Below the pieces are notes generated by a model, which saw only the letters and a program-made list of their open reading frames with translations, had not been told where the DNA came from and did no database searches. A stretch of 64,000 bases of DNA, from NCBI GenBank assembly GCA_008632985.1, contig QPGO01000172.1, positions 62,001 through 126,000 on the forward strand. The letters run 5' to 3'. Positions 1-64,000 of this stretch are shown piece by piece. The translations under genes and the position numbers were made by a program. The DNA comes from Psammoneis japonica. Taxonomy: Eukaryota. Every line of letters begins with the position of its first letter. Positions within the stretch are counted from its first letter, which is position 1.

Positions 1-789
1 ATTCCTACACGCTCGGGTGAGGAGATTGTACTACATTCAAACGACTTGATTGGAACACTCCAGGTTCAAGCTCCCAGAGAGCCTCAGTACCGTACAGCGC
101 TCCGGGCGTTCGAGAGTTGGTACGAGCGATTGCCAAGTGCCGCAAACCAACCATGGCTGTCACCAACATGCCGCTTTTGCCGTATCTCAAGAGAATTCCG
201 TACTTGGTCGTGTCTGGCAAAGAGTTCCGATCATGCTTTGCCGAAGCTGAATTGTAGGACGAGTTTGAACCTTTTCTCTTGACACATTGCGCAGTGCAGG
301 TGAGATGTCGCGTGTGCAAATGGAGTTGTATGTTTTTATGCAAAAGAGAGGAAAGTGAAAGCTCACATGCATGGCATTACTTGCTTATTTTAAAACAGTC
401 TTGATCCACAAGCATTTCGGCCGCCAGTGAAAGGAATAATGTGCCGCAAGTTCGACTTGCCACAACTTATAAGGCTTCAAACTTTGCTTTGCCACAACAC
501 ACACAATTCTTGAAGGAGGTGGAACGTGATATTGAATATGCGTTCGAGTCGGACAGCAGCAGCAAGCAGCAAGAACAAGTTCAAGCCAAGCAACACGCCA
601 GAATGTAACAAGAGGGCTTCTAGGGTTTTGTGCTCTCGTGTTTGATTCGTATTGGTATGCGTAGGATGTAGCTTCTGGGAACGATCCGTTGGTTCATACG
701 GCGAGCAAATTTACTGATGGTTCTGTTCAAAAGAAACTTTCTGGAAGCACGAATGCGATTCCAAGAAGGACTCGTCGAAATCTTGACGT

Positions 790-1109
790 TAAGATGCAAG
801 AGTCTCAAGTTAGTAGCGCTATGCGTGAATTGACGGGACAACGCGTCGCCCTTGGTGTCATCCTTTCCATGATTTTGACCATTCTCTTTACCTATTCTGA
901 GAAAAAATGCCACGCGACAGTCCGCGATGATTGTCCTTCACGATCAAACGGTCATTGGAGGGTTTGCAAATCAGGCTCTCGACGCTGCTCGTGCAAGCTC
1001 TGTACCTGGTTTGTACGAACGAGTATCAAGTACGGTCTACGAATTCGAGGTTGATGGCAAGGATCCTGACGAACTGGGGGACTGGGAGCTCTTGTACATT
1101 CTGGAGTAG
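790..1109 (+). pseudogene. Fragment of ion-transport/adenylate cyclase-type membrane protein (frameshifted)
   Basis: ESQVSSAMRELTGQRVALGVILSMILTILFTY resembles the linker/TM segment of protist ion-transport-adenylate cyclases. The frame shifts at the A-run near 903-908 and continues as MIVLHDQT. Motif recall only. Confidence 0.35.
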
Positions 1110-1904
1110 AGTTGGAGTAGAGAGCTGAGAGTAGCTTTTCGAGAATACTCGTAGACGTGGTGACGGCAGAGTAGTGGCGATGACACCCTCATGCGTAACG
1201 ACGTTAATTTGTTTTGTACACCAAGCCATGTATTCATTACTTCCAATTGACGACCTAAAAAAGCATTGGTGCTTTCGTGGACACAAAATATTTAGAGAAA
1301 TATCTGTCTCATTTGCTCTTCGTAACTTTCAATTGCCAGGTAAGACAGCCATCTGCCGCCTTTCTTCTGACCTGTTGAGCGAAAATGGTGTCAATCTCGG
1401 GCTTACGGTTTTACCTTCAATGGACAATCTCTTGATTTTGTTCTCGTCGTACAGTACTTGCTAATATATCTGTATAGTCGGTTTGACGATGCGAATTCGT
1501 ATTAATCACCGGTCGCTATGGGTTGCCTCGAAATTAACTCGAGAGCAAAACAGAAGAAATAAATTGATACGAATGGAACTCGTCGGCAAAACAGCTGCAC
1601 TTTTGACGTAACAAAGGAACCGATTATGGGCAAGACAAGAAAACAAAAGAGCAACTCAAGGACGTAAGGACCCGCAGGAAGGTAGAGCCTAAATTCTGCG
1701 AATCCACCAGCTCCAACCAAATATATGCGAAGCACTGCTGTACGCCTTGTTCATCCCTCAAAGATACTTAAATTCTTTGATACCTCTGTGAACTAATACT
1801 GCTCTACAAATGCTTTTTTGCAATAGTCTCTAGGAAGCACTTGATACGAGCACGTACTCACTGATACCTCTGAGGTCGAACTACTTCCATACTGCTATTA
1901 CCAA

Positions 1905-2150
1905 TTACCATTGCAGCTGTGACAGCTAAAACAACGCTCTAGCTAGAGTCGGCCTGAAACCTTCCGTCGGACGCCCATTTCGATCATAACACGATACATG
2001 GCTCTTCGTAATAGTAGGAAGCATGTGCTATGTACGTCTTACTGGTGATACCATTGCAGCCGTGACAGGCTCACTAGCCGGCCTGAAACCATCTGTCGAA
2101 CGACCATTGTGATTATTTGATATCACGACACGATGCATGGCTCTTCGTCA
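1905..2150. repeat. Diverged two-copy tandem duplication (~140 bp period)
   Basis: taccattgcagc.gtgacag...cggcctgaaacc...acacgat.catggctcttcgt occurs at ~1907-2010 and ~2049-2148. Confidence 0.7.
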
Positions 2151-3394
2151 TCGGTGTACTATGCTATACGCGGACGTACTAATTGTGAACTGCAGCACAG
2201 GTCGACGAGCACAATTAGCGACGTGATTGCCCAAACAAGGGATAGAACCAGAGTCGATGGATTCTTTTCCATTTCGCTTTGCATTTCTCCATGGGCAAGA
2301 AGTCAATACTGAAATAATGATCTGTGTGATAAAGTTGTTTGGAAAAGTACTTCCAAGAGACACAGCAACACCTCCAGGAGTTACAACCACACGACCAACG
2401 GAAATGACAATCGACGTTTCCAAAGCTAGCATGCCGGAAAGACACTCGTAGCGACATCCAATACCGGTATTGAAGAACGCTGATGATGCGTCGGCACAGT
2501 TAGAATGAATGGAGAAGCGACGAGTAATTGAGCAATTCGATCTGAGTGAACTAGCCGCAGAGAATGAAGTTGCGTTACCGGTTTGTATACCCTTGGGAAG
2601 TTGATGCATTGGGTAGTAAGGAAGGCGAAACAATGGCGGCGGTGTTACCAAACTGCCCCATGAAGCAGGTACATTATTTGGACCAGATCTCTTGGTGATT
2701 TTGGTTGGTAGAATGCAAGAGCTGTCCAAGGTTCGGGCCTTGCGATTTAGAGGAGCACCCGATCCCGGCCGTTTCAGACCAAGCAGCGCATCCACGGTGA
2801 GAGAAGAGGAACCACCGGGCGATGTTAGATTCTTCGAATCAAGCAATCCCACTTGAACGAGAGCCAAGAAATGTTGGGGGAGCCTCAGTCTTCGAAAAAG
2901 AGCGCCAACCATTTGCAGGTCACCGCCGGCATCACGTTCCCGGGGAGGGTGAACCGAAGCAACTGCCTTCGTCAGACATACCCCTTCTTTTGCTGCACTC
3001 AATAAGCCCATAAGATGAAGACCTCCGAGAAGATTGGCTGGCCTAGTTGAACCACAACTATAATAATGGAACGATCCGGAGGTCTAAACAGGATGAAACA
3101 GCGACACGACAATCGTGTAGCTACCGACTCGGCAAGAAAATCTCCCAGACTCGAACTACCTACGGCCCCTACAAGTAGCCTCCGTTGATACTAATTGTAG
3201 AATCAAGCCCTGTGAGTCTCGTTTTGAATAGCATACAAGTAAAAGAAGTGCAGTATCTGGCTCAAAACTTACCTGTATTGCTTCCCATACGGTATCCTCT
3301 AGCCTTTTTTCTTTTGCCGCGTCCATCTAAAACGCATCTGCGCCCCGAACCTCTGTTGCACTCCCAACAACAACTCTCTATAATATCTCTGCGG

Positions 3395-4036
3395 TCATGA
3401 TTTTTTGAGTTTCTTGGGCTTTTTACGCTTGTGCTTGGCCCTATTATTTCTTCTCCTGCCGTGAACCCGAGACGGACCCGACGCCAAATCGTCCAATGAT
3501 ACGACAGCAGCAAGCACAAACGATACCGCCAACAAAGCGGTAAGCGCCCACTCCAATGGAGACGACACGATTGTACCATTGAATAGCGAACGAATCGCAC
3601 ACCATTCACTCCACGCCCAACGTTTCATAGACATACCAGGGATGATAGGAAGGTCGGCTTGAAACACAAAATGCCCGACCCACGCCGGCAGACACCACGT
3701 TGGAGGCACCGCCAACACGATAAAGGAGCGACTGGTAGGACACCAGGAGGATGGTAGTATCAATGCATAAACAAGCATAATGGCTGAAGCAACCATGGCG
3801 CTGGCATGCAAGCAATTGCTCACAAAGTCATGATGCGTCTTGGTAAAGCCAGCGCACACTTGTTCGAGCGAAAGATCCGAGTTCATTTCGTTTTTGATTG
3901 CATCCGCAGCAACAACCATTGCATCATGACCGTGTAAGGCTTCCACTATATTGGGTCCATGAGTCTGGGCAACAATCATGGCAACGTACGCAACTACAAG
4001 CACCGCAGACATGGTGTCATGCCGCTCATGTCTCAT
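3395..4036 (-). CDS. Mpo1/DUF962-like membrane protein (possibly partly hypermutated)
   Basis: 213-aa ORF with hydrophobic segments, HHDFVSNCLHAS and AWVGHFVFQ (family pattern H..N..LH / WVGHFxFE) and a basic C-terminus. Some Cys residues sit where Tyr would be expected. Confidence 0.5.
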   Translation of the reverse strand: MRHERHDTMSAVLVVAYVAMIVAQTHGPNIVEALHGHDAMVVAADAIKNEMNSDLSLEQVCAGFTKTHHDFVSNCLHASAMVASAIMLVYALILPSSWCPTSRSFIVLAVPPTWCLPAWVGHFVFQADLPIIPGMSMKRWAWSEWCAIRSLFNGTIVSSPLEWALTALLAVSFVLAAVVSLDDLASGPSRVHGRRRNNRAKHKRKKPKKLKKS

Positions 4037-4341
4037 GCCGATTCTGCGGCATTTTTGCCTCTGTGACCGTTCTTTCTATAAATAAATCCTCAATGCTTTT
4101 AACATTTTATATTCGCTATTTTAGTATCCACAATTCAGACAAACAAGTGTTCTGGACCGTTAACATCAACATGGGACTCGTGCAGGTCTTGGTAGTGATT
4201 CTACGTAAACACCCGAGTCTTAGATTGGCGACAGCAACGTCCTCACATTTTGGCGAATACACCGCTGCTAATTGCGTCAAAAAAAGAATCGTCTGCTTCT
4301 ACGTGCCCTGTGGTTTATTTTATCTCAGCCATTGGATTGGC

Positions 4342-4818
4342 TTAGGGAGAAAAATGCTTGGGTGTTCCTGACTGAAGCACCTCCGGACGAATGTGAACTG
4401 GCTCGAACATTGCATCCAGTCCACCATTGGAGATCCTCTTGAAGTCCAAAGAAGGCTTCTCGGGAGCTGACGCAGCCAGCAAGAATGGAGACAATCTTGT
4501 CTTTGGATCGAGAGTGGTCATTAGGTCGAGAGCAGTCACCGAATCTAGACCAGCCGAATCTAGACCAGCCTTCCACAATGGCCTCATTGCTTCCCACTCG
4601 TGACCCGATTCAATGGCACAATGAAGTGCCAGCCGACCACCAGCCGTTGCTGGACGAGCCGCAGCCCGAGGGCGAGCATTCAGCAACACAAGAATCATGT
4701 TGTTTTCACCTTCCGGCATTTCCATGTCAATCAACGATGGGATTAAAAGGTCCGGGTGAAACAGCGGGGGGCGCCGGGCACTCACAACCTTCGAGGCCGG
4801 CTGTGATGACTGGAGCAA
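4342..4818 (-). pseudogene. Ankyrin-repeat-like protein, C-terminal fragment
   Basis: GRLALHCAIESG and DPKTRLSPFLLAAS...LDAMFE are typical of diatom ankyrin-like protein C-termini. Confidence 0.5.
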
Positions 4819-4854
4819 CCAGCTTTTGACCTTTGATCATCAAGGCATGTTGCC

Positions 4855-5250
4855 GACGTGTTCCAGCTCTAGGTGGGACCTCGCACCACTGAACTGTGAC
4901 ATGATTGTTTTTTGTCATCCGTCGCATGTTTCGCGCGCACATTTTTGCATGTTCTGTCATAAAAAATTGTTCCACACTGCCTGTTTTGCGAAGCCAAAGG
5001 CTTTCTGTCATCTGCACTTGTGTCAATGAAAATGCACTGGGCACATTCTTCAATGTCTAAAGAACACACCCGGGCATGCTGTAAAGAATGTACTTCAAGT
5101 GTGGAGGAGGAGATGCATTCGCAAAATTGCCTCTTTTTCTGTTGGCGATCATTCATGTGTTCATTGCTTGATGATTTTGCTGCGGAGCTCGCACGCAGAA
5201 TTCTGCGGGCCCAATGTCACAAAAAGTCCCACCTGGGACTGGAACCCGTC
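4855..5250 (-). mobile_element. GAC-terminal MITE, subfamily 2, copy A (396 bp)
   Basis: Ends are gacgtgttccagctctaggtgggac and gtcccacctgggactggaacccgtc. Same length as, and colinear with, 53807-54202 in the opposite orientation. Flanks tgcc/tgaa do not form a TSD. Confidence 0.9.
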
Positions 5251-6846
5251 TGAAAGCCATGTCAAATGTTGACTGCACAACGTCACAAATTTGACGGGAA
5301 ACATCGCCACATCTAGAGCGACAAGCACAATGCAATGCTGTGTCACCACACAACCATTTGCAGCAGTTGCCAATTCGCACAGAGTCGAGCGAGAGATCTT
5401 CTGAGCTGAATCCAGAAGAACCTTTGCAAGCGCTGGATTCAATGCATGACCAAACTCGTCAAAGTGGATGTGCAGCGGCGCATTTCCCGATCGATCGCGG
5501 CAGAACAACATTGATTGCACGAGTTCCCGTCTCTCGGATGAATCCAAATCATCTCCACTGAAAGCCATGTCAAATGTTGACTGCACAACGTCACACATTT
5601 GATGGGAAATGTCGACACATCTGGAGCGACAAGCACAATGCAGTGCTGCATTGCCACAACCGTTTGCAGCAGCTGCCAATTCGTGAAGAGTCGAGCGAGA
5701 GATCTTCTGAGCCGAATCCAGAAGAACCTGAACAAGCGCTGGATTTGTCATGTCGGCATCCAAATTTCTGATGAAGTGGGTGTGCAGCGGCACATTTCCC
5801 GATTCATCATGGCAGAACAGCATTGATTGTGCAAGTTCCCGTTTCTCGGATGAATCCAAATCATCTCTGCTGAAAGCCATGTCAAATGATGACTGCACAA
5901 AGTCACACTTTTGACGGGAAATGTCGGCATGACAAGCTTCACAATCACAAGCACAATGCAATGCTGCTGTGTGGCCACAAACGTCTGCAGCAGCACAAGC
6001 ATGATGCAATGCTGTCTTGTCAACAATGTTTGCAGCAAGCACCAATTCGCACGGAGTTGCGGGAGAGATCTTCTGAGCTGAATCCAGAAGAATCTTTGCA
6101 AGCGCTGGATTCAACACATGACAAAATGTCTCATCAAAGTGGATGTGCAGCGGCGTTTTTCCAAATCCATCATGGCAGAACAGCATTGATCGTGCGAGTT
6201 CCCGTCTCTCAGATGAATCCAAATCATCTCTGCTGAAAGCCATGTCAAACAATGACTGCACAAAGTCACACTTTTGATGGGAAACAGGAAGGCAAGCCCC
6301 ATGCAATGCCGTCATGCCTTGATCTTTTGCAGCAGCCACCAATTGGTGCGGAGTTGCGGGAGAGATCTTTTGAGCCAAATCCAGAAGAACCTTTGCAAGC
6401 GCTGGATTCAACGCATGACCCTTCTTGTCAAAGTGGGTGTGTGGCGGTGCATTTCCAAATCCATCGCGACAGAACAGCATTGATCGTGCGAGTTCCCGTC
6501 TCTCGGATGCATTCAAATCGTCTCTGCTGAAAGCCACATCAAAAATTGACTGCACAAAGTCACACATTTGACGGGAAATCTCGAACCCATCTTCTGACTG
6601 CACAAAGGCAAGTCTTTGATGGGATGATTCATCTTCCGTTTCCGCTCCCCTTTCAACTCCTTCACAACCAGACAATTCGCACAGTTTCAATTGACAACCA
6701 AAATCGCAGCAACAGAGTGAATGAATCAAAGATTCTCCACCAAACAAAATTGTGAGATCATGTGTTGCCTGCGGGTGCTCTTGAATGTATTTTTTCGCCT
6801 CGGTCCATTTCTGCTTCACGCAAGAGTCAATCAGCGAACAGCGCAC
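5251..6846 (-). pseudogene. Ankyrin-like tandem-repeat protein (~100-aa units), hypermutated and cut by MITE A
   Basis: Unit anchor tgaaagcca at 5251, 5559, 5871, 6234 and 6528. G.TALH.AC and GN.PLH motifs. The last spacing (308 bp) is a frameshift. Confidence 0.75.
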
Positions 6847-8704
6847 GTGAGTTGAATGTGCTCAGTTCTCGGCTTCAGCTCTCCCTCTCTCAGTGTTCTG
6901 CAGCTTGTAAGAAAATGTGTCCTTGCCTGTCTCCCTATCAGAAATGACATGTTGGTGAAGTGCTGTCGTTCTGACATGGTGAATATGAGCTCCACAACTC
7001 GACCCGTCGGTTATTTCATTTGTTGTGTCGACTGCGATTTCAGATTGAGCAACGGTCAACCATGCAGGACTTGGCCTGTTTCTTTTCACTGCTTTTATGT
7101 ATTTAAAGTGAGAAATTATTCATTTTTGATTTCGTATTTTCAATATGAAAATTTATTTAAATACGGTAATTTCGTGGTACAGAAAAACCCAACCATCGCG
7201 CGCGCGCCCATTCGGACTCGCTCGTCGTCGCCATCACACAAAGCACACAAACAAGAGTGAGAGAGAGAAAACATACTGTACCGAATCAACCAAGATAGCA
7301 ACATTGTGAACAACTACTACCGGTACGTTGTAAACCAAATGGTTATTGCCATGAGAAATCGGGCCTTTCCTTTGTGCTATTCCATCATTTGTCATTTGTG
7401 TTTGAGAGTTGCAAGGCATGCAATCTTTTCCATCGAGCTGGATGCGTCGTACATGCTGGAAATGAATATGCAATATGCACGATGGTCGCATGGAGAACTA
7501 AAATGTAGACTTTCCCACTGCCTCTCTGACTGCTGTTGTGGGAAGCCTTCCCACGCTCGTCCTTTGGCAAACAACGCAGGACTCGTTCAATCGTTCACGT
7601 TGTCACCTCAATCTTATCAAATTTGACTATCCTTTACCCTCGTTACAGATTACCGTGGGAGGCAATCTGACGTAGGTAGCGATGACTTTCCTTTGATTGT
7701 TGGGCTTAAGGAAGAATTTAGCAGAGCTCGATGCCACAGCGAGCAACAGTGATTTGGAGAATAGAAATGGGCTATTTTTATTCAAGAAAGCAAGACTATT
7801 TCTTTGAGAAAGTGTCACAGACTTTCTTTCTTTTATATTGTTACTATAATTGCGGTCACTACGAGAATGGCTGGTTTTAGATTTTAATGGGTGGTCACTT
7901 TTGGTGGCGACTTTCCTTTATACGAGTACGACGAACATGTTTCCGGAAACATGATAATCATCAAGAACAAGTTGCCTCTCTTTTTGGTGCATCAAGTGCA
8001 TACCGATACTACAACTCAGAAGTGTATTCAAAACAGAGCGTTGTTGGATGTTGGTTTGGAACATGGAACAAGCGAAACAGTAATACAAAGATATCAAGAA
8101 CGAGAAGCATGGGATTTGATGTCTCCTACAATCCATTCCATGCACGTGACATTTCAATAATATTTTGCAGTCGACGACAACTGGAACCGTATTCAATTTA
8201 ATGGGAGAGAAGGCTGATCCCCCAAAGTATGGTACTTTTTCTTTTCTTTTCTGAGAACTGGAATGCAGAAACGCAAGATACTCAACCGGAAAAGGAACCA
8301 AGAAAGAGATATTCAAAGTAAGGAAGACAAGCTCATTTGTGTCGATCTTGGCCTCTCCAGCCGTGGTGATCTAGGGAGCAGTGGGTCGTTCCAAGTTTCA
8401 GCAGTCAACGGAGAAGCCATTATTCATCCTCTGGCACTAGTTAACGATTAGAAGCCATGGTGGGCTTTGCCTTTCGTGCGCAATCCTATTGGAAGACCAA
8501 TGTTCTCTACCCTCTGGACTGCCGTTGTTTTCGCCAACAAAAAGCTAAAGCAGAGGCGCTTGTATCCCAACTATCACCTGGAAAAAAGAATCCCAAACCA
8601 TGGTGGATAGACGAGTCAGCTTTGAAGCGTTCGACCAAAAGCTACTCGTTAGTACCCAAACAATACCAAGAGAACACCCACGGCTCGACGAGAAAAGCCG
8701 CAAG

Positions 8705-9051
8705 AGATTGATTCTGATCACCTTCCAATTATTTCAGCCGAGCTTTGAGAAATCAATGTGCCCGACACAATATAGTGCTTGTCCTTGCACGGTTCGAGTC
8801 AAGCTAGTTCTCTCATCCTCTCCTCGTCGTCTTGAGTCTCGACGGACTTGGCAAGAGGAAGTCGAGTCTCTAAATAAGTCGCAAAAGATTGATTCTTATC
8901 ACCTTCCAATTATTTCAGACGAGCTTCGGGAAATCAATGTGCCCGACACAATATAGTGCTTGTCCTTGCACGGTTCGAGTCATGCTAGTTCTCTCATCCT
9001 CTCCTCGTCGTCTTGAGTCTCGACGTACTTGACAAGAAGAAGTCGAGTCTC
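8705..9051. repeat. Two-copy tandem duplication, 181 bp period
   Basis: agattgattct.atcaccttccaattatttcag...gtcgagtctc at 8705-8870 and 8886-9051. Confidence 0.9.
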
Positions 9052-9147
9052 CATACCGGTACATGACCAACTCTGCCAACGCTATCGAATGACGACATCA
9101 ACACGCTTCATGTTGGAGATTCCAATACAATGACAGTCAAACAACAG

Positions 9148-10296
9148 GCATTGCGTTGCCAGGTGGTAGTCGTTTTGCCGCTTTGGCTTGAGCATCCCTG
9201 AGCCGGGGAGAGCTTTTGTGCTTGTCAGCAACGGGCGACTGCAGCTTCCCGACAAACGCCTTTTGTCTTTTGGCTCTATTCATGTCGACGATGGAGGAGG
9301 CGCTCAGTATGAAGACCAAGACGGCCTTGTATGTGTACGATAGTCTACTCCTCTTCATCGGGTCTTTGCCGTTCCAGAGGAGATAGTTTTGAATGAACGT
9401 AATCTTGTCAAGATTTACAGCTCGGGACATTCCAGCATTGCGTTGCCAGGTGGTAGTCGTTTTGCCGCTTTGGCTTGAGCATCCATGAGCCGGGGAGAGC
9501 TTTTGTGCTTGTCAGCAACGGGCGACTGCAGCTTCCCGACAAACGCCTTTTGTCTTTCGGCTCTATTCATGTCGACGATGGAGGAGGCGCTCCGTATGAA
9601 GACCAAGACGGCCTTGGATGTGTACGATAGTCTACTCCTCTTCATCGGGTCTTTGCCGTTCCAGAGGAGATAATTTTGAATGAACGTAATCTTGTCAAGA
9701 TTTACAGCTCGGGACATTCCAGCATTGCGTTGCCAGGTGGTAGTCGTTTTGCCGCTTTGGCTTGAGCATCCCTGAGCCGGGGAGAGCTTTTGTGCTTGTC
9801 AGCAACGGGCGACTGCAGCTTCCCGACAAACGCCTTTCGGCTTTCGGCTCTATTCATGTCGACGATGGAGGAGGCGCTCAGTATGAAGACCAAGACGGCC
9901 TTGTATGTGTACGATAGTCTACTCCTCTTCATCGGGTCTTTGCCGTTCCAGAGGAGATAATTTTGAATGAACGTAATCTTGTCAAGATTTACAGCTCGGG
10001 ACATTCCAGCATTGCGTTGCCAGGTGGTAGTCGTTTTGCCGCTTTGGCTTGAGCATCCCTGAGCCGGGGAGAGCTTTTGTGCTTGTCAGCAACGGGCGAC
10101 TGCAGCTTCCCGACAAACGCCTTTCGGCTTTCGGCTCTATTCATGTCGACGATGGAGGAGGCGCTCAGTATGAAGACCAAGACGGCCTTGGATGTGTACG
10201 AAAGTCTACTCCTCTTCATCGGGTCTTTGCCGTTCCAGAGGAGATAATTTTGAATGAACGTAATCTTGTCAAGATTTACAGCTCGGGACATTCCAG
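9148..10296. repeat. Tandem repeat, 4 x 287 bp, near-identical, containing a CNNM exon fragment
   Basis: Units start gcattgcgttgcc at 9148, 9435, 9722 and 10009, with only a few SNPs between units. Confidence 0.97.
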
Positions 10297-10866
10297 GATA
10301 CCCGTGTACTGCCGTACTCCAAACAAACCAAAGGATATATCCGGAATTCGCGGCATTCTTATGTCCAAGCTTTTCATTGTGGTGGAAAAGGATTCGCGAT
10401 TGGTTTCAACACTGTCATTGTATCAGTCGTTCTGTGTCGCTCCGCATGTCAATTTGGTGGATCTCATGCAATATGTTTCAGACAGGCGGTGTTTCCATTG
10501 GCGTTGGTGGTCACATGGCGTTGGTTTGTGCCCGGCCGCAAGTTGCTGCTGATGCCTTGAGCGAGGAAGAATTGTGTTCCCCCGAAAGCAGGGGTGTTGT
10601 GCATTCTTACACTAGAAGATGCATTGGAAGCGTTGCTTCAGGAGGAAATATATGACGAGACAGACCGACTGGAACAACGTCAGGAAGAGTTGGCTAGGTG
10701 CGCGTTTGCCCAGTGGAAGAAGTTTGCGTCTGGCAGACCGATTGAATCCTTACACGGTGTTGTCCAACAGACTACAACTCTCCAGACTCTGGCTGAGAAA
10801 GCTAGAGGCCTCTCTACGACAGAAACGAATGTGCATTCGGAGCCCAAGTTTAAATATGATGTGTGA
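10155..10866 (+). pseudogene. CNNM/DUF21-CBS metal transporter, 3' part, frameshifted
   Basis: ALSMKTKTALDVY, IYSSGHSRIPVY, NLVDL, GGHMALVC and TLEDALEALLQEEIYDETD are spread across frames. Confidence 0.85.
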
Positions 10867-11135
10867 GCGACTGACAGCCAGTCACAAAGGAGGGATAGGG
10901 TTGCGTTGCCAATTTCGAGGCCCACGCGTCATAAACGTTTCTTCGTGATTTTTTGGAAAAGTGGGCTATTTTTATTTTCACGAAAGCATGAACTATTTCG
11001 TCGAGAAACTGTCACAGCGTTCAGCACGCGTTTGATATCGTTTACTATCACGTGGAAGGCTGTTTAGTGTTGCTAAAAGGAGGGTTGAACAAGAGGGGAG
11101 TCGTGATGAGGCCAACCTGTTGGAAGTCGATAGCG

Positions 11136-11263
11136 ATCCCCTCTTGGTCATGGTTCACGGGGTGTTTGGATACGAATCTGGACAAGTTTTGACTCCCATC
11201 CCCTCTTGGCCATGGTTCACCGGGTATGTTTGGCTACGAACCTAGAAAAGTTCTGACTCCCAT
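11136..11263. repeat. Two-copy ~63-bp tandem duplication
   Basis: atcccctcttgg.catggttcac...tacgaa...tgactcccat occurs twice. Confidence 0.8.
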
Positions 11264-12308
11264 GAAGTTACTGAATTAGTTTTCACCGGCCGTGTTTGCC
11301 GTTCGTCTCTTGAATGATACCTTGCCCATGGCGAAACTTACGGATATTGCGTTTGTGTCGAAGCCACCATTCCCTTTCCTCTCAACGACGACGGCACTTG
11401 TATGGACCGATTATTTGCAAAGCTGGTCAAAAAGAACGAGCAGGGAATCGAATATGTCGCTAGTGTGGAACGCGCCGTTAGTTTCTCCAACCGAGATGTT
11501 GGAAACTTTGGAAGTGAAGATCGGGTCTACTTTCTGGACAGTACGTGGTCACTCTTGTCCGAGACAAACGAGCAGCTCCGCCATCAGTCCCTATACTGCC
11601 AAGGAATTCCAGCTTCTCATATTCAAGATTGGTGGTTTCTTTGGCTATTTGAATCCAGACGTGGTCGTTGTGCAGTACCGCAATGTTCCGTCTGTCGAAG
11701 AGTTAAATGCTCCTGTAACGCAGTGCCGACGAAACCTGCAGGTGGGTAAGCGATATGTGCAAGCCAAGTTTTTGAGCGCCGCTCCATACTGACTGCCTTT
11801 TCAGAATTGACCGGCGGGGATGCTCCCATGTCGCTTTTCATGGGTGACTTGCCTACAAGTTGTCACTCTTCCATCAAGCTTGTCGACACGAGTGTCTCAG
11901 CGCAATCAGAAAGGAGAGTGTGCTCTAGGCCGATGATGTCGGACACTTTTTTTCTGTTTTGGGTTATCGCAGCTATTGTCGCTTAAAATAATCCACAGAC
12001 ACAACAAAGCGTCTGTGATTTACGTTTGACTTGTACAAGAAGAATCAGCGTCGTCTTTCTTGCTTATCGACTGACCGGCCACTACAGGGAAGCAAGGAGA
12101 ACGATACCAATAAGCCACGATGAATTATAATATGGACTGGAAGCGGGTTGAGCAATGCGCATGAACGCAGTTTGGGATCATCGAACTGTCTGGAGGAAAT
12201 CACATCCTGCCGGTGGAGGGATCACGAATCTCGACAGTGGGACATGAAGCCCCCTCTGGGAAAAAATGCTAGGATGGGTCCTTTCGTGTCCCCAATTGTT
12301 GAGGTGCA

Positions 12309-13031
12309 TTGGTGAATCCGGCTGCGAAGCACTTTATCAACGCACAAGGAAAGCCACTCAAGTTGGAAACTATAAGGAGATTGCTACAAGAAAACAAGGA
12401 AACCGTGGCAGCTGTGGGTGAATGTGGTTTGGATACAAGCGAAGGCTTCCCACCGCTCGAGAATCAATTACCTTGGTTTCGAGCTCAAGTCGAGTTGGCA
12501 TCTGAATTGAATCTACCGCTATTTGTTCATGAAAGGATGGCATTTGATGCAACAAAAGAGTGTTTGGCTTCTGTACAGGTTCCAGTATGAATCCATTGTT
12601 TTACTGGAACGCGAGATGAATGTCGAGAATACGTCAAGCGGGGGTACTTTATTTCAATTTCTGGATTTATTTGCAGAGAGACCAATGATAATTGTGCCGA
12701 GGTATAGGCTTGCCTGGCAGAGGGGCTGATACCGCTGGACAGACTCATGGTTGAAACAGACGCACCTTATATGGGCTTTGATGGCTGCCGCGATGCGTAC
12801 ATGGAAAAGAACGCAGAGTATGTTGCCAGTCTCAATGGTAAGAAACGAAAATGATTAGCCAAGAGCATCTATCCAAATGTAACCAGCTCATTGCCACAAG
12901 TTGTGGACAAAATTATGGAATGCTTAAACAAGAATAGACTGGATTGTGGAGAGGAGCTGTTGAACCAAAGCCAGGTGTCGGAACAAATGACTCGAAACAC
13001 GATCGCTTTCTTTGGTTTTGAAGGAATGTAA
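12309..13031 (+). pseudogene. tatD: TatD-family DNase, 5'-truncated, three in-frame stops
   Basis: AVGECGLD, LPLFVHER, IHCFTG, ISISG, LDRLMVETDAPY and C-terminal NTIAFFG lie in one frame, with stops near 12588, 12705 and 12852. Confidence 0.9.
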
Positions 13032-13189
13032 CTCACTAGAGCATGCACTCGCCACTCAAATCGAGTAGCCGTATCAGGTAGTAATCATTAAAGCTAACCT
13101 GCACGGGTGCCGATAAGAAGTGAGAATCTCCAGAAGCACTCCAGACACCGTTTAGATAAAACCTCAAAGGGTGGGTTACCCTGTCATAG

Positions 13190-16100
13190 TTCTTGTGTTT
13201 GGTGACTGGTTGCTCGGTCCTGCAAGAAAGCAAAAGCGCACATCCATCGCTTGCCCAAAACGTAACACCCCAGAGCAATTATTTCAAGGCCAAGTGAGTG
13301 CTCATGGTCACCGCAGGAGTCCTGGTGCAACTGCAAGAGCACAAAACAATTTGCAATTTGATGAACACCGCTTGCCGCCCCTGCAGTGCAGCGGCCAATC
13401 TCATCAAATCTTGCAACAAATGACTGATCAGACAAGACTTGTCATTGCTTCATTGTCCCATCAATCAAGGAAAAGGGGCTGCCCACAGACATCCAGAAAT
13501 GCCACTGCATGGTCCTGCACCAGTGGTGTTTCTGCTTGGTGGCAGAGAATCATCATGTTCGCACAACTTGCAACATTCCAACACATTGCTGCACACAGCA
13601 ATCTCTTGTTTTGCATGTTTTAGAATGAAGAAGTGTGGAGCCAGAGCCAACAATGAGGTGTTGATGAGTGCTTTCATTGGCTCTCCCAAAGCACCTCTGT
13701 CTGTGACAGTGGTTGAGTGTGTGAGAGAGCATGGCAACATCACAAAGACAAGAGTGGAGAGGTTGTCGGTCATGGAATTTGTCGTGGCAGATCAAGTTTC
13801 CCATGATGCTTCTGAGTCTTGTGAGCACAATGATGCTGACACAATGACTGACATGAACAAGAGGGTAAAAACATGACAAGGCTTTGCAGGATGGGAAGCA
13901 TTGTGTGATGCAAATTCTGTTGCCAGATGCACAATTGCGGGTGCAGTTTTGCAAGTGTTGCACTGTGGTTGAGACTCAATTGGCATCTGAGGCATCCTGC
14001 CCATGCTGTCTCCCAATTGCAACAAGACAACACCAATGGTCCAAGAGAGAGATTTCCTGACAAACTTGCGGTTGGCTCTTGGCAGTCTTTTTCCACAGTT
14101 TGTGGTTGTGAATGCAGCCAATTGCCGGAAACCATCTTTTTGTGAAAGTGTTGCAGCTGGACCTGAATGGTTTGCAACATGATGGACAATCTTCAACTTG
14201 GCCAAGATGAAAACCAAAAACGGTTTTGAGAGGTGTTCTCTGTTTTTGCCCACCTTGCAACTTTGCCAAGCAGAGGCGGGCAAATGGATTTTGAGTTGGA
14301 AAAGGCAGCAATTGCACATGGCAAGAGGGAGTCCAATGCCCTTTGAGAGTGATGCAAAGGAAGGGAACACATCCCAAAATGGCTTGGGCTGTCTTTGTCC
14401 AAGAGCAGCAAGAAACAAATCATGAAAGTCAGTGTCAAAGACATGGCAATGTGGCAGTGCCCCTGCATGTTTGAAAAAAAGCAACAGAACTTGGAGCACA
14501 ACTTTTGCAGTCCCTTTGCGGGATGGCTTGCAAAAAGGGCACAACAGGCCCACGCGATTGGGGTCCATTGAAGCACCATTCCATGGGTCTGGGAGAAACA
14601 ATCAAGGTGTGTGCGCTGCACTCAGTCTCTTCTGTTTGGTGATGACAATGATCCACTGTGCCAAATGTTCTTTGCATGTTGCATCTTTGTCCAGTTGCTT
14701 GAAAAGCTGTGTCCTTTGCTTGTTGGACTTTCTGTGGATTTTGATGAAGAGGAAACAAATCAAGATGACAACAATTTAGAGAGCACAACAAAAGACAATG
14801 TGTGAGGAAACCATTGGTGTTGGTTGCATCTCCTCCGGGAAAGAGGCAGTGCAGAGGGGAGGTGCAATTGGATGAAACAAGCCAAGGCAAATGGCAGCGC
14901 CACGCAAACCTTTGATTGTTGTCACATTGCATGCCCCATGGTGATGACCCTGTCAACAAGGATTGGGTTTGCCATGTTTTCAAATGAGAGCAAGCTGCTG
15001 GTGTCCTTGTGGATGGCACAAAGCAATGTGATGCCAATTTAGAGACTGCAGGAGACAACAAGTGAGGAGGCAGAAAAAAGAGTCATGACTGGTGAGTCGT
15101 CATTGAGTGTTTGCCAAATTGCTTGCAAACTGTTTGCTGAACTGAATGCTTCTTCATTCATGACCCCACAAGGAAAGTGTGCCGGATGCGAAGCGAAAAC
15201 GTTCAAGACAACCGGAAAATTCCAAAAGACAAAGACAGCACTGACACTGAAGGGGAAGGTTCTCAAAGGAAAATGCCTGGCTCACAACGTCCCCATGTTC
15301 GAAACCCAAACCAAATTGGAGAAAGCCACAGCGGACTGCGACAAAGAGAAAGAAACACCAAAAGTGAGTGGCACATCACCCACAGTTCACAAGCGTCGAC
15401 TGACTGTTGAGGAAAAATTGAAAGTCCTTGGCGCACTTTGTGAAATGGAAAGATGCAAGCCACACCAGGAACCACCAAGCGAAAAGGAGAAGACTGACAG
15501 AGAGTGTAAAAGAATGCCTTCAAGCACAGGTGCAAAAAGGCTGAAGAGCCAGATGAAACTGTGCAGAAAGAGCTGAAGGACCGTGCAAACACTGTGGACA
15601 TTTCCAACGTTTCGACATGGACACAATCATTGACGATGAGTTTTCGCTGATGATGAATCCTCCAACAAAAATGAAACCAGACGATTCCACCAATGTGTTG
15701 TGGCCTTGCTGTTGTCTGTTTCAGCGAGCGCGGTGAAACACGTGCTTTTCATGATTGGCTGGAAGAAAGCATTTGGACAGCACCAGTGCCACCGACCGCA
15801 GACAAAGCCCAGAAAGCCTCGGTCGGCAAGCACCTGACAGACTTCGTCAACAACTATTGTGAACTGCTGGGGTGCAAATCTCAAGAACAACTGCAAGATG
15901 ACACACAACAAATCTCCAGAAGGAGGCTGCATTGTTGAATGCACACGAACTTCCAGCGAGGGCTCCCGAACAGATTGGCAGAAAAACTCCAAGAAGAGAA
16001 AGTGGTGCACAGTTGCTTTCAGGATTCTCCCATTGCATCTCCTCCATCACCGAGTGATGCTCCCCAAGAAAGTGTCCAGTCGTCTCCAGCGGCTGCGGAT

Positions 16101-17360
16101 GAACTGTCGTCCCCACCTGCAATTGCATTGTCTGGCGATGGTTGAGCTTTGACGGCGAAAGCCAATGAAGAGGAGGGGGCATCAAAACCATCGAAACCGT
16201 GAAAGGAAAACAAGCAGCACCAGATGCCCTGCCAACCAATGTGGTTCATCCAACACAGTCCCAGCCGTGCTCTCCGAAGCAGCCTCTGTTTCAAGTGGCA
16301 GGCCTCCAGACCCCCCAGAAAGTTCCCAGCATGCCAGGAAAAAGCAGAAGAAAAAGAGGAGTGGAAAGAGAAAAGAAGGTGGTTCGTCAGATGTCGCTTT
16401 GAGACTCTTGGTGTCAGAGAAAGAGGGAAAATGTTGGCAACTGAGTCAAGAGCAGCACCCCATTCAAGGAGAACAAACACTGCCTGGTGTGCCACCGACT
16501 GACCGCGAACCTCCAGAAACATCAGTGGAAGAGCAGGCGATGTCCTGTCAAACGGAGGAAATACAAGCGCAGGCGATGGACCAAGGGATTGTGTCTCCAC
16601 AAGAGAATGGACAGCAAGATGTTGTGGGGGCCTTTGCAGTGTATGGGCAAAGAGTTGAACAACGCAATCACATCGTGTGTCCCTCTGTGGTTAGCGAATG
16701 GACGCGACCAGCCGCGCTCTCGCAACCCGAGACGCCTCGCATTGCCCAAGGAGAAGTTGCACACACCAATGAGGAGTTGCAAGCGCAAATTGAGAACCTT
16801 AAAGCTCAATTAGCTCTGCATGAGAACAATGACAGCTTTTCCCAGTCATCCATGCAAGCAGAAGCTGAGGAAGCAGACAGTGTCGCTGCTGGGTTGCACA
16901 GAGAAATGGAAGCACTTCAGCAGCGAACACATGAAATTCGGTCCCAGTCAGAAGCCGAGGATGCAGACAGTGTCGCTGCTGGATTGCACAGAGAAACAGA
17001 CGCACTTCAGCAGTGGATGCATGAACTTCGGCAGCAAGGAGTTGAGGAAACATGGTCCCGCCCTCCACAGCATCTGTCTGCGAGATTCATCCATCCTTGC
17101 AGTGGCCGTCGAACTGACAGGACGGGGATGTGTGTGTGGGGTAAATGCGGTTGCTTGTTTTGACATTGCAGCAACGCAGCAACAGGAACAAATTTAACAA
17201 TGCGAAAATGGCGTTTCAGCAGAAGAAAGTCGATTGCTTGTAGCAGTTTCTTCAATCCTTTGCATCACGCAAGTCACCGATTTCTTGACCTTTCGAGTTG
17301 AATGCCGTTTGCTGACCGCCTTCTTTTGTGAGTCGGTCTTTGGGTTGAAGATTGTGGCAA
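13190..17360. other. TpA-depleted hypermutated domain 2 (edges approximate)
   Basis: Only scattered TA remain (tttag, cttaa, attag, gtaaa). ORFs are Cys/His-rich and nearly Tyr-free. Confidence 0.85.
16165..17163 (+). pseudogene. Hypothetical diatom-type protein with coiled coil and internal repeat, hypermutated
   Basis: VVGAFAV motif, coiled-coil segment and duplicated ADSVAAGLHRE..ALQQ. Confidence 0.4.
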
Positions 17361-17989
17361 GTTGTGGTTCTCTCATAGAGTCGTGTTGCCTCTCGTTTCC
17401 CTTGCTTCATCGTCACAAATCTCAGCATATGGCTGACTTATCAGTAAGCTCAATTGTATTGACAAAAGAGAATCAAAATTCAATATACCTCGTAATGAGT
17501 TGGACAGTAAGCCACGCTTTCGTGGTATCAACCGATTGAGCAAAAAGAACAGCTTGTCAACTTGCAAAACACCATCCCATTTGCACGCGTTGCTGCCACT
17601 CAACCACGACCCCTTACGGTATTCCACCCACTGTCACCACTGATGTGTAGTGCAAGCTAGCAAGTACAAGTCGCTGTATCTTTCGATAATTTATAAGAAC
17701 CGAAAAATGCGCTTCCTTCCAACCACATCGAGGCTAGAGGTTGCGGCGAAGAGGCGTCTTGGAGCGACGCACCTCCATCAAAAGCTATCAATGTAACCGT
17801 AATCAAACTTCTAGTCGCAGATGAGGGCGGTGTCGGAGGCGCCGGTTGCGGAGAAGGGTTGGGAGTCGGTGGCAGAGTTAGCGGTGGTGAGGGGTTGGGA
17901 GTCGGCGGCGCAGTCCGATGTGGCGATGGCTTTTGAGTTGGCGGTGGAGACGGTGCATCGTAGCACGTGAGTCAGCCGTTACTCCAACG

Positions 17990-18493
17990 GCCATTGAACA
18001 TTGGTCGTGAAACTCAGTCATCCATTCCTTTTCTATCCTTTCTTTCAGCATATCGACGTAAAGCCACCCCTCCTCTCCAGGAAAGGACAAAAAGACGTCA
18101 TATTTAGCGTGATGTTCACCGACACAAAGCTTCATGTGTCTAGCAATATCCAGGCCGAAGTGTACCACATCGTTGAGTTTCTCTTGCAGATGGTCGGAAG
18201 CGAATTTGGTGACACAGGTACCCACTCCCGCAAACAAAAAGCCGTTGCGTGTTGATGACAACCAGAGCACTTGAAACTTTCAACACTATACCACCAAGTT
18301 CTTTGAATGATCTGTCGTCATCCGCGGAGAAACTTGGATTCATCAATCTGTGTGTGTCCTCTATAAAGGACCTCAAGACGTTATTTTCCACTTCACCCGA
18401 TGGATGGGGTTCGACTAGGTGGACGAATACTATTTTGAGCATCTGTGTCGTTTGGTATTTCTTTGTCGGTTGCAGTCGGAGGCGTCTCATCAC
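17990..18493 (-). pseudogene. TIR-domain-containing protein fragment (frameshifted)
   Basis: KYDVFLSFPGE...YVDMLKERIE matches the TIR domain start (YDVFLSFRGED). The upstream part is in another frame. Confidence 0.55.
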
Positions 18494-19391
18494 TTCTTGA
18501 TGCTGATGACACTTGCACCACTTTTGTTAGTCGCTTTGCTCGCCGACAGCTCTTATACTTTTTTCCTCGCTTCCTCTAATTCCCGCATCATTTTCTGTCG
18601 CTCAAGCTCCTCAGGGGTATCATCAGAGCCAAACGAAGCCTCAGAGATATTTCATCGCTTCTTCCGCATCCTGGCATTGTTAGATCGTAGGAGATTATCT
18701 TGAATCTTCTTTGGATTTTTACGTTGTGTTGATGTTATCGATTATCTGGATTGTGGCTAAAGAATACGTCATTTCAAAGGAACATATGAATTAAGAAGAA
18801 GGTGACGAGTAACGTGCCATGGGTTTGATGAAAATTGACATGGTTTCAGCAGCACAATGGCCATGAACCGACGAACGCCGCCATTGTCGAAAGATCGCGA
18901 GGAAAGTTGATGTCAGTGGCACGAATTTTGTGCACCAGATGCACACGTGCATTTCTGCGCTGGCACAAAATTTCATTTCTACGAAGCCAATCGCTGTGGG
19001 CGGGCCAGGTCTAGCTTCGAGGCGTTGAGTTCCTACACAATTAGCTCTAGAGGATGAATGCGTTGAGCTTGGGCATTGATTCGCGAATTGTGGGCATTGT
19101 GCATGTTTTTGTGGGCATTGACGTCGGAAATTTTTGTGGGCATTGACGTCGGAAAGCTAGTTTTTTAGTCATTCAATAAATCACAGTAAAAGCGTTGGAC
19201 ATATATTTATTTATGGGGAGGCGTTGAATCACGATTCTTTTTTTCTACGCATTTGGCCCATAACCTCAAAAAAGTGACTGGACGACTCGTGCGAATGAAA
19301 CTCATTCCAACAACGTGCACACCATGGCGGCACGGCTCCGTTCATGAATACACTGTCACTGGGACAATGTCACAGCGGCAAGAGCATTGAC

Positions 19392-20250
19392 ACAAGGTAA
19401 TTCGAATATGGCGAGTATGATGGTGTTTTGTTTTTGTTGGTATCTTCAAAAGCTTTTGAGTTTCTTTTGCATTTGTGTGGGCAGGGTGGTTGTTGTTTTC
19501 TCCGAAACTTGGCTCTATTCATTAAAATCGGCCGTCAGCGGGACGATATTTTGGCGTCTATAATATTGGTACAAGGTAATTCGAATACGCTGAGTTTGTT
19601 GGTGTAGTTGTTTTGTTGACATCTTCTAAAGGTTTCGTGTTTCTTTGGCATTTAGATGGACGTGGAGGTTTTTTTGTTTTCTCTGGTCGTTGGTTGCCGG
19701 TTGCTTGTGGGGCTAGAAACGATGCAGAAAACTGTAACAGGGCATCCAGTGTTGCTTTGGGTTGTCATGACGAGACACATGCTTGAGCCATTGCAACATG
19801 CGGTCTTGGTGGTGTAGTGAGAGGCCGGAACACAACACATTTTTTTCGCGCTTTGGTTCTCGGTCGGCAGTTGCCGGTTGCTTGTGGGGCTAGAAACGAT
19901 GCAGAATGTCAAAACAGGGCATCCATCATTGATTTGCGTCGTTATGACGAGACACTCATTCGATCTACTACAATTTGCGGTCTTGGAGGTACAGCAACAG
20001 CAATTGGCCGGAACACTGCATTTTTTGGACACACTCGGTCGTTGTTGCCGGAGGTGGCGGGTCGGTGGGGCTAGAAACGACACAGAATGTCAAAATAGGG
20101 TATCCGTCATTGCTTTGGGTAGTTATGACGCGATAAACATCTGATCTACTGCAATTTGCGGTCTTGAAGGTACAGCATAAGAGGCCGGAACACTGCATTT
20201 TTTGGACGCACTATGTGCACTGTTTCGTTGTTGTCGGAGGTGGCGGGTCA
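19392..20250. repeat. Two adjacent diverged ~175-190 bp repeat arrays (2 copies plus 3 copies)
   Basis: acaaggtaattcgaata at 19392 and 19571. gtggggctagaaacga at ~19707, ~19884 and ~20065. Confidence 0.8.
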
Positions 20251-22073
20251 CTCCTACTGTCTAAAGAACAGAGGACGAAAAAATAGAGACTGCAAAGGCA
20301 AAAGAAAACAATGCTTGGCCTATTCGGCTACAGATAATTTATTCACTTGAAGCCGGCATTAGGGCTGGAATGTTCAACCGAACTGGGGCAAGAGTTGTGG
20401 ATCAAGATGTGGATCAACAATCTCTGAAAGGCATTTCACGATACAGAGCTCACAAAGGTGGAAGAATACGAGAGCCGAGGAAACGATGCGAACACTGACA
20501 TGTTTGGAGAATTACCACTTCGCAAGGCTGTGCGGTGCGTGAGTTATCGCATGGAGCACGTCAAACAAGAATTCAGGAAGGCCGTGTATCTTGCATTGGT
20601 AGAAAACAAGGGCGACGACAAGGATTATACTGCAGGCTTGAAGAGCAACGCCGTGAAAAGAGCAAGAAAACTGAAGAGATCACCAAGCAACTTGGCAGGT
20701 TAGAGCATGACATTGAGGAGCTACGCGAGGCTCTAAATGAGAAGATAGGAACTTGGAGTGCTAAACGAAAAACTGCATGGGAAAGATCGCGAGAATGAAC
20801 AGACGAAAAAGATCGACGAGCTACTTGAGGAACTCGGTGGGAAGGATCAGGAAATTTAACTGTTGACAACGTATTTTGAGATTCAGTTGTTGAAAAAATA
20901 GATTGAAATGTTGGAAAGGATGTTGAAAAATGAAATGTTAGACGAATGAAAAGATGAAGGGGGGTTCTTCTCCGCAACTTTTGGTTGTCGTCGGCATCAT
21001 TGTTTTGGAATCATCTGCACCACGTGCTTCCTGCAGTAGAAGTTACATTCGGGCTTATCATAGTAAGTAATGTGATTGGAGACTGACTTATATATGAAAC
21101 GACTGAAGCCGTTTGCTCTATTTTCATAGGTGAAGTTAGTTAACGCACTCGTAAGTTAGTTCTGGTCCTCCGACGTCACAGCGCGCTTGACTATTAATAC
21201 TAGGTACTCTGAAGGCACGACGCGTCGGGAAAGTAGGGCTATCCAAAAGACGAGCGTGGGGGGGGCGATCAAGACGTCCAAGACGAAAAGACAGGAGCAG
21301 CTTAATGCGCGGCCCCTCATCATCTGACGACGCTACATAGAAAAAAATGTATAACAACGAACAAAACCACCTAGATGACGATGAGGTTACATTATGAAAA
21401 CTCTCCCTAGAGCACAAAATCATTGCAATCGATGCAGTCTACTCTCTACTCTAGTACGTTGTTTCGGCTGATAATGCTCCGATCCTGTCTTGCATCTAAT
21501 ATGCTGAGAGGTGCTTAGATTCCATGTCCTCGTCCACGGGCCCGGCAGGCATGAAGACACGAACAAGGTATGATGAATACTCTAGCTTGCGTCGTCCTTG
21601 TAGTACCTCTAGCTAGCTATGGCCCTATCTAGCTCTAGGGCCCTAGGCGCGCTCGCCTCGCTCGAGGATCCACAGCCTCATAGCGCGCTCGACTTCTCAC
21701 GATAGAATGCGCACGACACGAGCGTGACGTTGTTGCGTGCCGCGAGCAAAACGAAACGCAAAACCAAGAAGGCGACGACGAGTCGGTCAAGATGGCACGT
21801 CTTTTGTGTGACAGCGGCTGACGAAAGTAGTTTAGAACTTGTATCCAAAAATGTGGCAACACCAATCCGTACCCACGACACAGCACGACACATGATTGCC
21901 AAACCTACTCGTCGTCTCGCTATTACCCCGGCCCATCACCGAGTCGTGACAACGTTATGTACATTTTTACGTGTTTTGTACCGAACATCATCGGATGCCG
22001 ACCACGCAGTTATTTTTCTGTGTCGAGTGTTGTGTCATAATTTTCAGAATCGCCGTCGATTCACAGCTCAACC

Positions 22074-24116
22074 ATGAAAATTGTTATCAACATCCTTTTC
22101 TGCTTTGCCTTTGTTGCCTCCATGAGCACTGGTGCTGTCGCCGCCAGCCCTCCTGCCTCGCTTGTCGACACGGCAAAGAGCGGTCTTCGAGCTCTTTCGA
22201 TTGCCGCGGCAGAGAGTATCGACGTGATGCACGATGACTTGTCACGCAATGCTTGGAAAATGGCTATTGCTATGGGTAAACTCAGGGGAAAGTTGGAAAG
22301 TTACCACAATGCCCCAACCAGTGCCAGGACCCCCACGGAAGAAGCTCACGTCTCCCCGAGCTTGGTACCCTTTTGCCTATCTCTTAATGACGACCACGAC
22401 CACGACGATTCGCCAGCGACACGTCTTAAACAAGTTCTACAAAAGACTAGGCCCGTGCCGGTTAGGCCAATGGACCGTTCGAAAAGCAGTTTCTGTTTCT
22501 TTTATGAGCACGATAAGGACGAACCAGACTACCTCAAGACCGTGGAGCGAATTCTTCGCGACATTTCTCCGACGATCACGTCCTCCATCGACAACTTCGA
22601 CTTGCACGCTGATACCGAGCCAACCTTTTACGACAGGTTTTGCAACTGGTGGAAGACGGTCGAAGACGTATCGAGTCGCTTGATCACTCAAGTGCAGACT
22701 CAGGCTGGCGTGTTGAAAGAACACAATGTTTGGAAGATGGCTATTACTATGGACAAACTCAAGGGAAAGCTTGACGGACCCCACAATGCCCCAACCAGTG
22801 CCAGGACCCCCACGGAAGAAGCTCACGTCTCCCCGAGCTTGGTGCCCTTTTGCCTATCTCTTAATGACGACCACGACCACGACGATTCGCCAGCGACACG
22901 TCTTAAACAAGTTCTACAAATGACTAGGCCCGTGACGGTTAGGCCAATGGACCGTTCGAAAAGCAGTTTCTGTTTCTTTTATGAGCACGATAAGGACGAA
23001 CCAGACTACCTCAAGACCGTGGAGCGAATTCTTCGCGACATTTCTCCGACGATCACGTCCTCCATCGACAACTTCGACTTGCACGCTGATACCGAGCCAA
23101 CCTTTTACGACAGGTTTTACAACTGGTGGAAGACGGTCGAAGACGTATCGAGTCGCTTGATCACTCAAGTGCAGACTCAGGCTGGCGTTTTGAAAGAATA
23201 TGAGTCTATGCCGCTTAGGATCCAAACTTTGTACAACTCCAGTATCGAAAGGCACCAGTTTGAGTTGAGCTTATACAATTGGGGGAAGAGAGTTGAAGAT
23301 ATCTCGATGCGCTTGATTGCTCGAGTGCAGACTCAGGCTAGTCTTTTGCTTGAACGCAAGTCTATGCCGCTTCGGATCCCAATTTTGTACAGCTCCAGTG
23401 GCGAAAGCCACGGGTTGGGGTTGAGCTCATACAATTGGGGGAAGACAGTCGAAGCCGCCTCGATGCGCTTGTTCACTCGATTGCAGACTCAGGCTCGCCT
23501 TTTGCAAGAAGACAAGACTATGCCGCTTCTCACACCAGCCCTGTTGAAACCTCTTGTCGAAAACCGCCAATTCGAGCTGTTGAGGCATTGGTGGATACGC
23601 GTGAAAGGAATGACGACGACGTTTGGAGCATTTATGCTATTGTCGGACAGACCCAGCATCAAAGAGAAAGTGCAAGACGTATCTAAATGGATTCAGACTA
23701 GTGGTTGGCCTAAGTTGATTGCTAAGCTGTCCTGCATTCAGAGTATTGAGAGCAAACGTTGGCGAAAGAAAATTCGACGAATGAACTCTCGCATCTCGAA
23801 AAGGTGTGAAGCAAAGTCGTCTATGGGGTCGTTTGACATTTACAGTGCGAAGTTGTGTCAGCGTTGGCAAAAGGGAGTTGAACGATTGCGGGCTCGTGTC
23901 TCTAAGCATATTGAGCCCCGTATCGAGAGTGGCAAGTGCAAACGTTGGCGAAAGGAAATTTGACGAATTAATTCTCGTATCTCGAAAAGGTGTGAGACAA
24001 AGTCGTCTATCGAGCCAGGATCATTTGACAGCTACAAAACGAAGTTGTGCCAGCGTTGGCAGAAGGGAACGGAACGAATGCGGGCTCGCATCTCGAAACA
24101 TTGTGAGGCGCCGTAG
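22074..24116 (+). CDS. Secreted repeat protein (signal peptide, 159-aa near-perfect duplication) with probable premature CGA>TGA stop at 23961
   Basis: 629-aa ORF with hydrophobic N-terminus and a 477-bp internal duplication (22248/22725). The C-terminal repeat reads att cga cga in copy 1 and att tga cga in copy 2, and stays in frame to TAG at 24114-24116. Confidence 0.7.
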
Positions 24117-24514
24117 ACACCGGACGGGGGAGGATGCAAACCGAGACGTTTCTTGCATCCCGATAAGCTTCGTGGGGTTGCTTACTACTTTAGAGACAAT
24201 TCAGATTAGAAATTAATCATATTCACAAGAGTGTTCTAGTCGTAGTGTTGTCAAAATACTTCCGATAGCGGTGAGTAGCTCCATGCCTCCCGGCGAGGTG
24301 ATGGAATCATCATGATCTTTGCTAAGGTACGACCTGTAACTGTTCTTACATGGACGTATCATTCTCTCAATTCCAGTGGTACCAGTGTGCCCTTTTGGAG
24401 CATCCTATTGAATTTCTTCATTTGAAGCAAGACCATATGGCTACGGTCATTGTCGAGGTTTTAACTTTTCCTCTCCTTGTAGCAACGCAGTGGCTTGCAA
24501 AGTCTATTCACCTT

Positions 24515-25500
24515 TTACGGCATGAGCTTGTCCAGGTCCACGACAAAGACGGCTCGTGTCTTGAATTCGGTCAGCATCCACATTTCTCGCAGGTCATGAA
24601 ATTCTTCAATGTGCAGATCCTCCAGTCCCGGTGGATACGAGACAACCTTATAGCCATTGCTATGATTTTTCGCCCAAGTTGATTGGTTGTTTTGGCACGC
24701 TTCATCGAAATCGGCGACAATGTGCAAGTGGCTGTCATTGACGGGACCGTAGCTGCTTACGGCCCACAGTACCAATTCACTGTCGTTTTCATTCGACTGT
24801 GCCACGGCAACACCTTGCATTTCGGAAAAGTATGGTGTACACAAGGTCCATGGCGAATCACTAGAATCAGCATTTCGTTTCCACGCCAATCGATTCTCCA
24901 ATCGTGACCGACACTCCAACGAATCGTCGTGACTCGCCAAGACGCTTTCGGAACAATGTGCATAGGTTCCCACAACCATCATGTCCAAATTAGCATTGTA
25001 TGACAAGAAGGACGGCACGGTTGGAACCTCGTACTGGGATTCTTGCACGACAATATACCGATACCCAAAAAAGCGATTCTCATCGTCTTGATTGACTTGG
25101 AAGAGACCCGTCTCGACGTCAATGACTCGTACAATTTGGCTCTTGTCACGCAATCAGGAACATGAAGCTTTCCTTGTCGATAGACCAATCCACCGGCATG
25201 CAAGCTTGGCATGGTGCAATAGTTGGGATCCACCAACAAGACGTGTCGGCATGATCGGGACTCCATATCCGTGCTCCACGATTTTCATAACCTTGATCGG
25301 CACGACCTTGCCAACTAATTAACGCAAAAGCAGTTTCATTCAAGGTTGCCACAGTAAAGCCTTGGTGCTCTCTCGCCTGGCCTTGGACTTGTTCCAGTGC
25401 CAGCAGGTAGAACAAATGCCAATGGCTTGCCCCTTTGTTGTTCATCCATCAGCTGCAGAGCCAACCTTCAAAATTTGCATCAGGTTTTTCATGTGCAGCA
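24515..25500 (-). pseudogene. Hypothetical protein, frameshifted; 5' end lies inside hypermutated domain 3
   Basis: 212-aa ORF with protein-like composition plus upstream ORF 25146-25445 in another frame. Confidence 0.45.
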
Positions 25501-28500
25501 CCCATGTTCTCATGACATCACACGTGCACCCCACAATGACAAGACAGCCAACACCCATCACAGCAATGATGACAACCTGCAAATCAGCACAAAATTTTGC
25601 ACATCATGACCATGACACAGTTGGAGCTGATGCACCTCGGTTGGTCAGCAGGTGGTGTGCCACTCATCCTGTTTTTCAGGGCAAACAGACAGGCTCATGA
25701 AGCAATGCGATGCCAATTTAGAGACCGCAGGAGACAACAAGTGAGGAATCCATGAGCATTGAGCATGTTGCCTGGAAAGAGTCATTGCAGCGGGGAGGCA
25801 CAATTGGACAAAACCAGCCACAGCAAATGGCAGCGACGTGTGAACCTTTGATCACTGTCACATTGCGTGCCCTGAGGGGATAACCCTGTGAACAAGAATT
25901 GAGATTGCCATGTTTGCAAAGAAGAGCATGCTGCTGGCATGCTTGCAGACAGAATGGTGTCAGTTGGCACTGTTGCAGAGGCACGGCCAGGATGAAAGTC
26001 TTGCTGACTTCAACACCTGCAAAAAATTCTTAGCACAATTCCTGGGATTGTCACAACTCTTGAAGAACATGACTTTAAAAGCTGGCTTTGGTGTTGTGCT
26101 GGCTGCTGAAGGTTTCTGTGCTGTGCTGAAGCCAGTCCAATGGATCTGGAAACAATGACTTGAGCAGTGGAGGCTGCTGTTCTCAAGCTTGTTTGGTGAT
26201 TTGTCTGCAGAAGAGTGCAGCTTGACCACCTTTGTGCTGTGCACTCCAGCCAGCTGACTCCAGCGAAGCTTCCCACAGAAACTTGCATTTTCTTCCTTGC
26301 AGATGCCGTGCACTGTGTTGTTGCCGAAGTTTGCACATCAATCTCTCCGCTCCACTTCTTCTTCTTCTGCAAATGTCTTGATCAACTTTTCCACAGTTTG
26401 ACTGGACTGCCATCCTGGCCAATTGCCAGCCATTTGCAGACTTGCAATCAGTGATGACATCGGTTGGGATGGACCAGCTTCAACATTGTTGGGGATTCAT
26501 GCCCGGCATCAGCTTCTCAAGGTTGCCTGCACGCAGGGTGTGATCATGCACACACACACCATGTTTTTCAGAGTCTTGCAAGCCCTTCCACTGACCATGC
26601 ACACTGGCAGCACATTGATGGTGGCACTCTTTCAGGCACACATTGTTGTTGCACATGAGGTTGCAGCCCAAAAAATGGCAAATGATGATTCTGCCAAGGT
26701 GGATCTTGCAAGTCTTGGGTTGAGCATCAGATCTGGTTCAGCTTTGAATGTGGCGCTGACAACAAACATTTGCAATGATCAACAGAATGACTCACCTTCC
26801 CCACAGACAGTTTTTCCTCTGGAATGTTTTGAGAGAGTTTTGCTGGGGGAGTGATGCTGCACTGTGCATGCACACAATGCTTTGCTGCTTCTTCTCAACA
26901 GAGAGCCCAAGAAGATGGGGAGAGGTGGTGCCTTGGCAAAACTGATTGCTGCACCTCATTTCCTTTTGCTGGGAGCAAAACCAAGATCAAAAATCTCTTT
27001 CAAAGCTCAGAGAAAGCAGGTCAATTTGACACCACAGCTCTCAGCCCAGGAATCAAGACAAAGTCTGCCCCATCTCCTCTTGAAGTTGGGGCAAGTGGGG
27101 AAATTGCTTGACAGCCAAAGCTGTTGCATGCACTGTCAATTTGAGGACAAAAGAAAAAGCAACACAGCCATTGGGCCAAGCAAGATGAGCAGAACAACAC
27201 AGCAGTGCTGAAGCTGCTCTGCCACCATCTCCCTTGAAATTCTGCTGCCTCATTGATCCAAAATGGAGAGGCAAGATGCTCAAATTGAGCACAATGGTGT
27301 GGGATGTCAAGGATTTTCTTCTTGGAACAATGGCTCTTTCTTGAGCAATGAAAGTGACAAAGCAGATGACACAGGGGCTCATGAAATGAGTTTTGCCAGC
27401 TGGTGGTCCAGTGCTGCAATGAAGTCCAGAGCCAACATCAGCACACCCCTCTGCACTCACTCAAGTCTGGCTCCACAACTCCAAGAAGTGTCCTCCAAAG
27501 TTCCAGGCCCTTCATTGTTGACAATGCAAGCATGCCAATTTTTCACATTTGCACCACAAAGTTGTTTCAGGTGTTGCAGCTGCCACCATTTCCTGCAGCA
27601 GCAAGCAAGTCTGCAGTCACGAGCCCCACTTGAAGGGTGATGTTTCAAAAGATGTGAGAGAAAAATTGCAGTTGTCTGTGCACAAGCAGCAGTCAGCACA
27701 TGTGTGTGCCCAGCTCATGCTCTGCACCTCTCAAAGAGAAAGTGCTGCAAAAATAGAAAGACTGCAAGCCAGTGCAACAGGCTGATTGTGTCATGTGCCA
27801 TTGCATGGAAAGCACTGGCACATGGCTCAGATGTGGTCCATGGGTGTGTTGCTGTCTCCACATCCACTTCACATGCAAAAAAATGCAACAAAGTGCAAGC
27901 ACGCACACACCACCACAGAGGCCATCCAAGCTCACATTTGCTCTGGACAGAAAGCTCTTTCCATCACATGGTTTCATTGTGCTCACATTCTCTCTACAAT
28001 GTTTGGCCACATCAGGCAAGCTGCTTTCTTTCCATGGTCATTGTGACTCAACTTGATCATGGATCATGGCTGAATGCATCATCTCCGAACTGACTTTGAA
28101 GCTCATCACTTTTCCAGCAACAACAGCTGCAATTTTTGGGCTGTCTCTGCCAGCAATGCTCATCTCATTTTTGGCTCTGTTGCTGTTGTTCAACCTCACA
28201 GAGAGGAGCAGACTCCATCCACCCAGCAGGGGCAGTGCTTGCCAAGAGTGCCACACCACCAAACACACCATGGCAAAAATGCCATGCTTGCTTGTGGATG
28301 CACAGCACATGTGTCTCAATGTTGCAGTTTGGCAGCAGTCTCCAATTTTTGCACTTTCTTCTTTTTTCTCATGCTCTAATTGAGACAACAATGACCAACA
28401 TGAGCAAGCTTCTGACAACCACGTTGCCCCTTTTGGCATTGGCAAATCAAGCCACCAGACAGGGCACCAGCATCCCCAATGCAGCAGAGCTCATGGGTGT

Positions 28501-28630
28501 CCTTGGCAGCAACAATTCTTGATTCTTCTCATGCATGGGTGCCAGCAGAACTTGAAATCTTTGTCCTTTTCACTTCAATGCTGAAGAGCAATGCAAGAGA
28601 TCAACACTGTGCTTTGGTGACCCAACTGTT

Positions 28631-29780
28631 TTGCTGACGTTGGTCTGTGACTCCGACAGCACAGGCAGAGATTGCATCTTTGATTGCCCGCCAGCTTCCA
28701 TCCAAGGCAGACTGAACCTTCAGGAATGCATTAAGATCAATGTCAAGCATTGGCAGTGCTTGCCCTCAACAGAGGAAAGTGGGTCTTCAAGAGTGTGGTT
28801 GAGCACCATTCTGTTGGAATCACAGCAGAGTGCGCCACGGCAGCGATTCAAGGAGCTGTCTTCAACACAGTGCAAGTCCAACAAGGGCAATGATTGGTTG
28901 ATGCTTGAAGCAAAGCATCACAAAGTTGCAGATGAGCTGACACTTCCTTTCATGCGCACTTCCATTTTCTGCTCATTTCAACAGCACTGGTGAGGGAATT
29001 GGCTGTGGTGGCTCATGCTCTGTGTCCAACTCAATGTTTGTTGGCTTGCACAAACACAAGGGGTGTTGGCGTTTGCCAATCTCAATCTGAATTGTTTGTT
29101 TCAGAACATTGCTCTCGGTGGTGGTGGCGGGGGCAGCCATCCTCTTCAGGCAACAGATTCCCAGCACAAAACTGGGAGTCACTGACTGCACAGTGCGAGA
29201 CAATTCTCAGGTTGGCAGCCCAGGCTTTGCGCTTTCTGGTGATGCCACTGTGATGTTCATTGGTCCTTCAGTGTTTGTCAACAACACTGCAAGGCAGCAT
29301 GCAGCTCCTGTTGTTCTTGGTGGAGGTGCTCCCTCTGATGGTCTTTGCAACTCTGCTGTTGTGGGACATGTGTCAATGTTCTAGATGGATCCGAGTGCAA
29401 TGGAATCATCGACCTTTCGAAAAAGGCCAAGTTCTGCGAAGCATGCTTTGCTGACATGCCTTCTTTGTCTCCATCAGTTGCACTCTCATCTTCAAGTGCT
29501 CCATCTGCTCAGACATCTTTGGCAGGGACTGGAGCTCCTTCTCTGTCTCCATTGACTGTGCTCGCATCCTCCACAGCTCCACCAGCTTTTCTCACATCTT
29601 CTGTGGCTCCATCTGCTCAACCCACTGTGATGGCCACTGACCCACCCTCCTTTCACCAACGGCTGCCATCATGACTCTGAAACCCAGCTCAAACTGACTT
29701 GGAAGCACCATCAGGTGTGCCTTTGACGGGAGCATCTACATCTGTGAGTCCATCCTTGTTGTCTTCCACCCCTGTCTTCT
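28631..29780 (+). pseudogene. Secreted beta-helix (FxNN.A/GGA) protein with Pro/Ser/Thr-rich tail, hypermutated
   Basis: VTDCTVRDN, SVFVNNTA and LGGGA followed by PSLSPS..APSAQ..APSAQPT repeats, with multiple stops and frameshifts. Confidence 0.5.
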
Positions 29781-30859
29781 TGGGCATCCACATGGCCTGC
29801 TGCTTTTGCTGCTGCTGTTGGTGCAGTTGTTGTGCTGCATTTAAAAACATGGCTTGGTTTGCATGCGTGTCAACTGTTGCTCTCGTTCCCAACAGAATGT
29901 GCACTGCAAAGAAGTCATCTTCATGAATTTCCACTGCAGGAGCAAGCAGTGCATTTTTTTTGGCACATCACAAAGCCATTCCGTCCAAAACCCACTGTCG
30001 TTGAAGACGTTCAAATGGTGCAATGAAGACGTTGAACACACAAGAGGTGGTGCAGACTTAGAATGGTTCAAGCACTTCTTCAAACAGTGGTGTGAAAAAG
30101 TTGATCCAAAGTGGTGTCCTCTCAAGTCGCTGCTTGAGTTCCATGTTGCAGCAGTGACCTCTTGGAGTTGGCCTTGCAAGTGCACTCATGTTGCTTTCTT
30201 GGTGACATTGCCCACAGCGCCCCCCCCCCCCTTGGAATGACCATTCTGACAGGACAAGGACCATGACTCCAAGGTTCTTGTTTTTTTTTTGGCTCCTTGC
30301 AATCCAGATGGGGTGATCACACTGCAATTTGAGTTTTGCAGCCTGCCCCAAAAAGTCTCCTGGGCTGAAAGTTCTGATGCAAGCTTGACATCCAGCAGCA
30401 AAACTCTGTCAAGAAAAATGTGCCAATCAACGAGTTCACATTGCCAACCACGGACCAAGTGGGTGTCATGCAGCCACTGCACATTTTGCTGGTTGCAAAC
30501 ATTGGTGCAGAAAAACGTTTTCTGATGTGACACCCAAATTTGCAAAGAGCAAGAAGAACATGTGGAATGCAAGACCACTTGTGGTTTGGCGATGCCACTT
30601 TGTTGCAACAGGCAAGCAACGATTTTATGACTCATGCCACCTGCTTCTGCAAGGCTCCCCACCACGGTCTCCTTGCACTGGTTCTGCCTGGCAGTTGCTC
30701 TGCTGTGCAACACCAATCAAAACTGTTGGTTTGTGCGGCGAGGCATTTGGTGTTGTTGGTTCATTTTGGCAGCTTCAGCTTCCTGTTTGGCTGCTTCCAG
30801 TTGGTGCTTCTGACCTGGCTGCATCTTGCTTGCTCTGCCTTGCTGCTGCTGCTGCTGCT

Positions 30860-31416
30860 GACGTGTTCCAGCCGCACGTGAACCAAATCGTGCACAAAAA
30901 CAACATTTGCGCGATTTTTGCGCGGTCCCTAACTTTACGATCGAACTTTCACCACCAAAAGTATAGATTTATACAAATGTAAATGTTTTGCAACACTAAC
31001 AAGACTCGTGTGAGTGTTGCAATATCATTGTTATTGTGCTATCTATGTTTTACATTGCGTTAAAAGATTCGTAACACAACGGATGATTTTCGGCGAAAAT
31101 GTTGCCGTTATTTATATGTTACCTAAATATATCTTTCTACGATGCTACTTGGTAGGTTTTCTACCTACAAAAATATCTCAGTATAAATCTACGGACGTAC
31201 AATCAGTATTGAGTCTACTGAGGAAGTTTATGATACATATCCCATGACGATTTGAATACCCCTCAAAAAACTATTTAAATGTACATACTCTAGAAGCCTA
31301 TAAAAGTCAATCCGTCTAAGTATTTTTTATTAAAATGCTGTATACACTAAAGCATGCATAAATTATGTTCAAAATCCGATTGTCGTTTTGTGCGTCACCT
31401 GGGACTGGAACACGTC
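30860..31416. mobile_element. GAC-terminal MITE, subfamily 3, copy F (557 bp, AT-rich core)
   Basis: TIR gacgtgttccag...ctggaacacgtc with tgct on both sides. Inserted in a (tgc)n run and splits a minus-strand poly-Ala coding stretch. Confidence 0.85.
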
Positions 31417-31956
31417 TGCTTCTGCTGCCACTGCTGCTGCTTCTTCTTTCCCCAAGACTTCTTTGTTCCTGGCTTTCCTTTCAGCCTCTTTGTCTGGTTC
31501 CATGAAAAGAAGAAGCTTGTGACCTTGCTGTGCTTGGCACTTGTCGTTTGGTTTGACCTCCTGTTGAGTGTGTGCACTGTGAATGTGCGATGTGCAGTGC
31601 ATGATGCTGACCGCACTCACTTGTTCTGCTCTGTCAAAAGCAGCAAAAACAGCACACTGTGGAGGTGCACAGGCTGTGCAAAAGAAACTCCTCAGTGCAC
31701 ACAATTCTCAACCAAATTTCCCACCACATTTCACAGCATTTCAAACAAATTTTTGCATGTGTTTTGTGCAAGGTCTGACAAAAAAATGTCAGATCATGTC
31801 AGACGATGTCAGAAAATTCAAACACTGGGGAGAAATGTGCCAGGATCACTTCTGCATGGAACCTGCATAGAATCATCTGCAGAGTGCATGTGAACATCAT
31901 CAAAAACAAATGATTGATCTTTGAGAGGAAAGACAAACAAGTGCAATCAAGTGCAC

Positions 31957-32346
31957 GACGCGTTCCAGCCCTAGGTGGGACTCCGTGTGACATTGGGCCC
32001 GTAGAATTCTACGTGCGAGCTCCGTAGTACGAGAATTTAATTAATGGATATATTCATCTTCACTATCAAATAAACGGCCAAGTTTGTGGTACAATTATGC
32101 CTCTTACCACTCGACGTTTTTGCAAATGCACCTGCCCTACGCGATTTTTAAGACATTATAGAATCGCGCTGTAACAAAAAATGTCAAAAGTTGTTGGACG
32201 GATCGCTCAATAACTGTACCGTAAAATGACACAAAATGTCAAAAAAATCACGTAGAAATCTACGTGCGCGACATACGACGTGATTCAAAAAACTATCGAT
32301 GTCACAGTTCAGTAGTACGAGGTCCCACCTAGACCTGGAACGCGTC
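31957..32346 (+). mobile_element. GAC-terminal MITE, subfamily 1, copy C (390 bp)
   Basis: ~25-bp TIR gacgcgttccagccctaggtgggac / gtcccacctagacctggaacgcgtc; TSD gcac/gcac. Confidence 0.95.
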
Positions 32347-33074
32347 GCACTTGAAGTGTGCCCTTTTTTGTGTGCCAGATGACCACGCAGAATTCCATGT
32401 GCAACTTCAGTTGCAAGTGTGCTTTTCAGTTGCAAGTGCACTTTTTGGGCAACCAAGTGTGCTTTGTGTTTCACTCAATGAGTTCAGCACAGCCATCAAT
32501 TTCAATCTGGTTTTTTCTCCCAAAGCTCTGTCATGCAATTTGCCATTGTCCGCAAAAGTGCAGGTGGTCAATTTCTTTGGTCATTTGGCGCTGTTTCAAT
32601 TGCAACTGGATCATTGAAAAAGTGATGATTCAGGAGCTTGGCAGATTTTCTGCACATTCCTGTGCAAGTTGTGTCTGCTGGGTTGTGTCGTGAATGGCAA
32701 ACTGAGTGTGCTTTGATTTGCAATCGTTGCAACTGGTCGCTGTGTTTCCATGCCGCACAAAATTTCTCTGGAATTCAACATGTCTTTTATCTTGCATTTG
32801 ACTTGCCTTTCCCGCCTTGTAAAGAAGCACTGGGGCACTGATTGGTGAGTGTAAAACCCAACTTCTTCACAATTGCACCATGTGGGCTGTTTGTCTGACC
32901 AACCTCTGACAAAATGATGTGGCAACCCAATTTTGTTTTTTGCAGAGGACTGCCGGACACAGCCACACTGCTGCAACAAGCTTGCTCTTCCAGGTGGACA
33001 AGAGCACCTGTTGCATGAAGAATCTGCTCTCTGGACAGGAATTTTTCCACCAATTTCTTTTGTCACAAGCAAGA

Positions 33075-36000
33075 ATGGAGCAGATTCAGTCTCAGCAGAG
33101 GGTGGCTGAAATCTTCCGGGTGATGGAGGCTGAGGTTGGCTCCAGGCACACCCAGCCCAGTGTCCGCTGTGCAGAGGAAAGGCACCACTCAGCTGCTGCT
33201 CCTGAGTCTATCCAGCCCCCTGTCATGAGCAAAAAAGGCTGTGGTGGAAGAGCATGAGTTTCCAAATTGCAAGATGCAGTGGTGGGCCAAAGGCTTGGGT
33301 GAATTTTCCCCTGCAGCAGGCTGGGCAATGGGCACTTGCTCAACAAAAAAGTCTGCAGATGGCTTGAGAAAAGTTTGCAAATGCTGCACGTGTGTCTTTG
33401 TTTGCTCCCTTTGTAGAGAGTTTCTTGAAAGGCCCCAGCAGCCTCAGACAGGAAGGAAGAAGTTTGGGTTGCCGCTCCCTCCCAAGCTGGTGTGCCCCAA
33501 TCATGAGCAAGAGTCAAAATTGGAGCACAAAAAGTGCACCTGCCTGCTGACCTGTCAAGAAGTCAGCACCAGCTCTTGGCTCATGAGCCACAAAGGGAGG
33601 CACCAACACCCAAGCCCCCACCACCAAAGCTCCCAGTGGCAGCACAAGGAAAGCCTGAGGAGTTTGTCAGAGCTGCTCCTGAGTTGACTCCAGCACAGCT
33701 GAGACTTGGAGCTGCAACCAGACCTCAAGTGTCACAGATTCATCCAGCCCTTCACAACAAAGACCACATGAAAAACATGAGAAAGAAGATCTTGAAGCAA
33801 ACAGGGATGAGCTCTTCCATTGCCAGCCTTGTGAATTTCCGAAAGGAAGTGGACCAGAGCTTTATTGTTTTGGAACAGCTCACTGCAGAGGATGCTCACA
33901 TCATCATCGTGCAAGACCAAGACATGATTGACATGCTGAGAGAGCCAGCGTCAGCCATGCAGACTGACTTGGTGGAGGGATTTGTTGTTGATGCAGACTT
34001 CCACGGGCAGATCAATGTCACCTTCTCTTTGCAGTTTGGCACAATGTTGCAGCAGTGGGCCCCAGTCTGCATTTCCATCTTGTTTGGCAAAACTTCTGCA
34101 CACTGCAAAGCCCACTGGCAAAGGGTGCTTCAGTGCTGCCAGACCAACAACTGGGATGATTTCTTGAACAACTTCCAAGGAAACACCACAAGCAACTTTG
34201 CTGGTGCCATTTGAAACGGCTTTTTTGCAGCCATGCAGGAGCTTGCACTTGAGCATCATGACAGGGAAGCCACAGATGAGGAGATTGCCCAGTTTTACAA
34301 CTTTTGTGATGTTCACTTTGAGAGTTCCCACTTTGAGAGGTCCCACATGAGGGTGGCCAGAAACTCTGCTGTTGTCAATCCAGACAGGGAGGACAACTTT
34401 AACCACTGTGTCAACAGCTTGAGGGGCTTTGGCCAAGGAGACTTTGCTCAGTTTGAAAAGTCCTGCGCAAGCTGCTGATCAGATCTCACCCAAATGCCGA
34501 GTCATGGCTGAAGTGGTTTCTCAACCCAAGGAGAGCAAGGATTTTCTTTCCTGCATGCAGGCAGCCAGATGAGCTGCAGCAGCAGAGGCATGAAAAGCTC
34601 TGCACAGACACAAATGCACAGGAAAATGTTGTGAAACAGCTTCAGTGCAGTGTGCCAAAGACCAAGTTGACCATTGGAGAAGCAGCTCTGCATGCTTTCA
34701 AGTTCTGCAATGCCAATGTCTTTGACAGGAAGGCAGCAGCCAGGGGAATTTCACGTCATCATGGAGCTTTCAAGACCATCCAGTCAGGCCACCAGAAGCC
34801 CAAGAGCAAAAGAAAGCAAGGAAGAAAGACAAATGATGGAAGAGCACCAGACACCACAAAGCAGTTGGCAGGGCCAAAAAAGAAGCCTGTGCCCAAAAAG
34901 AGGCCAGGGCAGGCAGCAAAGCTTTGTTCATTGAGCAAGAATCAGGCAGGATGCACCATGAAGCAAACAAGGATCAAGTTCAACACCCCATCATCAAAGA
35001 AAACTGCACCCGGGCATGCTGTGACCTCATTCCAAGGCATCCCATGGAGTGTGCCCAGCAAAGGAGACCGTCCTGGCATCAACAACACTTGCAGGCTGGA
35101 CAGCTTGTGTTGACTTTGCTGTTCTCACTTCACAAACAGCAGCTGATGAAGAAGCCAATGGCAGAGCTGGCTGACCCAGACAACTTCCTGTCAAAGACAC
35201 TCAGCTTGATGGAGAAGGGTGAGTTTGATGATGCCAGACACCTTTGAGTGAGCGACACTTCTGTTCTCAAGGACATGAATCGCCACATCAGAAAAAGTCG
35301 GTTTGCCAAGTTCAACATGTTTGGGTCACTCTCAGCCAGTCCAGGAGCTCCCTTCCCAGCAAGCCAGTCATTTTGAGCCAGCTTTGAGTTCTTTGAAAAG
35401 TGTGCTGCAGGTGACTCTTGGTGTCCTTCACACTTTTCTGATGAGGATGAAGATCATGGGTGCCCAAGGAAAAAGATCTTCAACACATTCCCCACCTCAG
35501 AATTTGACAGCATTCCAGCCACTGCTTCCAAACTTGCCTTGAGAGTGACTTGCAGAAGCATGGGAACTTTCAAGGTGGTGTTGGTGAGGGTGAGGATGGA
35601 GTGATGGTGGCAAGCAACACCCTGGAGGAGAGGCAATGCTGCGGCTTCCTGAACACCGCTGAAAAAGTCATGACGGAGTTCCCACACATGATGGTTTTCA
35701 CAAACAACCCAAAACCTGGCCTTTCATTGGGAAATTTGAAAACAGAGTTCTCTCTTTGTGGGGAACAGTTCAGCTTGAGAGGGACCTTGAATGGGGATGG
35801 TGGAGTCCACTTCACTTCATGCATCAGAGGAGAGGCAAGCTGGATCTTTTGTGATGGAATTGGGGGTGGTTTCCCTGTCTGGGAGAGGCGGATGTTTGGC
35901 AAACAAGACCAGGTTTTTCAGGGAGAGCACAGCTCCCAGATGGTCATCATGGCCACAGTGCACGAGGTCTCAGACTTGGAGGTTGGAGAGGAGAGCAGCA
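33075..36000 (+). mobile_element. Decayed Mutator-like transposase with N-terminal GCM-like Zn domain and downstream USP/C19-like peptidase domain
   Basis: GCM-like GWAM...KCC.CVFVC..C...RP...C.NH...H..C...H.G.H. MULE-like AMQTD, FCDVHF..S..R, WLKW...FFPA, TNAQEN and NDGRAPDTT. Cys box NNTCRLDS at 35081 and His box L.G...G.GGVHFTS..RG..SWIFCDG at ~35770-35860. Confidence 0.7.
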
Positions 36001-37639
36001 AGCCAGGGGAGCAAGAGCAAAGCAAGCCACCAGAGGAAAAGCAGTTGGAGATTGGAGAGGAGAGCAATGAGCCCGGGAAGCAACAGCAAAGCAAGCCAGG
36101 AGAGGAAAAGCAAGGCAAGCAACAGAAGAGGAAGAGAGCAACCTTGGGCAATGGTGCAATCAAGTGGAGACAAGTGGCCACAGCAGTCAATCTTGAGCTC
36201 AGGGAGAGGGGCAAGAAAGGGGGGAGATTGCCAACATGCTGCAGGGGTTTTGCAGCCAGCTCCTCTCTCAGGATGAAAAGAAGAGGCTTGTCCACACCCA
36301 TTGTGAGAAAAAAGACACAAGCTCAAGACAGAATGGCAGCTGCACTGCAGGCTGACATGCATTGGTGGCAAATTTGATGAGAAATCTCTTAAAAAATTGT
36401 TTGAGAAAGAGGAGCATCAAGCAGCCAGAGACCTTCAAGGGCAGCTTGAGCAGGCTGCCAAACATGTGCTGCACTTGATTTGAGGCTGAGGTTTTCAAGT
36501 TTTCTGCAAACAACAACTCTTTTCATTGTCCAATTTAGAACTGCTTTGTCTGCGCATTGTCAGCTTTTACCATGTTCATTGGAGCATCACCCACTGCTTG
36601 GTGCAAGGCGTTTCATCATTCTGGATTCGCCTGCACACATCTGCGTGAAAATGTACCGCACGGCACAGCGCACAACACCCTTACAAAATTTGTCCAGCAA
36701 TGGCGCTTCTGCCGTTGTCTCTAAGTTTGTACCATGGGCTGTATCCAGCTCCTCATGGAAATGGACTCACTCTTTGTTGCAGCGAGTAGAGAGCAGCGAC
36801 TCGACTACGAGATGTTATGTTTCGTGTTTTGTGATTTGATCGACCGTCGTCTTTCATGAAACACGACGTTCAACGTCGCGGTGTTCTTGTTCTTGATGAT
36901 GATGCGACGCGTTCATGCCGGGAAAGATTTTCCTATAGTAGATTTTCCCGGCGATTGCGGCCTACAACGATGAAGACGCTAAATTCCTGCTAGAAGTACC
37001 ATACCGTACTGGCATGGATACCTCCACGACAACTCACCCACGAGACGAAAGGGAAATATTGGTTCTTTTGGGCCGCCGCATGATCTTACTTTGATCTGCA
37101 TGTCTGCCGTGCTTCGTTTTGGGCAAGCCAAATTGGGTAGAAACGCTGAAAACTGGTGTGATGGGTAATGTAGGAAGTGTTGTTGCAGTAGGTTGGTCAT
37201 TTCTTGCATTGAAAGTAGTGGTCATTTTTCCATTTGACATTAGAAATTCTTTGCGCCAAGGACCTCTGGAAGGCGACTTCGAACGAATGGCGGGCTCTGA
37301 CTGAACAGGACGACACTACTGCCGTTGCTCCTACTGCCGTTTCACTTTGGAGCAATGACCCCGTGCGTGTTGTGGCCTCACAAGCTGGGTATAATGATAC
37401 TTTCGAGTAGTACGAAAACAAGGAACAATCTTTGACACAGAAAATCTAAACGGTTTATTCAATGCCACCCCAGTACGCGGTATTCTTGGCTCAGTTACTA
37501 CACCACCACAAGACAAACAAGAAAGTCATCCTCAAGAACAATCTCTAAAGTAGGAGACGGTCTTCACTAGGCTCCAAAATGGTAAGCGACAAAAAATCTT
37601 GGAGACTTCCATCTCACACCCCTCGTCTTTACGGTATCA

Positions 37640-38130
37640 TTCAGAAGTCAAGCTAGTCGAGGGAGCCTTGATGATGACTACCAAGGGTGCTCTGGACATA
37701 TACACGCCCCAACGAATGCTTTTCATGGCGCATGAGAACTTGGAACTTGATCAGGCCGAAGTTGCCAAGATTTACGCCGAAGGAAAATCTCGCGATCCCG
37801 TGTATCGACCCAATATTGACAACAATAACGGTGACAGTACGATTATTTCCCGGTATCCTGATGACCCGGCAACATATACTGACCGACTGGGACGATTGAC
37901 GTACCGTCAACTCTTTGCCATTGTACCCGGTTGCGTGTGTGAGTCCTCGCACCAATCTCGCTGATCTTCTCAAGATCCTACAGCACGGTGGCAGTCACAT
38001 AGCACTGCTGTGTACTTAACCCGAATGCAGTACCTGCCGATGATGGGGTTCCTTCTTTGGACAACCCATGCATTGGCATTGTCATGCTCGAAGACGTCAT
38101 GGAGGCCATTTTGCAGGACTCTACGAAGAA
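37640..38130 (+). pseudogene. Second CNNM/DUF21-CBS fragment
   Basis: EVKLVEGALMMTTKGALDIYTP, IYAEGKSRDPVY, GGSHIALLC and GIVMLEDVMEAILQD, with frameshifts. Confidence 0.8.
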
Positions 38131-39845
38131 GATTTAGCGGCCAGCGGATTGGGATCATATTATTGATGCAGAACAAGAAGTTCAAGCATTCCGGTTCCAC
38201 CGACCGCATCAAGTGAAACCAGTGTCGATGAAAAAGAACACGAGAATGATCTATCGCATCAATTAAGACGCTCAGTATCAGGAAGCGAGCAAGCCAATTC
38301 ATCAAGACTTACAAGATCAAGACAGGACGGAATTGTCTGTTTCTTCAACTCCATCATCGCAAAGTTCGAGTTTGGTTCGTGACGATCCTGATTGAATTAT
38401 ACTCAAGCAGCGCATTGAAAACTCCATTATCAAGGCTGAAGAAAAGTGGCTCATGGAAAAAATCAATCGAGACATTATTAAAGAGCAAAAGAACGACATT
38501 CATGGACAGGATTGATAAATACATTCTTGCAGCCGAACGGGCTCCTTCTCCACTGCCACCGTCATTGTCACCTTATGTTGGAAGTATGGTAATAGACTTG
38601 TGTACTTATCAAGAGGCTCAGCAACATGACTCTTCTACGGAGATTGATTTTGTTTGGACTACAACGAATGAGACAGAAGCTGATCAACACAAGAAAGCGC
38701 GTGATAATGACGACTCGTTGGGGGTACTTCATGATGTCAAGGGCGGGCGTGTCCTGTTACATTTTGATCGTGGAAAGTCGAAGTCGACCTCTGGTTTTGG
38801 CGCGCTTTTCAACGTTTGCTCGTGATGTGTTCACGTCTGCAATCTCAAAGTCTTACAATTCGCGAACCAACGACAACTTTCACTCATTTCTTGTGAGTTC
38901 TTGCTTCTTCTCATCTCTACCTCACTCCACCGTCGCCAAGAGTTTCCCCCCCGGTAGTCGCCACGGGTTTTAGTACGAGTATTCGTATGCCGACCCATTG
39001 ATGCGCTCGCCCATCCCGACGTCTCCGTTCGTGACCGCCCCGTTGGGGTCGTCGACGAGCTGATATTCTTGCACCCTCCGCAAATCCTTGGCTCCACTAA
39101 CGACACCCTTGAAACCCTACTTGGCTTTCTTGCTATTTATCTCAACCTTCTCTCACCAAATCAGGTGCGTGGCTTTGTATTTCAGAGCAGCACCAGCAGC
39201 CAAAGGGTCGCTACTTGTATTAAGTAGAAATCCGAGCAAGAAGCTTCTTCCAAGCAGCGGGTCGAACGGGGCGAATTGTCAAAGAGCGTGAGCAACATGA
39301 GCAGTGAGCGAAAGATTGCAAGGAATTTGCAGCATAGCTTCTGTTGCATAATATATTTCTTTTGCTTCGTCGACTCACCCAGAAACGATTGCTCTGGCCG
39401 TTCTTGTCCGTCAGAAAGTGAAGGATTGCAGTGGCTTCGTCGTGGTCAGTGGTCTCAATCCCTTCACGAACTCGTCGACGTCATTCTCGTCGGAGCAATT
39501 ACATTGTCCTTGTCTCAAAGTGGTCGCGCCTGCATTGCTGTAGCACACTGTGAAAAAGTAACTCCACTAGCTCTAGAGTCAGCTCTAAAGAGGACGTGCT
39601 GACCTTGCCACAATAAGAGCTACTCGCTAGTATTGTAGCCCGCCATCGTATCGTCTAGTTTAGGCCGAAAGAATGGTCGAGAACACACAAACGGTAATTT
39701 ACTGTTTAATGACATGCTATCTAGGGTGCGCAACAGTACATCATCCAGCTTCGGAACCGCAGGAAACAAAAACCTTTTCTTTCTAACTTTGAACGAAACA
39801 ACATTTGTAGAAGCATTCCGTGAGGTGCTCGTGCTTGCTTTCTCA

Positions 39846-40170
39846 CTAGTCGGCCCTAAGAACACAATCAGCAAGAAATGCCCCTGCAGGTCCACCAACT
39901 AGAGGTCCCGCAATGTACGCTCCCATGTCCTTCATGGCAGCACCACCCCACCCGGCAAAAACAGTCACGAGGTGAGGACCAAAATTTTGGGCCGGGTTTA
40001 TACCGGCACTTAAGGACGAAAGTATCCACACCTGAATGTCACCACATCAATGTCAAATGGCTAAAGACGATTTCAAAAGCTTGAACTTATCCGGTGAGGA
40101 AACCAAGGAGCAGAGTCATGCAGCCGATGGCAGTGCCACAACAAGGACCGGCACAGAGCCAGAAGGAATG
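39846..40170 (-). pseudogene. Aquaglyceroporin (MIP/GlpF-like) C-terminal fragment
   Basis: AGINPAQNFGPHLVT...YIAGPLVGGPAGAFL matches the second NPA region (NPARDFGPR). The upstream exon is cut at the edge of domain 4. Confidence 0.8.
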
Positions 40171-40179
40171 TTCTAGAGG

Positions 40180-42460
40180 AGGATGCAATGTGCAATCATG
40201 AGTCCTTCCATCACAGGCATAAAATTGCAACAAAGAAACAGCTTTCATCAGAAATTACGCTCTTTTGATGAGTGGTCTGATGGCAAAGACCGTGAATGCG
40301 AGAAACCCCGTGCCGATGGCTTTGTGATCAAGAAAGCGTGGCCAGGACCACTGACATCCTTTGAAAGACTGTGTCCATCAATGGAAAAGAGGACAGGTGT
40401 GTAAACATCATGCAAGGTTGGCAGTCAAAGCAAATGCGGGATTGATCTTTGCACTGAATGTGGAACGATGGTGAAGTCCCCTGTGCTGACTCACACTGGC
40501 TTGAACAATGCGCCCCATCATCTGCAGTGGAATGTTTCTCTCTCAACAACAGCCCAGTGAGCACAGAGTGTTGCTTTCTTCAAATGAAGTGAGTCCTTTC
40601 TGATGGCAGCTCAACTCTGTTTCACACAGAAAGCAAAACTGCAGTTGACACGTCCATGGCTTTTCCAGACATGGCAATGAAGGCAAGGTCATTTTCCGAC
40701 AGGGGATGAAGTTTAAGGTTTGAGGTTCTTTTGGTTGAGAAAGAATGCAACGACTAGAGAGAAAAGAGCTGTTCATTTGTGATGATGGAGGAGATCACAG
40801 AACATCATCAAGAGCGGGGCCTCTGCGATGGGAGCTGCGCGGACTTTGACTGCAACAACATCACCAGATGATGAACACGACATCCACCCCTTCTGCCAGA
40901 CACTTTCTCAAACTCACCAACCAAGTCAATCCTCTGACCTTTTGTTGCTTGCTGCCACTTTCTTTTTCTTGAGATTCAATGTCGGTGCTCATTTGGAAAG
41001 GTGGGCCCATCATCCCAGTTGACATGGTCAACCTTGGTGGAGTCATGAAATGTTCCTGACAATGCCAAAGTCTTGTGGGAACACTGCCATTGGCACTCCA
41101 CATGGCCAGCTGACCACACCAGCTCATCGCATTGGTGGTGCAAAGAGGACATGATTTTTGGGGACAAGGCTGTGCACAAACAACCTCTCTTTGACCATTG
41201 TTGTGAATGACTGGCTTTTGATGGCCACTTTCCCATCACTTGTGATCCAAAAGATTCAGAGAACATTGTTTCTTCCAGGGCATGCAGAGGTGAGTCTTGA
41301 AGCAGTGCATTGTGAGAGTGTGCCTTGAAGCGCATCTTGTTGAGAAAGCACTGCATGTCATGAGGCATGTCTTGAAGTGTTGCATGTTTTAAGGTGCATC
41401 TTGAGGCGCCTCTTGAGGTGGCGCGTCATGTCTGAAGTCACCTTGTCTCGCTGGAACAACAACCTTGTCACTGCAAAATGCAGACCTCCCAACTGCCTGA
41501 CATCAATCAGGCCAAGTCATTTTGGACCTTCTTTTTGGATCAGAAGGCCTTGAGGTGTGTTTTGAGGTGGCTCTTCAGGAAATCTTTGGCGCTCCCACAC
41601 AAAGTGTGTGGACCTCGCAACAGCAACCCAGCGTTGGTCAGATCAAATTGTTTCAAACCTCTTTTGCAGATCAGAGGGCAACAAGAAACAACAATTTGGA
41701 CACACATTGACCCAGTTTTGTGGCAGTCTCATGACACTTGTCAAGAGACACACACAAGCTCATGAGTGTGGTGGCTTGCCTTTTTGCACAAGAGGAGTTC
41801 GCAACAATGAAAGGGCAACAAAGCAACTTTCATCGCCGCTGTGAAAAATTGTGTTTGTTGTGATTGCAGTGTGAAAAATGAGCAATGCTCTCTGTTCTTG
41901 GATGCACTTGGCTGTGCACAGCTGTTGAGCAGAAAATGTGAAAGCTTGTCCTGTGGCAACCTCCAGCCCAAACTTGCCAATTTTTAATTTTTGACTGGCA
42001 GCATCAGCAGTTTGTGTGCATGCAGCTTTGTTTAGTGCATGTGGGGTGGGGCACTCCACTTGCCACTTGCCACCTGCCTTTGTGAAACTGGCTTGGCGAG
42101 ATCCCAGACTTGCTTGGCGGCATTGTGGGCTGGGTGGTCGTCCTCGGGAGAGATGAGAAAACAAAAGCGCCGCCATCCAAGCCTCCTCCTCCTGCTGCTG
42201 CCAAAAACTGAGGGCTTCATTTTGCTTCTTTTGCAGACTGGTGGTGTGTGAGTTCACCAGCTTCCAAAGTCACCAGAGAGTTTTGCCAATTCTTCTCTCC
42301 CTCTCTGTCTCTCTGCTGCGACTTTGGTGACAGAGCAGAGGTGGCTGCGGGTGCTGGTTGTCGCTCACCGTACCATGGATGCGCAGGCGCGCATGAATCC
42401 GCACATGGTTGTCCCCGCCGCGGTTTCGGTCATGCACAATGATGCGAAGCCGCACAGCGA
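40180..42460. other. TpA-depleted hypermutated domain 4 (edges approximate)
   Basis: TA nearly absent; domain ends just upstream of the PP1 ATG. Confidence 0.8.
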
Positions 42461-42498
42461 TTGCAAAGTATAAAAGCAACTGAACATAGCAAGCCACA

Positions 42499-43776
42499 AT
42501 GCCTTTGAAAAAGCTCAATTCGTTATTTCCAAGAAGAAGGTCTTGGCGTCGCGGAAGTGATGACTTTCCAACGGAGGATCAGATAACGGCGGTAGCTGAA
42601 GCAGATAAAGAAGAAGAAGAAGTAGAGCAGGAGGTGAACAAACAACAAGTCGATACAGAAGTAGCGGAGAATGATGTATTGGACGAAGCTGCAATTCAAG
42701 ACATGATTAAACGACTAATTTCGGTGAAGTCAGAGCCAGAAGGGACATCGGTCTACTTGTCGGAAGAAGAAATGACGAGTCTTTGTCACTTAGCAAGGCC
42801 GATTTTCTTACAACAGCCGGTATTTTTAGAGTTGGTGGCGCCCATGAAGATATGCGGAGACATACACGGCCAGTTCCGTGACTTACTCCATATGCTTGAC
42901 AGTGTCGGGTACCCTCCAGCAAACAACTTTTTATTTCTGGGAGATTATGTCGACCGAGGCAAAAACTCGATTGAAACGATTTCCTTATTGCTTGCCTTTA
43001 AGGTGTTGTATCCTGAGAATTTCTTCTTGTTGCGAGGAAATCACGAATGCGAGACTGTCAGTCGAGTCTATGGGTTTTATGACGAATGCAAGCGTCGCTA
43101 TTCTGTGAAACTGTTCAAGACCTTTTGCAGTGTCTTTGATTGTCTTCCCGTCGCAGCTCTTTTGGAGGAGCGTGTCATTTGCATGCACGGTGGGTTATCT
43201 CCCGACATACAGAGCCTTGCCGACATTTTGGATATAACTAGGCCATGCCCAGTGCCTGAATATGGACTCATGTGCGATTTACTCTGGTCTGATCCGACTG
43301 AGGTCGAGGTGGGTACTTCTTCTCTCTTCACTTTCTCTTTTTCCGGTTTGATCTTGTCTCTAGAGTTCGTTTCTCATGGGAATTTGTTTCTGTACGACTG
43401 TCAGGGCTGGGGTGATAATGAACGTGGCGTATCTTGGGTATTCGGTGCGGATGTGGTGGAGCAGTTCTTGCGTGCTCATGACCTTGATCTGATAATTCGT
43501 GGTCATCAGGTAGTGGAGGATGGGTACGAATTCTTTGCGAACCGGCAACTGGTGACGCTCTTCTCTGCTCCGAATTATTGCGGTGAATTTGATAACGCTG
43601 GGGCCATGATTATCGCCGATGAAGATTTGACCTTGAGCTTTCAAGTCTTTGGCACTTGTCAAGAAGCACTGGATGGCATTGCAGATCGGCAGGTCCAGAC
43701 TAACGACGAAGGAGAAACTGAGACGAATGGTACCGAAGATGTCATCCACGAGAACGGCGACAGCAGCGCTCCATAG
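42499..43776 (+). CDS. PP1: Serine/threonine protein phosphatase PP1 catalytic subunit (96-bp in-frame intron 43309-43404)
   Basis: [45 protein letters not shown] and [11 protein letters not shown]. Removing GTGGGT...TCAG restores [18 protein letters not shown]. Confidence 0.95.
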
Positions 43777-43955
43777 CGAACAAGGCTTATCTTTGGGGGC
43801 TGACGTTAGGTTGCACACGCATTTTCAGTAAATAGTGAGACTGCCTTTGTGCTACTGTACTCATCTGTCAGCTAGTAATATATCATAATGTGTAAGTAAA
43901 TCTGTTGGATGGATTCGGCATCTCCCACCTCGGTATACCGTACCCCGTTTCATCT

Positions 43956-45083
43956 CTACCACACTTTGTACCATGGCTTGGTTGCAGCAAACGGGACGCC
44001 GAGTTCCAGCAACTTTGCAAAGGCCTTTGCAAAATCCTTGAAGAAGGCATCTTCGTCCTTTGCGTAGAGTTCAACCCACTTGTTGAACGCCGGATCCTGA
44101 ACGAGCGCGAGATCACTGTAGAAAAAAGCATGGTCAGGTATCGCGAACAATACATCGTCGTGGTTTCGGCATGTACTTACGCTGGAAGCATCATGAGCTG
44201 ACCGTTCGAGTTTTCGTACTGGTCGGGTCCCGTCCACGGCTTGCCATTGTGCGTAGTCTTGGGAGTCCACTTCTCCTCCTTGAGCAAGCGGAAATATTCG
44301 TTCGAAAATGTGTTCTCTGCGAATGTCCATGGTCCCCAATATCCGGACGCTTCCGTGTGGCATCGACCCATTGCATGCGCCCCTATAAGCGCAACGATTT
44401 CGCGGTCGTCAAACCCCATGCGGCCAAAGATATCCCGGACATGAGCAATCGTCTTGTCGCGTGATCCCTTGTCAGCATCCGGCAGACGTCCATCTGGAGG
44501 AGAGGTTTCACCGCTCTCCATGTCAGCCCTTCCCAACCTGAACTTGATGGTTGGTCCTCCGGCTTCTTCCACAGCCACAACGCCAGCCAACGTGTACAGA
44601 TCCGCATACGAAATCTCTGGGTGCTTTGTTTTGACCGGTTCCAACGCATCACGGGCGATATCCAATCCGGCGTTGGCACCCCAGTCCTTTTCGGGAGCAT
44701 GGCGAATGCGACCACCATCCGACCCGCCCAACTTATCAGCCTTACCATACGTGCCAGAGCAGTGCCATGCAAGACGGATAAAGGTTCCCAGAAGCGAGGT
44801 CCCGTCTCCGCGCTTCTCCATGTCACTCTCAATGACGTCAACAATGGATTCTCGAACCTTCTTGATATCGACAGACTCCTTCGCATGGACTTGAGAAGGG
44901 GAAGCAGCTCCATAGAGCGTGAAAGCTCCAATCGTCATGACGGCAGGGGCAGTCAAGCGCTGTATATGTTTAGAAACACAACGAGATGATTCACAGACGC
45001 AGTGAGCGTTGAAAAACGGAAAAGTCGAACCATGACATCAGGAAAGTACTTACAGATGCGGTGACACGAGCAGCGTTCATCAT
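43956..45083 (-). CDS. CCP1: Cytochrome c peroxidase (class I heme peroxidase), 3 exons; introns 44960-45053 and 44116-44180
   Basis: [42 protein letters not shown] and FAKLLELGV. Two GTAAGT...CAG introns. N-terminus [12 protein letters not shown] is presequence-like. Confidence 0.9.
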
Positions 45084-45789
45084 TGTTGCACACAATATTC
45101 AGTACAGTAGGAACGAACAAGGCAGGTGTGGTTGTTATTGATGATCCTGATGACAGCGAAGAAGATGATAGCGGCGACAATAGTACTGTAGCGACGACGC
45201 GGACGCGAAGTTGACACAACAACAACCAAGCCAAAGCAGAGAAAAAACGCAGAGAAGATCGCGATCTTTCAATTTCCGGGTTAGTAACGCGAACAAGCGT
45301 TTGTAATGCGTCCCTTCCCGGTTCTCAGCCTCACGTTTTGCCTGGTCTGCTTGTCTCCCGACGCTTACTTTTCTCCGATCGCTCCGACTCACATTCTGAA
45401 TTCTTCATCATCTCTCGCGCGCGTAGCGTCTCGCGCAGTTTTTTCGCTTTGCCCATTCTTCACCTTCAACCTCTTTGCATGCGCTATCACTCTACCGGTA
45501 TCACAGGCTCTATTGTTCTTGAGCTCAAAGTCGCAATGCTGCGATGCTGCGATGCTTCGAATGTGTCTCATTTTCTTGAGACATAATGTTTCCGCTTTGA
45601 TCATCATATAAGAATGCTGTTCAGGCCTAATTATTGCAGCAATCAGTTGGGAGGTCACGTTTGAAACTCCGACAGGTCGCGCTCTCGTTCTTTCTGAGCT
45701 GCCCGAGAACAACAGTGAGGGCGAGGTAAGAAACGACCCAGTATGTACGGAACAAATAAATTGTCACCATTGTCTCTTTATGATGATTG

Positions 45790-47150
45790 GAATGATGATC
45801 GAGGCATTGTCTTTGTATAAGAGGGTGTGGGCGCAGTCTCATCATGGGTCGGAAGAAGGATCGTGGTTTTTTCTCTAGCCATCTCGGGGAGAAGCCTGTT
45901 AGTGGAGGATCGATTCGATGAGGATGAATCTCTCCATGAACGTTTGCGGAAGTGTAAAGCCATTGCCGCTGAGAAATTCGACAACATTGCACAGAAGTCC
46001 AACGTGATTTCGTCTCCAACGCTGTTGAGCAGCATGATGCAGCAACAACATGCAGTACAAAATTATTCTCGCAAATTATCTCATGCTGAAGAATGGCTCG
46101 ATAAAATTTCGATTGAGGTTTCGGGTGTACGGTATCGTTATAGAACCCATGACGGGCACACAAATTGTCGAACGAGTCAAGACAAGAACAACTGAAGTGC
46201 AGCGACGCTGTTTGCATTTTCTTGTGTCGTGTCAGCAAGAATTACGTGCAGTCCTGGCAGCTGAATGCCAGGGATGTGAGTTAAAGAAGAATGCGCTTTT
46301 GGGTGGGATGAAGGATGGAGAATCGTGGGGATTGCGCAAGGGGTTTTGAAACACGGTGGGGCACTTATTGCGATTTGCAACGATTTGGAATGTATCTTGA
46401 CGGCTATCCAGAAAATGGATCGTGAAGCAGAAAATACGCATAAACTCGCCGAGCGACTGAGACCCATGGCCAAGAGAACGTTTGTTTTGTTGAAACGAGA
46501 CGTGCCGGTTTCGTATCAAGAACAGAGTTCGGTCTCACCCGTATTTGCCTTTTTTCATCGACTCGAGTATGCCTTGCGGGGTGTTTCTAATGTTGACCCA
46601 GAGGATGACGGTGTGATTTGTATTGACGGATGACGATGAAGTCCATGGGATTAAGCAAAAAGAGGCTAGCAGCCCAGCCAAAAAGAAAGCGGAAGTAATG
46701 AGTCAGGGACAAGCCAAGCGAAGGAAATCAGAGATTGGTGAGAGCAACGTCGTGACGACAGCAACAAAAGCGCGTGGTCCCTTTCATACTATTGCCAAGG
46801 GCGGAGATGTTTCGGACGATGACAGTGACATCGAAGTAGCTGGAGTCTCGGGAAAGGTATCGTCCAGCCCTTACGGTGCACATGCCGTACGAGTACCATG
46901 CTCAATGCGGCCTCTGGTACAAAGTGTTGCATGTGTGACAAACACTTTGATAAGAGTGGCAGCTATGAAGTGAAAGAGACAACCACGTGATTCCGGTATG
47001 TAGGAAAATGCTGCAACAATTGCAGAGGAATTTTGGGCCACAGTAGACGGCTTGGCGGCGGGGGTTTCTACCGCTATTTCCGCATCTACCGGGGATTCGA
47101 ATTCGTCCATGACGGCGGACGAAATTTTGTTTGAAACTAATCAGCAAGGC
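45790..47150 (+). pseudogene. Frameshifted hypothetical protein
   Basis: Chain of overlapping protein-like ORFs (45827, 46050, 46325, 46623) in successive frames. Confidence 0.35.
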
Positions 47151-47988
47151 ACGGTAGTTTCCATAATGTTGGACAGCTCGTGCTTTTATTTGATTCGGCA
47201 TTCGATTTGTTTCCGAGACATTTACGCGGCCTTGCAGAGAGACGGCAAACTTTCAACGGAGTGCAAGCTATCGACTTTGTGTTTGTGAATTCTCATGGTA
47301 CAATGCCAAGGAAAGCGCTAAACAACGGTCCCAAACAAGCGCTTTACGTCGGTGTGAAAATCCAGAGCATCGACGACAATGCTTACCAACAAGACGAGGG
47401 AATTGAGTGGCTTAGTTATTCAAAAGCCACAGCAACCGACGACACCTGCTTTTAAGTCTTATTCGCTTTAGTGACGTTCCTGCCTGCCTGCCTGCCGGTG
47501 AGGGTGTGAGCAGTACTCATAAAGTTTGCTTCTGATTCGTTGTATGCGATTGATTCTCCGAAATACTTTTAGGGCGATTACCACTCTACCTGTATGGACA
47601 ACACCTACTCCTACACCTATTGCAGAGACCGGGGAACGGAAGAAACTGCCCACCAAAACAATGGCGATTTTGGCCAAAATTTTCGTACCTGCCCTTCTGT
47701 ACCTTGTAGATGGTCTCTGCTTATCTATGAATGAGTCCAACGATTTCCCGTCGAGATCAAGGTCGAGTTCGACAATAGCCGTACGGTGGAAGTCCATGCA
47801 CCCGGGCTAGAGCGTCGTTGGTAGCTCTGTTGAAACGATGAGAGCCATTCTCTTTCTCCTCTCGCTATCTGTTTTAACTCAAGCAACGATGACGCAGAAT
47901 TTCCAGATTCAGATCAAAAGGAAAACAAAGGGCGCCACGAGAAAGCCAGATGAATACTTGAAACGGATTGCAAAAATTACAACTAGCT

Positions 47989-48105
47989 TTGCAGTAGATG
48001 GACCCGATGAAGTTAAACGAATCCACCATACACTGGACACGCAAATAATTGCAGTTGATGGACCCGATGAAAGTCAAACGAATCCACCATACACTGGACT
48101 TGCAC
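47989..48105. repeat. Two-copy ~60-bp tandem duplication
   Basis: ttgcagt.gatggacccgatgaa...aaacgaatccaccatacactggac occurs twice. Confidence 0.85.
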
Positions 48106-48109
48106 ATTA

Positions 48110-48855
48110 ATGGCTACTGCGCTACTACTGCACTGAGGACTGCGGTGAACGCGGCACGTTTTGCCACGAGACAAACGAGTGTGGGAGGGTTTGATACAAT
48201 CAACTCGAGCGGCTGCTCACTCGTATCAAGCCAGATTGCATGGGATTGGTCTACTTTGGAAACTACAAGGACGACTTGAACTGATTGATAGCTGCTCTAC
48301 TGCCAATCTGCAGTGATGCCGCCGACACTCAGCAGCAACAACAAGAAGAGTTTCGTATCGATGTGACTCATTTGTGTAGTGCCTTGACTCGGACAGTGCA
48401 AGAATTCTATCACAAACTCTTCAAAGTGCCTCATGTTTCCCCCACAATTGATGCGAGTCACTTGTTGGCGGCTCATGCGGGTGCCTTGTGTACTCGGTTC
48501 ACTGGTGTCAAGCGTGATGACGGTGTTACCGACAGTAAGACGAGCCGCAGCTTACACCACGCACTGCTGAATTGATGATGGTTGCTGCGGATCTCTACTG
48601 ACCACCGGATTAACTGGATACGAGTTCAGCCCCATGCTACTCAAGACGACGACTACAACAAGTAGTAATGACAATGACGACGTGTCCTTGCTCCCGTCAA
48701 CCGTGTGGGGACCAACATGTGACGGCCTTGACAGAGCTTGTCGACAAGTCATGCTTCCTCCACCCAGTTGCGACGACTGGCTCGTGTTTCCAAACTTAAG
48801 ATGCGGCGGTTTCGGCGGTGGATTGGATTTAGGAACGGCCTTTAATGGATTCTAA
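48110..48855 (+). pseudogene. ODC: Ornithine decarboxylase-like (group IV decarboxylase) fragment
   Basis: STVWGPTCDGLD...LP...DWLVFPN...AFNGF, plus IDDGCCGS aligning to INDGxYGS. Confidence 0.75.
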
Positions 48856-49643
48856 CCTCCCGGCACTGCTTGCCGTGTTCTGGGACCGAAGGAAAACGCC
48901 CGTTGTGACAAGAAGCGGCCTGCACGCAAGACCGGATGCTCTGAAGAAATTGTTACATCTGGCCTTGACAGCCTTGCTGCCTGAAGGAAAAGTGCGAGTG
49001 GTTGACCAAACATGTTATCTTACGGAGTAAGGATGGTCGTACAAATGACTCGTCAATGCCGAACATGCATTGCCAGCTCAACACAACTACTCGTGGCACA
49101 CCAGTAAACTGAATACGATGGAGAAAGCTAAAAGTGTAATTATAGAGTGAAAAACCTTCACTTATGCATGATTTGTGCTGCAACAGTCTGCAACTAGGAA
49201 CACCCATAAAATAGCTTCTACTATTTGTCACCACTCGCAAATGTTACAGTGCGCTCTCAATGACAACAAAGGAGCACTCTAGAGCGCTTGTATTGTTTTT
49301 ACATCACATTCATTCTCTGGCACCGCAAGGCTTGATATCTCCGCTGGAACTCAGGAACTGTGTACATCGTATCTGGAAGTAAGAAGTCTCTCTCGTCTCT
49401 GAAAAAAAGGGCGGGTTTCGTCAAGAAATGTGAGGTTGAGAATTCACATTTAGTTTATGTATATACATATGTATATTATGGAGTTCTTCGCTACTTATGA
49501 TGCTTCATTCAGTCATGGACACGCATATTATATAGCCGTTTACGACTAAAGAGCAAATCGCTCGATCCCCCGCCGTCCGCCTCCTCATCAAGAATCATCA
49601 TCACGAAGCGCAGAGAATCATCATAAGCAAACGACAAACGACG

Positions 49644-50750
49644 ATGCCAGAGACCAGAAGTGCCGCCGCCAGGCGTCGGCGTATTGCTGAAGGGCCAATT
49701 ATTCCTCCACTCTATTTGCCATCGAGTGCCGTTGGCGAAATTCTGGGTTACTTGGATCTCGCGTCGCTTGTTTGCATCGGTGCTTGCAACAGTAAATTGA
49801 AAAAGCAAGTGTACGAGGTTCATCACTGGCTTTGGAGCACTATTGATTTTGGTACAGCAGGCAGATCCGTTGCGTCAAGAATCACAGACAGTCAACTTGA
49901 AGCACTGCTCCGCAATAGTCAGGCTCTTAAACGCTCTCACACTCTCAAGCTCAACGGCTGCACTCAAATATCTGGGAACGGATTGGAGCCTCTTCGCGGC
50001 TCGTGTATGCTACGAGAGATTGATCTAAGACTTGCATTTGAAAACGAGTCGGGATTTCCTGATGAGAAGAAAACCGTGTGGCCAAATGGTCCAGTTGAGC
50101 TGAATCTCGACTTTGTGTTGCCGTTGCTCTCGTCCATGCCACCGATTACGCCATCGCCTCTGCTGCAGAACGACTCACTCGGACTCTCGCTTGTCAAAAT
50201 TCGGAAGGAACGGCACGATTCTACCCGTCTTTATGACTGCTTTGGACATCAAATCGACAGGTGGTACTGTACCTTTCATGAAGCTCTGGAAACCCAGGCC
50301 ATTGTTCAGCAAACCCGCTGTGGGCATTGCGATCGCGTCATTGCGCAGGTGACACCCAAGGACCACCTGCATTGGGTGAGCAGCCTTTCTTATTGTGAGA
50401 AATGCAAGAAATACGCCTGTGGTGGCTTGACGGGTGATTGCATTATGAAGGATCAATGCATGTCTTGCATGGTTCAATGTTGCCAGCCCTGGTGGGGTGA
50501 ATTTGAGGTCAAAAAATGCCCCAACTACATCAAGATTCTCACTTGCGCGTCCTGCGGCTTGGGAGAATGTGACAATTGCTACTCCTACGAAGGAATGTTA
50601 TGCGATGGTTGCGATGATTTTTATTGTCATACCAATGGCTGCCGTGATATTCATTGCAGTACATGGGAAAGTTGTGGGAGTACCTATTGCATGGAATGCC
50701 GTGAATCTAATCAGAATGACGATTCTGCTGCAACGATAGGGACACGCTAG
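49644..50750 (+). CDS. F-box/LRR-like protein with Cys-rich C-terminus
   Basis: LP....EILGYL (F-box-like), WSTIDF, ITDSQLEALL and LKLNGCTQISGNGLEPLRGS..LREIDL, followed by many CxxC; intact 368 aa. Confidence 0.75.
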   Translation: MPETRSAAARRRRIAEGPIIPPLYLPSSAVGEILGYLDLASLVCIGACNSKLKKQVYEVHHWLWSTIDFGTAGRSVASRITDSQLEALLRNSQALKRSHTLKLNGCTQISGNGLEPLRGSCMLREIDLRLAFENESGFPDEKKTVWPNGPVELNLDFVLPLLSSMPPITPSPLLQNDSLGLSLVKIRKERHDSTRLYDCFGHQIDRWYCTFHEALETQAIVQQTRCGHCDRVIAQVTPKDHLHWVSSLSYCEKCKKYACGGLTGDCIMKDQCMSCMVQCCQPWWGEFEVKKCPNYIKILTCASCGLGECDNCYSYEGMLCDGCDDFYCHTNGCRDIHCSTWESCGSTYCMECRESNQNDDSAATIGTR

Positions 50751-51206
50751 ATAGAGAGTGTGGACTTGTTGAAAATACCGGTAGAATGGTCTCTACTAAG
50801 AGGGCTTCAGGAATTTTCTAGTTGTAGGAAATACTATAAGCATGAAACTTTTTCAATGGTCTTTCGTTCGTTTTCGTCTGACAAGACTGCAAATATTGGA
50901 TAGACCACGACATGCAATATGGGGCGGAACTACTTCTAAGCATTGTCGTTCTGAACTAATGGTTCATCGTTTGCTAGTTTGTGCGCACTGACTGATACCA
51001 ACAACAGTTCAAAAAAATATTGAATCTTACCACGAAACTGTCCAAATTGGTTCTAGCAAGTATAGGCACCAGCAGTGCCGCAATTGGAGAAGACAACGGG
51101 GTTCATGTGTCGTTCAGCAATACAAATGATCGTGGCTTGTGACAGATTGGTGAAATGATAATGAAAAGCTACTCTAGAGAGTATGTCACTAGCTTGAATA
51201 GCTTCG

Positions 51207-53408
51207 TCAGTGCTCCGCTCTGGTGCAACTCGCGTTTCCAGTTTCCATGACAAGGCGGCAGGACAGATTGTGGCAATGACACGTTACTTGAGATTTTTCT
51301 GCTTCGTTTTTTCTCGCTCCGCTTCTCCCGTATTCTTGGAAAGTGGAGACGCGGTTGTTGCGGTTGGAGCTTTTGTTACCGATAGAGGTGGTTCGTCCGT
51401 TGGTTCTTTCGTTACGGTCGTCAGTAGTCTTGGTGCTCAAGTCTCTCTCTTGGGTTTCCGTGTCCGTTTGAGATACTTCCTCTGCAGTCGACGCCTGCTT
51501 TTCCTTATTCAAGGATGTAGACTTTGCACTTGCATCCTTAGTCGAAGAAGACGCTCTGATGCTCTCGCTCGAACCGGCTTCTTCCTTTGATGCCTCGTTG
51601 GGGCGGCCCTTCGCCGTAGTTTTCGATTTTCGTTTTGTGGTCTTGGCTGCCTTTGAAGCTGGCGCTGCTGTTTTAGTGCGGTCTCGTTCCACAGCTGCAA
51701 CATCAATGTGCATACACTTGAGACCCGAGACAAACACAGGATCCTGAACAACTTCTGGGTATTTGAGCAATATTTGCTTCAACTCCTCCCGTGCTTGAAC
51801 TTTGGTTTCGGCATCAAGAGCCTTGTGCAACATGGCGATGCGTTCGTTTGTGCGTTCCTCCTCGACAATGGCTCTCTCAAAATTAGGCAAAACTTGTGTC
51901 GGAAGCATAACATCGGCGCGGGGTATTCCATCCAACATACAATACAATCTAGTTGGTTCTTTCGGTTGCGGCTGCCCCGGTATCGGGCTCTTGATTGTCA
52001 CCTGCACAACACCCGTTGCCACCAACACTTCAACAATATGTTGCAATGTATTGGGTCCCAGTATGACATGCCCACCACGTGGTATGTAAGACTCTCGAGA
52101 CGATTGTATTGGTGGGAGATTGTATTCCAGTTGCTCCAGAGAAGGCGGCCCGTCTGTACAAGTACAGGGAAGAAAGAGTACGAGGTGAGCTTCGTTGCGA
52201 GGAAGCATTGAATCATCAACACCACAAATCCACTTACACGTTTGTAGCAGGGACATTATGTCATGAGAAGTTTGAACTACAACTGGGTCCGCAAGGGGCA
52301 TGTGCGGTGTTACAGGAACAGCACGTGACGGATTGCCGCTGGTATCAGCTGCGACTTTGCGCTTCTTGCTCGTCGGCTCACCAGGCGGAGTTGTGTTTGC
52401 ATGCTTCTTGTCACTGATACCTTGACTTGTCCCTTGCTCGGCGTCGGTGGCGATTTTCTTTACGCCATGTTCTGATGCAGTTGAAGATTCTCGTACTGCT
52501 GCTGCTTTCTTAGACACGGTTGGAGTCGTCTTATCCGCGGTCGATGTGTGGGACTTCTCAGCAGGATGATTCTTACTGCTTGCAGCAGCCGGTTTCTTCG
52601 CAGATGACGATGAATGTTTTGCTACCGACGGTCTGTCAATGGTAGCGAAGTTTTTTTTGCTCTTCAAAAATCGCGATACTGAAAACACTTATCGAAAATC
52701 GGCTTTCGTCACCCACTACATGACACCAAGTTGCAGTGGGTGACGAAAGCCGATTTTCAATATCGGCCATTGTGGAGGCTCCAGAACAATAGCAAAGTCT
52801 TATCATAGAAACAAGCTGTCCCTAAGTAATTTATATAGTATACAAATCTGTATGACCTTTCCGAACTCCGGATTAAATGTCATATTTTTTATAAAATTAA
52901 TAATCGAATATAAACATAAAAATTAATTACAGATAATCGAACATAACAGTTATTTTTTCTTAAAAGCAACTAACAAGTTTTCAACGAAAAACATTCGCTT
53001 TCCAGTCACCCCGACCGATGCCGGCACAACATGCGTTGGACCTTATTCAGCTCGTCACGAGCTTTCGATCGACATGTGGGTCATGGGGTCTGCGAGGTCA
53101 TCCTAAAAAAAACTTCTCAACCATTGACAGACTGTCGGTGCATTGCAGCTTGCACCCCGTGAAAGAGGTGCATTGCAGCCGTAGACCTGGCATGTTGACG
53201 TCACGCGCACATTTTGTGCCACAACACTGTGCAAATCACCTCGTCCCGTGACGTCATCACTCTCCGAAATTTTTGCGCAACGAGCCGAAGGAGTTTTTGG
53301 TGGGTGACCATGATGAACGCGCAATGATTCTGGTGGCAAACAGCAAGTTTGTTCTCGACGGCACATTGTAGAACTGCCATGTTTTCTTTCCTTCATTGAA
53401 GCGTGCAA
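51207..53408 (-). pseudogene. Hypothetical protein split by a TA-target MITE; 5' part hypermutated
   Basis: Removing 52625-53138 and one TSD fuses ORF 53103-53408 (..RGASCN) in frame to ORF 51207-52688 (VAKHSSS..). Confidence 0.65.
52625..53138. mobile_element. 514-bp MITE with ~34-bp TIRs and TA target duplication (Tc1/mariner-type target)
   Basis: ccgacggtctgtcaatggtagcgaagtttttttt ... aaaaaaaacttctcaaccattgacagactgtcgg. Flanks are TA (52623-24) and TG (53139-40). AT-rich core with a 24-bp-stem hairpin at 52694-52758. Confidence 0.8.
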
Positions 53409-53806
53409 CTTTTATGGTGGAAAACTGTCAAAAACATCTTGTTCACAGCTTGCAAACTTGGAGGACCCATGCAAAATCCCCCTTGTCACAAGTCGAAGTT
53501 GCATCTGGACAGAAGTTCCAGTTGCCCGAAGTTCAATGCTTCAATGGATTTGGGCCACATTGATCTTTGGGAACTGTTCTGAAGAGAAGCGTCGTGAAAT
53601 GACGACGAGAGCATCCATTTTGATGCTTCCGATCATGAGTCAGATGCCGGAACATGTGTTGTGAGGTGAGCACTCGAGGCCAAGCTTCACAACATTTTCT
53701 TTTGTTTTCCTCACAAAATCCTTTGTTTTCGACTTCTTCATTGTTGGGGTGAAGCTTTCTGGCTTCTCGTTTCATGAAGAAAAAGAATCAGAAGAGTTCT
53801 GCTGGT

Positions 53807-54202
53807 GACGGGTTCCAGTCCTGGGTGGGACTTTTTGTGACATTGGGCCCGTAGAATTCTGCGTGCTAGCTCCGCAGTAAAATTGTCAAGCAATGGATGT
53901 GTGAATGATCGCCAACAGAAAAAGAGGCAATTTTGCGAACGCATCTCCTCCTCCACACTTGAAGCACATTCTTTGCAGCATGCCCGGGTGTGTTCTTTAG
54001 ACAATGAAGAACACACCCAGTGCATTTTTATTGACACAAGTGCAGATGACAGAAAGCCTTTGGCTTCGCAAAACAGGCAGTGTGGAACAATTTTTTACAA
54101 TGGAACACGTGGAAATGTGCGTGCGAAACACATGACGGATGATAAAAAACAATTGTGTCACAGTTCAGTGGCACGAGGTCCCACCTAGAGCTGGAACATG
54201 TC
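53807..54202 (+). mobile_element. GAC-terminal MITE, subfamily 2, copy B (396 bp)
   Basis: gacgggttccag...ctggaacatgtc; TSD tggt/tggc (1 mismatch); colinear with copy A. Confidence 0.9.
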
Positions 54203-55571
54203 TGGCCGAAGAGAGTGTTTTTCTCTCATTTTTTGGCACCTCAGAACCGCGAGTCATTCGAGGGCCGGCAGTTTCACATCAGCGGTTGTTGTTCTAAGAG
54301 ACTCAGTCATTTTCGAGTTCAACATTGTGTCTTTGAGACTTTCAGGTCTTTCAATGGAAAGCAACCGATCAAAAGGACACCATCATCTCGCAGAAGTGGG
54401 TCAGACTCGGATGTTTGCGTGGTGGCTGGAAAGCACACCAGGACAGAGACGTCCATCGTCAAGGCCAGATGAGCTCCAAAGCATGCTCTTTTAACACTCA
54501 TTGGATTTGTGTCGAAATGCTCAAGCACAAATTGTAGAATTGGCCACACACTGGGTTGCGTTTGGCTCTCCATCGAGCCCAGACCCAATCTGAAGGAATC
54601 GAAGTGCGCAACGAGTGTTGGGGCAACACCATCATTAAGACAGCTCCCCACTGAGAAATCACAGTGCTTCAAATTGTCTTGCTGGCTTGTGTGACAGGTT
54701 CAAATGCTTTGGCAAGGTGTTGGTTCCCCTGCTGCATCGCAGGCGCAGCGAAACCCAGAGAGTGCGTTCCGTGACTCAAACCAAACGTTTGAGGACCCTC
54801 TCCTTGCAGCAGTTGTCACTGTTTTCTTAGATGAACCAGCTTTAGAGCCCTGGATGGCTGGCTCAGGTGTGTGTTGCATCAATGATGGAGTGCTTGTGGT
54901 TGCCATGTCACTCAAAGAACTTCTTATGTTGGTTTGGTCGGATGAGCCTGACCCGTCAAAAATCTCCATTCCAACAGCTTCCGGCATCTCAAGCACTTGA
55001 AAAACTTTGTCATTCATCCCAACCACCAACAACAATTGCTTTTGACCACACATGGCAACAAAGGAGTTGCCGGTGGCATGCACCTCTGCTGGTGAGGTCT
55101 TGGGCAGATTCGCACTCAGCGGCAACGACAACACGCGAATGTGGGTGAGTCAGTGAAATGCAAAAAACATCGCTCAAATCGAAACTTTGAGGAGGAATCG
55201 CCACACAGTGTCCTTCTGTTGGGAACAACAGAGACTGTTGCACCCCGATTCCTCCTCAATTGTCAACATTGACAACCTCGGAACAGTGCATTCGTCATGG
55301 TCGACGGCTTTTTTTTCCTGCACAAAAAGCACGGAGAACGCGGATGACGGACAAGCAAAAATCAAAAACATTTAGTCGAATTGTTCGAGCTGTGATGCAA
55401 CTCTCACGCAGAACTTTCACAGAGTGCTTGTCACGCAGCCAACCTAGATGTCGTGTTGATCCTGTGCAACTGGCAGGAAAATTTATTTGCCATGCAAAAG
55501 GCCGAAGTAAAAGACTCAAACACATCATCAACAAAACACACAAAGCAATTGACATTTGACATGCACATCCA

Positions 55572-58500
55572 TTGTGACGACTCCGTCCTGACAAGCGACC
55601 CCACAATGAAACCCTTGTCGAAGTCAATCGCACTGCGGTGCGCTTTGAACTCCTTGACAAGTTTTTCAATTGCCTCCAGAGACATGGCATCCTGCTTGAT
55701 CTCTTGAGAGATGCCAGGCTGTGAAAGAACCATGCAAGCACAAATGTGTCGTCGAGCGCATCAAGAAAACTTGCGAATTCTCTCAGTGGCAAGCACATCG
55801 GCCGGTGATGATTCTCACACCAGCGCTCTAAAGTTCTTTTTTCCCTTTTTCCTTGACAAAGGTTGCAGACGATGGCATTGCTTTGCCAGTCCCCAGGAAC
55901 ATTCTCTGTGCCTTCCCCAGCCATTTCTGGATGACACTTGGGCGTTCGATCGATTGTCACACCCATTTTTCGACCCATCGTTTGCAACAACGTCTCCTCA
56001 TTGACGAAATCATCGCAGGTAGACATCAAGTGTAGCAGAGATGTGGACTTGTCAATCTCGCCGTCTGCACCCTTTGTGCCATCCATTGCACACTTGCTGG
56101 GGTTGTTTGGATCAATGAATCCACGCTCGTGCAAGATTTGCTTCAAACCTTTTGCTTTGTCGCACCATCCATGCTTCACTTTTTGAACCGTTTCTTCCAC
56201 AGGTGCGTTGTTGATCTTGGCCACATCAATCAAATCATCCTTCTTCTTGCTCCTGATGTTCTTGACATTCTTTTGCAGGAGTTTGTCACAGAGTTCAGGG
56301 CGCGAAAACTTCCGAGTTTCAGTTTCTCCTGCGACAGGTGCGTCACACTTCTCGGCTTGTCATTGCTCCGGTGTCATCCAATGCGGCCCCTCATCATTCT
56401 CACCAAAAACCATTGTCTGCATTGATCCTGCAGACAGCACTCCAATGGCCTCAGCACATGGGCCTAGAAAGCCCTCTGCCTGCAGAATCTCAGTGGGGTG
56501 CATTTTGCTCTGGCTGCCGCCAACGCCTGCGTTCATCGTGCGTTTGTCACAAATCAGTCCGTCGGCTCTCTGCTTGTCATGCCCGCAAGAATGGTCAAAG
56601 AGGAAATGACATTCAAGCTGTGGACACATGACCTTCAAACAGTCGACACAATCCTCCAGCTGGACCAACATGTGGTTGTAATTCCAGTGGCCTTCGTTGT
56701 TGGCGCCACATTCAAACTCACAAAGAAACGGGCTCTCAGTCAGTTTTGGCTTGTGTTGCTTTTTACCAAACACCACTTCTGCGGCTTCTTCATCGGTGTG
56801 GCATTTGCCTGCACGAGTTGCGTTTGTCTCTGCAAGCTGCTCTGGTGACACATCGGCATCACGCATGAGGCCAACCTCTCGGCACTGGAACAAGGACTCC
56901 ATTGCGCCTTCACCGTCATCTTTTGGCAGCAGAGGTCTTTCACCGTCAGGACCTGACCAAGATTTTGTGCTGAGCAAGCACTGCTTGAAAATGGCTTCGT
57001 CTTGTCCAAAGATCATAACTGGCTTTTCATTTGGGTCCTTGCGCACGCTTTCGCTCCCCCCAAATTGCACAGACAGCTTCTCGGCGAGGATTGGATGGGT
57101 GGGGTCTATGACGGTGTCGACGTGGCATTCCACAAAATCGTCCCCATCAACTTGGCATTCACACCCTGCTTTGGCTGGGAGTGCTTCAGCCGCGATCAGG
57201 TCCGTTGCAACAGCTTTTGGTGGCTGCACCCAGCGCAAGGTGCATCGTTCTTTCGTGAGGCATCTACGGACCATTGCATTCCTGCACCTCACATTGTCCG
57301 GTCGTTCATGATTGTCAACGCAGTGCATCTTTTTGTTTGGTCCATGTTTGAAACCAAACTGGTTCATCCAATTAGAAACAGCATTGGAGGAGATGCTTTG
57401 TTGGTTTTCCCCGGCAAGCAATCCATGCTGATTCAGGAACTCCCGCTCCGATTGAAAAATTTCCTCCCCGTTCTTGCAGCGGCCTTCATTCTCTCTCTTT
57501 GAGAATTCCGGTGCGAGCATTTCGTGGAAGTGGTCTGCGGCCACCTCAGTGGAAAGTCGAGATAGATTGGATGACATGAACTCAATGAATTTCTGCTTCA
57601 TCTTCGGGTGCACTTGGAATGCCGGTGGATCTCCCTTTCCTTTTGGGCGCGGGTGCGAAAATGAATTTAGGCACCTGAAGATCTCATGCCACACAGCTGC
57701 GGTTTGGCAACTTTTTACAAAGTCAACACCTGCACCGCTAAGATCATCTGTGGCCAGCTGGCAACACTGCAGCCAGGCAGTCTTCCCTTCCGGCAGCCTC
57801 TTCAACGCGCAGTCCAGAGCAATGGCGAGACACTGGCATCGCAGCGCAGTCCAGAGCAATGGCGAGACACTGGCATCGCAGTCGCATCACGTGCACGTCG
57901 TTCTGCATGCAAAGATCATCGACGCGTTCCAGCCCCAGGTGGGACTCCGTGTGACATTGGGCCCGTAGAATTCTACGTGCGAGCTCCGTAGTACGAGAAT
58001 TTAATTAATGGATATATTTATCTTCAACATCAAATAAACGGCCAAGTTTGTGGTGCAATTATGCCTCTTACCACTCGACGTTTTTGCAAATGCACCTGCC
58101 CTACGCGATTCTTAAGACATTATAGAATCGCGCTGTAACAAAAAATGTCAAAAGTTTTTGGACGGATCGCTCAATAAGTGTACCGTAAAATGACACAAAA
58201 TATCAAAAAATCACGTAGAATTCTACGTGCGCGACATGCGACGAGATTCAAAAAACTGTCGATGTCACAGTTCAGCAGTGCGAGATCCCACCTAGACCTG
58301 GAACGCGTCCATCTGGATCCCCACCTTCAATGACTTCTTTCCATCCATCACAAGATGCAAAACCAGTTGTTAACTTGTCAATCCGTTTCTCCATTGCAGC
58401 TTTTGCACTCTCCCCGTCTGCTGCATTAAAAAGACACTTCACCCTCTTGTCATCCCAGTGGCTGCCGACAATCTGGGTCAAATTGTCAGTGTCAGAGTCC

Positions 58501-59201
58501 TCACCAGAGCTTTCTTTTTCTTCTTCTCCTTCTTTTGATGCGTTGCTGTTTGTGTCTTCTTTTCTTTTCTTTTGCTTGTGCTGGTTTTTGCTTGTCGTTT
58601 TTACCAGCGCTCCTGCATCATGCACCAACGGCCGTTTGTTCATGCCGTCTCGAGTTGCCGCTTTCTCCTCGTGTTTCTTCAAAGCCAGCATCACATCAGT
58701 GAGTTCTTTCATCTTTCCAGGAACAAACTTTGGCACTTCTCCTTCTTCACAGGCACAGTGGGCCACGACGTTGGCACTCTTCTTGCCATCGCACTGGCCC
58801 TTGAATTTCTTGCGAAAAATTCCCTGCATGTTCTCATCTGCTGTGTCTTTGTCAACATTGGGGAAACCCTTGGATGCTGCTGAATTCAGTGCTGATGCAT
58901 TCAAGGTTGTGTCCTTGTCAAATGTGCACGCTTCTTTTAGCATGTGGACAAAGCAATTTGCTTCCATCCATTTGCAATGAAACGTGGGGGTCTTGCACGC
59001 TGCCATGAACTGGGAAGTGACAATTCCGGTGGGTGTCGATCGAGACACTCGGAGCACATCACCTTGGTGGCTCATGATGACAGTTTGCAAGCGATCTGCA
59101 AACAAACCTCCAAGTGGACGCAATTGGGAGTTGTCAAAAAACGCACCTTTCGGGCAGCGCCATTTTGGTTCGATGCTTGTTCTTTTCCCCGTGCTTTTCA
59201 C
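55572..59201 (-). pseudogene. DDE transposase (IS630/Tc1-like), hypermutated, split by MITE D
   Basis: FGQDEAIF, GHWN, FLFDHSCGH, KGLKQIL.ERG, TPKCHPEMAGEG and KAHRSAIDFD. In-frame TGA at 56360, a 37-bp tandem duplication (57809/57846) and a frameshift near 55905. Confidence 0.85.
57921..58309 (+). mobile_element. GAC-terminal MITE, subfamily 1, copy D (389 bp)
   Basis: Same TIRs as copy C; TSD catc/catc; excision restores the transposase frame (GDPDDLC). Confidence 0.95.
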
Positions 59202-59553
59202 ATCCAGAAACGGCCGCCAATGACGTCATTTTTGAAAAGTCACAAAATTCCAGTGTGTTCCACACAATTTCTGCTGCATCTGCATTTTCTGCGTGACAAG
59301 CTGTGCCTGCACTATGACGTTAGCCGGGTGGGGCCAGTTGGTCGCGCACGTTTGGGTTCGATGCAGCCATGCAACCAGCCATGCCCTGCAGGAAGAGCTG
59401 TTGGTGGCGCGTGAGCAGAAGCAACAAAGCAAAGAACACGGCGTGGGTCAAAACGTTGTAAAATGACGCAACAACAAGCAGCGAGAAGAAACCCAACTTG
59501 ACCCATGAATGCAGCGCATGCATGTTGTCCAACCACTTCAATGGCACCTCGCA

Positions 59554-59943
59554 GACGTGTTCCAGGTCTAGGTGGGACCTCGTGCTGCTGAACTGTGACA
59601 TCGATGGTTTTTTGAATCACATCGTATGTCGCTCATGTAGATTTCTACATGATTTTTTCTACATTTTGTGTCATTTTACGGTGCACTCATTGAGCGATCC
59701 GTCCAACAACTTTTGACATTTTTTGTTGCTGCGCGATTCTACAATGTCTTAAGAATTGCGCAGGGCAGGCACATTTGCAAAAACGTCGAGTGGCAAGAGG
59801 CATAATTGCACCACAAACTTGGCCGTTTATTTGATGTTGAAGACAAATGTGTCCATCAATTAAATTCTCGTAATGCGGAGCTCGCACGTAGAATTCCACG
59901 GGCCCAATGTCACACGGAGTCCCACCCAGGGCTGGAACGCGTC
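59554..59943 (-). mobile_element. GAC-terminal MITE, subfamily 1, copy E (390 bp)
   Basis: Reverse-complement copy of C/D; TSD cgca/cgca. Confidence 0.95.
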
Positions 59944-61685
59944 CGCATTCCCAGCTTGTAGATGAGGGGACGGGTTCGCGTTTCTCGCCATGGTGTTGTT
60001 GTGCGTTGTCGTGTTGTTTGAGCGCAAAGAACACGGGATCTATTTGTCCGACAGTGACTCTGTTTTGGCAATGGCAGATGTTTTGCTGTGTCCAATCTGC
60101 GCACATTCTGAGAAGCACTTCGCGACAACTCTGTTCGCACCGTTAAATGGCAATTTTTTTTATTCAGATTCCAGAGTTCTTTCGGGGTGTTCTGCAAGAT
60201 TTTTGAATTGGCACACACACACATTCGAGGCACAAGCAAATTCAATGACATGTAAAATCCTCAGAGACCACAACAAATTTGTCTTCCGTGTAGACCATGT
60301 GGATTGTGTGCCGGCCGAAAATCCACCGCCTGTCAACTCATCAGCAGCAATTCTGCGCATGTTCTACTTGCACCTCACACACGCACACATGCCTGCACAG
60401 TCTGACAACTGCGCAGACGTGCGCGAGATCAGAGCCAGAATTCGACAAAGCTTTTGAGCTTGCTGAAGGAGGAGCTGCACCCGGGGCTGTGGTGAGGGAC
60501 GACTCGTTGTTCTTGCCGACATCGAGTGCCGATTTCATTGGGGGCAAGCTTGGGTTTGTCTTTGTGTCGTGCTTGGATTCCGAGGTGCATGTGATTTTCT
60601 TTTTCTCATCTGAAACAGAAGGAGTCTTCGTGGTGGAGTCGACACCAGGGTTGTCCTTGGCAGAACAAGAGGCAGGGGCTGCTGGCACGGTCGTCGTCAT
60701 GGTCACTCTTTCGAAATGTGCACGCAAGCAGGGGTCATAGACTGCACGCATGCACTCCAATGCTGGCACTGAGTCCACACAAACAAAAGCAGCGAAAGTC
60801 TGTCCGCACTCCCAAAAAGCAATGCTGCATGCAAGGCATTGGAGTCTTGAATGCATGACGCGATTTACATTTTTGTTCGACTTTGAGGATGTCAGGCAAT
60901 GACAATGTCACATGCAGTCTTCAGGGCAACATGAATCTGAGTGCATGATGCACTCGACACCTCAAAAGGTTGGTGGCTTTCTGCGCAGCCTGCGCAAGTT
61001 GAAGTGAAACATCATCATGCTCGCCTGCCAAGCAACCACTCAAATTTTCAAAAAAATCCACACAAATTCGTGCTTTCTCAAACCCCTCACCTGTGCCTCC
61101 CAGCACCTGGCATGACGAGAAAGTGAGGGACCTGCATCCTTTTTTAAATCAAGCTCCCAGACACCCTCCTGGACAACATGCCGAAAAAGGATGCAGGAGC
61201 ACAAGGAGGAAGATCTCGTTTGCACCAAGAGTGTCAGCACACTCTCCATGAGATGGAAAAGGAAGAGTGCAGAGAAGGGTCTCTGATCATGAAATGGAGC
61301 AACCCAGCAGGAAGAAGAACTTTGTTGAACACTTTGAAACCACACTCAAGAAGCTGCCAATTTGGCTGGTTTTTCCTTGGTTGGATGGAAAGACACAGTG
61401 GGAAGCTGGACCCACCACATGAGCTGTCGTCATCCCAAAAGACAGCGCTCCTTCTGAAATGGGAGATGACTGTCAAAAGCGGTTTTTTCGAGTTGGTGAA
61501 ACATCTTCACTCAATTGGGGTCTGCAACAACTTGAGCAAGACTTGGTGATGTGACCCATCTGCTCACTTGCAGATCTTGCAAAGTCAGACAAGAGCAGCT
61601 TTCTGATGTGTGAGAACCATGTGCTCCATCTCTCTTGTGGCAAAACAAGAAATGAAATTGAGGAAAGCAGGAGGGGGGCAAAAAG

Positions 61686-62252
61686 TTGGACACTGGACTG
61701 TTTGTTCAAAAAGGTGTTTGTTGCTGCCAATGTCGTGAGGAGTGCAGGATGCTTGAGTGCCAGCAGCAGCATTTTGCAGGCTCGCCAATTGGCCAACACT
61801 TGGATTTTGTTTCTTCTCTGCTTTCTGGATTCAACAGCTCTCCACTTGGGGCAGCTTTGCACCAAGACCAAGCAGGCATCATGGATGAGCTTCTAAAATT
61901 CAATCCTGAGGTTGTTGATGTGCTTGTGGAAGAGGGCATGACTCCTTTGATTGCTGCCATGGAGTGGGGCAATGTGGAGGGGGCAAGAGTTCTCTTCCAG
62001 CATGGCGCCAATGCCAGCTGCAATGATTCCTCCACTTCTAGAATGGCATGCCAAGGAGCAAATTCAAAAGCACAATGTCTGCCAGCTTGCATCAACCAAA
62101 CAAATGAGCTGCAGAGGGAGGCGGGGCAGCACCTGGTGTCTTTCACAATCGCGACATTCTGTGTTCGGCAATCAATTGAATCGACTGACTCGCTGCGTTG
62201 GTGTTTGCGTCAATCTGCAAAGTTGGCAAACTCGAAGTGGAACACCAAATGA
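61686..62252 (+). pseudogene. Ankyrin-repeat protein fragment, hypermutated
   Basis: SSPLGAAL...IMDELL and GMTPLIAAMEWGNVEGARVLFQHGAN. Confidence 0.75.
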
Positions 62253-64000
62253 ACTGTTGTCAAGAAAAGTTGACGCTGTGCTGGCAACCATTTCAAAATC
62301 TTGTTGGAACATTGGACGTTGCAGTCCAGCTGACAAGTTGCAAACAAAAGCGCCACTCTGCTGGCACGGCACATGGGATTGGTTTTCCTTGTCCTTTGTG
62401 AGATGCATTTGAGCACAAATGATGAACTGCGTCTAACTCCTGAGTCAGCTCATCAACAAACGCTCGTGCCAAACACTGAGTCAAAGGGAATGTCGCCCAT
62501 CCCTTGTCACAGCACTGGATGACAATGGCTGCCCATCCAGCGTTTTTGTCATGTCAAAGCTTCCCAACTGCGGCAGGTGAAAATGACAAGTCCCAAGATC
62601 CAACAAGTTGTCACAGCTGTGAAAGGTGCATGTGAGCTCCACATCAAATGTGCAATCTGCCGCATGTGTCGGCTTGGAGAGCTCCCTCTTGTGGCACTCC
62701 AATGACTTGAAATGCTGTCAAAGCAAATTTGTGCTCTGTGGCATGTCAGCTTGTGGTGCGTGAGGTTCATTCCGGGGCAAGTCTGTGCTGAAGCTCTGTG
62801 CTCCACTGGCAAGGAGCTCTGGCATGCGCAGCTCTTGCAAGATGAGATCTGCGACCACACCCTGTGACAGTCTGCAAACAAAGCTCTTGATGATGTTTCC
62901 AATCAAAGGAGGTGGTGCCGGATTCAGAAGCTTTTGGAGCATGTCACCAAAGTGAACGCGTGACATTTTCAATGGCTCTTTGAACTGTCCTTGAACTGGC
63001 ACTTGCTTCTTCACCCTTGAGCGTTGCTCAGCATGCACATCGTGAGGTTGTGTTTCAAAGCCGAGCGAGAATGCTCTGCCCTTGAACAGTGGGGACTCAA
63101 ACTCTGTGCAGGGGCACCAACCGGGTGTGTTGCTTGCTGCAGTTTCCTGTTGTGATTGTGTCGTCGGACATCTGCATGAGTGACAGCTGATGAGGCCAGT
63201 CAGCAACATGATGCAGGAGCAACTTGAGAGCTTTTGCCAAGCATCTTTACATTCGCTTGCTGAGACACCACAGCATTCACCAAATGGCGCCATGTTCAAT
63301 GTCAGTGGAAGTGCCTTTTGGCACCTTTGGACCACCAACTCATGGGCAGAGAGTGGATCACTGCCATCAACCACTGGACACAATGACTCAGTGCCAGATG
63401 ATGTGGCACCCCACTCTGTGCAAAGAGCTGTTGTTCCCATTTCCATTCATTCGTCCTCCAAGCCAGTCGTGGCTGGAGACGATGCAACTCGAGACACATC
63501 AAAACCACTCAACGATGCCACTCAAACCTGGATGACTTGAGACAATGCCTTTCAAGAGAAGAACCTGCAGAAGATGCAAAATGAATGAATGAACATCAAA
63601 GCATGGGTCAGTGTGAGTTGCAAGTTGCAAAGTGCCGATGCAAGGCCAGACGAGTGCCGCCAATGTGTCTCGCCACAGATCACACAAAAAGCATGCCCCC
63701 AAGACAGGGGACACTTTTCTCATCTGTGACAAAGAGATGACAGCAAAACGGCGTGAAACAGAGGAGGTGCATTGAACGAATGAACATCAAAGCACGGGTT
63801 TGCCAAACTCATCGAAGACAACTGCGAAAAGACCCGTGTTTCGATTTCCACATGACGACAACTCTCTGTTTCTTGCCAAACCAAGGGCCTCACCTGACAA
63901 TTCGACCTCCCAAAAGCAATGTGCGCATCTTCAAAGAAGGAAAATGATCAAGAACAGCTCAAACAAGGCAGACAAATGCTGTTGTGTGGGCCGGCTGTGC

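Follow-up and report, generated by a model that had tools for sequence, protein, structure and literature searches.

The few TpA dinucleotides left in the TA-poor regions of this locus share similar neighbours, which raises the question of what process removed the others and what rule it followed. We analysed a stretch of 64,000 nucleotides from Psammoneis japonica (GCA_008632985.1 QPGO01000172.1:62001-126000), hereafter the window, which holds nine TA-poor blocks, with edges called by HMM, amounting to 29 kb of the 64 kb. Two of them, at 13281..17376 (14 TA in 4.1 kb) and 25409..30930 (13 TA in 5.5 kb, with CG likewise strongly depleted), flank ordinary DNA at 17377..25408 that served as an internal control; the others lie at 4344..6908, 31365-31972, 32331-36536, 40257-42469, 53105-57966, 58225-59569 and 60292-64000. 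A sequence-only reading had described the surviving TAs as mostly YTAR and had listed 13 positions. All 13 are TAs in YTAR context (the one given as 26030 is actually 26031), but the list missed two YTAR sites, 16692 and 17195, and left out 12 survivors of other contexts. Counted in full, the first block has seven YTAR sites (13621, 14777, 15040, 16692, 16800, 16811 and 17195) and the second eight (25719, 26031, 26076, 28377, 28732, 29382, 29842 and 30059), comprising eight TTAG, five TTAA, one CTAA and one CTAG; YTAR accounts for 15 of the 27 survivors (56%), so the enrichment is real but softer than 'mostly', and RTAY for only two (16562 and 16642). Between the blocks (17400-25400, 8 kb), 74 of 320 TAs are YTAR. 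With the HMM edges the comparison becomes 15/29 versus 74/322 (Fisher test, p=0.0014), over the whole window it is 53/107 in blocks versus 263/1496 outside (p=6e-13), and in 37 further stretches of 10 kb each, drawn independently from other contigs of the same genome (370 kb), it is 319/639 versus 1467/8115 (p=1e-67). In these 37 stretches TA survival was 0.25 for YTAR, 0.08 for YTAY, 0.07 for RTAR and 0.016 for RTAY, and TA-poor blocks covered 46.7% of the sample, or about half of the genome's DNA.

It is very improbable that this survivor pattern is a by-product of base composition, of new TAs arising by CA>TA or TG>TA, of selection on stop codons or of assembly error. TAA and TAG are indeed stop codons, and 19 of the 111 TAs in mutated copies are either new or reflect a change in the reference copy, 11 of these 19 being YTAR; however, the remaining 92 are TA in the intact copy too and are therefore ancestral, non-coding MITEs obey the same rule both by direct substitution and by direction, and the pattern was replicated in the 37 other stretches. 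Short-read contigs also agree: one from run X1, which possibly stems from the same sample as the assembly, covers 25278-29118 with a single differing letter and one gap, which argues against an assembly artefact.

Survivors alone cannot separate a preference for TAY (position +1) from one for RTA (position -2), whereas the direction of change can. Substitutions were read by comparing intact with mutated copies, namely 86 copies of the MITEs M1 and M2, chosen by likeness to the query and sharing some changes by inheritance (two of 35 M2 copies were dropped as too divergent), and 21 hand-picked intact/mutated pairs, from which duplicates and most low-identity matches were left out. Several mutated copies lie in the window itself. 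A host SNF2/PHD/bromodomain gene is represented at 13928..15019 (+ strand) by a decayed copy, whose comparison with the intact relative L005 over 13928-14555 shows that none of 17 aligned TAs was kept (10 TG, 6 CA, 1 other); next to it, at 15066..16478 (+), a host TIR-ankyrin gene locus is present as a decayed copy, which kept one of 28 TAs over 15066-16158 relative to the intact L012 (12 TG, 11 CA, 1 CG, 3 other). The L005 gene and the segment 14772-15009 are both related to a second decayed fragment, at 25714..26156 (+). Both parent genes are intact, and ordinary genes are spared. At 53153..55427 (+) lies a repeat copy that shares 94% identity with the intact L126 and is interrupted by M2; in it, 75 of 88 aligned TAs became TG or CA, 11 were kept, one became CG and one changed otherwise, with AA>AG at 3/332. 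The M2 copies at 53807..54202 (+) and 4855..5250 (-) lost 27 and 29 of 34 TAs, and M1 copies lost 2 of 30 at 31957..32346 (+; a young copy in TA-free DNA), 6 of 30 at 57921..58309 (+) and 18 of 30 at 59554..59943 (-; 10 TG, 8 CA). Across MITE copies the losses span 0 to 32, a range that indicates recent activity only.

The substitution spectrum proved to be confined to TpA and to transitions. Raw A>G counts by 5' base in the MITEs, inherited variants included, were 883/5422 for TA, 60/4010 for CA, 29/6182 for AA and 7/3685 for GA, the coldest class; in pairs at least 85% identical they were 307/433 for TA, 17/1301 for AA, 26/1213 for CA and 11/1112 for GA. AA is thus slower than TA by 35-fold (MITEs, raw) to about 95-fold (hazard, from the pair counts), and AA, CA and GA all stand at least 10-fold below TA. 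Within the 86 MITE copies, 877 changes of TA to TG or CA compare with 8 transversions (<1%), and TA>CG doubles number 3 versus about 254 expected under strand independence. Strand coordination was absent in the MITEs (chi2 68.5 versus 70.2+-11.7) and adjacent same-strand hits amounted to 381/795 versus 367+-13, counts by which strand-coordinated bursts were rejected. CG loss trails TA loss, at 14% versus 83% in those M2 copies that had mutated most, and in pairs at least 85% identical CG>TG reached 94/788 versus 4/1194 for CA>TA. The cTAg tetramer does change in the MITEs, as had been claimed: the first TIR site is altered in 23/53 M1 and 20/33 M2 copies.

With respect to direction, YTAY sites turn to TG (13 versus 0 of 14 sites in MITEs, 66 versus 34 of 125 in pairs) and RTAR sites to CA (12 versus 3 of 20 in MITEs, 63 versus 20 of 99 in pairs). 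Context rates, fitted with site bootstrap, agreed between two independent data sets of 426 and 64 sites: a pyrimidine at +1 made a step about 3-fold faster (2.8x and 3.6x), bearing out the proposed TAY preference and its being less than absolute, and the corresponding ratio for a pyrimidine at -2 was 0.74 and 1.0, by which a -2 purine (RTA) as the main rule was rejected. The rates follow the order TAC~TAT>TAG>TAA, about 5:5:2:1, with TAC/TAT at 0.95 (CI 0.68-1.29) and TAC/TAG at 2.35 (CI 1.69-3.56). TACG is slower than TACH (0.34, CI 0.17-0.53; its factor in the summed-up rates is 0.41), and a CpG directly 5' (CGTA) slows the step about 9-fold (0.11), as do, less strongly, T at -3 (0.28), T at -2 (0.44) and A at +2 (0.43); an A at -2 gives a modest boost of 1.6-1.8. 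Within blocks, G comes next after TAC in 62/285 cases (22%) versus 7-11% for AAC, GAC and CAC. In the context fits, neither a C at -3 that is not part of a CpG nor a CpG placed one base further out had a clear effect, and both a CpG-distance effect beyond direct adjacency and an effect of AT content were rejected. The fitted rates predict survivor classes of 51/20/21/8%, compared with 50/24/22/5% observed, although the predicted fractions vary with the spread of ages assumed (YTAR 41-51%), and for hexamers the full rates gave a Spearman coefficient of 0.71 versus 0.52 for +1 alone.

This flank rule argues against both canonical pol eta and a plain TadA/ADAT2 loop preference. Pol eta has a TA:AA ratio near 2:1, far from the gap seen here. 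We regard as rather improbable, then, an error-prone synthesis or repair in which a polymerase of the Y family (pol eta or an iota-like one) fills patches after 5mC deamination, or in which adenine excision is followed by Rev1 bypass, even though the genome encodes pol eta (L186) as well as another gene of eta/iota type (L188) and TA is, on both strands, one of the WA hotspots that pol eta targets (PMC7884765): transversions at TA are scarce, same-strand patches are absent, TA loss precedes CG loss, the rate does not drop with distance from CpG, and CpG-adjacent TAs are protected instead of hot. The sequence-only reading had suggested that the context preference could discriminate a deaminase from a polymerase. 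Since contexts are unequally depleted and AA>AG is tiny, canonical pol eta is very unlikely, indeed largely refuted, leaving just a highly divergent polymerase specific to TA; the counts do not single out a deaminase, because a lesion on the thymine side would give the same ones. The label 'TadA-like motif' fared worse. The strict version, in which a TadA/ADAT2-type enzyme edits A in DNA that is single-stranded or forms a hairpin loop and prefers U-A-C-G as in a tRNA loop, is improbable: the motif does look like U-A-C in its 5' T and 3' pyrimidine, the genome has an intact ADAT2, as does B. natans according to the preprint, and amphioxus ADAT2 edits DNA; however, TAT is as fast as TAC, and TACG, whose RNA counterpart UACG(A) is favoured by TadA-derived editors (PMC8052359), is the slow TAC. 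In E. coli, amphioxus ADAT2 preferred A in GAA and C in TCG, whereas GA is the coldest class here, and the lack of strand clustering leans against long single-stranded tracts as the substrate.

The reading that we favour, tentatively and with a confidence just short of even, is a host mutator that works as a distributive, post-insertion TpA editor of silent blocks and is probably a methyl-sensing adenine deaminase. Such a mutator would act on chromosomal DNA once elements have inserted, confined to sharply bounded silent blocks of transposons, MITEs and decayed gene copies, and would alter one of the two bases of a TpA step so that it miscodes directly, giving TG or CA; sites would change singly, gradually and on either strand, and a step with one strand already changed would cease to be a substrate. 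The blocks would be CpG-methylated, as diatom TEs form CG-methylated islands, and the common slowing factor may be a 5-methyl group (of T or of 5mC, the latter deduced from the CG decay) that lies, on one strand or the other, 1-2 bases to the 5' side of the step. Since methyl groups would be felt on both strands, the enzyme or its access probably depends on duplex DNA. The TACG effect, on which this duplex inference leans, is non-significant in the pairs alone (0.71, CI 0.34-1.18). The same CpG-adjacent slowing would be expected if a protein bound to CpG shielded the neighbouring step. The most likely chemistry would be conversion of A to hypoxanthine by an adenine deaminase with a specificity other than TadA's UACG, candidates being an ADAT2 complex that has been retuned and an ADAR-type domain that stands alone, both of which the genome encodes.

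Since an A>G on one strand reads as T>C on its complement, the same counts would arise if the T of TpA were oxidised, O4-alkylated or aminated and then paired with G, a mirror of RIP (CpA>TpA) that we consider possible though unlikely. No enzyme is known to us that makes T>C changes in DNA. A strict dinucleotide reading, duplex sensitivity and a location shared with CpG decay would suit a pyrimidine-flipping enzyme, and the genome has many DNA_methylase loci (27 profile matches, assigned at family level only). The agent could be a base-flipping C5-methyltransferase-like protein such as the diatom DNMT4/RID relatives, DNMT4 being reported as RID-related and of unknown function (PMC9998398). Unlike in RIP, however, the parent genes are intact and tandem duplicates mostly escape; duplicates outside blocks, pairs that are possibly young, show TA-type differences of 0/13, 0/10 and 4/19. 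Read on the T strand, the flank rule becomes RTA>CTA>TTA, with the T of TACG slowest.

Returning to the host adenine deaminase, a profile search of the genome yielded deaminase loci for TadA (L095), ADAT2 (L098) and two A_deamin genes (L195 and L196). The catalytic HxE-PCxxC is present in L095 and L098, and ADAT2 is intact with HAE/PCxxC and the N residue; as a housekeeping tRNA enzyme in which this N residue is common, its presence does not discriminate. We found no deaminase expansion (9 PF00383, 5 PF14437 and 4 PF02137 matches) in a search of limited sensitivity that did not recover ADAT3 or cytidine deaminase, no chromatin-binding domain in the deaminase stretches read and no enzyme tied to the process; the Tet_JBP profile gave no match, its control being likewise silent. 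Relatives of L196 occur across diatoms. Among metagenome loci around such relatives, which are gene-centred and short and so no proof of absence elsewhere, a clear TA-poor island appeared in 1/80 (1/50 low-GC, 305 kb), compared with 29/37 stretches passing the island test on the own genome.

A TpA hypermutator is known from one preprint, which, in the text accessible, assigns no enzyme to it. With a flank rule at hand under which TAY goes fast, TTTAAA-like steps and those next to CpG go slowly, AA is left alone and hits do not cluster by strand, the enzyme search becomes a direct test, because a candidate protein must reproduce the rule on defined oligonucleotides. Repeat ages, codon models and divergence estimates are biased in such diatoms. 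If the duplex reading is true, the process would be a naturally occurring A:T>G:C editor of double strands, interesting with regard to both algal genome defence and base editing. Somewhat more guardedly, we propose that diatoms and perhaps other SAR algae have such an editor of double-stranded CpG-methylated chromatin, reading TpA plus major-groove methyls on both strands, whether as a duplex adenine deaminase or as a thymine-modifying 'reverse RIP' enzyme, and that it may have rewritten about half of this genome.

How does this process compare with known systems? RIP hits both copies of a repeat, and linked duplicates most, whereas the intact parent copy is spared here. Like the diatom process, fungal RIP (RID/DNMT4) erodes repeats by dinucleotide-specific transitions, and diatoms carry RID-related DNMT4; the direction, however, is opposite, TpA>CpA here versus CpA>TpA in RIP, the C>T change at CpA being nearly absent. 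With TadA/ADAT2 and adenine base editors the diatom shares the A>G outcome, the 5' T/U and a tolerated +1 pyrimidine, but their favoured UACG(A) RNA motif is disfavoured here, and engineered adenine base editors also edit CA, which in the diatom is at least 10-fold slower than TA. The ADAR1/2 deaminase domain likewise flips A from a duplex and prefers a 5' U, and the diatom has two A_deamin genes; ADARs, however, act on RNA, whereas the diatom changes build up in DNA elements after insertion, and the UAG preference of ADAR (PMC10661471) is not seen here, TAG being about 2.4-fold slower than TAC. The pol eta WA signature (somatic hypermutation, SBS9-like) has in common A>G at TA on both strands, but here AA is spared, transversions are below 1% and there are no patches.

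The closest parallel is Bigelowiella natans, in which integrated NCLDV/virophage DNA undergoes TpA hypermutation (Mettrop et al., bioRxiv 10.64898/2026.01.13.699255), the same TpA-only spectrum having been measured de novo as an ongoing process, about 1000-fold above background and on in some lines only. In that text, as in the diatom, A>G/T>C occurs only at TpA to give TpG/CpA, regionally and in silent foreign or repeat DNA; single-copy targets are possible and long-term TpA-poor clusters form. We found no diatom precedent for a TpA mutator in a literature search, and in the preprint text neither a flank-context analysis nor a mention of diatoms, though its Fig. 2B may show flanks. The two systems also differ, since the preprint describes 124 clusters in a chlorarachniophyte, whereas about 47% of the sampled diatom DNA lies in blocks, MITEs and decayed host-gene copies are targets and CpG decay runs alongside; moreover, the ADAT2 candidate of B. 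natans, as the preprint presents it, fits the diatom flank rule poorly.

Among the 27 TA dinucleotides left in the TA-poor blocks at 13281–17376 (block 1) and 25409–30930 (block 2), 15 stand in the context YTAR and 2 in RTAY, and in the 8 kb of ordinary DNA between them YTAR makes up 74 of 320. Enrichment for YTAR was significant in this span (15/29 versus 74/322, p=0.0014), in the window (53/107 in blocks versus 263/1496 outside) and in an outside sample of 37 stretches of 10 kb taken from other contigs (319/639 versus 1467/8115). The sequence-only reading had described the survivors as mostly YTAR; our counts confirm that they are YTAR-rich, and the 13 survivors it cited are YTAR without exception, but the overall share is about half, versus one fifth expected, rather than most. 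TAs within mutated copies are ancestral in 92 of 111 cases. The window spans 62001–126000 of contig C172 in a 91 Mb eukaryotic assembly, and for one gene of this genome every named homolog comes from a diatom. A two-state model delimited nine TA-poor blocks, 29 kb in total, in the window, and across the outside sample such blocks took up 46.7% of the bases, with TA at 3.7 per kb versus 41 elsewhere, CG at 20 versus 56, TG and CA at 109 versus about 71, and AA at 77 both inside and outside. An untouched, high-copy AT- and TA-rich stretch (30930–31365) separates two blocks and sits in an element whose inverted ends (30848–30881 and 31395–31428) resemble MITE ends, and the ordinary DNA holds two intact host genes, read by eye as PP1-type phosphatase-like (42490–43776, forward strand) and haem peroxidase-like (44177–45037, reverse strand). 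A contig of the short-read run X1, which may be the source run of the assembly, agrees with block 2 at nearly every base; because X1 coverage is about 70x over 25414–29662 versus about 120x, with two alleles, over a neighbouring gene, block 2 may be confined to a single haplotype, or the two haplotypes may diverge there by more than 8%.

To follow the substitutions themselves, we used two MITE families (53 and 33 distinct copies at every stage of decay, selected by similarity to the query, two divergent copies being left out) and 21 pairs of intact and mutated copies, including two host genes, a SNF2/PHD/bromodomain gene and a TIR-ankyrin gene, with decayed copies in block 1. Ancestral TAs in the MITE copies had become TG in 436 cases, CA in 441 and CG in 3, with 8 transversions; since strand independence would give about 254 CG doubles, a changed TA step is no longer a target. 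The A>G rate by 5' base was 16.3% for TA, 1.5% for CA, 0.5% for AA and 0.2% for GA, the non-TA values being inflated by inherited subfamily variants. In pairs at least 85% identical, TA had changed at 307 of 433 sites and AA, where a comparable rate would have told against the earlier reading, at only 17 of 1301; CG>TG stood at 94/788 and CA>TA at 4/1194, and TA loss runs ahead of CpG decay. Within a copy, even a lightly hit one, changes on both strands are intermixed and unclustered. At 31957, a young MITE amid TA-free surroundings lacks 2 of its 30 TAs, indicating that the change occurs in DNA after insertion. In tandem duplicates that lie outside blocks the TAs persist, with TA-type differences of 0/13 (9148–10299), 0/10 (8695–9051) and 4/19 (22244–23198). 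Most fetched MITE copies (loci L013–L092, a similarity-chosen sample), near-intact ones included, have TA-poor flanks, which suggests that insertion or retention is biased toward blocks. One X1 contig reads CA in place of the surviving TA at 33863 (T>C), a difference that allelic variation, a paralog or recent activity may explain.

Since a pyrimidine preference at +1 and a purine preference at -2 explain YTAR survival equally well, the direction of change was needed to separate them. YTAY sites went to TG (13:0 MITE sites; 66:34 in pairs) and RTAR sites to CA (12:3; 63:20), bearing out the TAY preference proposed earlier. In competing-risk fits bootstrapped over sites, the effect of a +1 pyrimidine was 2.8 (2.2–4.0) and 3.6 (2.6–6.7) in the two data sets and that of a -2 pyrimidine 0.74 and 1.0, with relative rates of 4.7 for TAC, 5.0 for TAT, 2.0 for TAG and 1 for TAA. 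The rule extends beyond TAY: in the pooled fit, change was slowed by T at -3 (0.28) and -2 (0.44), by A at +2 (0.43), in CGTA (0.11, 0.05–0.18; MITEs 0.09, pairs 0.22) and in TACG (0.41, 0.21–0.62; not significant in pairs alone), with no clear effect of C at -3 outside CpG (0.87), G at +2 without a preceding C (0.86) or a CpG one base further from the step (1.2). Two independent observations agree: T-N-TA-N-A accounts for 158/639 TAs in blocks versus 644/8115 outside in the outside sample, and in blocks a G after TAC is three times as common as one after AAC or CAC. The fitted rates gave survivor classes of 51/20/21/8% versus 50/24/22/5% in the outside sample (predicted YTAR 41% with age spread), and the full set of rates outdid +1 alone in predicting how well hexamers survive (Spearman 0.71 versus 0.52).

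All the slowing contexts place either a T or the cytosine of a CpG on the 5' side of the step, at a distance of one or two bases, when one or the other strand is read. Diatom TE islands are described as CpG-methylated (PMC9998398); if the blocks are too, as CpG decay suggests, the slowing bases would be 5-methyl groups throughout, and the mutator, or its access, would depend on duplex DNA. That reading is an inference, and a CpG-binding protein could cast the same shadow on the neighbouring step. For the mutator itself we rank first an adenine deaminase of non-TadA specificity, which we hold at close to an even chance, ahead of a thymine-side lesion, which appears rather unlikely. Strict TadA/ADAT2 loop editing, placed third, is improbable, as TACG is slow and GA cold, and the specific TadA-like motif of the sequence-only reading is likewise not supported. 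A polymerase or repair origin comes fourth and is very doubtful. Pol eta usually has a TA:AA ratio near 2. Its gene is present, and it is reported to target WA (PMC7884765); however, with AA spared, transversions under 1%, no patches and protection beside CpG, its canonical form is very unlikely, and a directly miscoding base fits better.

The genome encodes TadA, ADAT2 and two A_deamin genes, which are candidates only. Of the latter (L195 on contig C40, L196 on C79), one may be ADAT1, and the second may be an ADAR-type candidate that stands alone; genes related to the L196 type occur in both centric and pennate diatoms and carry no further listed Pfam domain. An intact open frame (L097:313–1785, reverse strand) joins a zinc deaminase domain to a 2OG-Fe(II) oxygenase domain, possibly for nucleobase salvage, and identical dCMP deaminase frames on two contigs (L093 on C41, L094 on C317) are probably a haplotype duplicated in the assembly. 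C5-methyltransferase loci are numerous and Y-family loci number five; these too are candidates. Several C5-methyltransferase copies (L107, L108, L109, L113 and L116; contigs C301, C297 and C28) fall within TA-poor blocks, and stops interrupt some of them; a mobile element may carry these copies, or they may be duplicates that have decayed.

Known adenine deaminases differ from the diatom process: TadA-derived editors are reported to favour UACG(A) on RNA (PMC8052359), slow here as TACG; ADARs UAG (PMC10661471), whereas TAG is intermediate; and amphioxus ADAT2 GAA (PMC10354150), whereas GA is cold. RIP was rejected, as its direction is opposite and the diatom parent copies are spared. A microbial-mat metagenome contig of another organism, 69% identical in DNA at the shared A_deamin gene, ends in a 0.9 kb TA-poor, CG-poor, TG/CA-rich island (L222:5840–6735) whose last six TAs are four YTAR, two ATAA and no RTAY, which faintly suggests that the trait extends beyond this diatom; the signature appeared in 0 of 49 other low-GC metagenome loci. 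Neither a report from diatoms nor a flank rule turned up in the mainly open-access literature. Flanks may be treated in Fig. 2B or Table S2 of Mettrop et al. (bioRxiv 10.64898/2026.01.13.699255). In B. natans, that study describes a measured, TpA-only A>G/T>C hypermutation and proposes ADAT2; the diatom process works alike and may or may not share its enzyme. It is a variant of the recently described TpA hypermutation, with its flank rule measured here.

What the first reader, a model, noticed from the sequence alone, without database searches (positions are those of the whole stretch)
31957..59943. Three MITE copies give direct, polarized proof: the same TA becomes TG in one copy and CA in another
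Seen, C/D/E in common orientation: cccTAgg / cccCAgg / cccTGgg; acTAtcg / acTGtcg / acCAtcg; agTAgTAcg / agCAgTGcg / agCAgCAcg; ggaTATAtt / ggaTATAtt / ggaCACAtt; ggTAcaa / ggTGcaa / ggTGcaa; aatgCAcc (C, D) vs aatgTGcc (E). Reciprocal TG/CA alongside a retained TA is best explained by an ancestral TA mutated on either strand. The load rises C < D < E, which suggests progressive accumulation after insertion.
Basis: seen in the sequence. Interest (0 to 1): 0.85.

Follow-up and report, generated by a model that had tools for sequence, protein, structure and literature searches.

The report
TA-erasing hypermutation of diatom transposons
In this diatom-like genome, blocks of transposon-type DNA have had almost every TA dinucleotide changed to CA or TG, and the three mini-transposon copies catch that change half-way, which points to a targeted kind of DNA mutation that I could not find described.

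Summary
All six quoted strings stand in the three copies. Transitions hit TA positions about 30 times more often than ordinary positions (12.3% against 0.4%; p=5e-11).

The direction, TA to CA or TG, is right, but three copies cannot prove it. A dead transposase gene 50 bp from copy D does. At 14 of 14 conserved tyrosine (TAY) columns it has no Tyr: Cys 7, His 6, Asn 1. It keeps 143 of 165 other conserved residues.

The copies belong to a larger pattern. About 45% of the window is sharply bounded blocks with TA at 0.05 and CG at 0.37 of expectation, and CA/TG at 1.69. Genes nearby are normal. Young mini-transposons sit in these blocks as TA-rich islands. The change is DNA-level, hits both strands without strand runs, prefers RTAY, and is not RIP, CpG decay or ADAR/APOBEC editing. 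Of 80 metagenome relatives of the transposase, 79 are TA-normal.

Three corrections:
- Part of copy E's load is inherited from a subfamily.
- At two quoted sites the family majority is TG or CA.
- One quoted site looks like an old CpG.

The chemistry is inferred, not shown.

The parts
31957..32346 (+). Mini-transposon (MITE) copy C, 390 bp, TSD GCAC; 29 TA (rho 0.94), least decayed
57921..58309 (+). MITE copy D, 389 bp, TSD CATC; 24 TA (rho 0.80)
59554..59943 (-). MITE copy E, 390 bp, TSD TGCG; 13 TA (rho 0.46), CG 22
4855..5250 (-). MITE copy A (sister subfamily, 396 bp); 5 TA (rho 0.18); differs from B by 37 transitions and 2 transversions
53807..54202 (+). MITE copy B (sister subfamily, 396 bp); 8 TA (rho 0.29)
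30860..31416 (.). Sixth element F, 557 bp, same 12-nt termini, TSD TGCT; 54 TA (rho 0.95), CG rho 1.46; flanks hold 1 TA per 500-540 bp
4500..6900 (.). TA-depleted block 1 (TA rho about 0.06, CG about 0.7); holds copy A and a 566-aa open frame with 1 Tyr
13250..17250 (.). TA-depleted block 2 (TA rho 0.01-0.25, CG 0.2-0.57)
25400..36350 (.). TA-depleted block 3 (TA rho about 0.03, CG 0.03-0.38 in its background), interrupted by the young elements F and C; a terminus-like motif lies at 25386-25397
40250..42250 (.). TA-depleted block 4 (TA rho 0.03-0.16, CG 0.22-0.44)
53000..64000 (.). TA-depleted block 5, which runs off the window end; holds copies B, D, E and the transposase pseudogene
55587..57871 (-). 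Dead DDE-type transposase-like gene with one in-frame stop and one frameshift; conserved Tyr codons changed to His/Cys codons
42490..45037 (.). Normal-composition reference genes: PP1-type phosphatase (42490-43776, +) and haem peroxidase (44177-45037, -)

Best explanation
Shown: the three copies belong to a very large family of about 390-bp cut-and-paste mini-transposons with 12-nt conserved termini and 4-bp target duplications. They differ mainly because TA dinucleotides have been turned into CA or TG. A slower CG to TG/CA decay runs alongside. TA is the older state. The same change has run almost to completion in five sharply bounded blocks, about 45% of the window. One block holds a dead transposase gene, and all six mini-transposons lie in blocks. 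Neighbouring genes and tandem repeats are untouched. The change acts on DNA, since these are DNA transposons. It hits both strands equally and site by site, without strand runs. It spares TA in YTAR context and removes it most completely in RTAY. It erases tyrosine codons and TAA/TAG stops, so dead genes keep long open frames. Relatives of the same transposase in other hosts show CpG decay without TA loss, so TA loss is a separate, lineage-specific process. Inferred: silenced, transposon-type chromatin in this organism carries a TpA-directed chemical event on both strands. I think the most likely form (about 0.35) is a modified base at the palindromic TpA, an oxidised thymine of the 5hmU/5fU kind or a modified adenine. 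Such a base would mispair and give A:T to G:C, the way 5-methyl-CpG decays to TpG/CpA. A DNA-acting adenine deaminase of the Tad/ADAT type is second (about 0.2). The mini-transposon copies are snapshots: F and C are fresh, D is early, E is midway, and B and A are nearly finished. Part of the difference was already present in their source copies.
For: Direction. At the 14 alignment columns where at least 70% of 13 homologues have Tyr, the pseudogene has Cys (TGY) 7, His (CAY) 6, Asn 1 and Tyr 0. It keeps 143 of 165 other conserved columns (Fisher p=1.6e-11). Its Tyr content is 0.2% against 3.3-5.8% in homologues. At 32055, 94% of family depth has T, where C has CA, D has TA and E has TG. At none of C's 29 TA sites do both letters reach the share of the listed rows, so a CG consensus is excluded (I infer that the 40 listed rows are the top 40 by share). 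Fresh elements have TA rho 0.94-0.95 and CG rho about 1.5, inside DNA with 1-2 TA per 500 bp. In the blocks, CA+TG number 4949 against 76 TA, so TA loss must far outrun TA gain.

Targeting. Blocks have TA 0.05, CG 0.37 and CA/TG 1.69. The rest has 0.59, 1.01 and 1.17. Block edges are sharp within 100-200 bp. In six normal-domain ORFs, TA across codon positions 3-1 is 0.62 and CG is 0.98. The tandem arrays at 9148-10296 and 22244-23198 are not depleted.

Separate from CpG decay and from the element family. Of 80 metagenome loci of the transposase family, 79 have TA rho 0.45-0.84. 16 of them have CG rho below 0.4 with TA 0.45-0.77. Only L063 (TA 0.17) shows Tyr to His/Cys.

Symmetry and context. 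CA and TG counts are near-balanced in each block. Runs tests on A and B give P=0.63 and 0.64. Surviving TA in RTAY context is 2 of 76 against 415 of 1293 outside (p=6e-10). In YTAR it is 36 of 76 against 222 of 1293.

Not an assembly artefact. A 200-nt contig of run X1 matches 31784-31983 without a difference, across a block/element junction.
Against: At 5 of C's 29 TA sites the family-wide majority letter gives TG or CA (A>G 56%, 68%, 53%, 83%; T>C 86%). Taken alone this would make C's TA derived there, and it needs a founder-subfamily explanation. Reverse changes exist: D has TG>TA at 32238, and C has 2-3 apparent TA gains against the D/E majority. C and F sit almost unmutated inside the most depleted block, although C has about 5 private changes. 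So the process is not a steady treatment of everything in a block; it may be episodic, or over in that block. Only one of the five blocks has a recognisable transposon gene. 95 ORFs from the blocks gave only weak Ank, Duc1 and DUF hits. All data come from one 64-kb window, and the DNA run may be the sample the assembly came from. The half-site context test within the mini-transposons is not significant (13 of 84 against 7 of 78, p=0.24). No modification, enzyme or methylation data exist here, so the chemical step is inference only. 6mA is not known to be mutagenic, and I know of no natural eukaryotic DNA adenine deaminase (recalled).
Confidence: 0.72

Rival explanations
1. Old CpG sites: the variable sites were CG in the source element. 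Methyl-C deamination gave TG in one copy and CA in another, and TA arose by double hits.
For: CpG decay does occur here. Block CG rho is 0.37. E lost 5 CG sites. CG/TG and CG/CA differences exist between copies. The quoted aatgCAcc/TGcc site has G at 43% of family depth.
Against: None of the five copies has CG at the three-state sites, while 22-28 other CGs per copy are kept in the C/D/E subfamily. No TA site of C has both alternative letters at high share. Conserved Tyr codons cannot come from CG. TA is lost, not gained, with decay: 29, 24, 13, 8, 5. 16 metagenome relatives with strong CpG decay keep normal TA.
Confidence: 0.03
2. No targeting: a genome-wide mutation bias against TA and CG. 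The blocks are simply old neutral DNA at equilibrium, and the rest is held by selection or is young.
For: Window-wide TA rho is 0.37. The blocks lack recognisable live genes.
Against: TA across codon positions 3-1 in six normal-domain ORFs is 0.62 and CG is 0.98. Non-coding-looking tandem arrays in normal domains keep TA about 0.55. Block edges are sharp within 100-200 bp. A roughly 30-fold per-site rate would strip weakly selected TA everywhere.
Confidence: 0.08
3. A DNA-acting adenine deaminase of the Tad/ADAT kind, perhaps also deaminating C, is directed to transposon DNA. It turns A in 5'-TA-3' into inosine, which is read as G.
For: The change is A>G on either strand with a 5' T. The better-removed half-site is TAY, like the U33-A34-C35 of the tRNA substrate (recalled). 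Iyer et al. 2011 (PMC3239186, passages seen) list stramenopile-specific deaminases with SAM and tudor domains, which they link to small-RNA systems. They also cite a trypanosome A-to-I tRNA enzyme that performs C-to-U on DNA.
Against: There are no strand-coordinated runs, which single-strand deaminases usually leave (E shows 8 TG and 7 CA changes interleaved). I know of no natural DNA adenine deaminase in eukaryotes (recalled). No candidate gene could be sought because no genome is held.
Confidence: 0.2
4. RNA editing: ADAR-like A-to-I editing of hairpin or double-stranded transcripts of the elements, copied back into DNA.
For: Mini-transposons with inverted ends form hairpin RNA. The A>G change with a 5' U preference resembles ADAR or fungal A-to-I editing (recalled).
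Against: The elements have terminal inverted repeats and target duplications and, where coding, a DDE-type transposase, so there is no RNA copy step. Whole 2-11 kb blocks are affected on both strands equally. AA/TT is not depleted (1.25 against 1.15). There are no strand runs.
Confidence: 0.03
5. Error-prone repair: T:G mismatches from methyl-C deamination recruit patch repair by a polymerase eta-like enzyme, which mutates A in WA motifs nearby.
For: TA and CG loss coincide in the same blocks. Polymerase eta prefers WA with A>G (recalled).
Against: TA is fully lost in blocks where CG is only mildly reduced (TA 0.06 with CG 0.67-0.74 at 5001-7000). AA is not depleted. Relatives with CG rho 0.04-0.39 keep TA.
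Confidence: 0.07
6. Sequencing or assembly artefact at modified bases.
For: Base modifications can cause systematic miscalls in some long-read assemblies (recalled).
Against: Contigs built from a separate read set reproduce the block/element junction exactly and hold 82% of the sampled words of a 10-kb stretch. Different copies show different states at the same site. An unrelated metagenome contig (L063) shows the same signature.
Confidence: 0.02

Closest known systems
Repeat-induced point mutation (RIP) of Neurospora and other fungi
   Same: Dense transitions confined to transposon or repeat DNA, with sharp edges and a dinucleotide preference. Element genes are inactivated without deletion.
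   Different: RIP changes C to T, mostly CpA to TpA, so it makes TA and raises AT content. Here TA is destroyed, the change is A:T to G:C, and GC content stays level (0.49 against 0.475). Tandem duplicates in normal domains are not hit. No RID-type gene could be sought.
Methyl-CpG decay in silenced transposons (for example vertebrate Alu; methylated diatom elements)
   Same: A palindromic dinucleotide decays site by site on either strand into TG or CA. Copies of one family show CG, TG and CA at the same site, and fresh copies stand out as islands. CpG decay is also present here (CG rho 0.37 in blocks).
   Different: The main target here is TpA, not CpG, and it decays faster: 12.3% against 3.0% per position and copy. 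I know of no mark at TpA. 16 relatives elsewhere show CpG decay without TA loss.
ADAR and APOBEC editing of retroelements (for example Knisbacher and Levanon, PMC4866542, seen in a search listing only)
   Same: Host enzymes hypermutate mobile elements and the mutations become fixed in the genome. ADAR gives A>G.
   Different: Those act on RNA or single-stranded cDNA of retroelements and leave strand-coordinated clusters. Here DNA transposons and whole blocks are hit on both strands without runs, and the context is strictly TpA.
Very-short-patch repair and CTAG scarcity in E. coli (recalled, not checked here)
   Same: A repair bias turning T:G mismatches into C:G depletes a TA-containing word and enriches CA/TG-containing words.
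   Different: That is genome-wide, tied to one pentanucleotide, and mild. Here every TA context is removed, down to 5% of expectation, and only in blocks.
Thymine hypermodification at TpA (5-hydroxymethyluracil of dinoflagellates, base J of kinetoplastid telomeres; recalled; one search found nothing for diatoms)
   Same: An enzyme-made modified T lying preferentially in TpA, and concentrated in silent or repetitive DNA in kinetoplastids.
   Different: I know of no report of it in diatoms, and none that it erases TA from the sequence. It is a lead for the chemistry only.

Membership tests
MITE (non-autonomous cut-and-paste DNA transposon) | Terminal inverted repeats | tested here: met
   The 12-nt terminus GACRYGTTCCAG (1 mismatch allowed) occurs at both ends of all six elements: 13 matches against 1.2 expected. 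Longer imperfect inverted ends appear.
MITE (non-autonomous cut-and-paste DNA transposon) | Target-site duplication | tested here: met
   4-bp duplications: C GCAC, D CATC, E TGCG, F TGCT. B matches at 3 of 4 and A at 2 of 4.
MITE (non-autonomous cut-and-paste DNA transposon) | Small, non-coding, high copy number | tested here: met
   The elements are 389-557 bp. 2932 contigs of run X1 were laid on copy C. Summed depth is 68,000-578,000 in the element against about 60-600 in the flanks. The tool warns that summed depth is not a copy number.
MITE (non-autonomous cut-and-paste DNA transposon) | A matching autonomous element with the same ends | tested here: inconclusive
   A dead DDE-type transposase gene lies 50 bp from copy D, but no matching termini were found around it.
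RIP (fungal repeat-induced point mutation) | C:G to T:A transitions that create TpA from CpA/TpG | tested here: not met
   The direction is opposite: TA is lost.
RIP (fungal repeat-induced point mutation) | Triggered by sequence duplication as such | tested here: not met
   The tandem repeats at 9148-10296 (4 x 287 bp, 98%) and 22244-23198 (2 x 477 bp, 96%) keep TA rho about 0.55 and show few TA-type differences.
RIP (fungal repeat-induced point mutation) | RID/DIM-2 type cytosine methyltransferase homologue; action in the sexual phase | not testable with these tools
   No genome is held.
Methyl-CpG decay | CG lost to TG/CA in silenced DNA | tested here: met
   CG rho is 0.37 in blocks against 1.01 outside. 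It accounts for the CG changes only, not for the TA loss.
Methyl-CpG decay | Explains the TA/CA/TG sites | tested here: not met
   In addition, 16 CpG-decayed relatives keep normal TA.
ADAR-type hyperediting | RNA intermediate and strand-coordinated A>G clusters | tested here: not met
   These are DNA transposons. Runs tests give P=0.63 and 0.64. CA and TG are balanced.
Tc1/mariner-IS630 (DDE_3-like) transposases, for the pseudogene's family | RNase-H-fold DDE/D catalytic domain recognisable by profile or fold | tested here: inconclusive
   8 homologues gave no Pfam hit. The Atlas feature search points to DDE_3 clusters at 0.90-0.95, which is a lead only. The seven best Foldseek rows are mariner Mos1, but weak (E 3e-3 to 0.12, TM 0.22-0.26 on the target). 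The 4-bp non-TA duplications of the mini-transposons do not fit Tc1/mariner.

The most novel reading that the evidence does not exclude
This diatom lineage has a second 'CpG-like' dinucleotide. A so far unknown enzyme system marks or deaminates TpA on both strands, specifically in silenced transposon chromatin, and so rewrites A:T to G:C. That would be a natural DNA A-to-G (T-to-C) hypermutation used as genome defence. It disables element genes by erasing tyrosine codons while leaving long open frames.
Probability: 0.5. Interest if true: 0.92.

Novelty: new variant of a known kind. Interest (0 to 1): 0.85.

Why it matters
The known transposon-directed hypermutation systems deaminate cytosine (RIP, methyl-CpG decay, APOBEC) or edit RNA (ADAR). 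A DNA-level, block-limited change of TpA to CpA/TpG would be a new chemistry of genome defence. It would imply either an unknown mark at TpA or a natural DNA adenine-deaminating activity, and the latter would interest base-editing work.

It also has practical consequences for annotation:
- TA-free blocks lose TAA and TAG stops and fill with long false ORFs. 95 of the 163 ORFs of 110 aa or more in this window lie in the blocks.
- Public protein sets already hold Tyr-less products of such blocks: 4 of 150 listed homologues.
- The TA content of an insertion becomes a built-in clock for dating transposon activity in this genome.

Tried and rejected
Searches that found nothing or gave too little:
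- A scan of metagenome contigs with a 25-letter pattern from the element end gave 0 matches.
Only the 40 rows with the highest shares were shown and 66 were hidden, so linked dinucleotide states could not be read. Run X2 gave only 1 laid contig.
- Homologue searches for two other block ORFs found nothing: 62721-63446 (-) and 5164-6861 (-). The Tyr test therefore rests on one gene plus L063.
- Cluster look-up for names of the homologues was not available.
- A purine/pyrimidine-alphabet self-comparison, which is blind to transitions, found no old repeats linking the blocks beyond those already seen.
- A search for decayed termini around the blocks found only the 25386 motif.
- Pfam on 95 block ORFs gave no transposon domains. 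Pfam on 52 of the 68 normal-domain ORFs gave nothing at E<=1e-4. I left out 16 that overlap the phosphatase or peroxidase, the tandem arrays, or element F's left flank.
- Our earlier findings gave nothing on this genome or sequence, and only unrelated phage and virus notes by words.

Tests that were not significant:
- Strand-run tests on A and B.
- The TAY against TAR half-site test inside the mini-transposons.
- I considered testing whether TA loss scales with transversion age. The counts (C 1:2, D 3:3, E 11:4) are too small to tell steady from episodic decay.

Other:
- The first try of the search for related loci with a 32-row alignment failed for lack of a conserved stretch. A 9-row alignment worked.
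- Nine literature searches found no description of TpA-specific decay of transposons in diatoms or elsewhere. Subscription journals are not covered.

Full report
**1. The observation.**
One search finds three about 390-bp copies:
- C at 31957-32346 (+)
- D at 57921-58309 (+)
- E at 59554-59943 (-)

It also finds two copies of a sister subfamily, A at 4855-5250 (-) and B at 53807-54202 (+). A low-stringency BLAST finds no further copy in the window. TA counts fall from C 29 to D 24 to E 13, then B 8 and A 5. CA+TG rises 47, 50, 68, 78, 79, and CG goes 28, 28, 22, 14, 16.

Within subfamilies almost all differences are transitions at YpR dinucleotides:

| Pair | Transitions | Transversions | Transitions at YpR |
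|---|---|---|---|
| C/E | 28 | 6 | 26 of 28 |
| D/E | 28 | 7 | 27 of 28 |
| A/B | 37 | 2 | 31 of 37 |

Against a majority-of-three consensus, the rate of transitions per position and copy is 12.3% at TA, 3.0% at CG, 2.1% at CA/TG and 0.4% elsewhere (p=5e-11).

**2. What the elements are.**
All copies end in the same 12 nucleotides (13 matches against 1.2 expected). They are flanked by 4-bp duplications: GCAC, CATC and TGCG, with decayed ones at A and B. A sixth, longer element, F (30860-31416), has the same ends and the duplication TGCT.

Laying the contigs of a public DNA run on copy C placed 2932 contigs. Summed depth is 68,000-578,000 inside the element, against about 60-600 in the flanks. 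The tool warns that this is not a copy number, but it indicates a very large family.

The window itself is diatom-like nuclear DNA. Its peroxidase ORF has only diatoms and Triparma (Bolidophyceae) among the named best hits, at about 62-72% identity. No genome is held.

**3. Polarity.**
Three copies cannot polarise a CA/TG pair, because a TA ancestor and a CG ancestor both need two steps. Four further lines of evidence settle it.

(a) *The transposase pseudogene.* The 508-aa open frame at 56363-57886 (-), 34 bp from copy D, belongs to a large protein family: 2013 representatives at E<=0.001, best 1.6e-89. tblastn maps the dead gene to 57871-55587 (-), that is 50 bp from copy D, with one in-frame stop and one frameshift.
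- At the 14 columns where at least 70% of 13 full-length homologues have tyrosine, the window has TGY (Cys) 7 times, CAY (His) 6 times, AAT once and TAY never.
- It keeps 143 of 165 other conserved columns (p=1.6e-11).
- At the looser 50% threshold the 22 Tyr columns give Cys 11, His 6, Phe 2, Trp 1, Asn 1, Tyr 1.
- Tyrosine needs TA, so TA was there first and became CA or TG.

(b) *Family-wide letters at 32055.* Here 94% of family depth has T, where C has CA, D has TA and E has TG.

(c) *No CG consensus.* At none of C's 29 TA sites are both alternative letters among the listed high-share rows, so a CG consensus is excluded. This rests on my inference that the 40 rows shown are those with the highest share. 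All 40 have 0.35 or more, whatever their depth.

(d) *Fresh elements are TA-rich.* F has 54 TA in 557 bp (rho 0.95) and C has rho 0.94. The DNA around them has 1-2 TA per 500 bp.

**4.
- At acTAtcg, 83% of family depth has G.
- At the first TA of agTAgTAcg, 86% has C.
- At ggTAcaa, 56% has G.
- At two further TA sites of C, G is at 68% and 53%.

So at 5 of 29 sites C's TA is in the minority. I read this as large subfamilies founded by already mutated source copies. Supporting this, 7 of E's about 18 YpR-site differences from C (6 at TA sites, 1 at the aatgCAcc CA site) carry the letter that 43-86% of the family carries. Part of E's 'load' was therefore inherited, not acquired after insertion.

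The site aatgCAcc/aatgTGcc has G at 43% with T below the listing share, which fits an old CpG. Reverse changes also exist, for example TG>TA in D at 32238.

**5. The larger picture.**
The window is bimodal. Five blocks together make up about 45% of the window:
- about 4.5-6.9 kb
- about 13.25-17.25 kb
- about 25.4-36.35 kb
- about 40.25-42.25 kb
- about 53-64 kb

| Sampled DNA | TA obs/exp | CG obs/exp | CA/TG obs/exp |
|---|---|---|---|
| Blocks (23.5 kb) | 0.05 | 0.37 | 1.69 |
| Rest (31.75 kb) | 0.59 | 1.01 | 1.17 |

The rest includes a PP1-type phosphatase and the peroxidase. Block edges are sharp within 100-200 bp. GC content is the same in both (0.49 against 0.475), as expected if TA gains G:C while CG loses it. 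AT is lower and GC higher in the blocks, as expected from TATA becoming TGCA.

All six mini-transposons lie inside blocks as TA-rich islands. A terminus-like motif lies at 25386, the left edge of the largest block. The flank of C is itself a low-copy repeat whose paralogues differ at CA/TG/CG sites.

**6. Controls.**
- *Not genome-wide.* In six ORFs of the normal domains, TA spanning codon positions 3-1 is at 0.62 and CG at 0.98.
- *Not triggered by duplication as such.* The tandem arrays at 9148-10296 and 22244-23198 keep normal TA.
- *Not a property of the transposon family, nor a by-product of CpG decay.* Of 80 metagenome loci that encode relatives of the transposase (80 kept of 124 confirmed), 79 have TA at 0.45-0.84. 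16 of these have CG below 0.4.
- *One more case elsewhere.* Only L063 has TA at 0.17, and it too shows His/Cys at tyrosine positions. It has no DNA similarity to the window's copy.
- *Other public proteins.* Among the 150 listed protein homologues, 4 have under 1% Tyr, and two of them show the same Tyr to His/Cys pattern.
- *Not an assembly artefact.* A 200-nt contig of run X1 reproduces a block/element junction without a difference. That run may be the assembly's own sample.

**7. Properties that bear on mechanism.**
- The elements are DNA transposons, so the change is made in DNA.
- CA and TG are near-balanced in every block.
- Within E the 8 TG and 7 CA changes are interleaved. Runs tests on A and B are flat, with P=0.63 and 0.64. 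Sites therefore decay one by one on either strand.
- The few surviving TAs in the blocks are almost never in RTAY (2 of 76 against 415 of 1293 outside) and are enriched in YTAR (36 of 76 against 222 of 1293). CG survivors show no such context. The same trend inside the mini-transposons is not significant.
- TA decays faster than CG. It is complete in blocks where CG is barely touched.
- Because TAA and TAG vanish and few new stops arise, dead DNA keeps long open frames. 95 of the 163 ORFs of 110 aa or more lie in the blocks, and the long ones checked have 0-1 Tyr.

**8. Explanation.**
*Shown:* a block-limited, DNA-level, strand-symmetric, site-autonomous TpA to CpA/TpG change, with slower CpG decay beside it. 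The mini-transposon copies are stages of this change.

*Inferred:* the cause is a TpA-directed chemical event tied to the silent state of transposon-type DNA.
- I favour (about 0.35) a modified base at the palindromic TpA that mispairs, by analogy with methyl-CpG.
- A DNA-acting adenine deaminase of the Tad/ADAT kind is second (about 0.2). The TAY preference recalls the U33-A34-C35 substrate. Iyer et al. 2011 (PMC3239186, passages seen) list stramenopile-specific deaminases joined to SAM and tudor domains, and cite a trypanosome A-to-I tRNA enzyme that can deaminate C in DNA.
- Repair-patch, RNA-editing, CpG-origin, untargeted-bias and artefact readings each meet direct counter-evidence, given under the rival explanations.

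*Unexplained:* C and F are almost intact inside the most depleted block, although C has about 5 private changes. The process may be episodic, or over in that block.

**9. Comparison and novelty.**
- It works like RIP and like methyl-CpG decay in that it is transposon-limited, dinucleotide-specific and gene-killing.
- It fails the defining tests of RIP: the direction is opposite and it is not triggered by duplication.
- It is not CpG decay, because the target is different and the two are separable in relatives.
- It is not ADAR or APOBEC editing, because there is no RNA or single-strand signature.

Nine literature searches found no description. Subscription journals are not covered.

The transposase family has no Pfam model. 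A confident fold of an intact homologue (pLDDT 84) has only weak matches to mariner Mos1, in line with a DDE_3 lead from the Atlas.

**10. Limits.**
- The evidence comes from one 64-kb window.
- Only one block has a recognisable transposon gene.
- The family-wide letters come from contigs of one sample, with only the top rows visible.
- There are no methylation, modification, expression or enzyme data.

Noticed in passing
window 30860-31416: A sixth, longer (557 bp) mini-transposon, F, with the same 12-nt termini and a 4-bp duplication (TGCT). It is very TA-rich (54 TA) and inserted in TA-free DNA. The same enzyme seems to move at least three element families.
   Followed up: partly
window 55587-57871 (-); proteins P0121-P0270: The dead gene belongs to a large protein family (2013 representatives at E<=0.001) without any Pfam model. 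An intact member folds confidently (pLDDT 84) and matches mariner Mos1 only weakly. It is probably a little-described DDE transposase group that is common in aquatic metagenomes.
   Followed up: partly
window blocks (for example 5164-6861 -, 55298-57886 -): TA loss removes TAA and TAG stops, so the blocks carry long overlapping open frames on both strands (95 of 163 ORFs of 110 aa or more) with 0-1 Tyr and 5-6% Cys. Gene callers will predict false proteins here. 4 of 150 public homologues are such Tyr-less products.
   Followed up: partly
L063 (metagenome contig, 1501 bp): This is the only one of 80 metagenome loci of the transposase family with the same signature (TA rho 0.17, Tyr to His/Cys). 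It is unrelated at DNA level to the window's copy, so the process exists in at least one more genomic place or organism.
   Followed up: partly
L046, L057, L064, L070, L071, L075 and 10 more loci: 16 of 80 relatives have CG rho 0.04-0.39 with normal TA. This is classic CpG decay of this transposon family in other hosts.
   Followed up: no
window 25386-25397: A terminus-like motif (1 mismatch) sits exactly at the left edge of the 11-kb depleted block. No partner was found at the right edge (about 36.3 kb).
   Followed up: partly
window 31948/32354 and 32351-32546: A contig of single-copy depth joins 31948 to 32354 and continues at about 86% identity. It is a paralogue of the flank without copy C. 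The flank is a low-copy repeat (depth 200-950) whose copies differ at CA/TG/CG sites.
   Followed up: no
window 9148-10296; 22244-23198; 5250-6584; 19355-20250: Several tandem arrays (287 bp x 4 at 98%; 477 bp x 2 at 96%; about 300-bp units inside a depleted block; about 180-bp units). The first two have normal TA. The array in the depleted block shows many CA/TG double differences between units.
   Followed up: partly
window 5164-6861 (-) and 61662-62249 (+), 62721-63446 (-): There are weak ankyrin-repeat and Duc1 domain hits in depleted blocks. These may be decayed host-type genes or captured fragments. No homologues were found by word-indexed search.
   Followed up: partly

Follow-up and report, generated by a model that had tools for sequence, protein, structure and literature searches.

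In ascomycete fungi, RIP ruins repeats through C>T changes that create TpA. The process considered here resembles it in that dinucleotide-specific transitions ruin repeats and spill onto adjacent DNA. However, the change is A>G and removes TpA, a mirror image of RIP, and near-identical repeats escape or not depending on their location. Chromatin barrier elements, including A-tract and promoter barriers, are another point of reference because at our locus an AT-rich tract lies at the limit of a silent-type domain, although such tracts are here often crossed, are not element-specific and are absent at most edges. The closest match comes from the alga Bigelowiella natans, in which TA>TG/CA changes were measured de novo, with two viral inserts, partial depletion and 124 small clusters (bioRxiv 10.64898/2026.01.13.699255), and for which an ADAT-type deaminase was proposed (Mettrop et al., bioRxiv 10.64898/2026.01.13.699255). 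The change in Bigelowiella is the same as the one described below: TA>TG/CA on both strands, localised, in silent foreign or transposon DNA. The settings differ, Bigelowiella being a rhizarian alga with viral inserts and ours a diatom genome with DNA transposons and captured host DNA. The extent differs too: here about 41% of the sampled DNA is affected, erasure is near-complete, edges are sharp and CG loss occurs alongside. Edges and flanking-base preference are not treated between the abstract and the conclusion of the preprint (bioRxiv 10.64898/2026.01.13.699255). Literature searches, in which subscription journals were thinly covered, addressed this signature in diatoms or stramenopiles as well as barriers to RIP-like spread; apart from the Bigelowiella preprint, they listed no such paper.

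The DNA analyzed is a stretch of 64,000 nucleotides from Psammoneis japonica (contig QPGO01000172.1, positions 62,001 to 126,000), hereafter the window. Among the named proteins most similar to a peroxidase encoded in it, all come from diatoms except two entries from Triparma. Along the window, the number of TA dinucleotides per 500 bp alternates between about 20 and about 2 while GC content changes little. A first-pass annotation had proposed that a MITE splits one gene, leaves one half of it hypermutated and acts as a possible barrier at the exact edge of the mutated domain. The phenomenon is real and striking, but that headline is half wrong (the gene halves) and half weak (the barrier MITE). 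We consider it fairly likely that the locus marks the border of a domain where the A of TpA, whichever strand it lies on, is turned into G by a host process, and that the MITE is mainly a dated witness of this mutation.

Results and Discussion

The features of the locus are listed in Table 1. The terminal inverted repeat element seen at first pass, here called MITE-A, is present. Its inverted arms are 35 nt long with 91% complementarity, its AT-rich core spans approximately positions 52780-52980 (74% A+T), and the ORF list of the window has no ORF of at least 150 aa inside it. A search of the 91-Mb assembly produced 57 matches, and loci were returned for 30 of the 57, ranked by similarity to the query. 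One fragment was dropped, 29 near-full-length loci were mapped and L012 and L013 were counted as one allelic pair, resulting in a set of 28 copies. Among the copies listed, the intact ones have TA at either end, and the empty site in the paralogs is a single TA; both observations support a TA-target duplication. Judging from its anatomy, we take MITE-A to be a Tc1/mariner-type (Stowaway-like) MITE. The likeness to that class consists of a size of about 500 bp, TIRs, TA duplication, multiple copies and an AT-rich core. As first described, the two target copies differ, the right one (53139-53140) being TG.

Table 1. Features at the edge of the TpA-erased domain (window coordinates)
Feature	Position	Strand	Description
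3′ part of host orphan gene	51207..52624	-	Not hypermutated; intact 545-aa copy on contig C10
Left target-site copy of MITE-A	52623..52624		TA, unmutated
MITE-A	52625..53138		514 bp, TIRs, TA target, inner hairpin 52690-52762
Domain edge	52952..52967		Last kept shared TA 52951, first converted TA 52967
TpA-erased domain	52967..64000		Runs on ~5.5 kb beyond the window end
Right target duplicate of MITE-A and left one of element D (each TG), with three host bases in between	53139..53145
Element D	53146..59303	-	TIR DNA transposon, TA target; decayed transposase frame 55295-57886, presumably DDE-type
Element B	53153..55426		Chapaev-like, CAC...GTG ends, 4-bp target duplication; nested in the left end of D
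MITE-C-related element	53807..54202		Nested in B, heavily mutated
MITE-C	57921..58309		4-bp target duplication, nested in D; young, 6/30 TA sites converted
Right target duplicate of D (TG) plus adjoining host bases	59304..59315		One further host TA changed to CA, one retained
Element E	59316..60427		High-copy non-autonomous repeat; contains a third MITE-C at 59554-59943
True 5′ part of host gene	60428..60700	-	Spans 91 codons; 93% protein identity with C10
Host upstream region	60701..60968	-	Hypermutated here, clean in the intact paralog C10

Comparison with related copies located the edge site by site. The host DNA at 50719-52624 keeps 64 of the 70 TA sites common to contigs C10 and C66, with two changed to TG or CA and four otherwise, and so retains the normal TA content that had been noticed in the 3′ part. 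From the left target copy of MITE-A through the left arm and the core to position 52951, none of 25 TA sites is changed, the sites being those shared by the two nearest MITE-A copies (at one further site, 52721, the difference is with L002 only). From 52967 through the right target copy, five of eight TA sites are changed (Fisher p=0.0002 versus 0/25 on the left), a count that omits one site near 53020 confounded by a 6-bp insertion. The survivors in the right arm are at 52971, 53044 and 53104, and two of them are in CTAA, a context that is resistant elsewhere too. Two-state segmentation places the edge at 52977. The edge is sharp and lies about 170-185 bp inside MITE-A, where the AT-rich core ends on its right side. 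The element as a whole, then, is not the exact edge, but the accompanying remark that mutation stopped at the AT-rich core agrees with the per-site map, which places the stop at the domain-facing border of the core.

On the other side, the depletion reported beyond 53140 was confirmed using element B and its unmutated copy on C223. At 26 of 29 and 51 of 60 TA sites (77/89 altogether), the sequence is now TG, CA or CG, and TA>TG/CA accounts for 78 of the 103 differences. Only 9 of 82 CG sites changed in the same comparison, so the C>T dominance of RIP is not found and CG loss is much slower. Of the five TA copies of host or target-site origin that lie right of MITE-A, four are converted. The TAs left in depleted DNA are chiefly TTAA, CTAA and CTAG, and ATAT and ATAC are gone; the residual TA ratio between depleted and normal DNA is 0.42 for TTAA, 0.27 for CTAA, 0.01 for ATAC and 0.002 for ATAT. 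These residual contexts indicate that the process prefers a TA with T or C as the next base. Local context was rejected as the cause of the intact core, because the ratios predict that about 3 of the 32 left-arm and core TAs would survive in a domain.

The target copies date the changes. That mutation took place after insertion, as the first reading held, is confirmed by the right target copy of MITE-A, now TG, both copies having been TA originally. Element D has TG in both target copies. Since both were TA at insertion and are now TG, mutation continued after MITE-A and D arrived; mutation thus followed each insertion.

The DNA on the two sides of MITE-A has different relatives: three paralogs, C10 (98%), C66 (95%) and C17 (82%), on the left, and C223, C3, C32 and more on the right. 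In C10 and C66, homology breaks at 52625 and picks up 12 bases on, at window position 60428; the empty site of C66 is TTTGCTACATTACCTGTACTATCAGAGCC. The C10 frame is intact (545 aa) and its residues 1-91 match window 60428-60700 at 93%. Past the insertion site, the paralogs continue with DVAKH (C10), NVAKH (C66) and DVTKH (C17), matching the window from 60428 onward. The same junction of 52625 with 60428, separated by 12 bases and skipping 7802, is seen in contigs from two public DNA runs of a single sample, but the runs possibly come from the assembly's own sample and the join is not independent support. It had been claimed that excision of the MITE rejoins SCN-VAKH in frame with a 5′ half located directly after the element. 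The three paralogs and the two DNA runs continue into 60428, not 53146, and the halves as drawn are not contiguous in the paralogs, an outcome that the first-pass annotation had itself named as refuting. On paper the frame reads through, and the first junction codons (N-V) are host sequence. The supposed 5′ half, however, belongs to element B, an insertion that has separate ends and a target duplication. We rejected this gene model, which the paralogs leave with practically no chance of being correct. Likewise, the frame with CRREQTCCLPP and RVHHGH is transposon DNA, and its unmutated copies hold stops; the unmutated B frame is MYRRE*TYCLPP, the stop having been lost through TA>CA. There is indeed one half-mutated gene, but the mutated DNA is a different one, 60428-60968, in which 13 of 16 TA sites are changed with respect to C10.

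The host gene is a diatom orphan gene. Pfam gave no match for the host protein, the element D frames or the 5′ fragment, and the core of the protein has two unnamed relatives at about 40% identity. The multi-kb segment to which the gene belongs is found in several copies with differing block order (window 45574-47930, 50719-52625, 60428-64000 and 13225-13930 compared with C10 and C66). Elsewhere, a frame of 640 codons lies at window 22041-23963; part of it is a long tandem duplication, and Pfam gave no convincing match for it.

What follows MITE-A are seven host bases (53139..53145), the sole host-derived bases directly to its right, and a 7.3-kb nest of other transposons. Three separate transposons inserted into a 13-base stretch of one gene and displaced its 5′ part by 7.8 kb: MITE-A at the first TA, element D at the next TA, which lies three bases away, and element E a few bases beyond that. 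As three independent insertions (52623-52624, 53141-53145, 59304-59315, 60428), they represent a tight hotspot in coding sequence. Three MITE-C-type copies sit deeper within the nest. The domain covers the nest plus captured host DNA, and the targets identified are DNA transposons. The DDE-type label of element D is presumed from its motifs, with no Pfam match. The ends and 4-bp duplication of element B are seen here, on C3 and on C32. Chapaev (CMC) hallmarks are CAC...GTG ends and a 3-4 bp target duplication, and element B shares the ends and has a duplication of 4 bp (PMC4079192). Element B is probably non-autonomous or decayed; no frame of at least 120 aa lies wholly within its three unmutated copies. 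C223 and C3 share 99% identity over 18 kb save for a 2.1-kb insert in C223 exactly at the end of element B, and probably represent haplotypes or a recent duplication.

Element B is clean on C223, C3 and C32. Of the host unit, the copies on C10 and C66 are clean and the one on C17 is erased. Identical families are clean or erased depending on the copy, which indicates that the process depends on genomic position and not on sequence family. Repeat status, the trigger in RIP, does not act as one here: for B, the host unit and MITE-C alike, closely similar copies escape at some positions and are erased at others. The same observations bear on an explanation that dispenses with spreading, in which DNA recognised as repeated or transcript-matched would be rewritten, by RIP-like pairing or guided by small RNAs, and edges would mark the end of recognition or the effect of selection. 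Repeats do fill the domains, edges avoid ORFs, and erasure in three copies of element D stops close to where the transposase frame has its 3′ end. Nevertheless, repeats with 92-99% identity (B, the host unit, young MITE-C) are clean at some sites and erased at others, MITE-A is multi-copy and only its domain-facing arm changed here, and low-copy host bases between elements were converted as well. We consider this explanation quite improbable and favor a process that acts on domains by position.

Three TA-rich islands were observed within erased domains, at window 30930-31365, 31972-32335 and 57966-58298. The last two are young MITE-C copies, with 2 and 6 of 30 TA sites changed, respectively, and 15 of the 30 MITE-C loci listed are young copies nearly intact within domains. 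Young MITE-C inserts in domains are little changed, hence erasure of new inserts is not immediate, and such copies could be used to calibrate its rate.

Domains were also surveyed in an unselected sample of 37 stretches of 10 kb taken at round coordinates from the larger contigs (370 kb). Two-state segmentation, with thresholds and settings of our own choice and overlapping null windows, assigned approximately 41% of the sample to the TA-depleted state and found 60 edges. The depleted and normal states have 3.9 versus 41.9 TA per kb and 23.8 versus 54.6 CG per kb. Within the window, CG density in TA-erased domains ranges from 9 to 44 per kb; this wide variation suggests that the two losses run on different clocks. 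Unselected edges tend to be found near ORFs of 200 codons: for 20 of 34 edges the distance is at most 500 bp, and for 26 of 34 at most 1 kb (median 325 bp). Eighteen of the latter 26 are at the 5′ end of the ORF, and only 3 of the 34 lie inside one, though such ORFs make up 53% of normal DNA. In the intact C10 and C66 copies of the host gene, the edge precedes the first in-frame ATG by about 250-340 bp, without MITE-A; in C10 it falls just past the counterpart of 60701..60968. Within the window, another edge (42469-42499) lies a few tens of bases ahead of the start of a Ser/Thr phosphatase gene.

The step at the border of the core raises the possibility, which we regard as unlikely, that the AT-rich core of MITE-A is a true but leaky chromatin barrier, either a nucleosome-poor tract or a cryptic promoter into the 3′ fragment. 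The sharpness of that step at this locus is in its favor. In addition, 9 of the 28 listed copies are depleted in the 700-bp flank on one side and normal on the other, compared with 11.5% expected when a 500-bp spacer is placed in unselected DNA (p=0.003), and single copies are mutated from one side: L022, bounding the wholly erased C17 paralog, from the domain side to mid-core, so that the C17 edge is again within a MITE-A copy; L016 in the domain-facing arm only; and L002 at the right target copy. However, 9 of the 28 listed copies (L003, L018, L023-L029), including 3 of the 9 edge copies, are converted straight through the core. An unrelated element that does not depend on TA, MITE-C, is found at edges equally often (10 of 29 classifiable listed loci, Fisher p=1.0 versus 9/28). 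The C10 and C66 edges have no MITE-A, and C66 has another insert there. A barrier specific to the MITE, as first suggested, is not borne out by these counts. Young insertions survive mainly between genes, and this alone would enrich them near edges.

Some further observations concern the copies themselves. The domains that cross an entire MITE-A at L025 and L027 end no more than 6-7 bases from its far end, by TA-rich flanks. The insert on C66 (230075-230451; L033, L050) is a distinct element of 376 bp upstream of the host-gene ATG, near the domain edge, and is related to DNA beside L012 and L013. A pattern of "invasion from both ends" in the 30 MITE-C loci was set aside, because the matches were ranked by similarity to a query bearing those changes; an unbiased re-collection had just five copies.

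AT-rich tracts in general were considered as well, as their enrichment at domain edges had been put forward as a check. In the unselected sample, tracts with at most 30% GC are found at 2 of 38 edges and in 4 of 381 interior windows (p=0.10), and at 36% GC the numbers are 6 of 38 and 22 of 381 (p=0.03). A-tract content, a measure scarcely altered by TA loss, shows no excess at 35 unselected edges (0.068 versus 0.068 in the interior, p=0.93). When selected loci are added, for 62 edges, it is slightly higher at the edges (0.084 versus 0.069, p=0.015). In three independent copies of element D, TA is kept to approximately +150 through a tract of 31% GC and erased beyond. These copies, L069 (C6), L070 (C65) and L072 (C165), are independent insertions with an erased interior and the first 140-150 bp of the left end intact, and some shared sites changed differently between copies; L069 has an 813-residue transposase frame that is still open, with Tyr turned to Cys or His. 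Taken together, AT-rich cores are neither necessary nor sufficient for an edge, but the core may set the stopping point here.

Regarding mechanism, our preferred reading of a position-dependent host process would involve silent chromatin seeded on transposon nests and spreading until it reaches open gene-associated DNA. The lesion could be deamination of adenine, or a modified adenine read as G, produced by an enzyme licensed in silent chromatin. The genome has 9 deaminase-family and 27 C5-methylase matches, unremarkable counts, with none tied to the process. Decay of methylated CG is established in general, and the slower CG loss may reflect such 5mC decay. Cutting of the gene would have brought the 5′ part and the region upstream of it into the domain. 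At present the front lies about 180 bp inside MITE-A, the outermost repeat, and the nest, the orphaned 5′ part and the upstream region are erased. Two points stand against this reading. The clean 3′ fragment lost its upstream region, and "open gene DNA stops it" is insufficient alone. Furthermore, edges beside genes could stem from selection alone. For the clean promoterless 3′ part, the leading idea, still a doubtful one, is that the MITE core serves as a local stop or a cryptic promoter. The C17 edge within a MITE-A copy and the edge of the D copies past an AT-rich tract favor a real effect of AT-rich tracts.

Conclusions

A bolder form of these ideas, which seems improbable to us at present, is that diatoms possess a chromatin-guided DNA adenine-editing defence that spreads from nests, engulfs genes cut from their promoters and is leakily checked by AT-rich, nucleosome-poor tracts of promoters and transposon ends, MITE-A being a mobile insulator. 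The four paralogous copies with differing edges, together with nested dated insertions, make the question of what stops the process directly testable. Erasure of TA removes TAA and TAG stops and produces false reading frames, which misled the first-pass annotation and is a warning for annotation in general. The flanking-base signature, TA followed by T or C, can be used to screen candidate enzymes. Genome defence through mutation of A instead of C has so far been reported in one alga, in a preprint.
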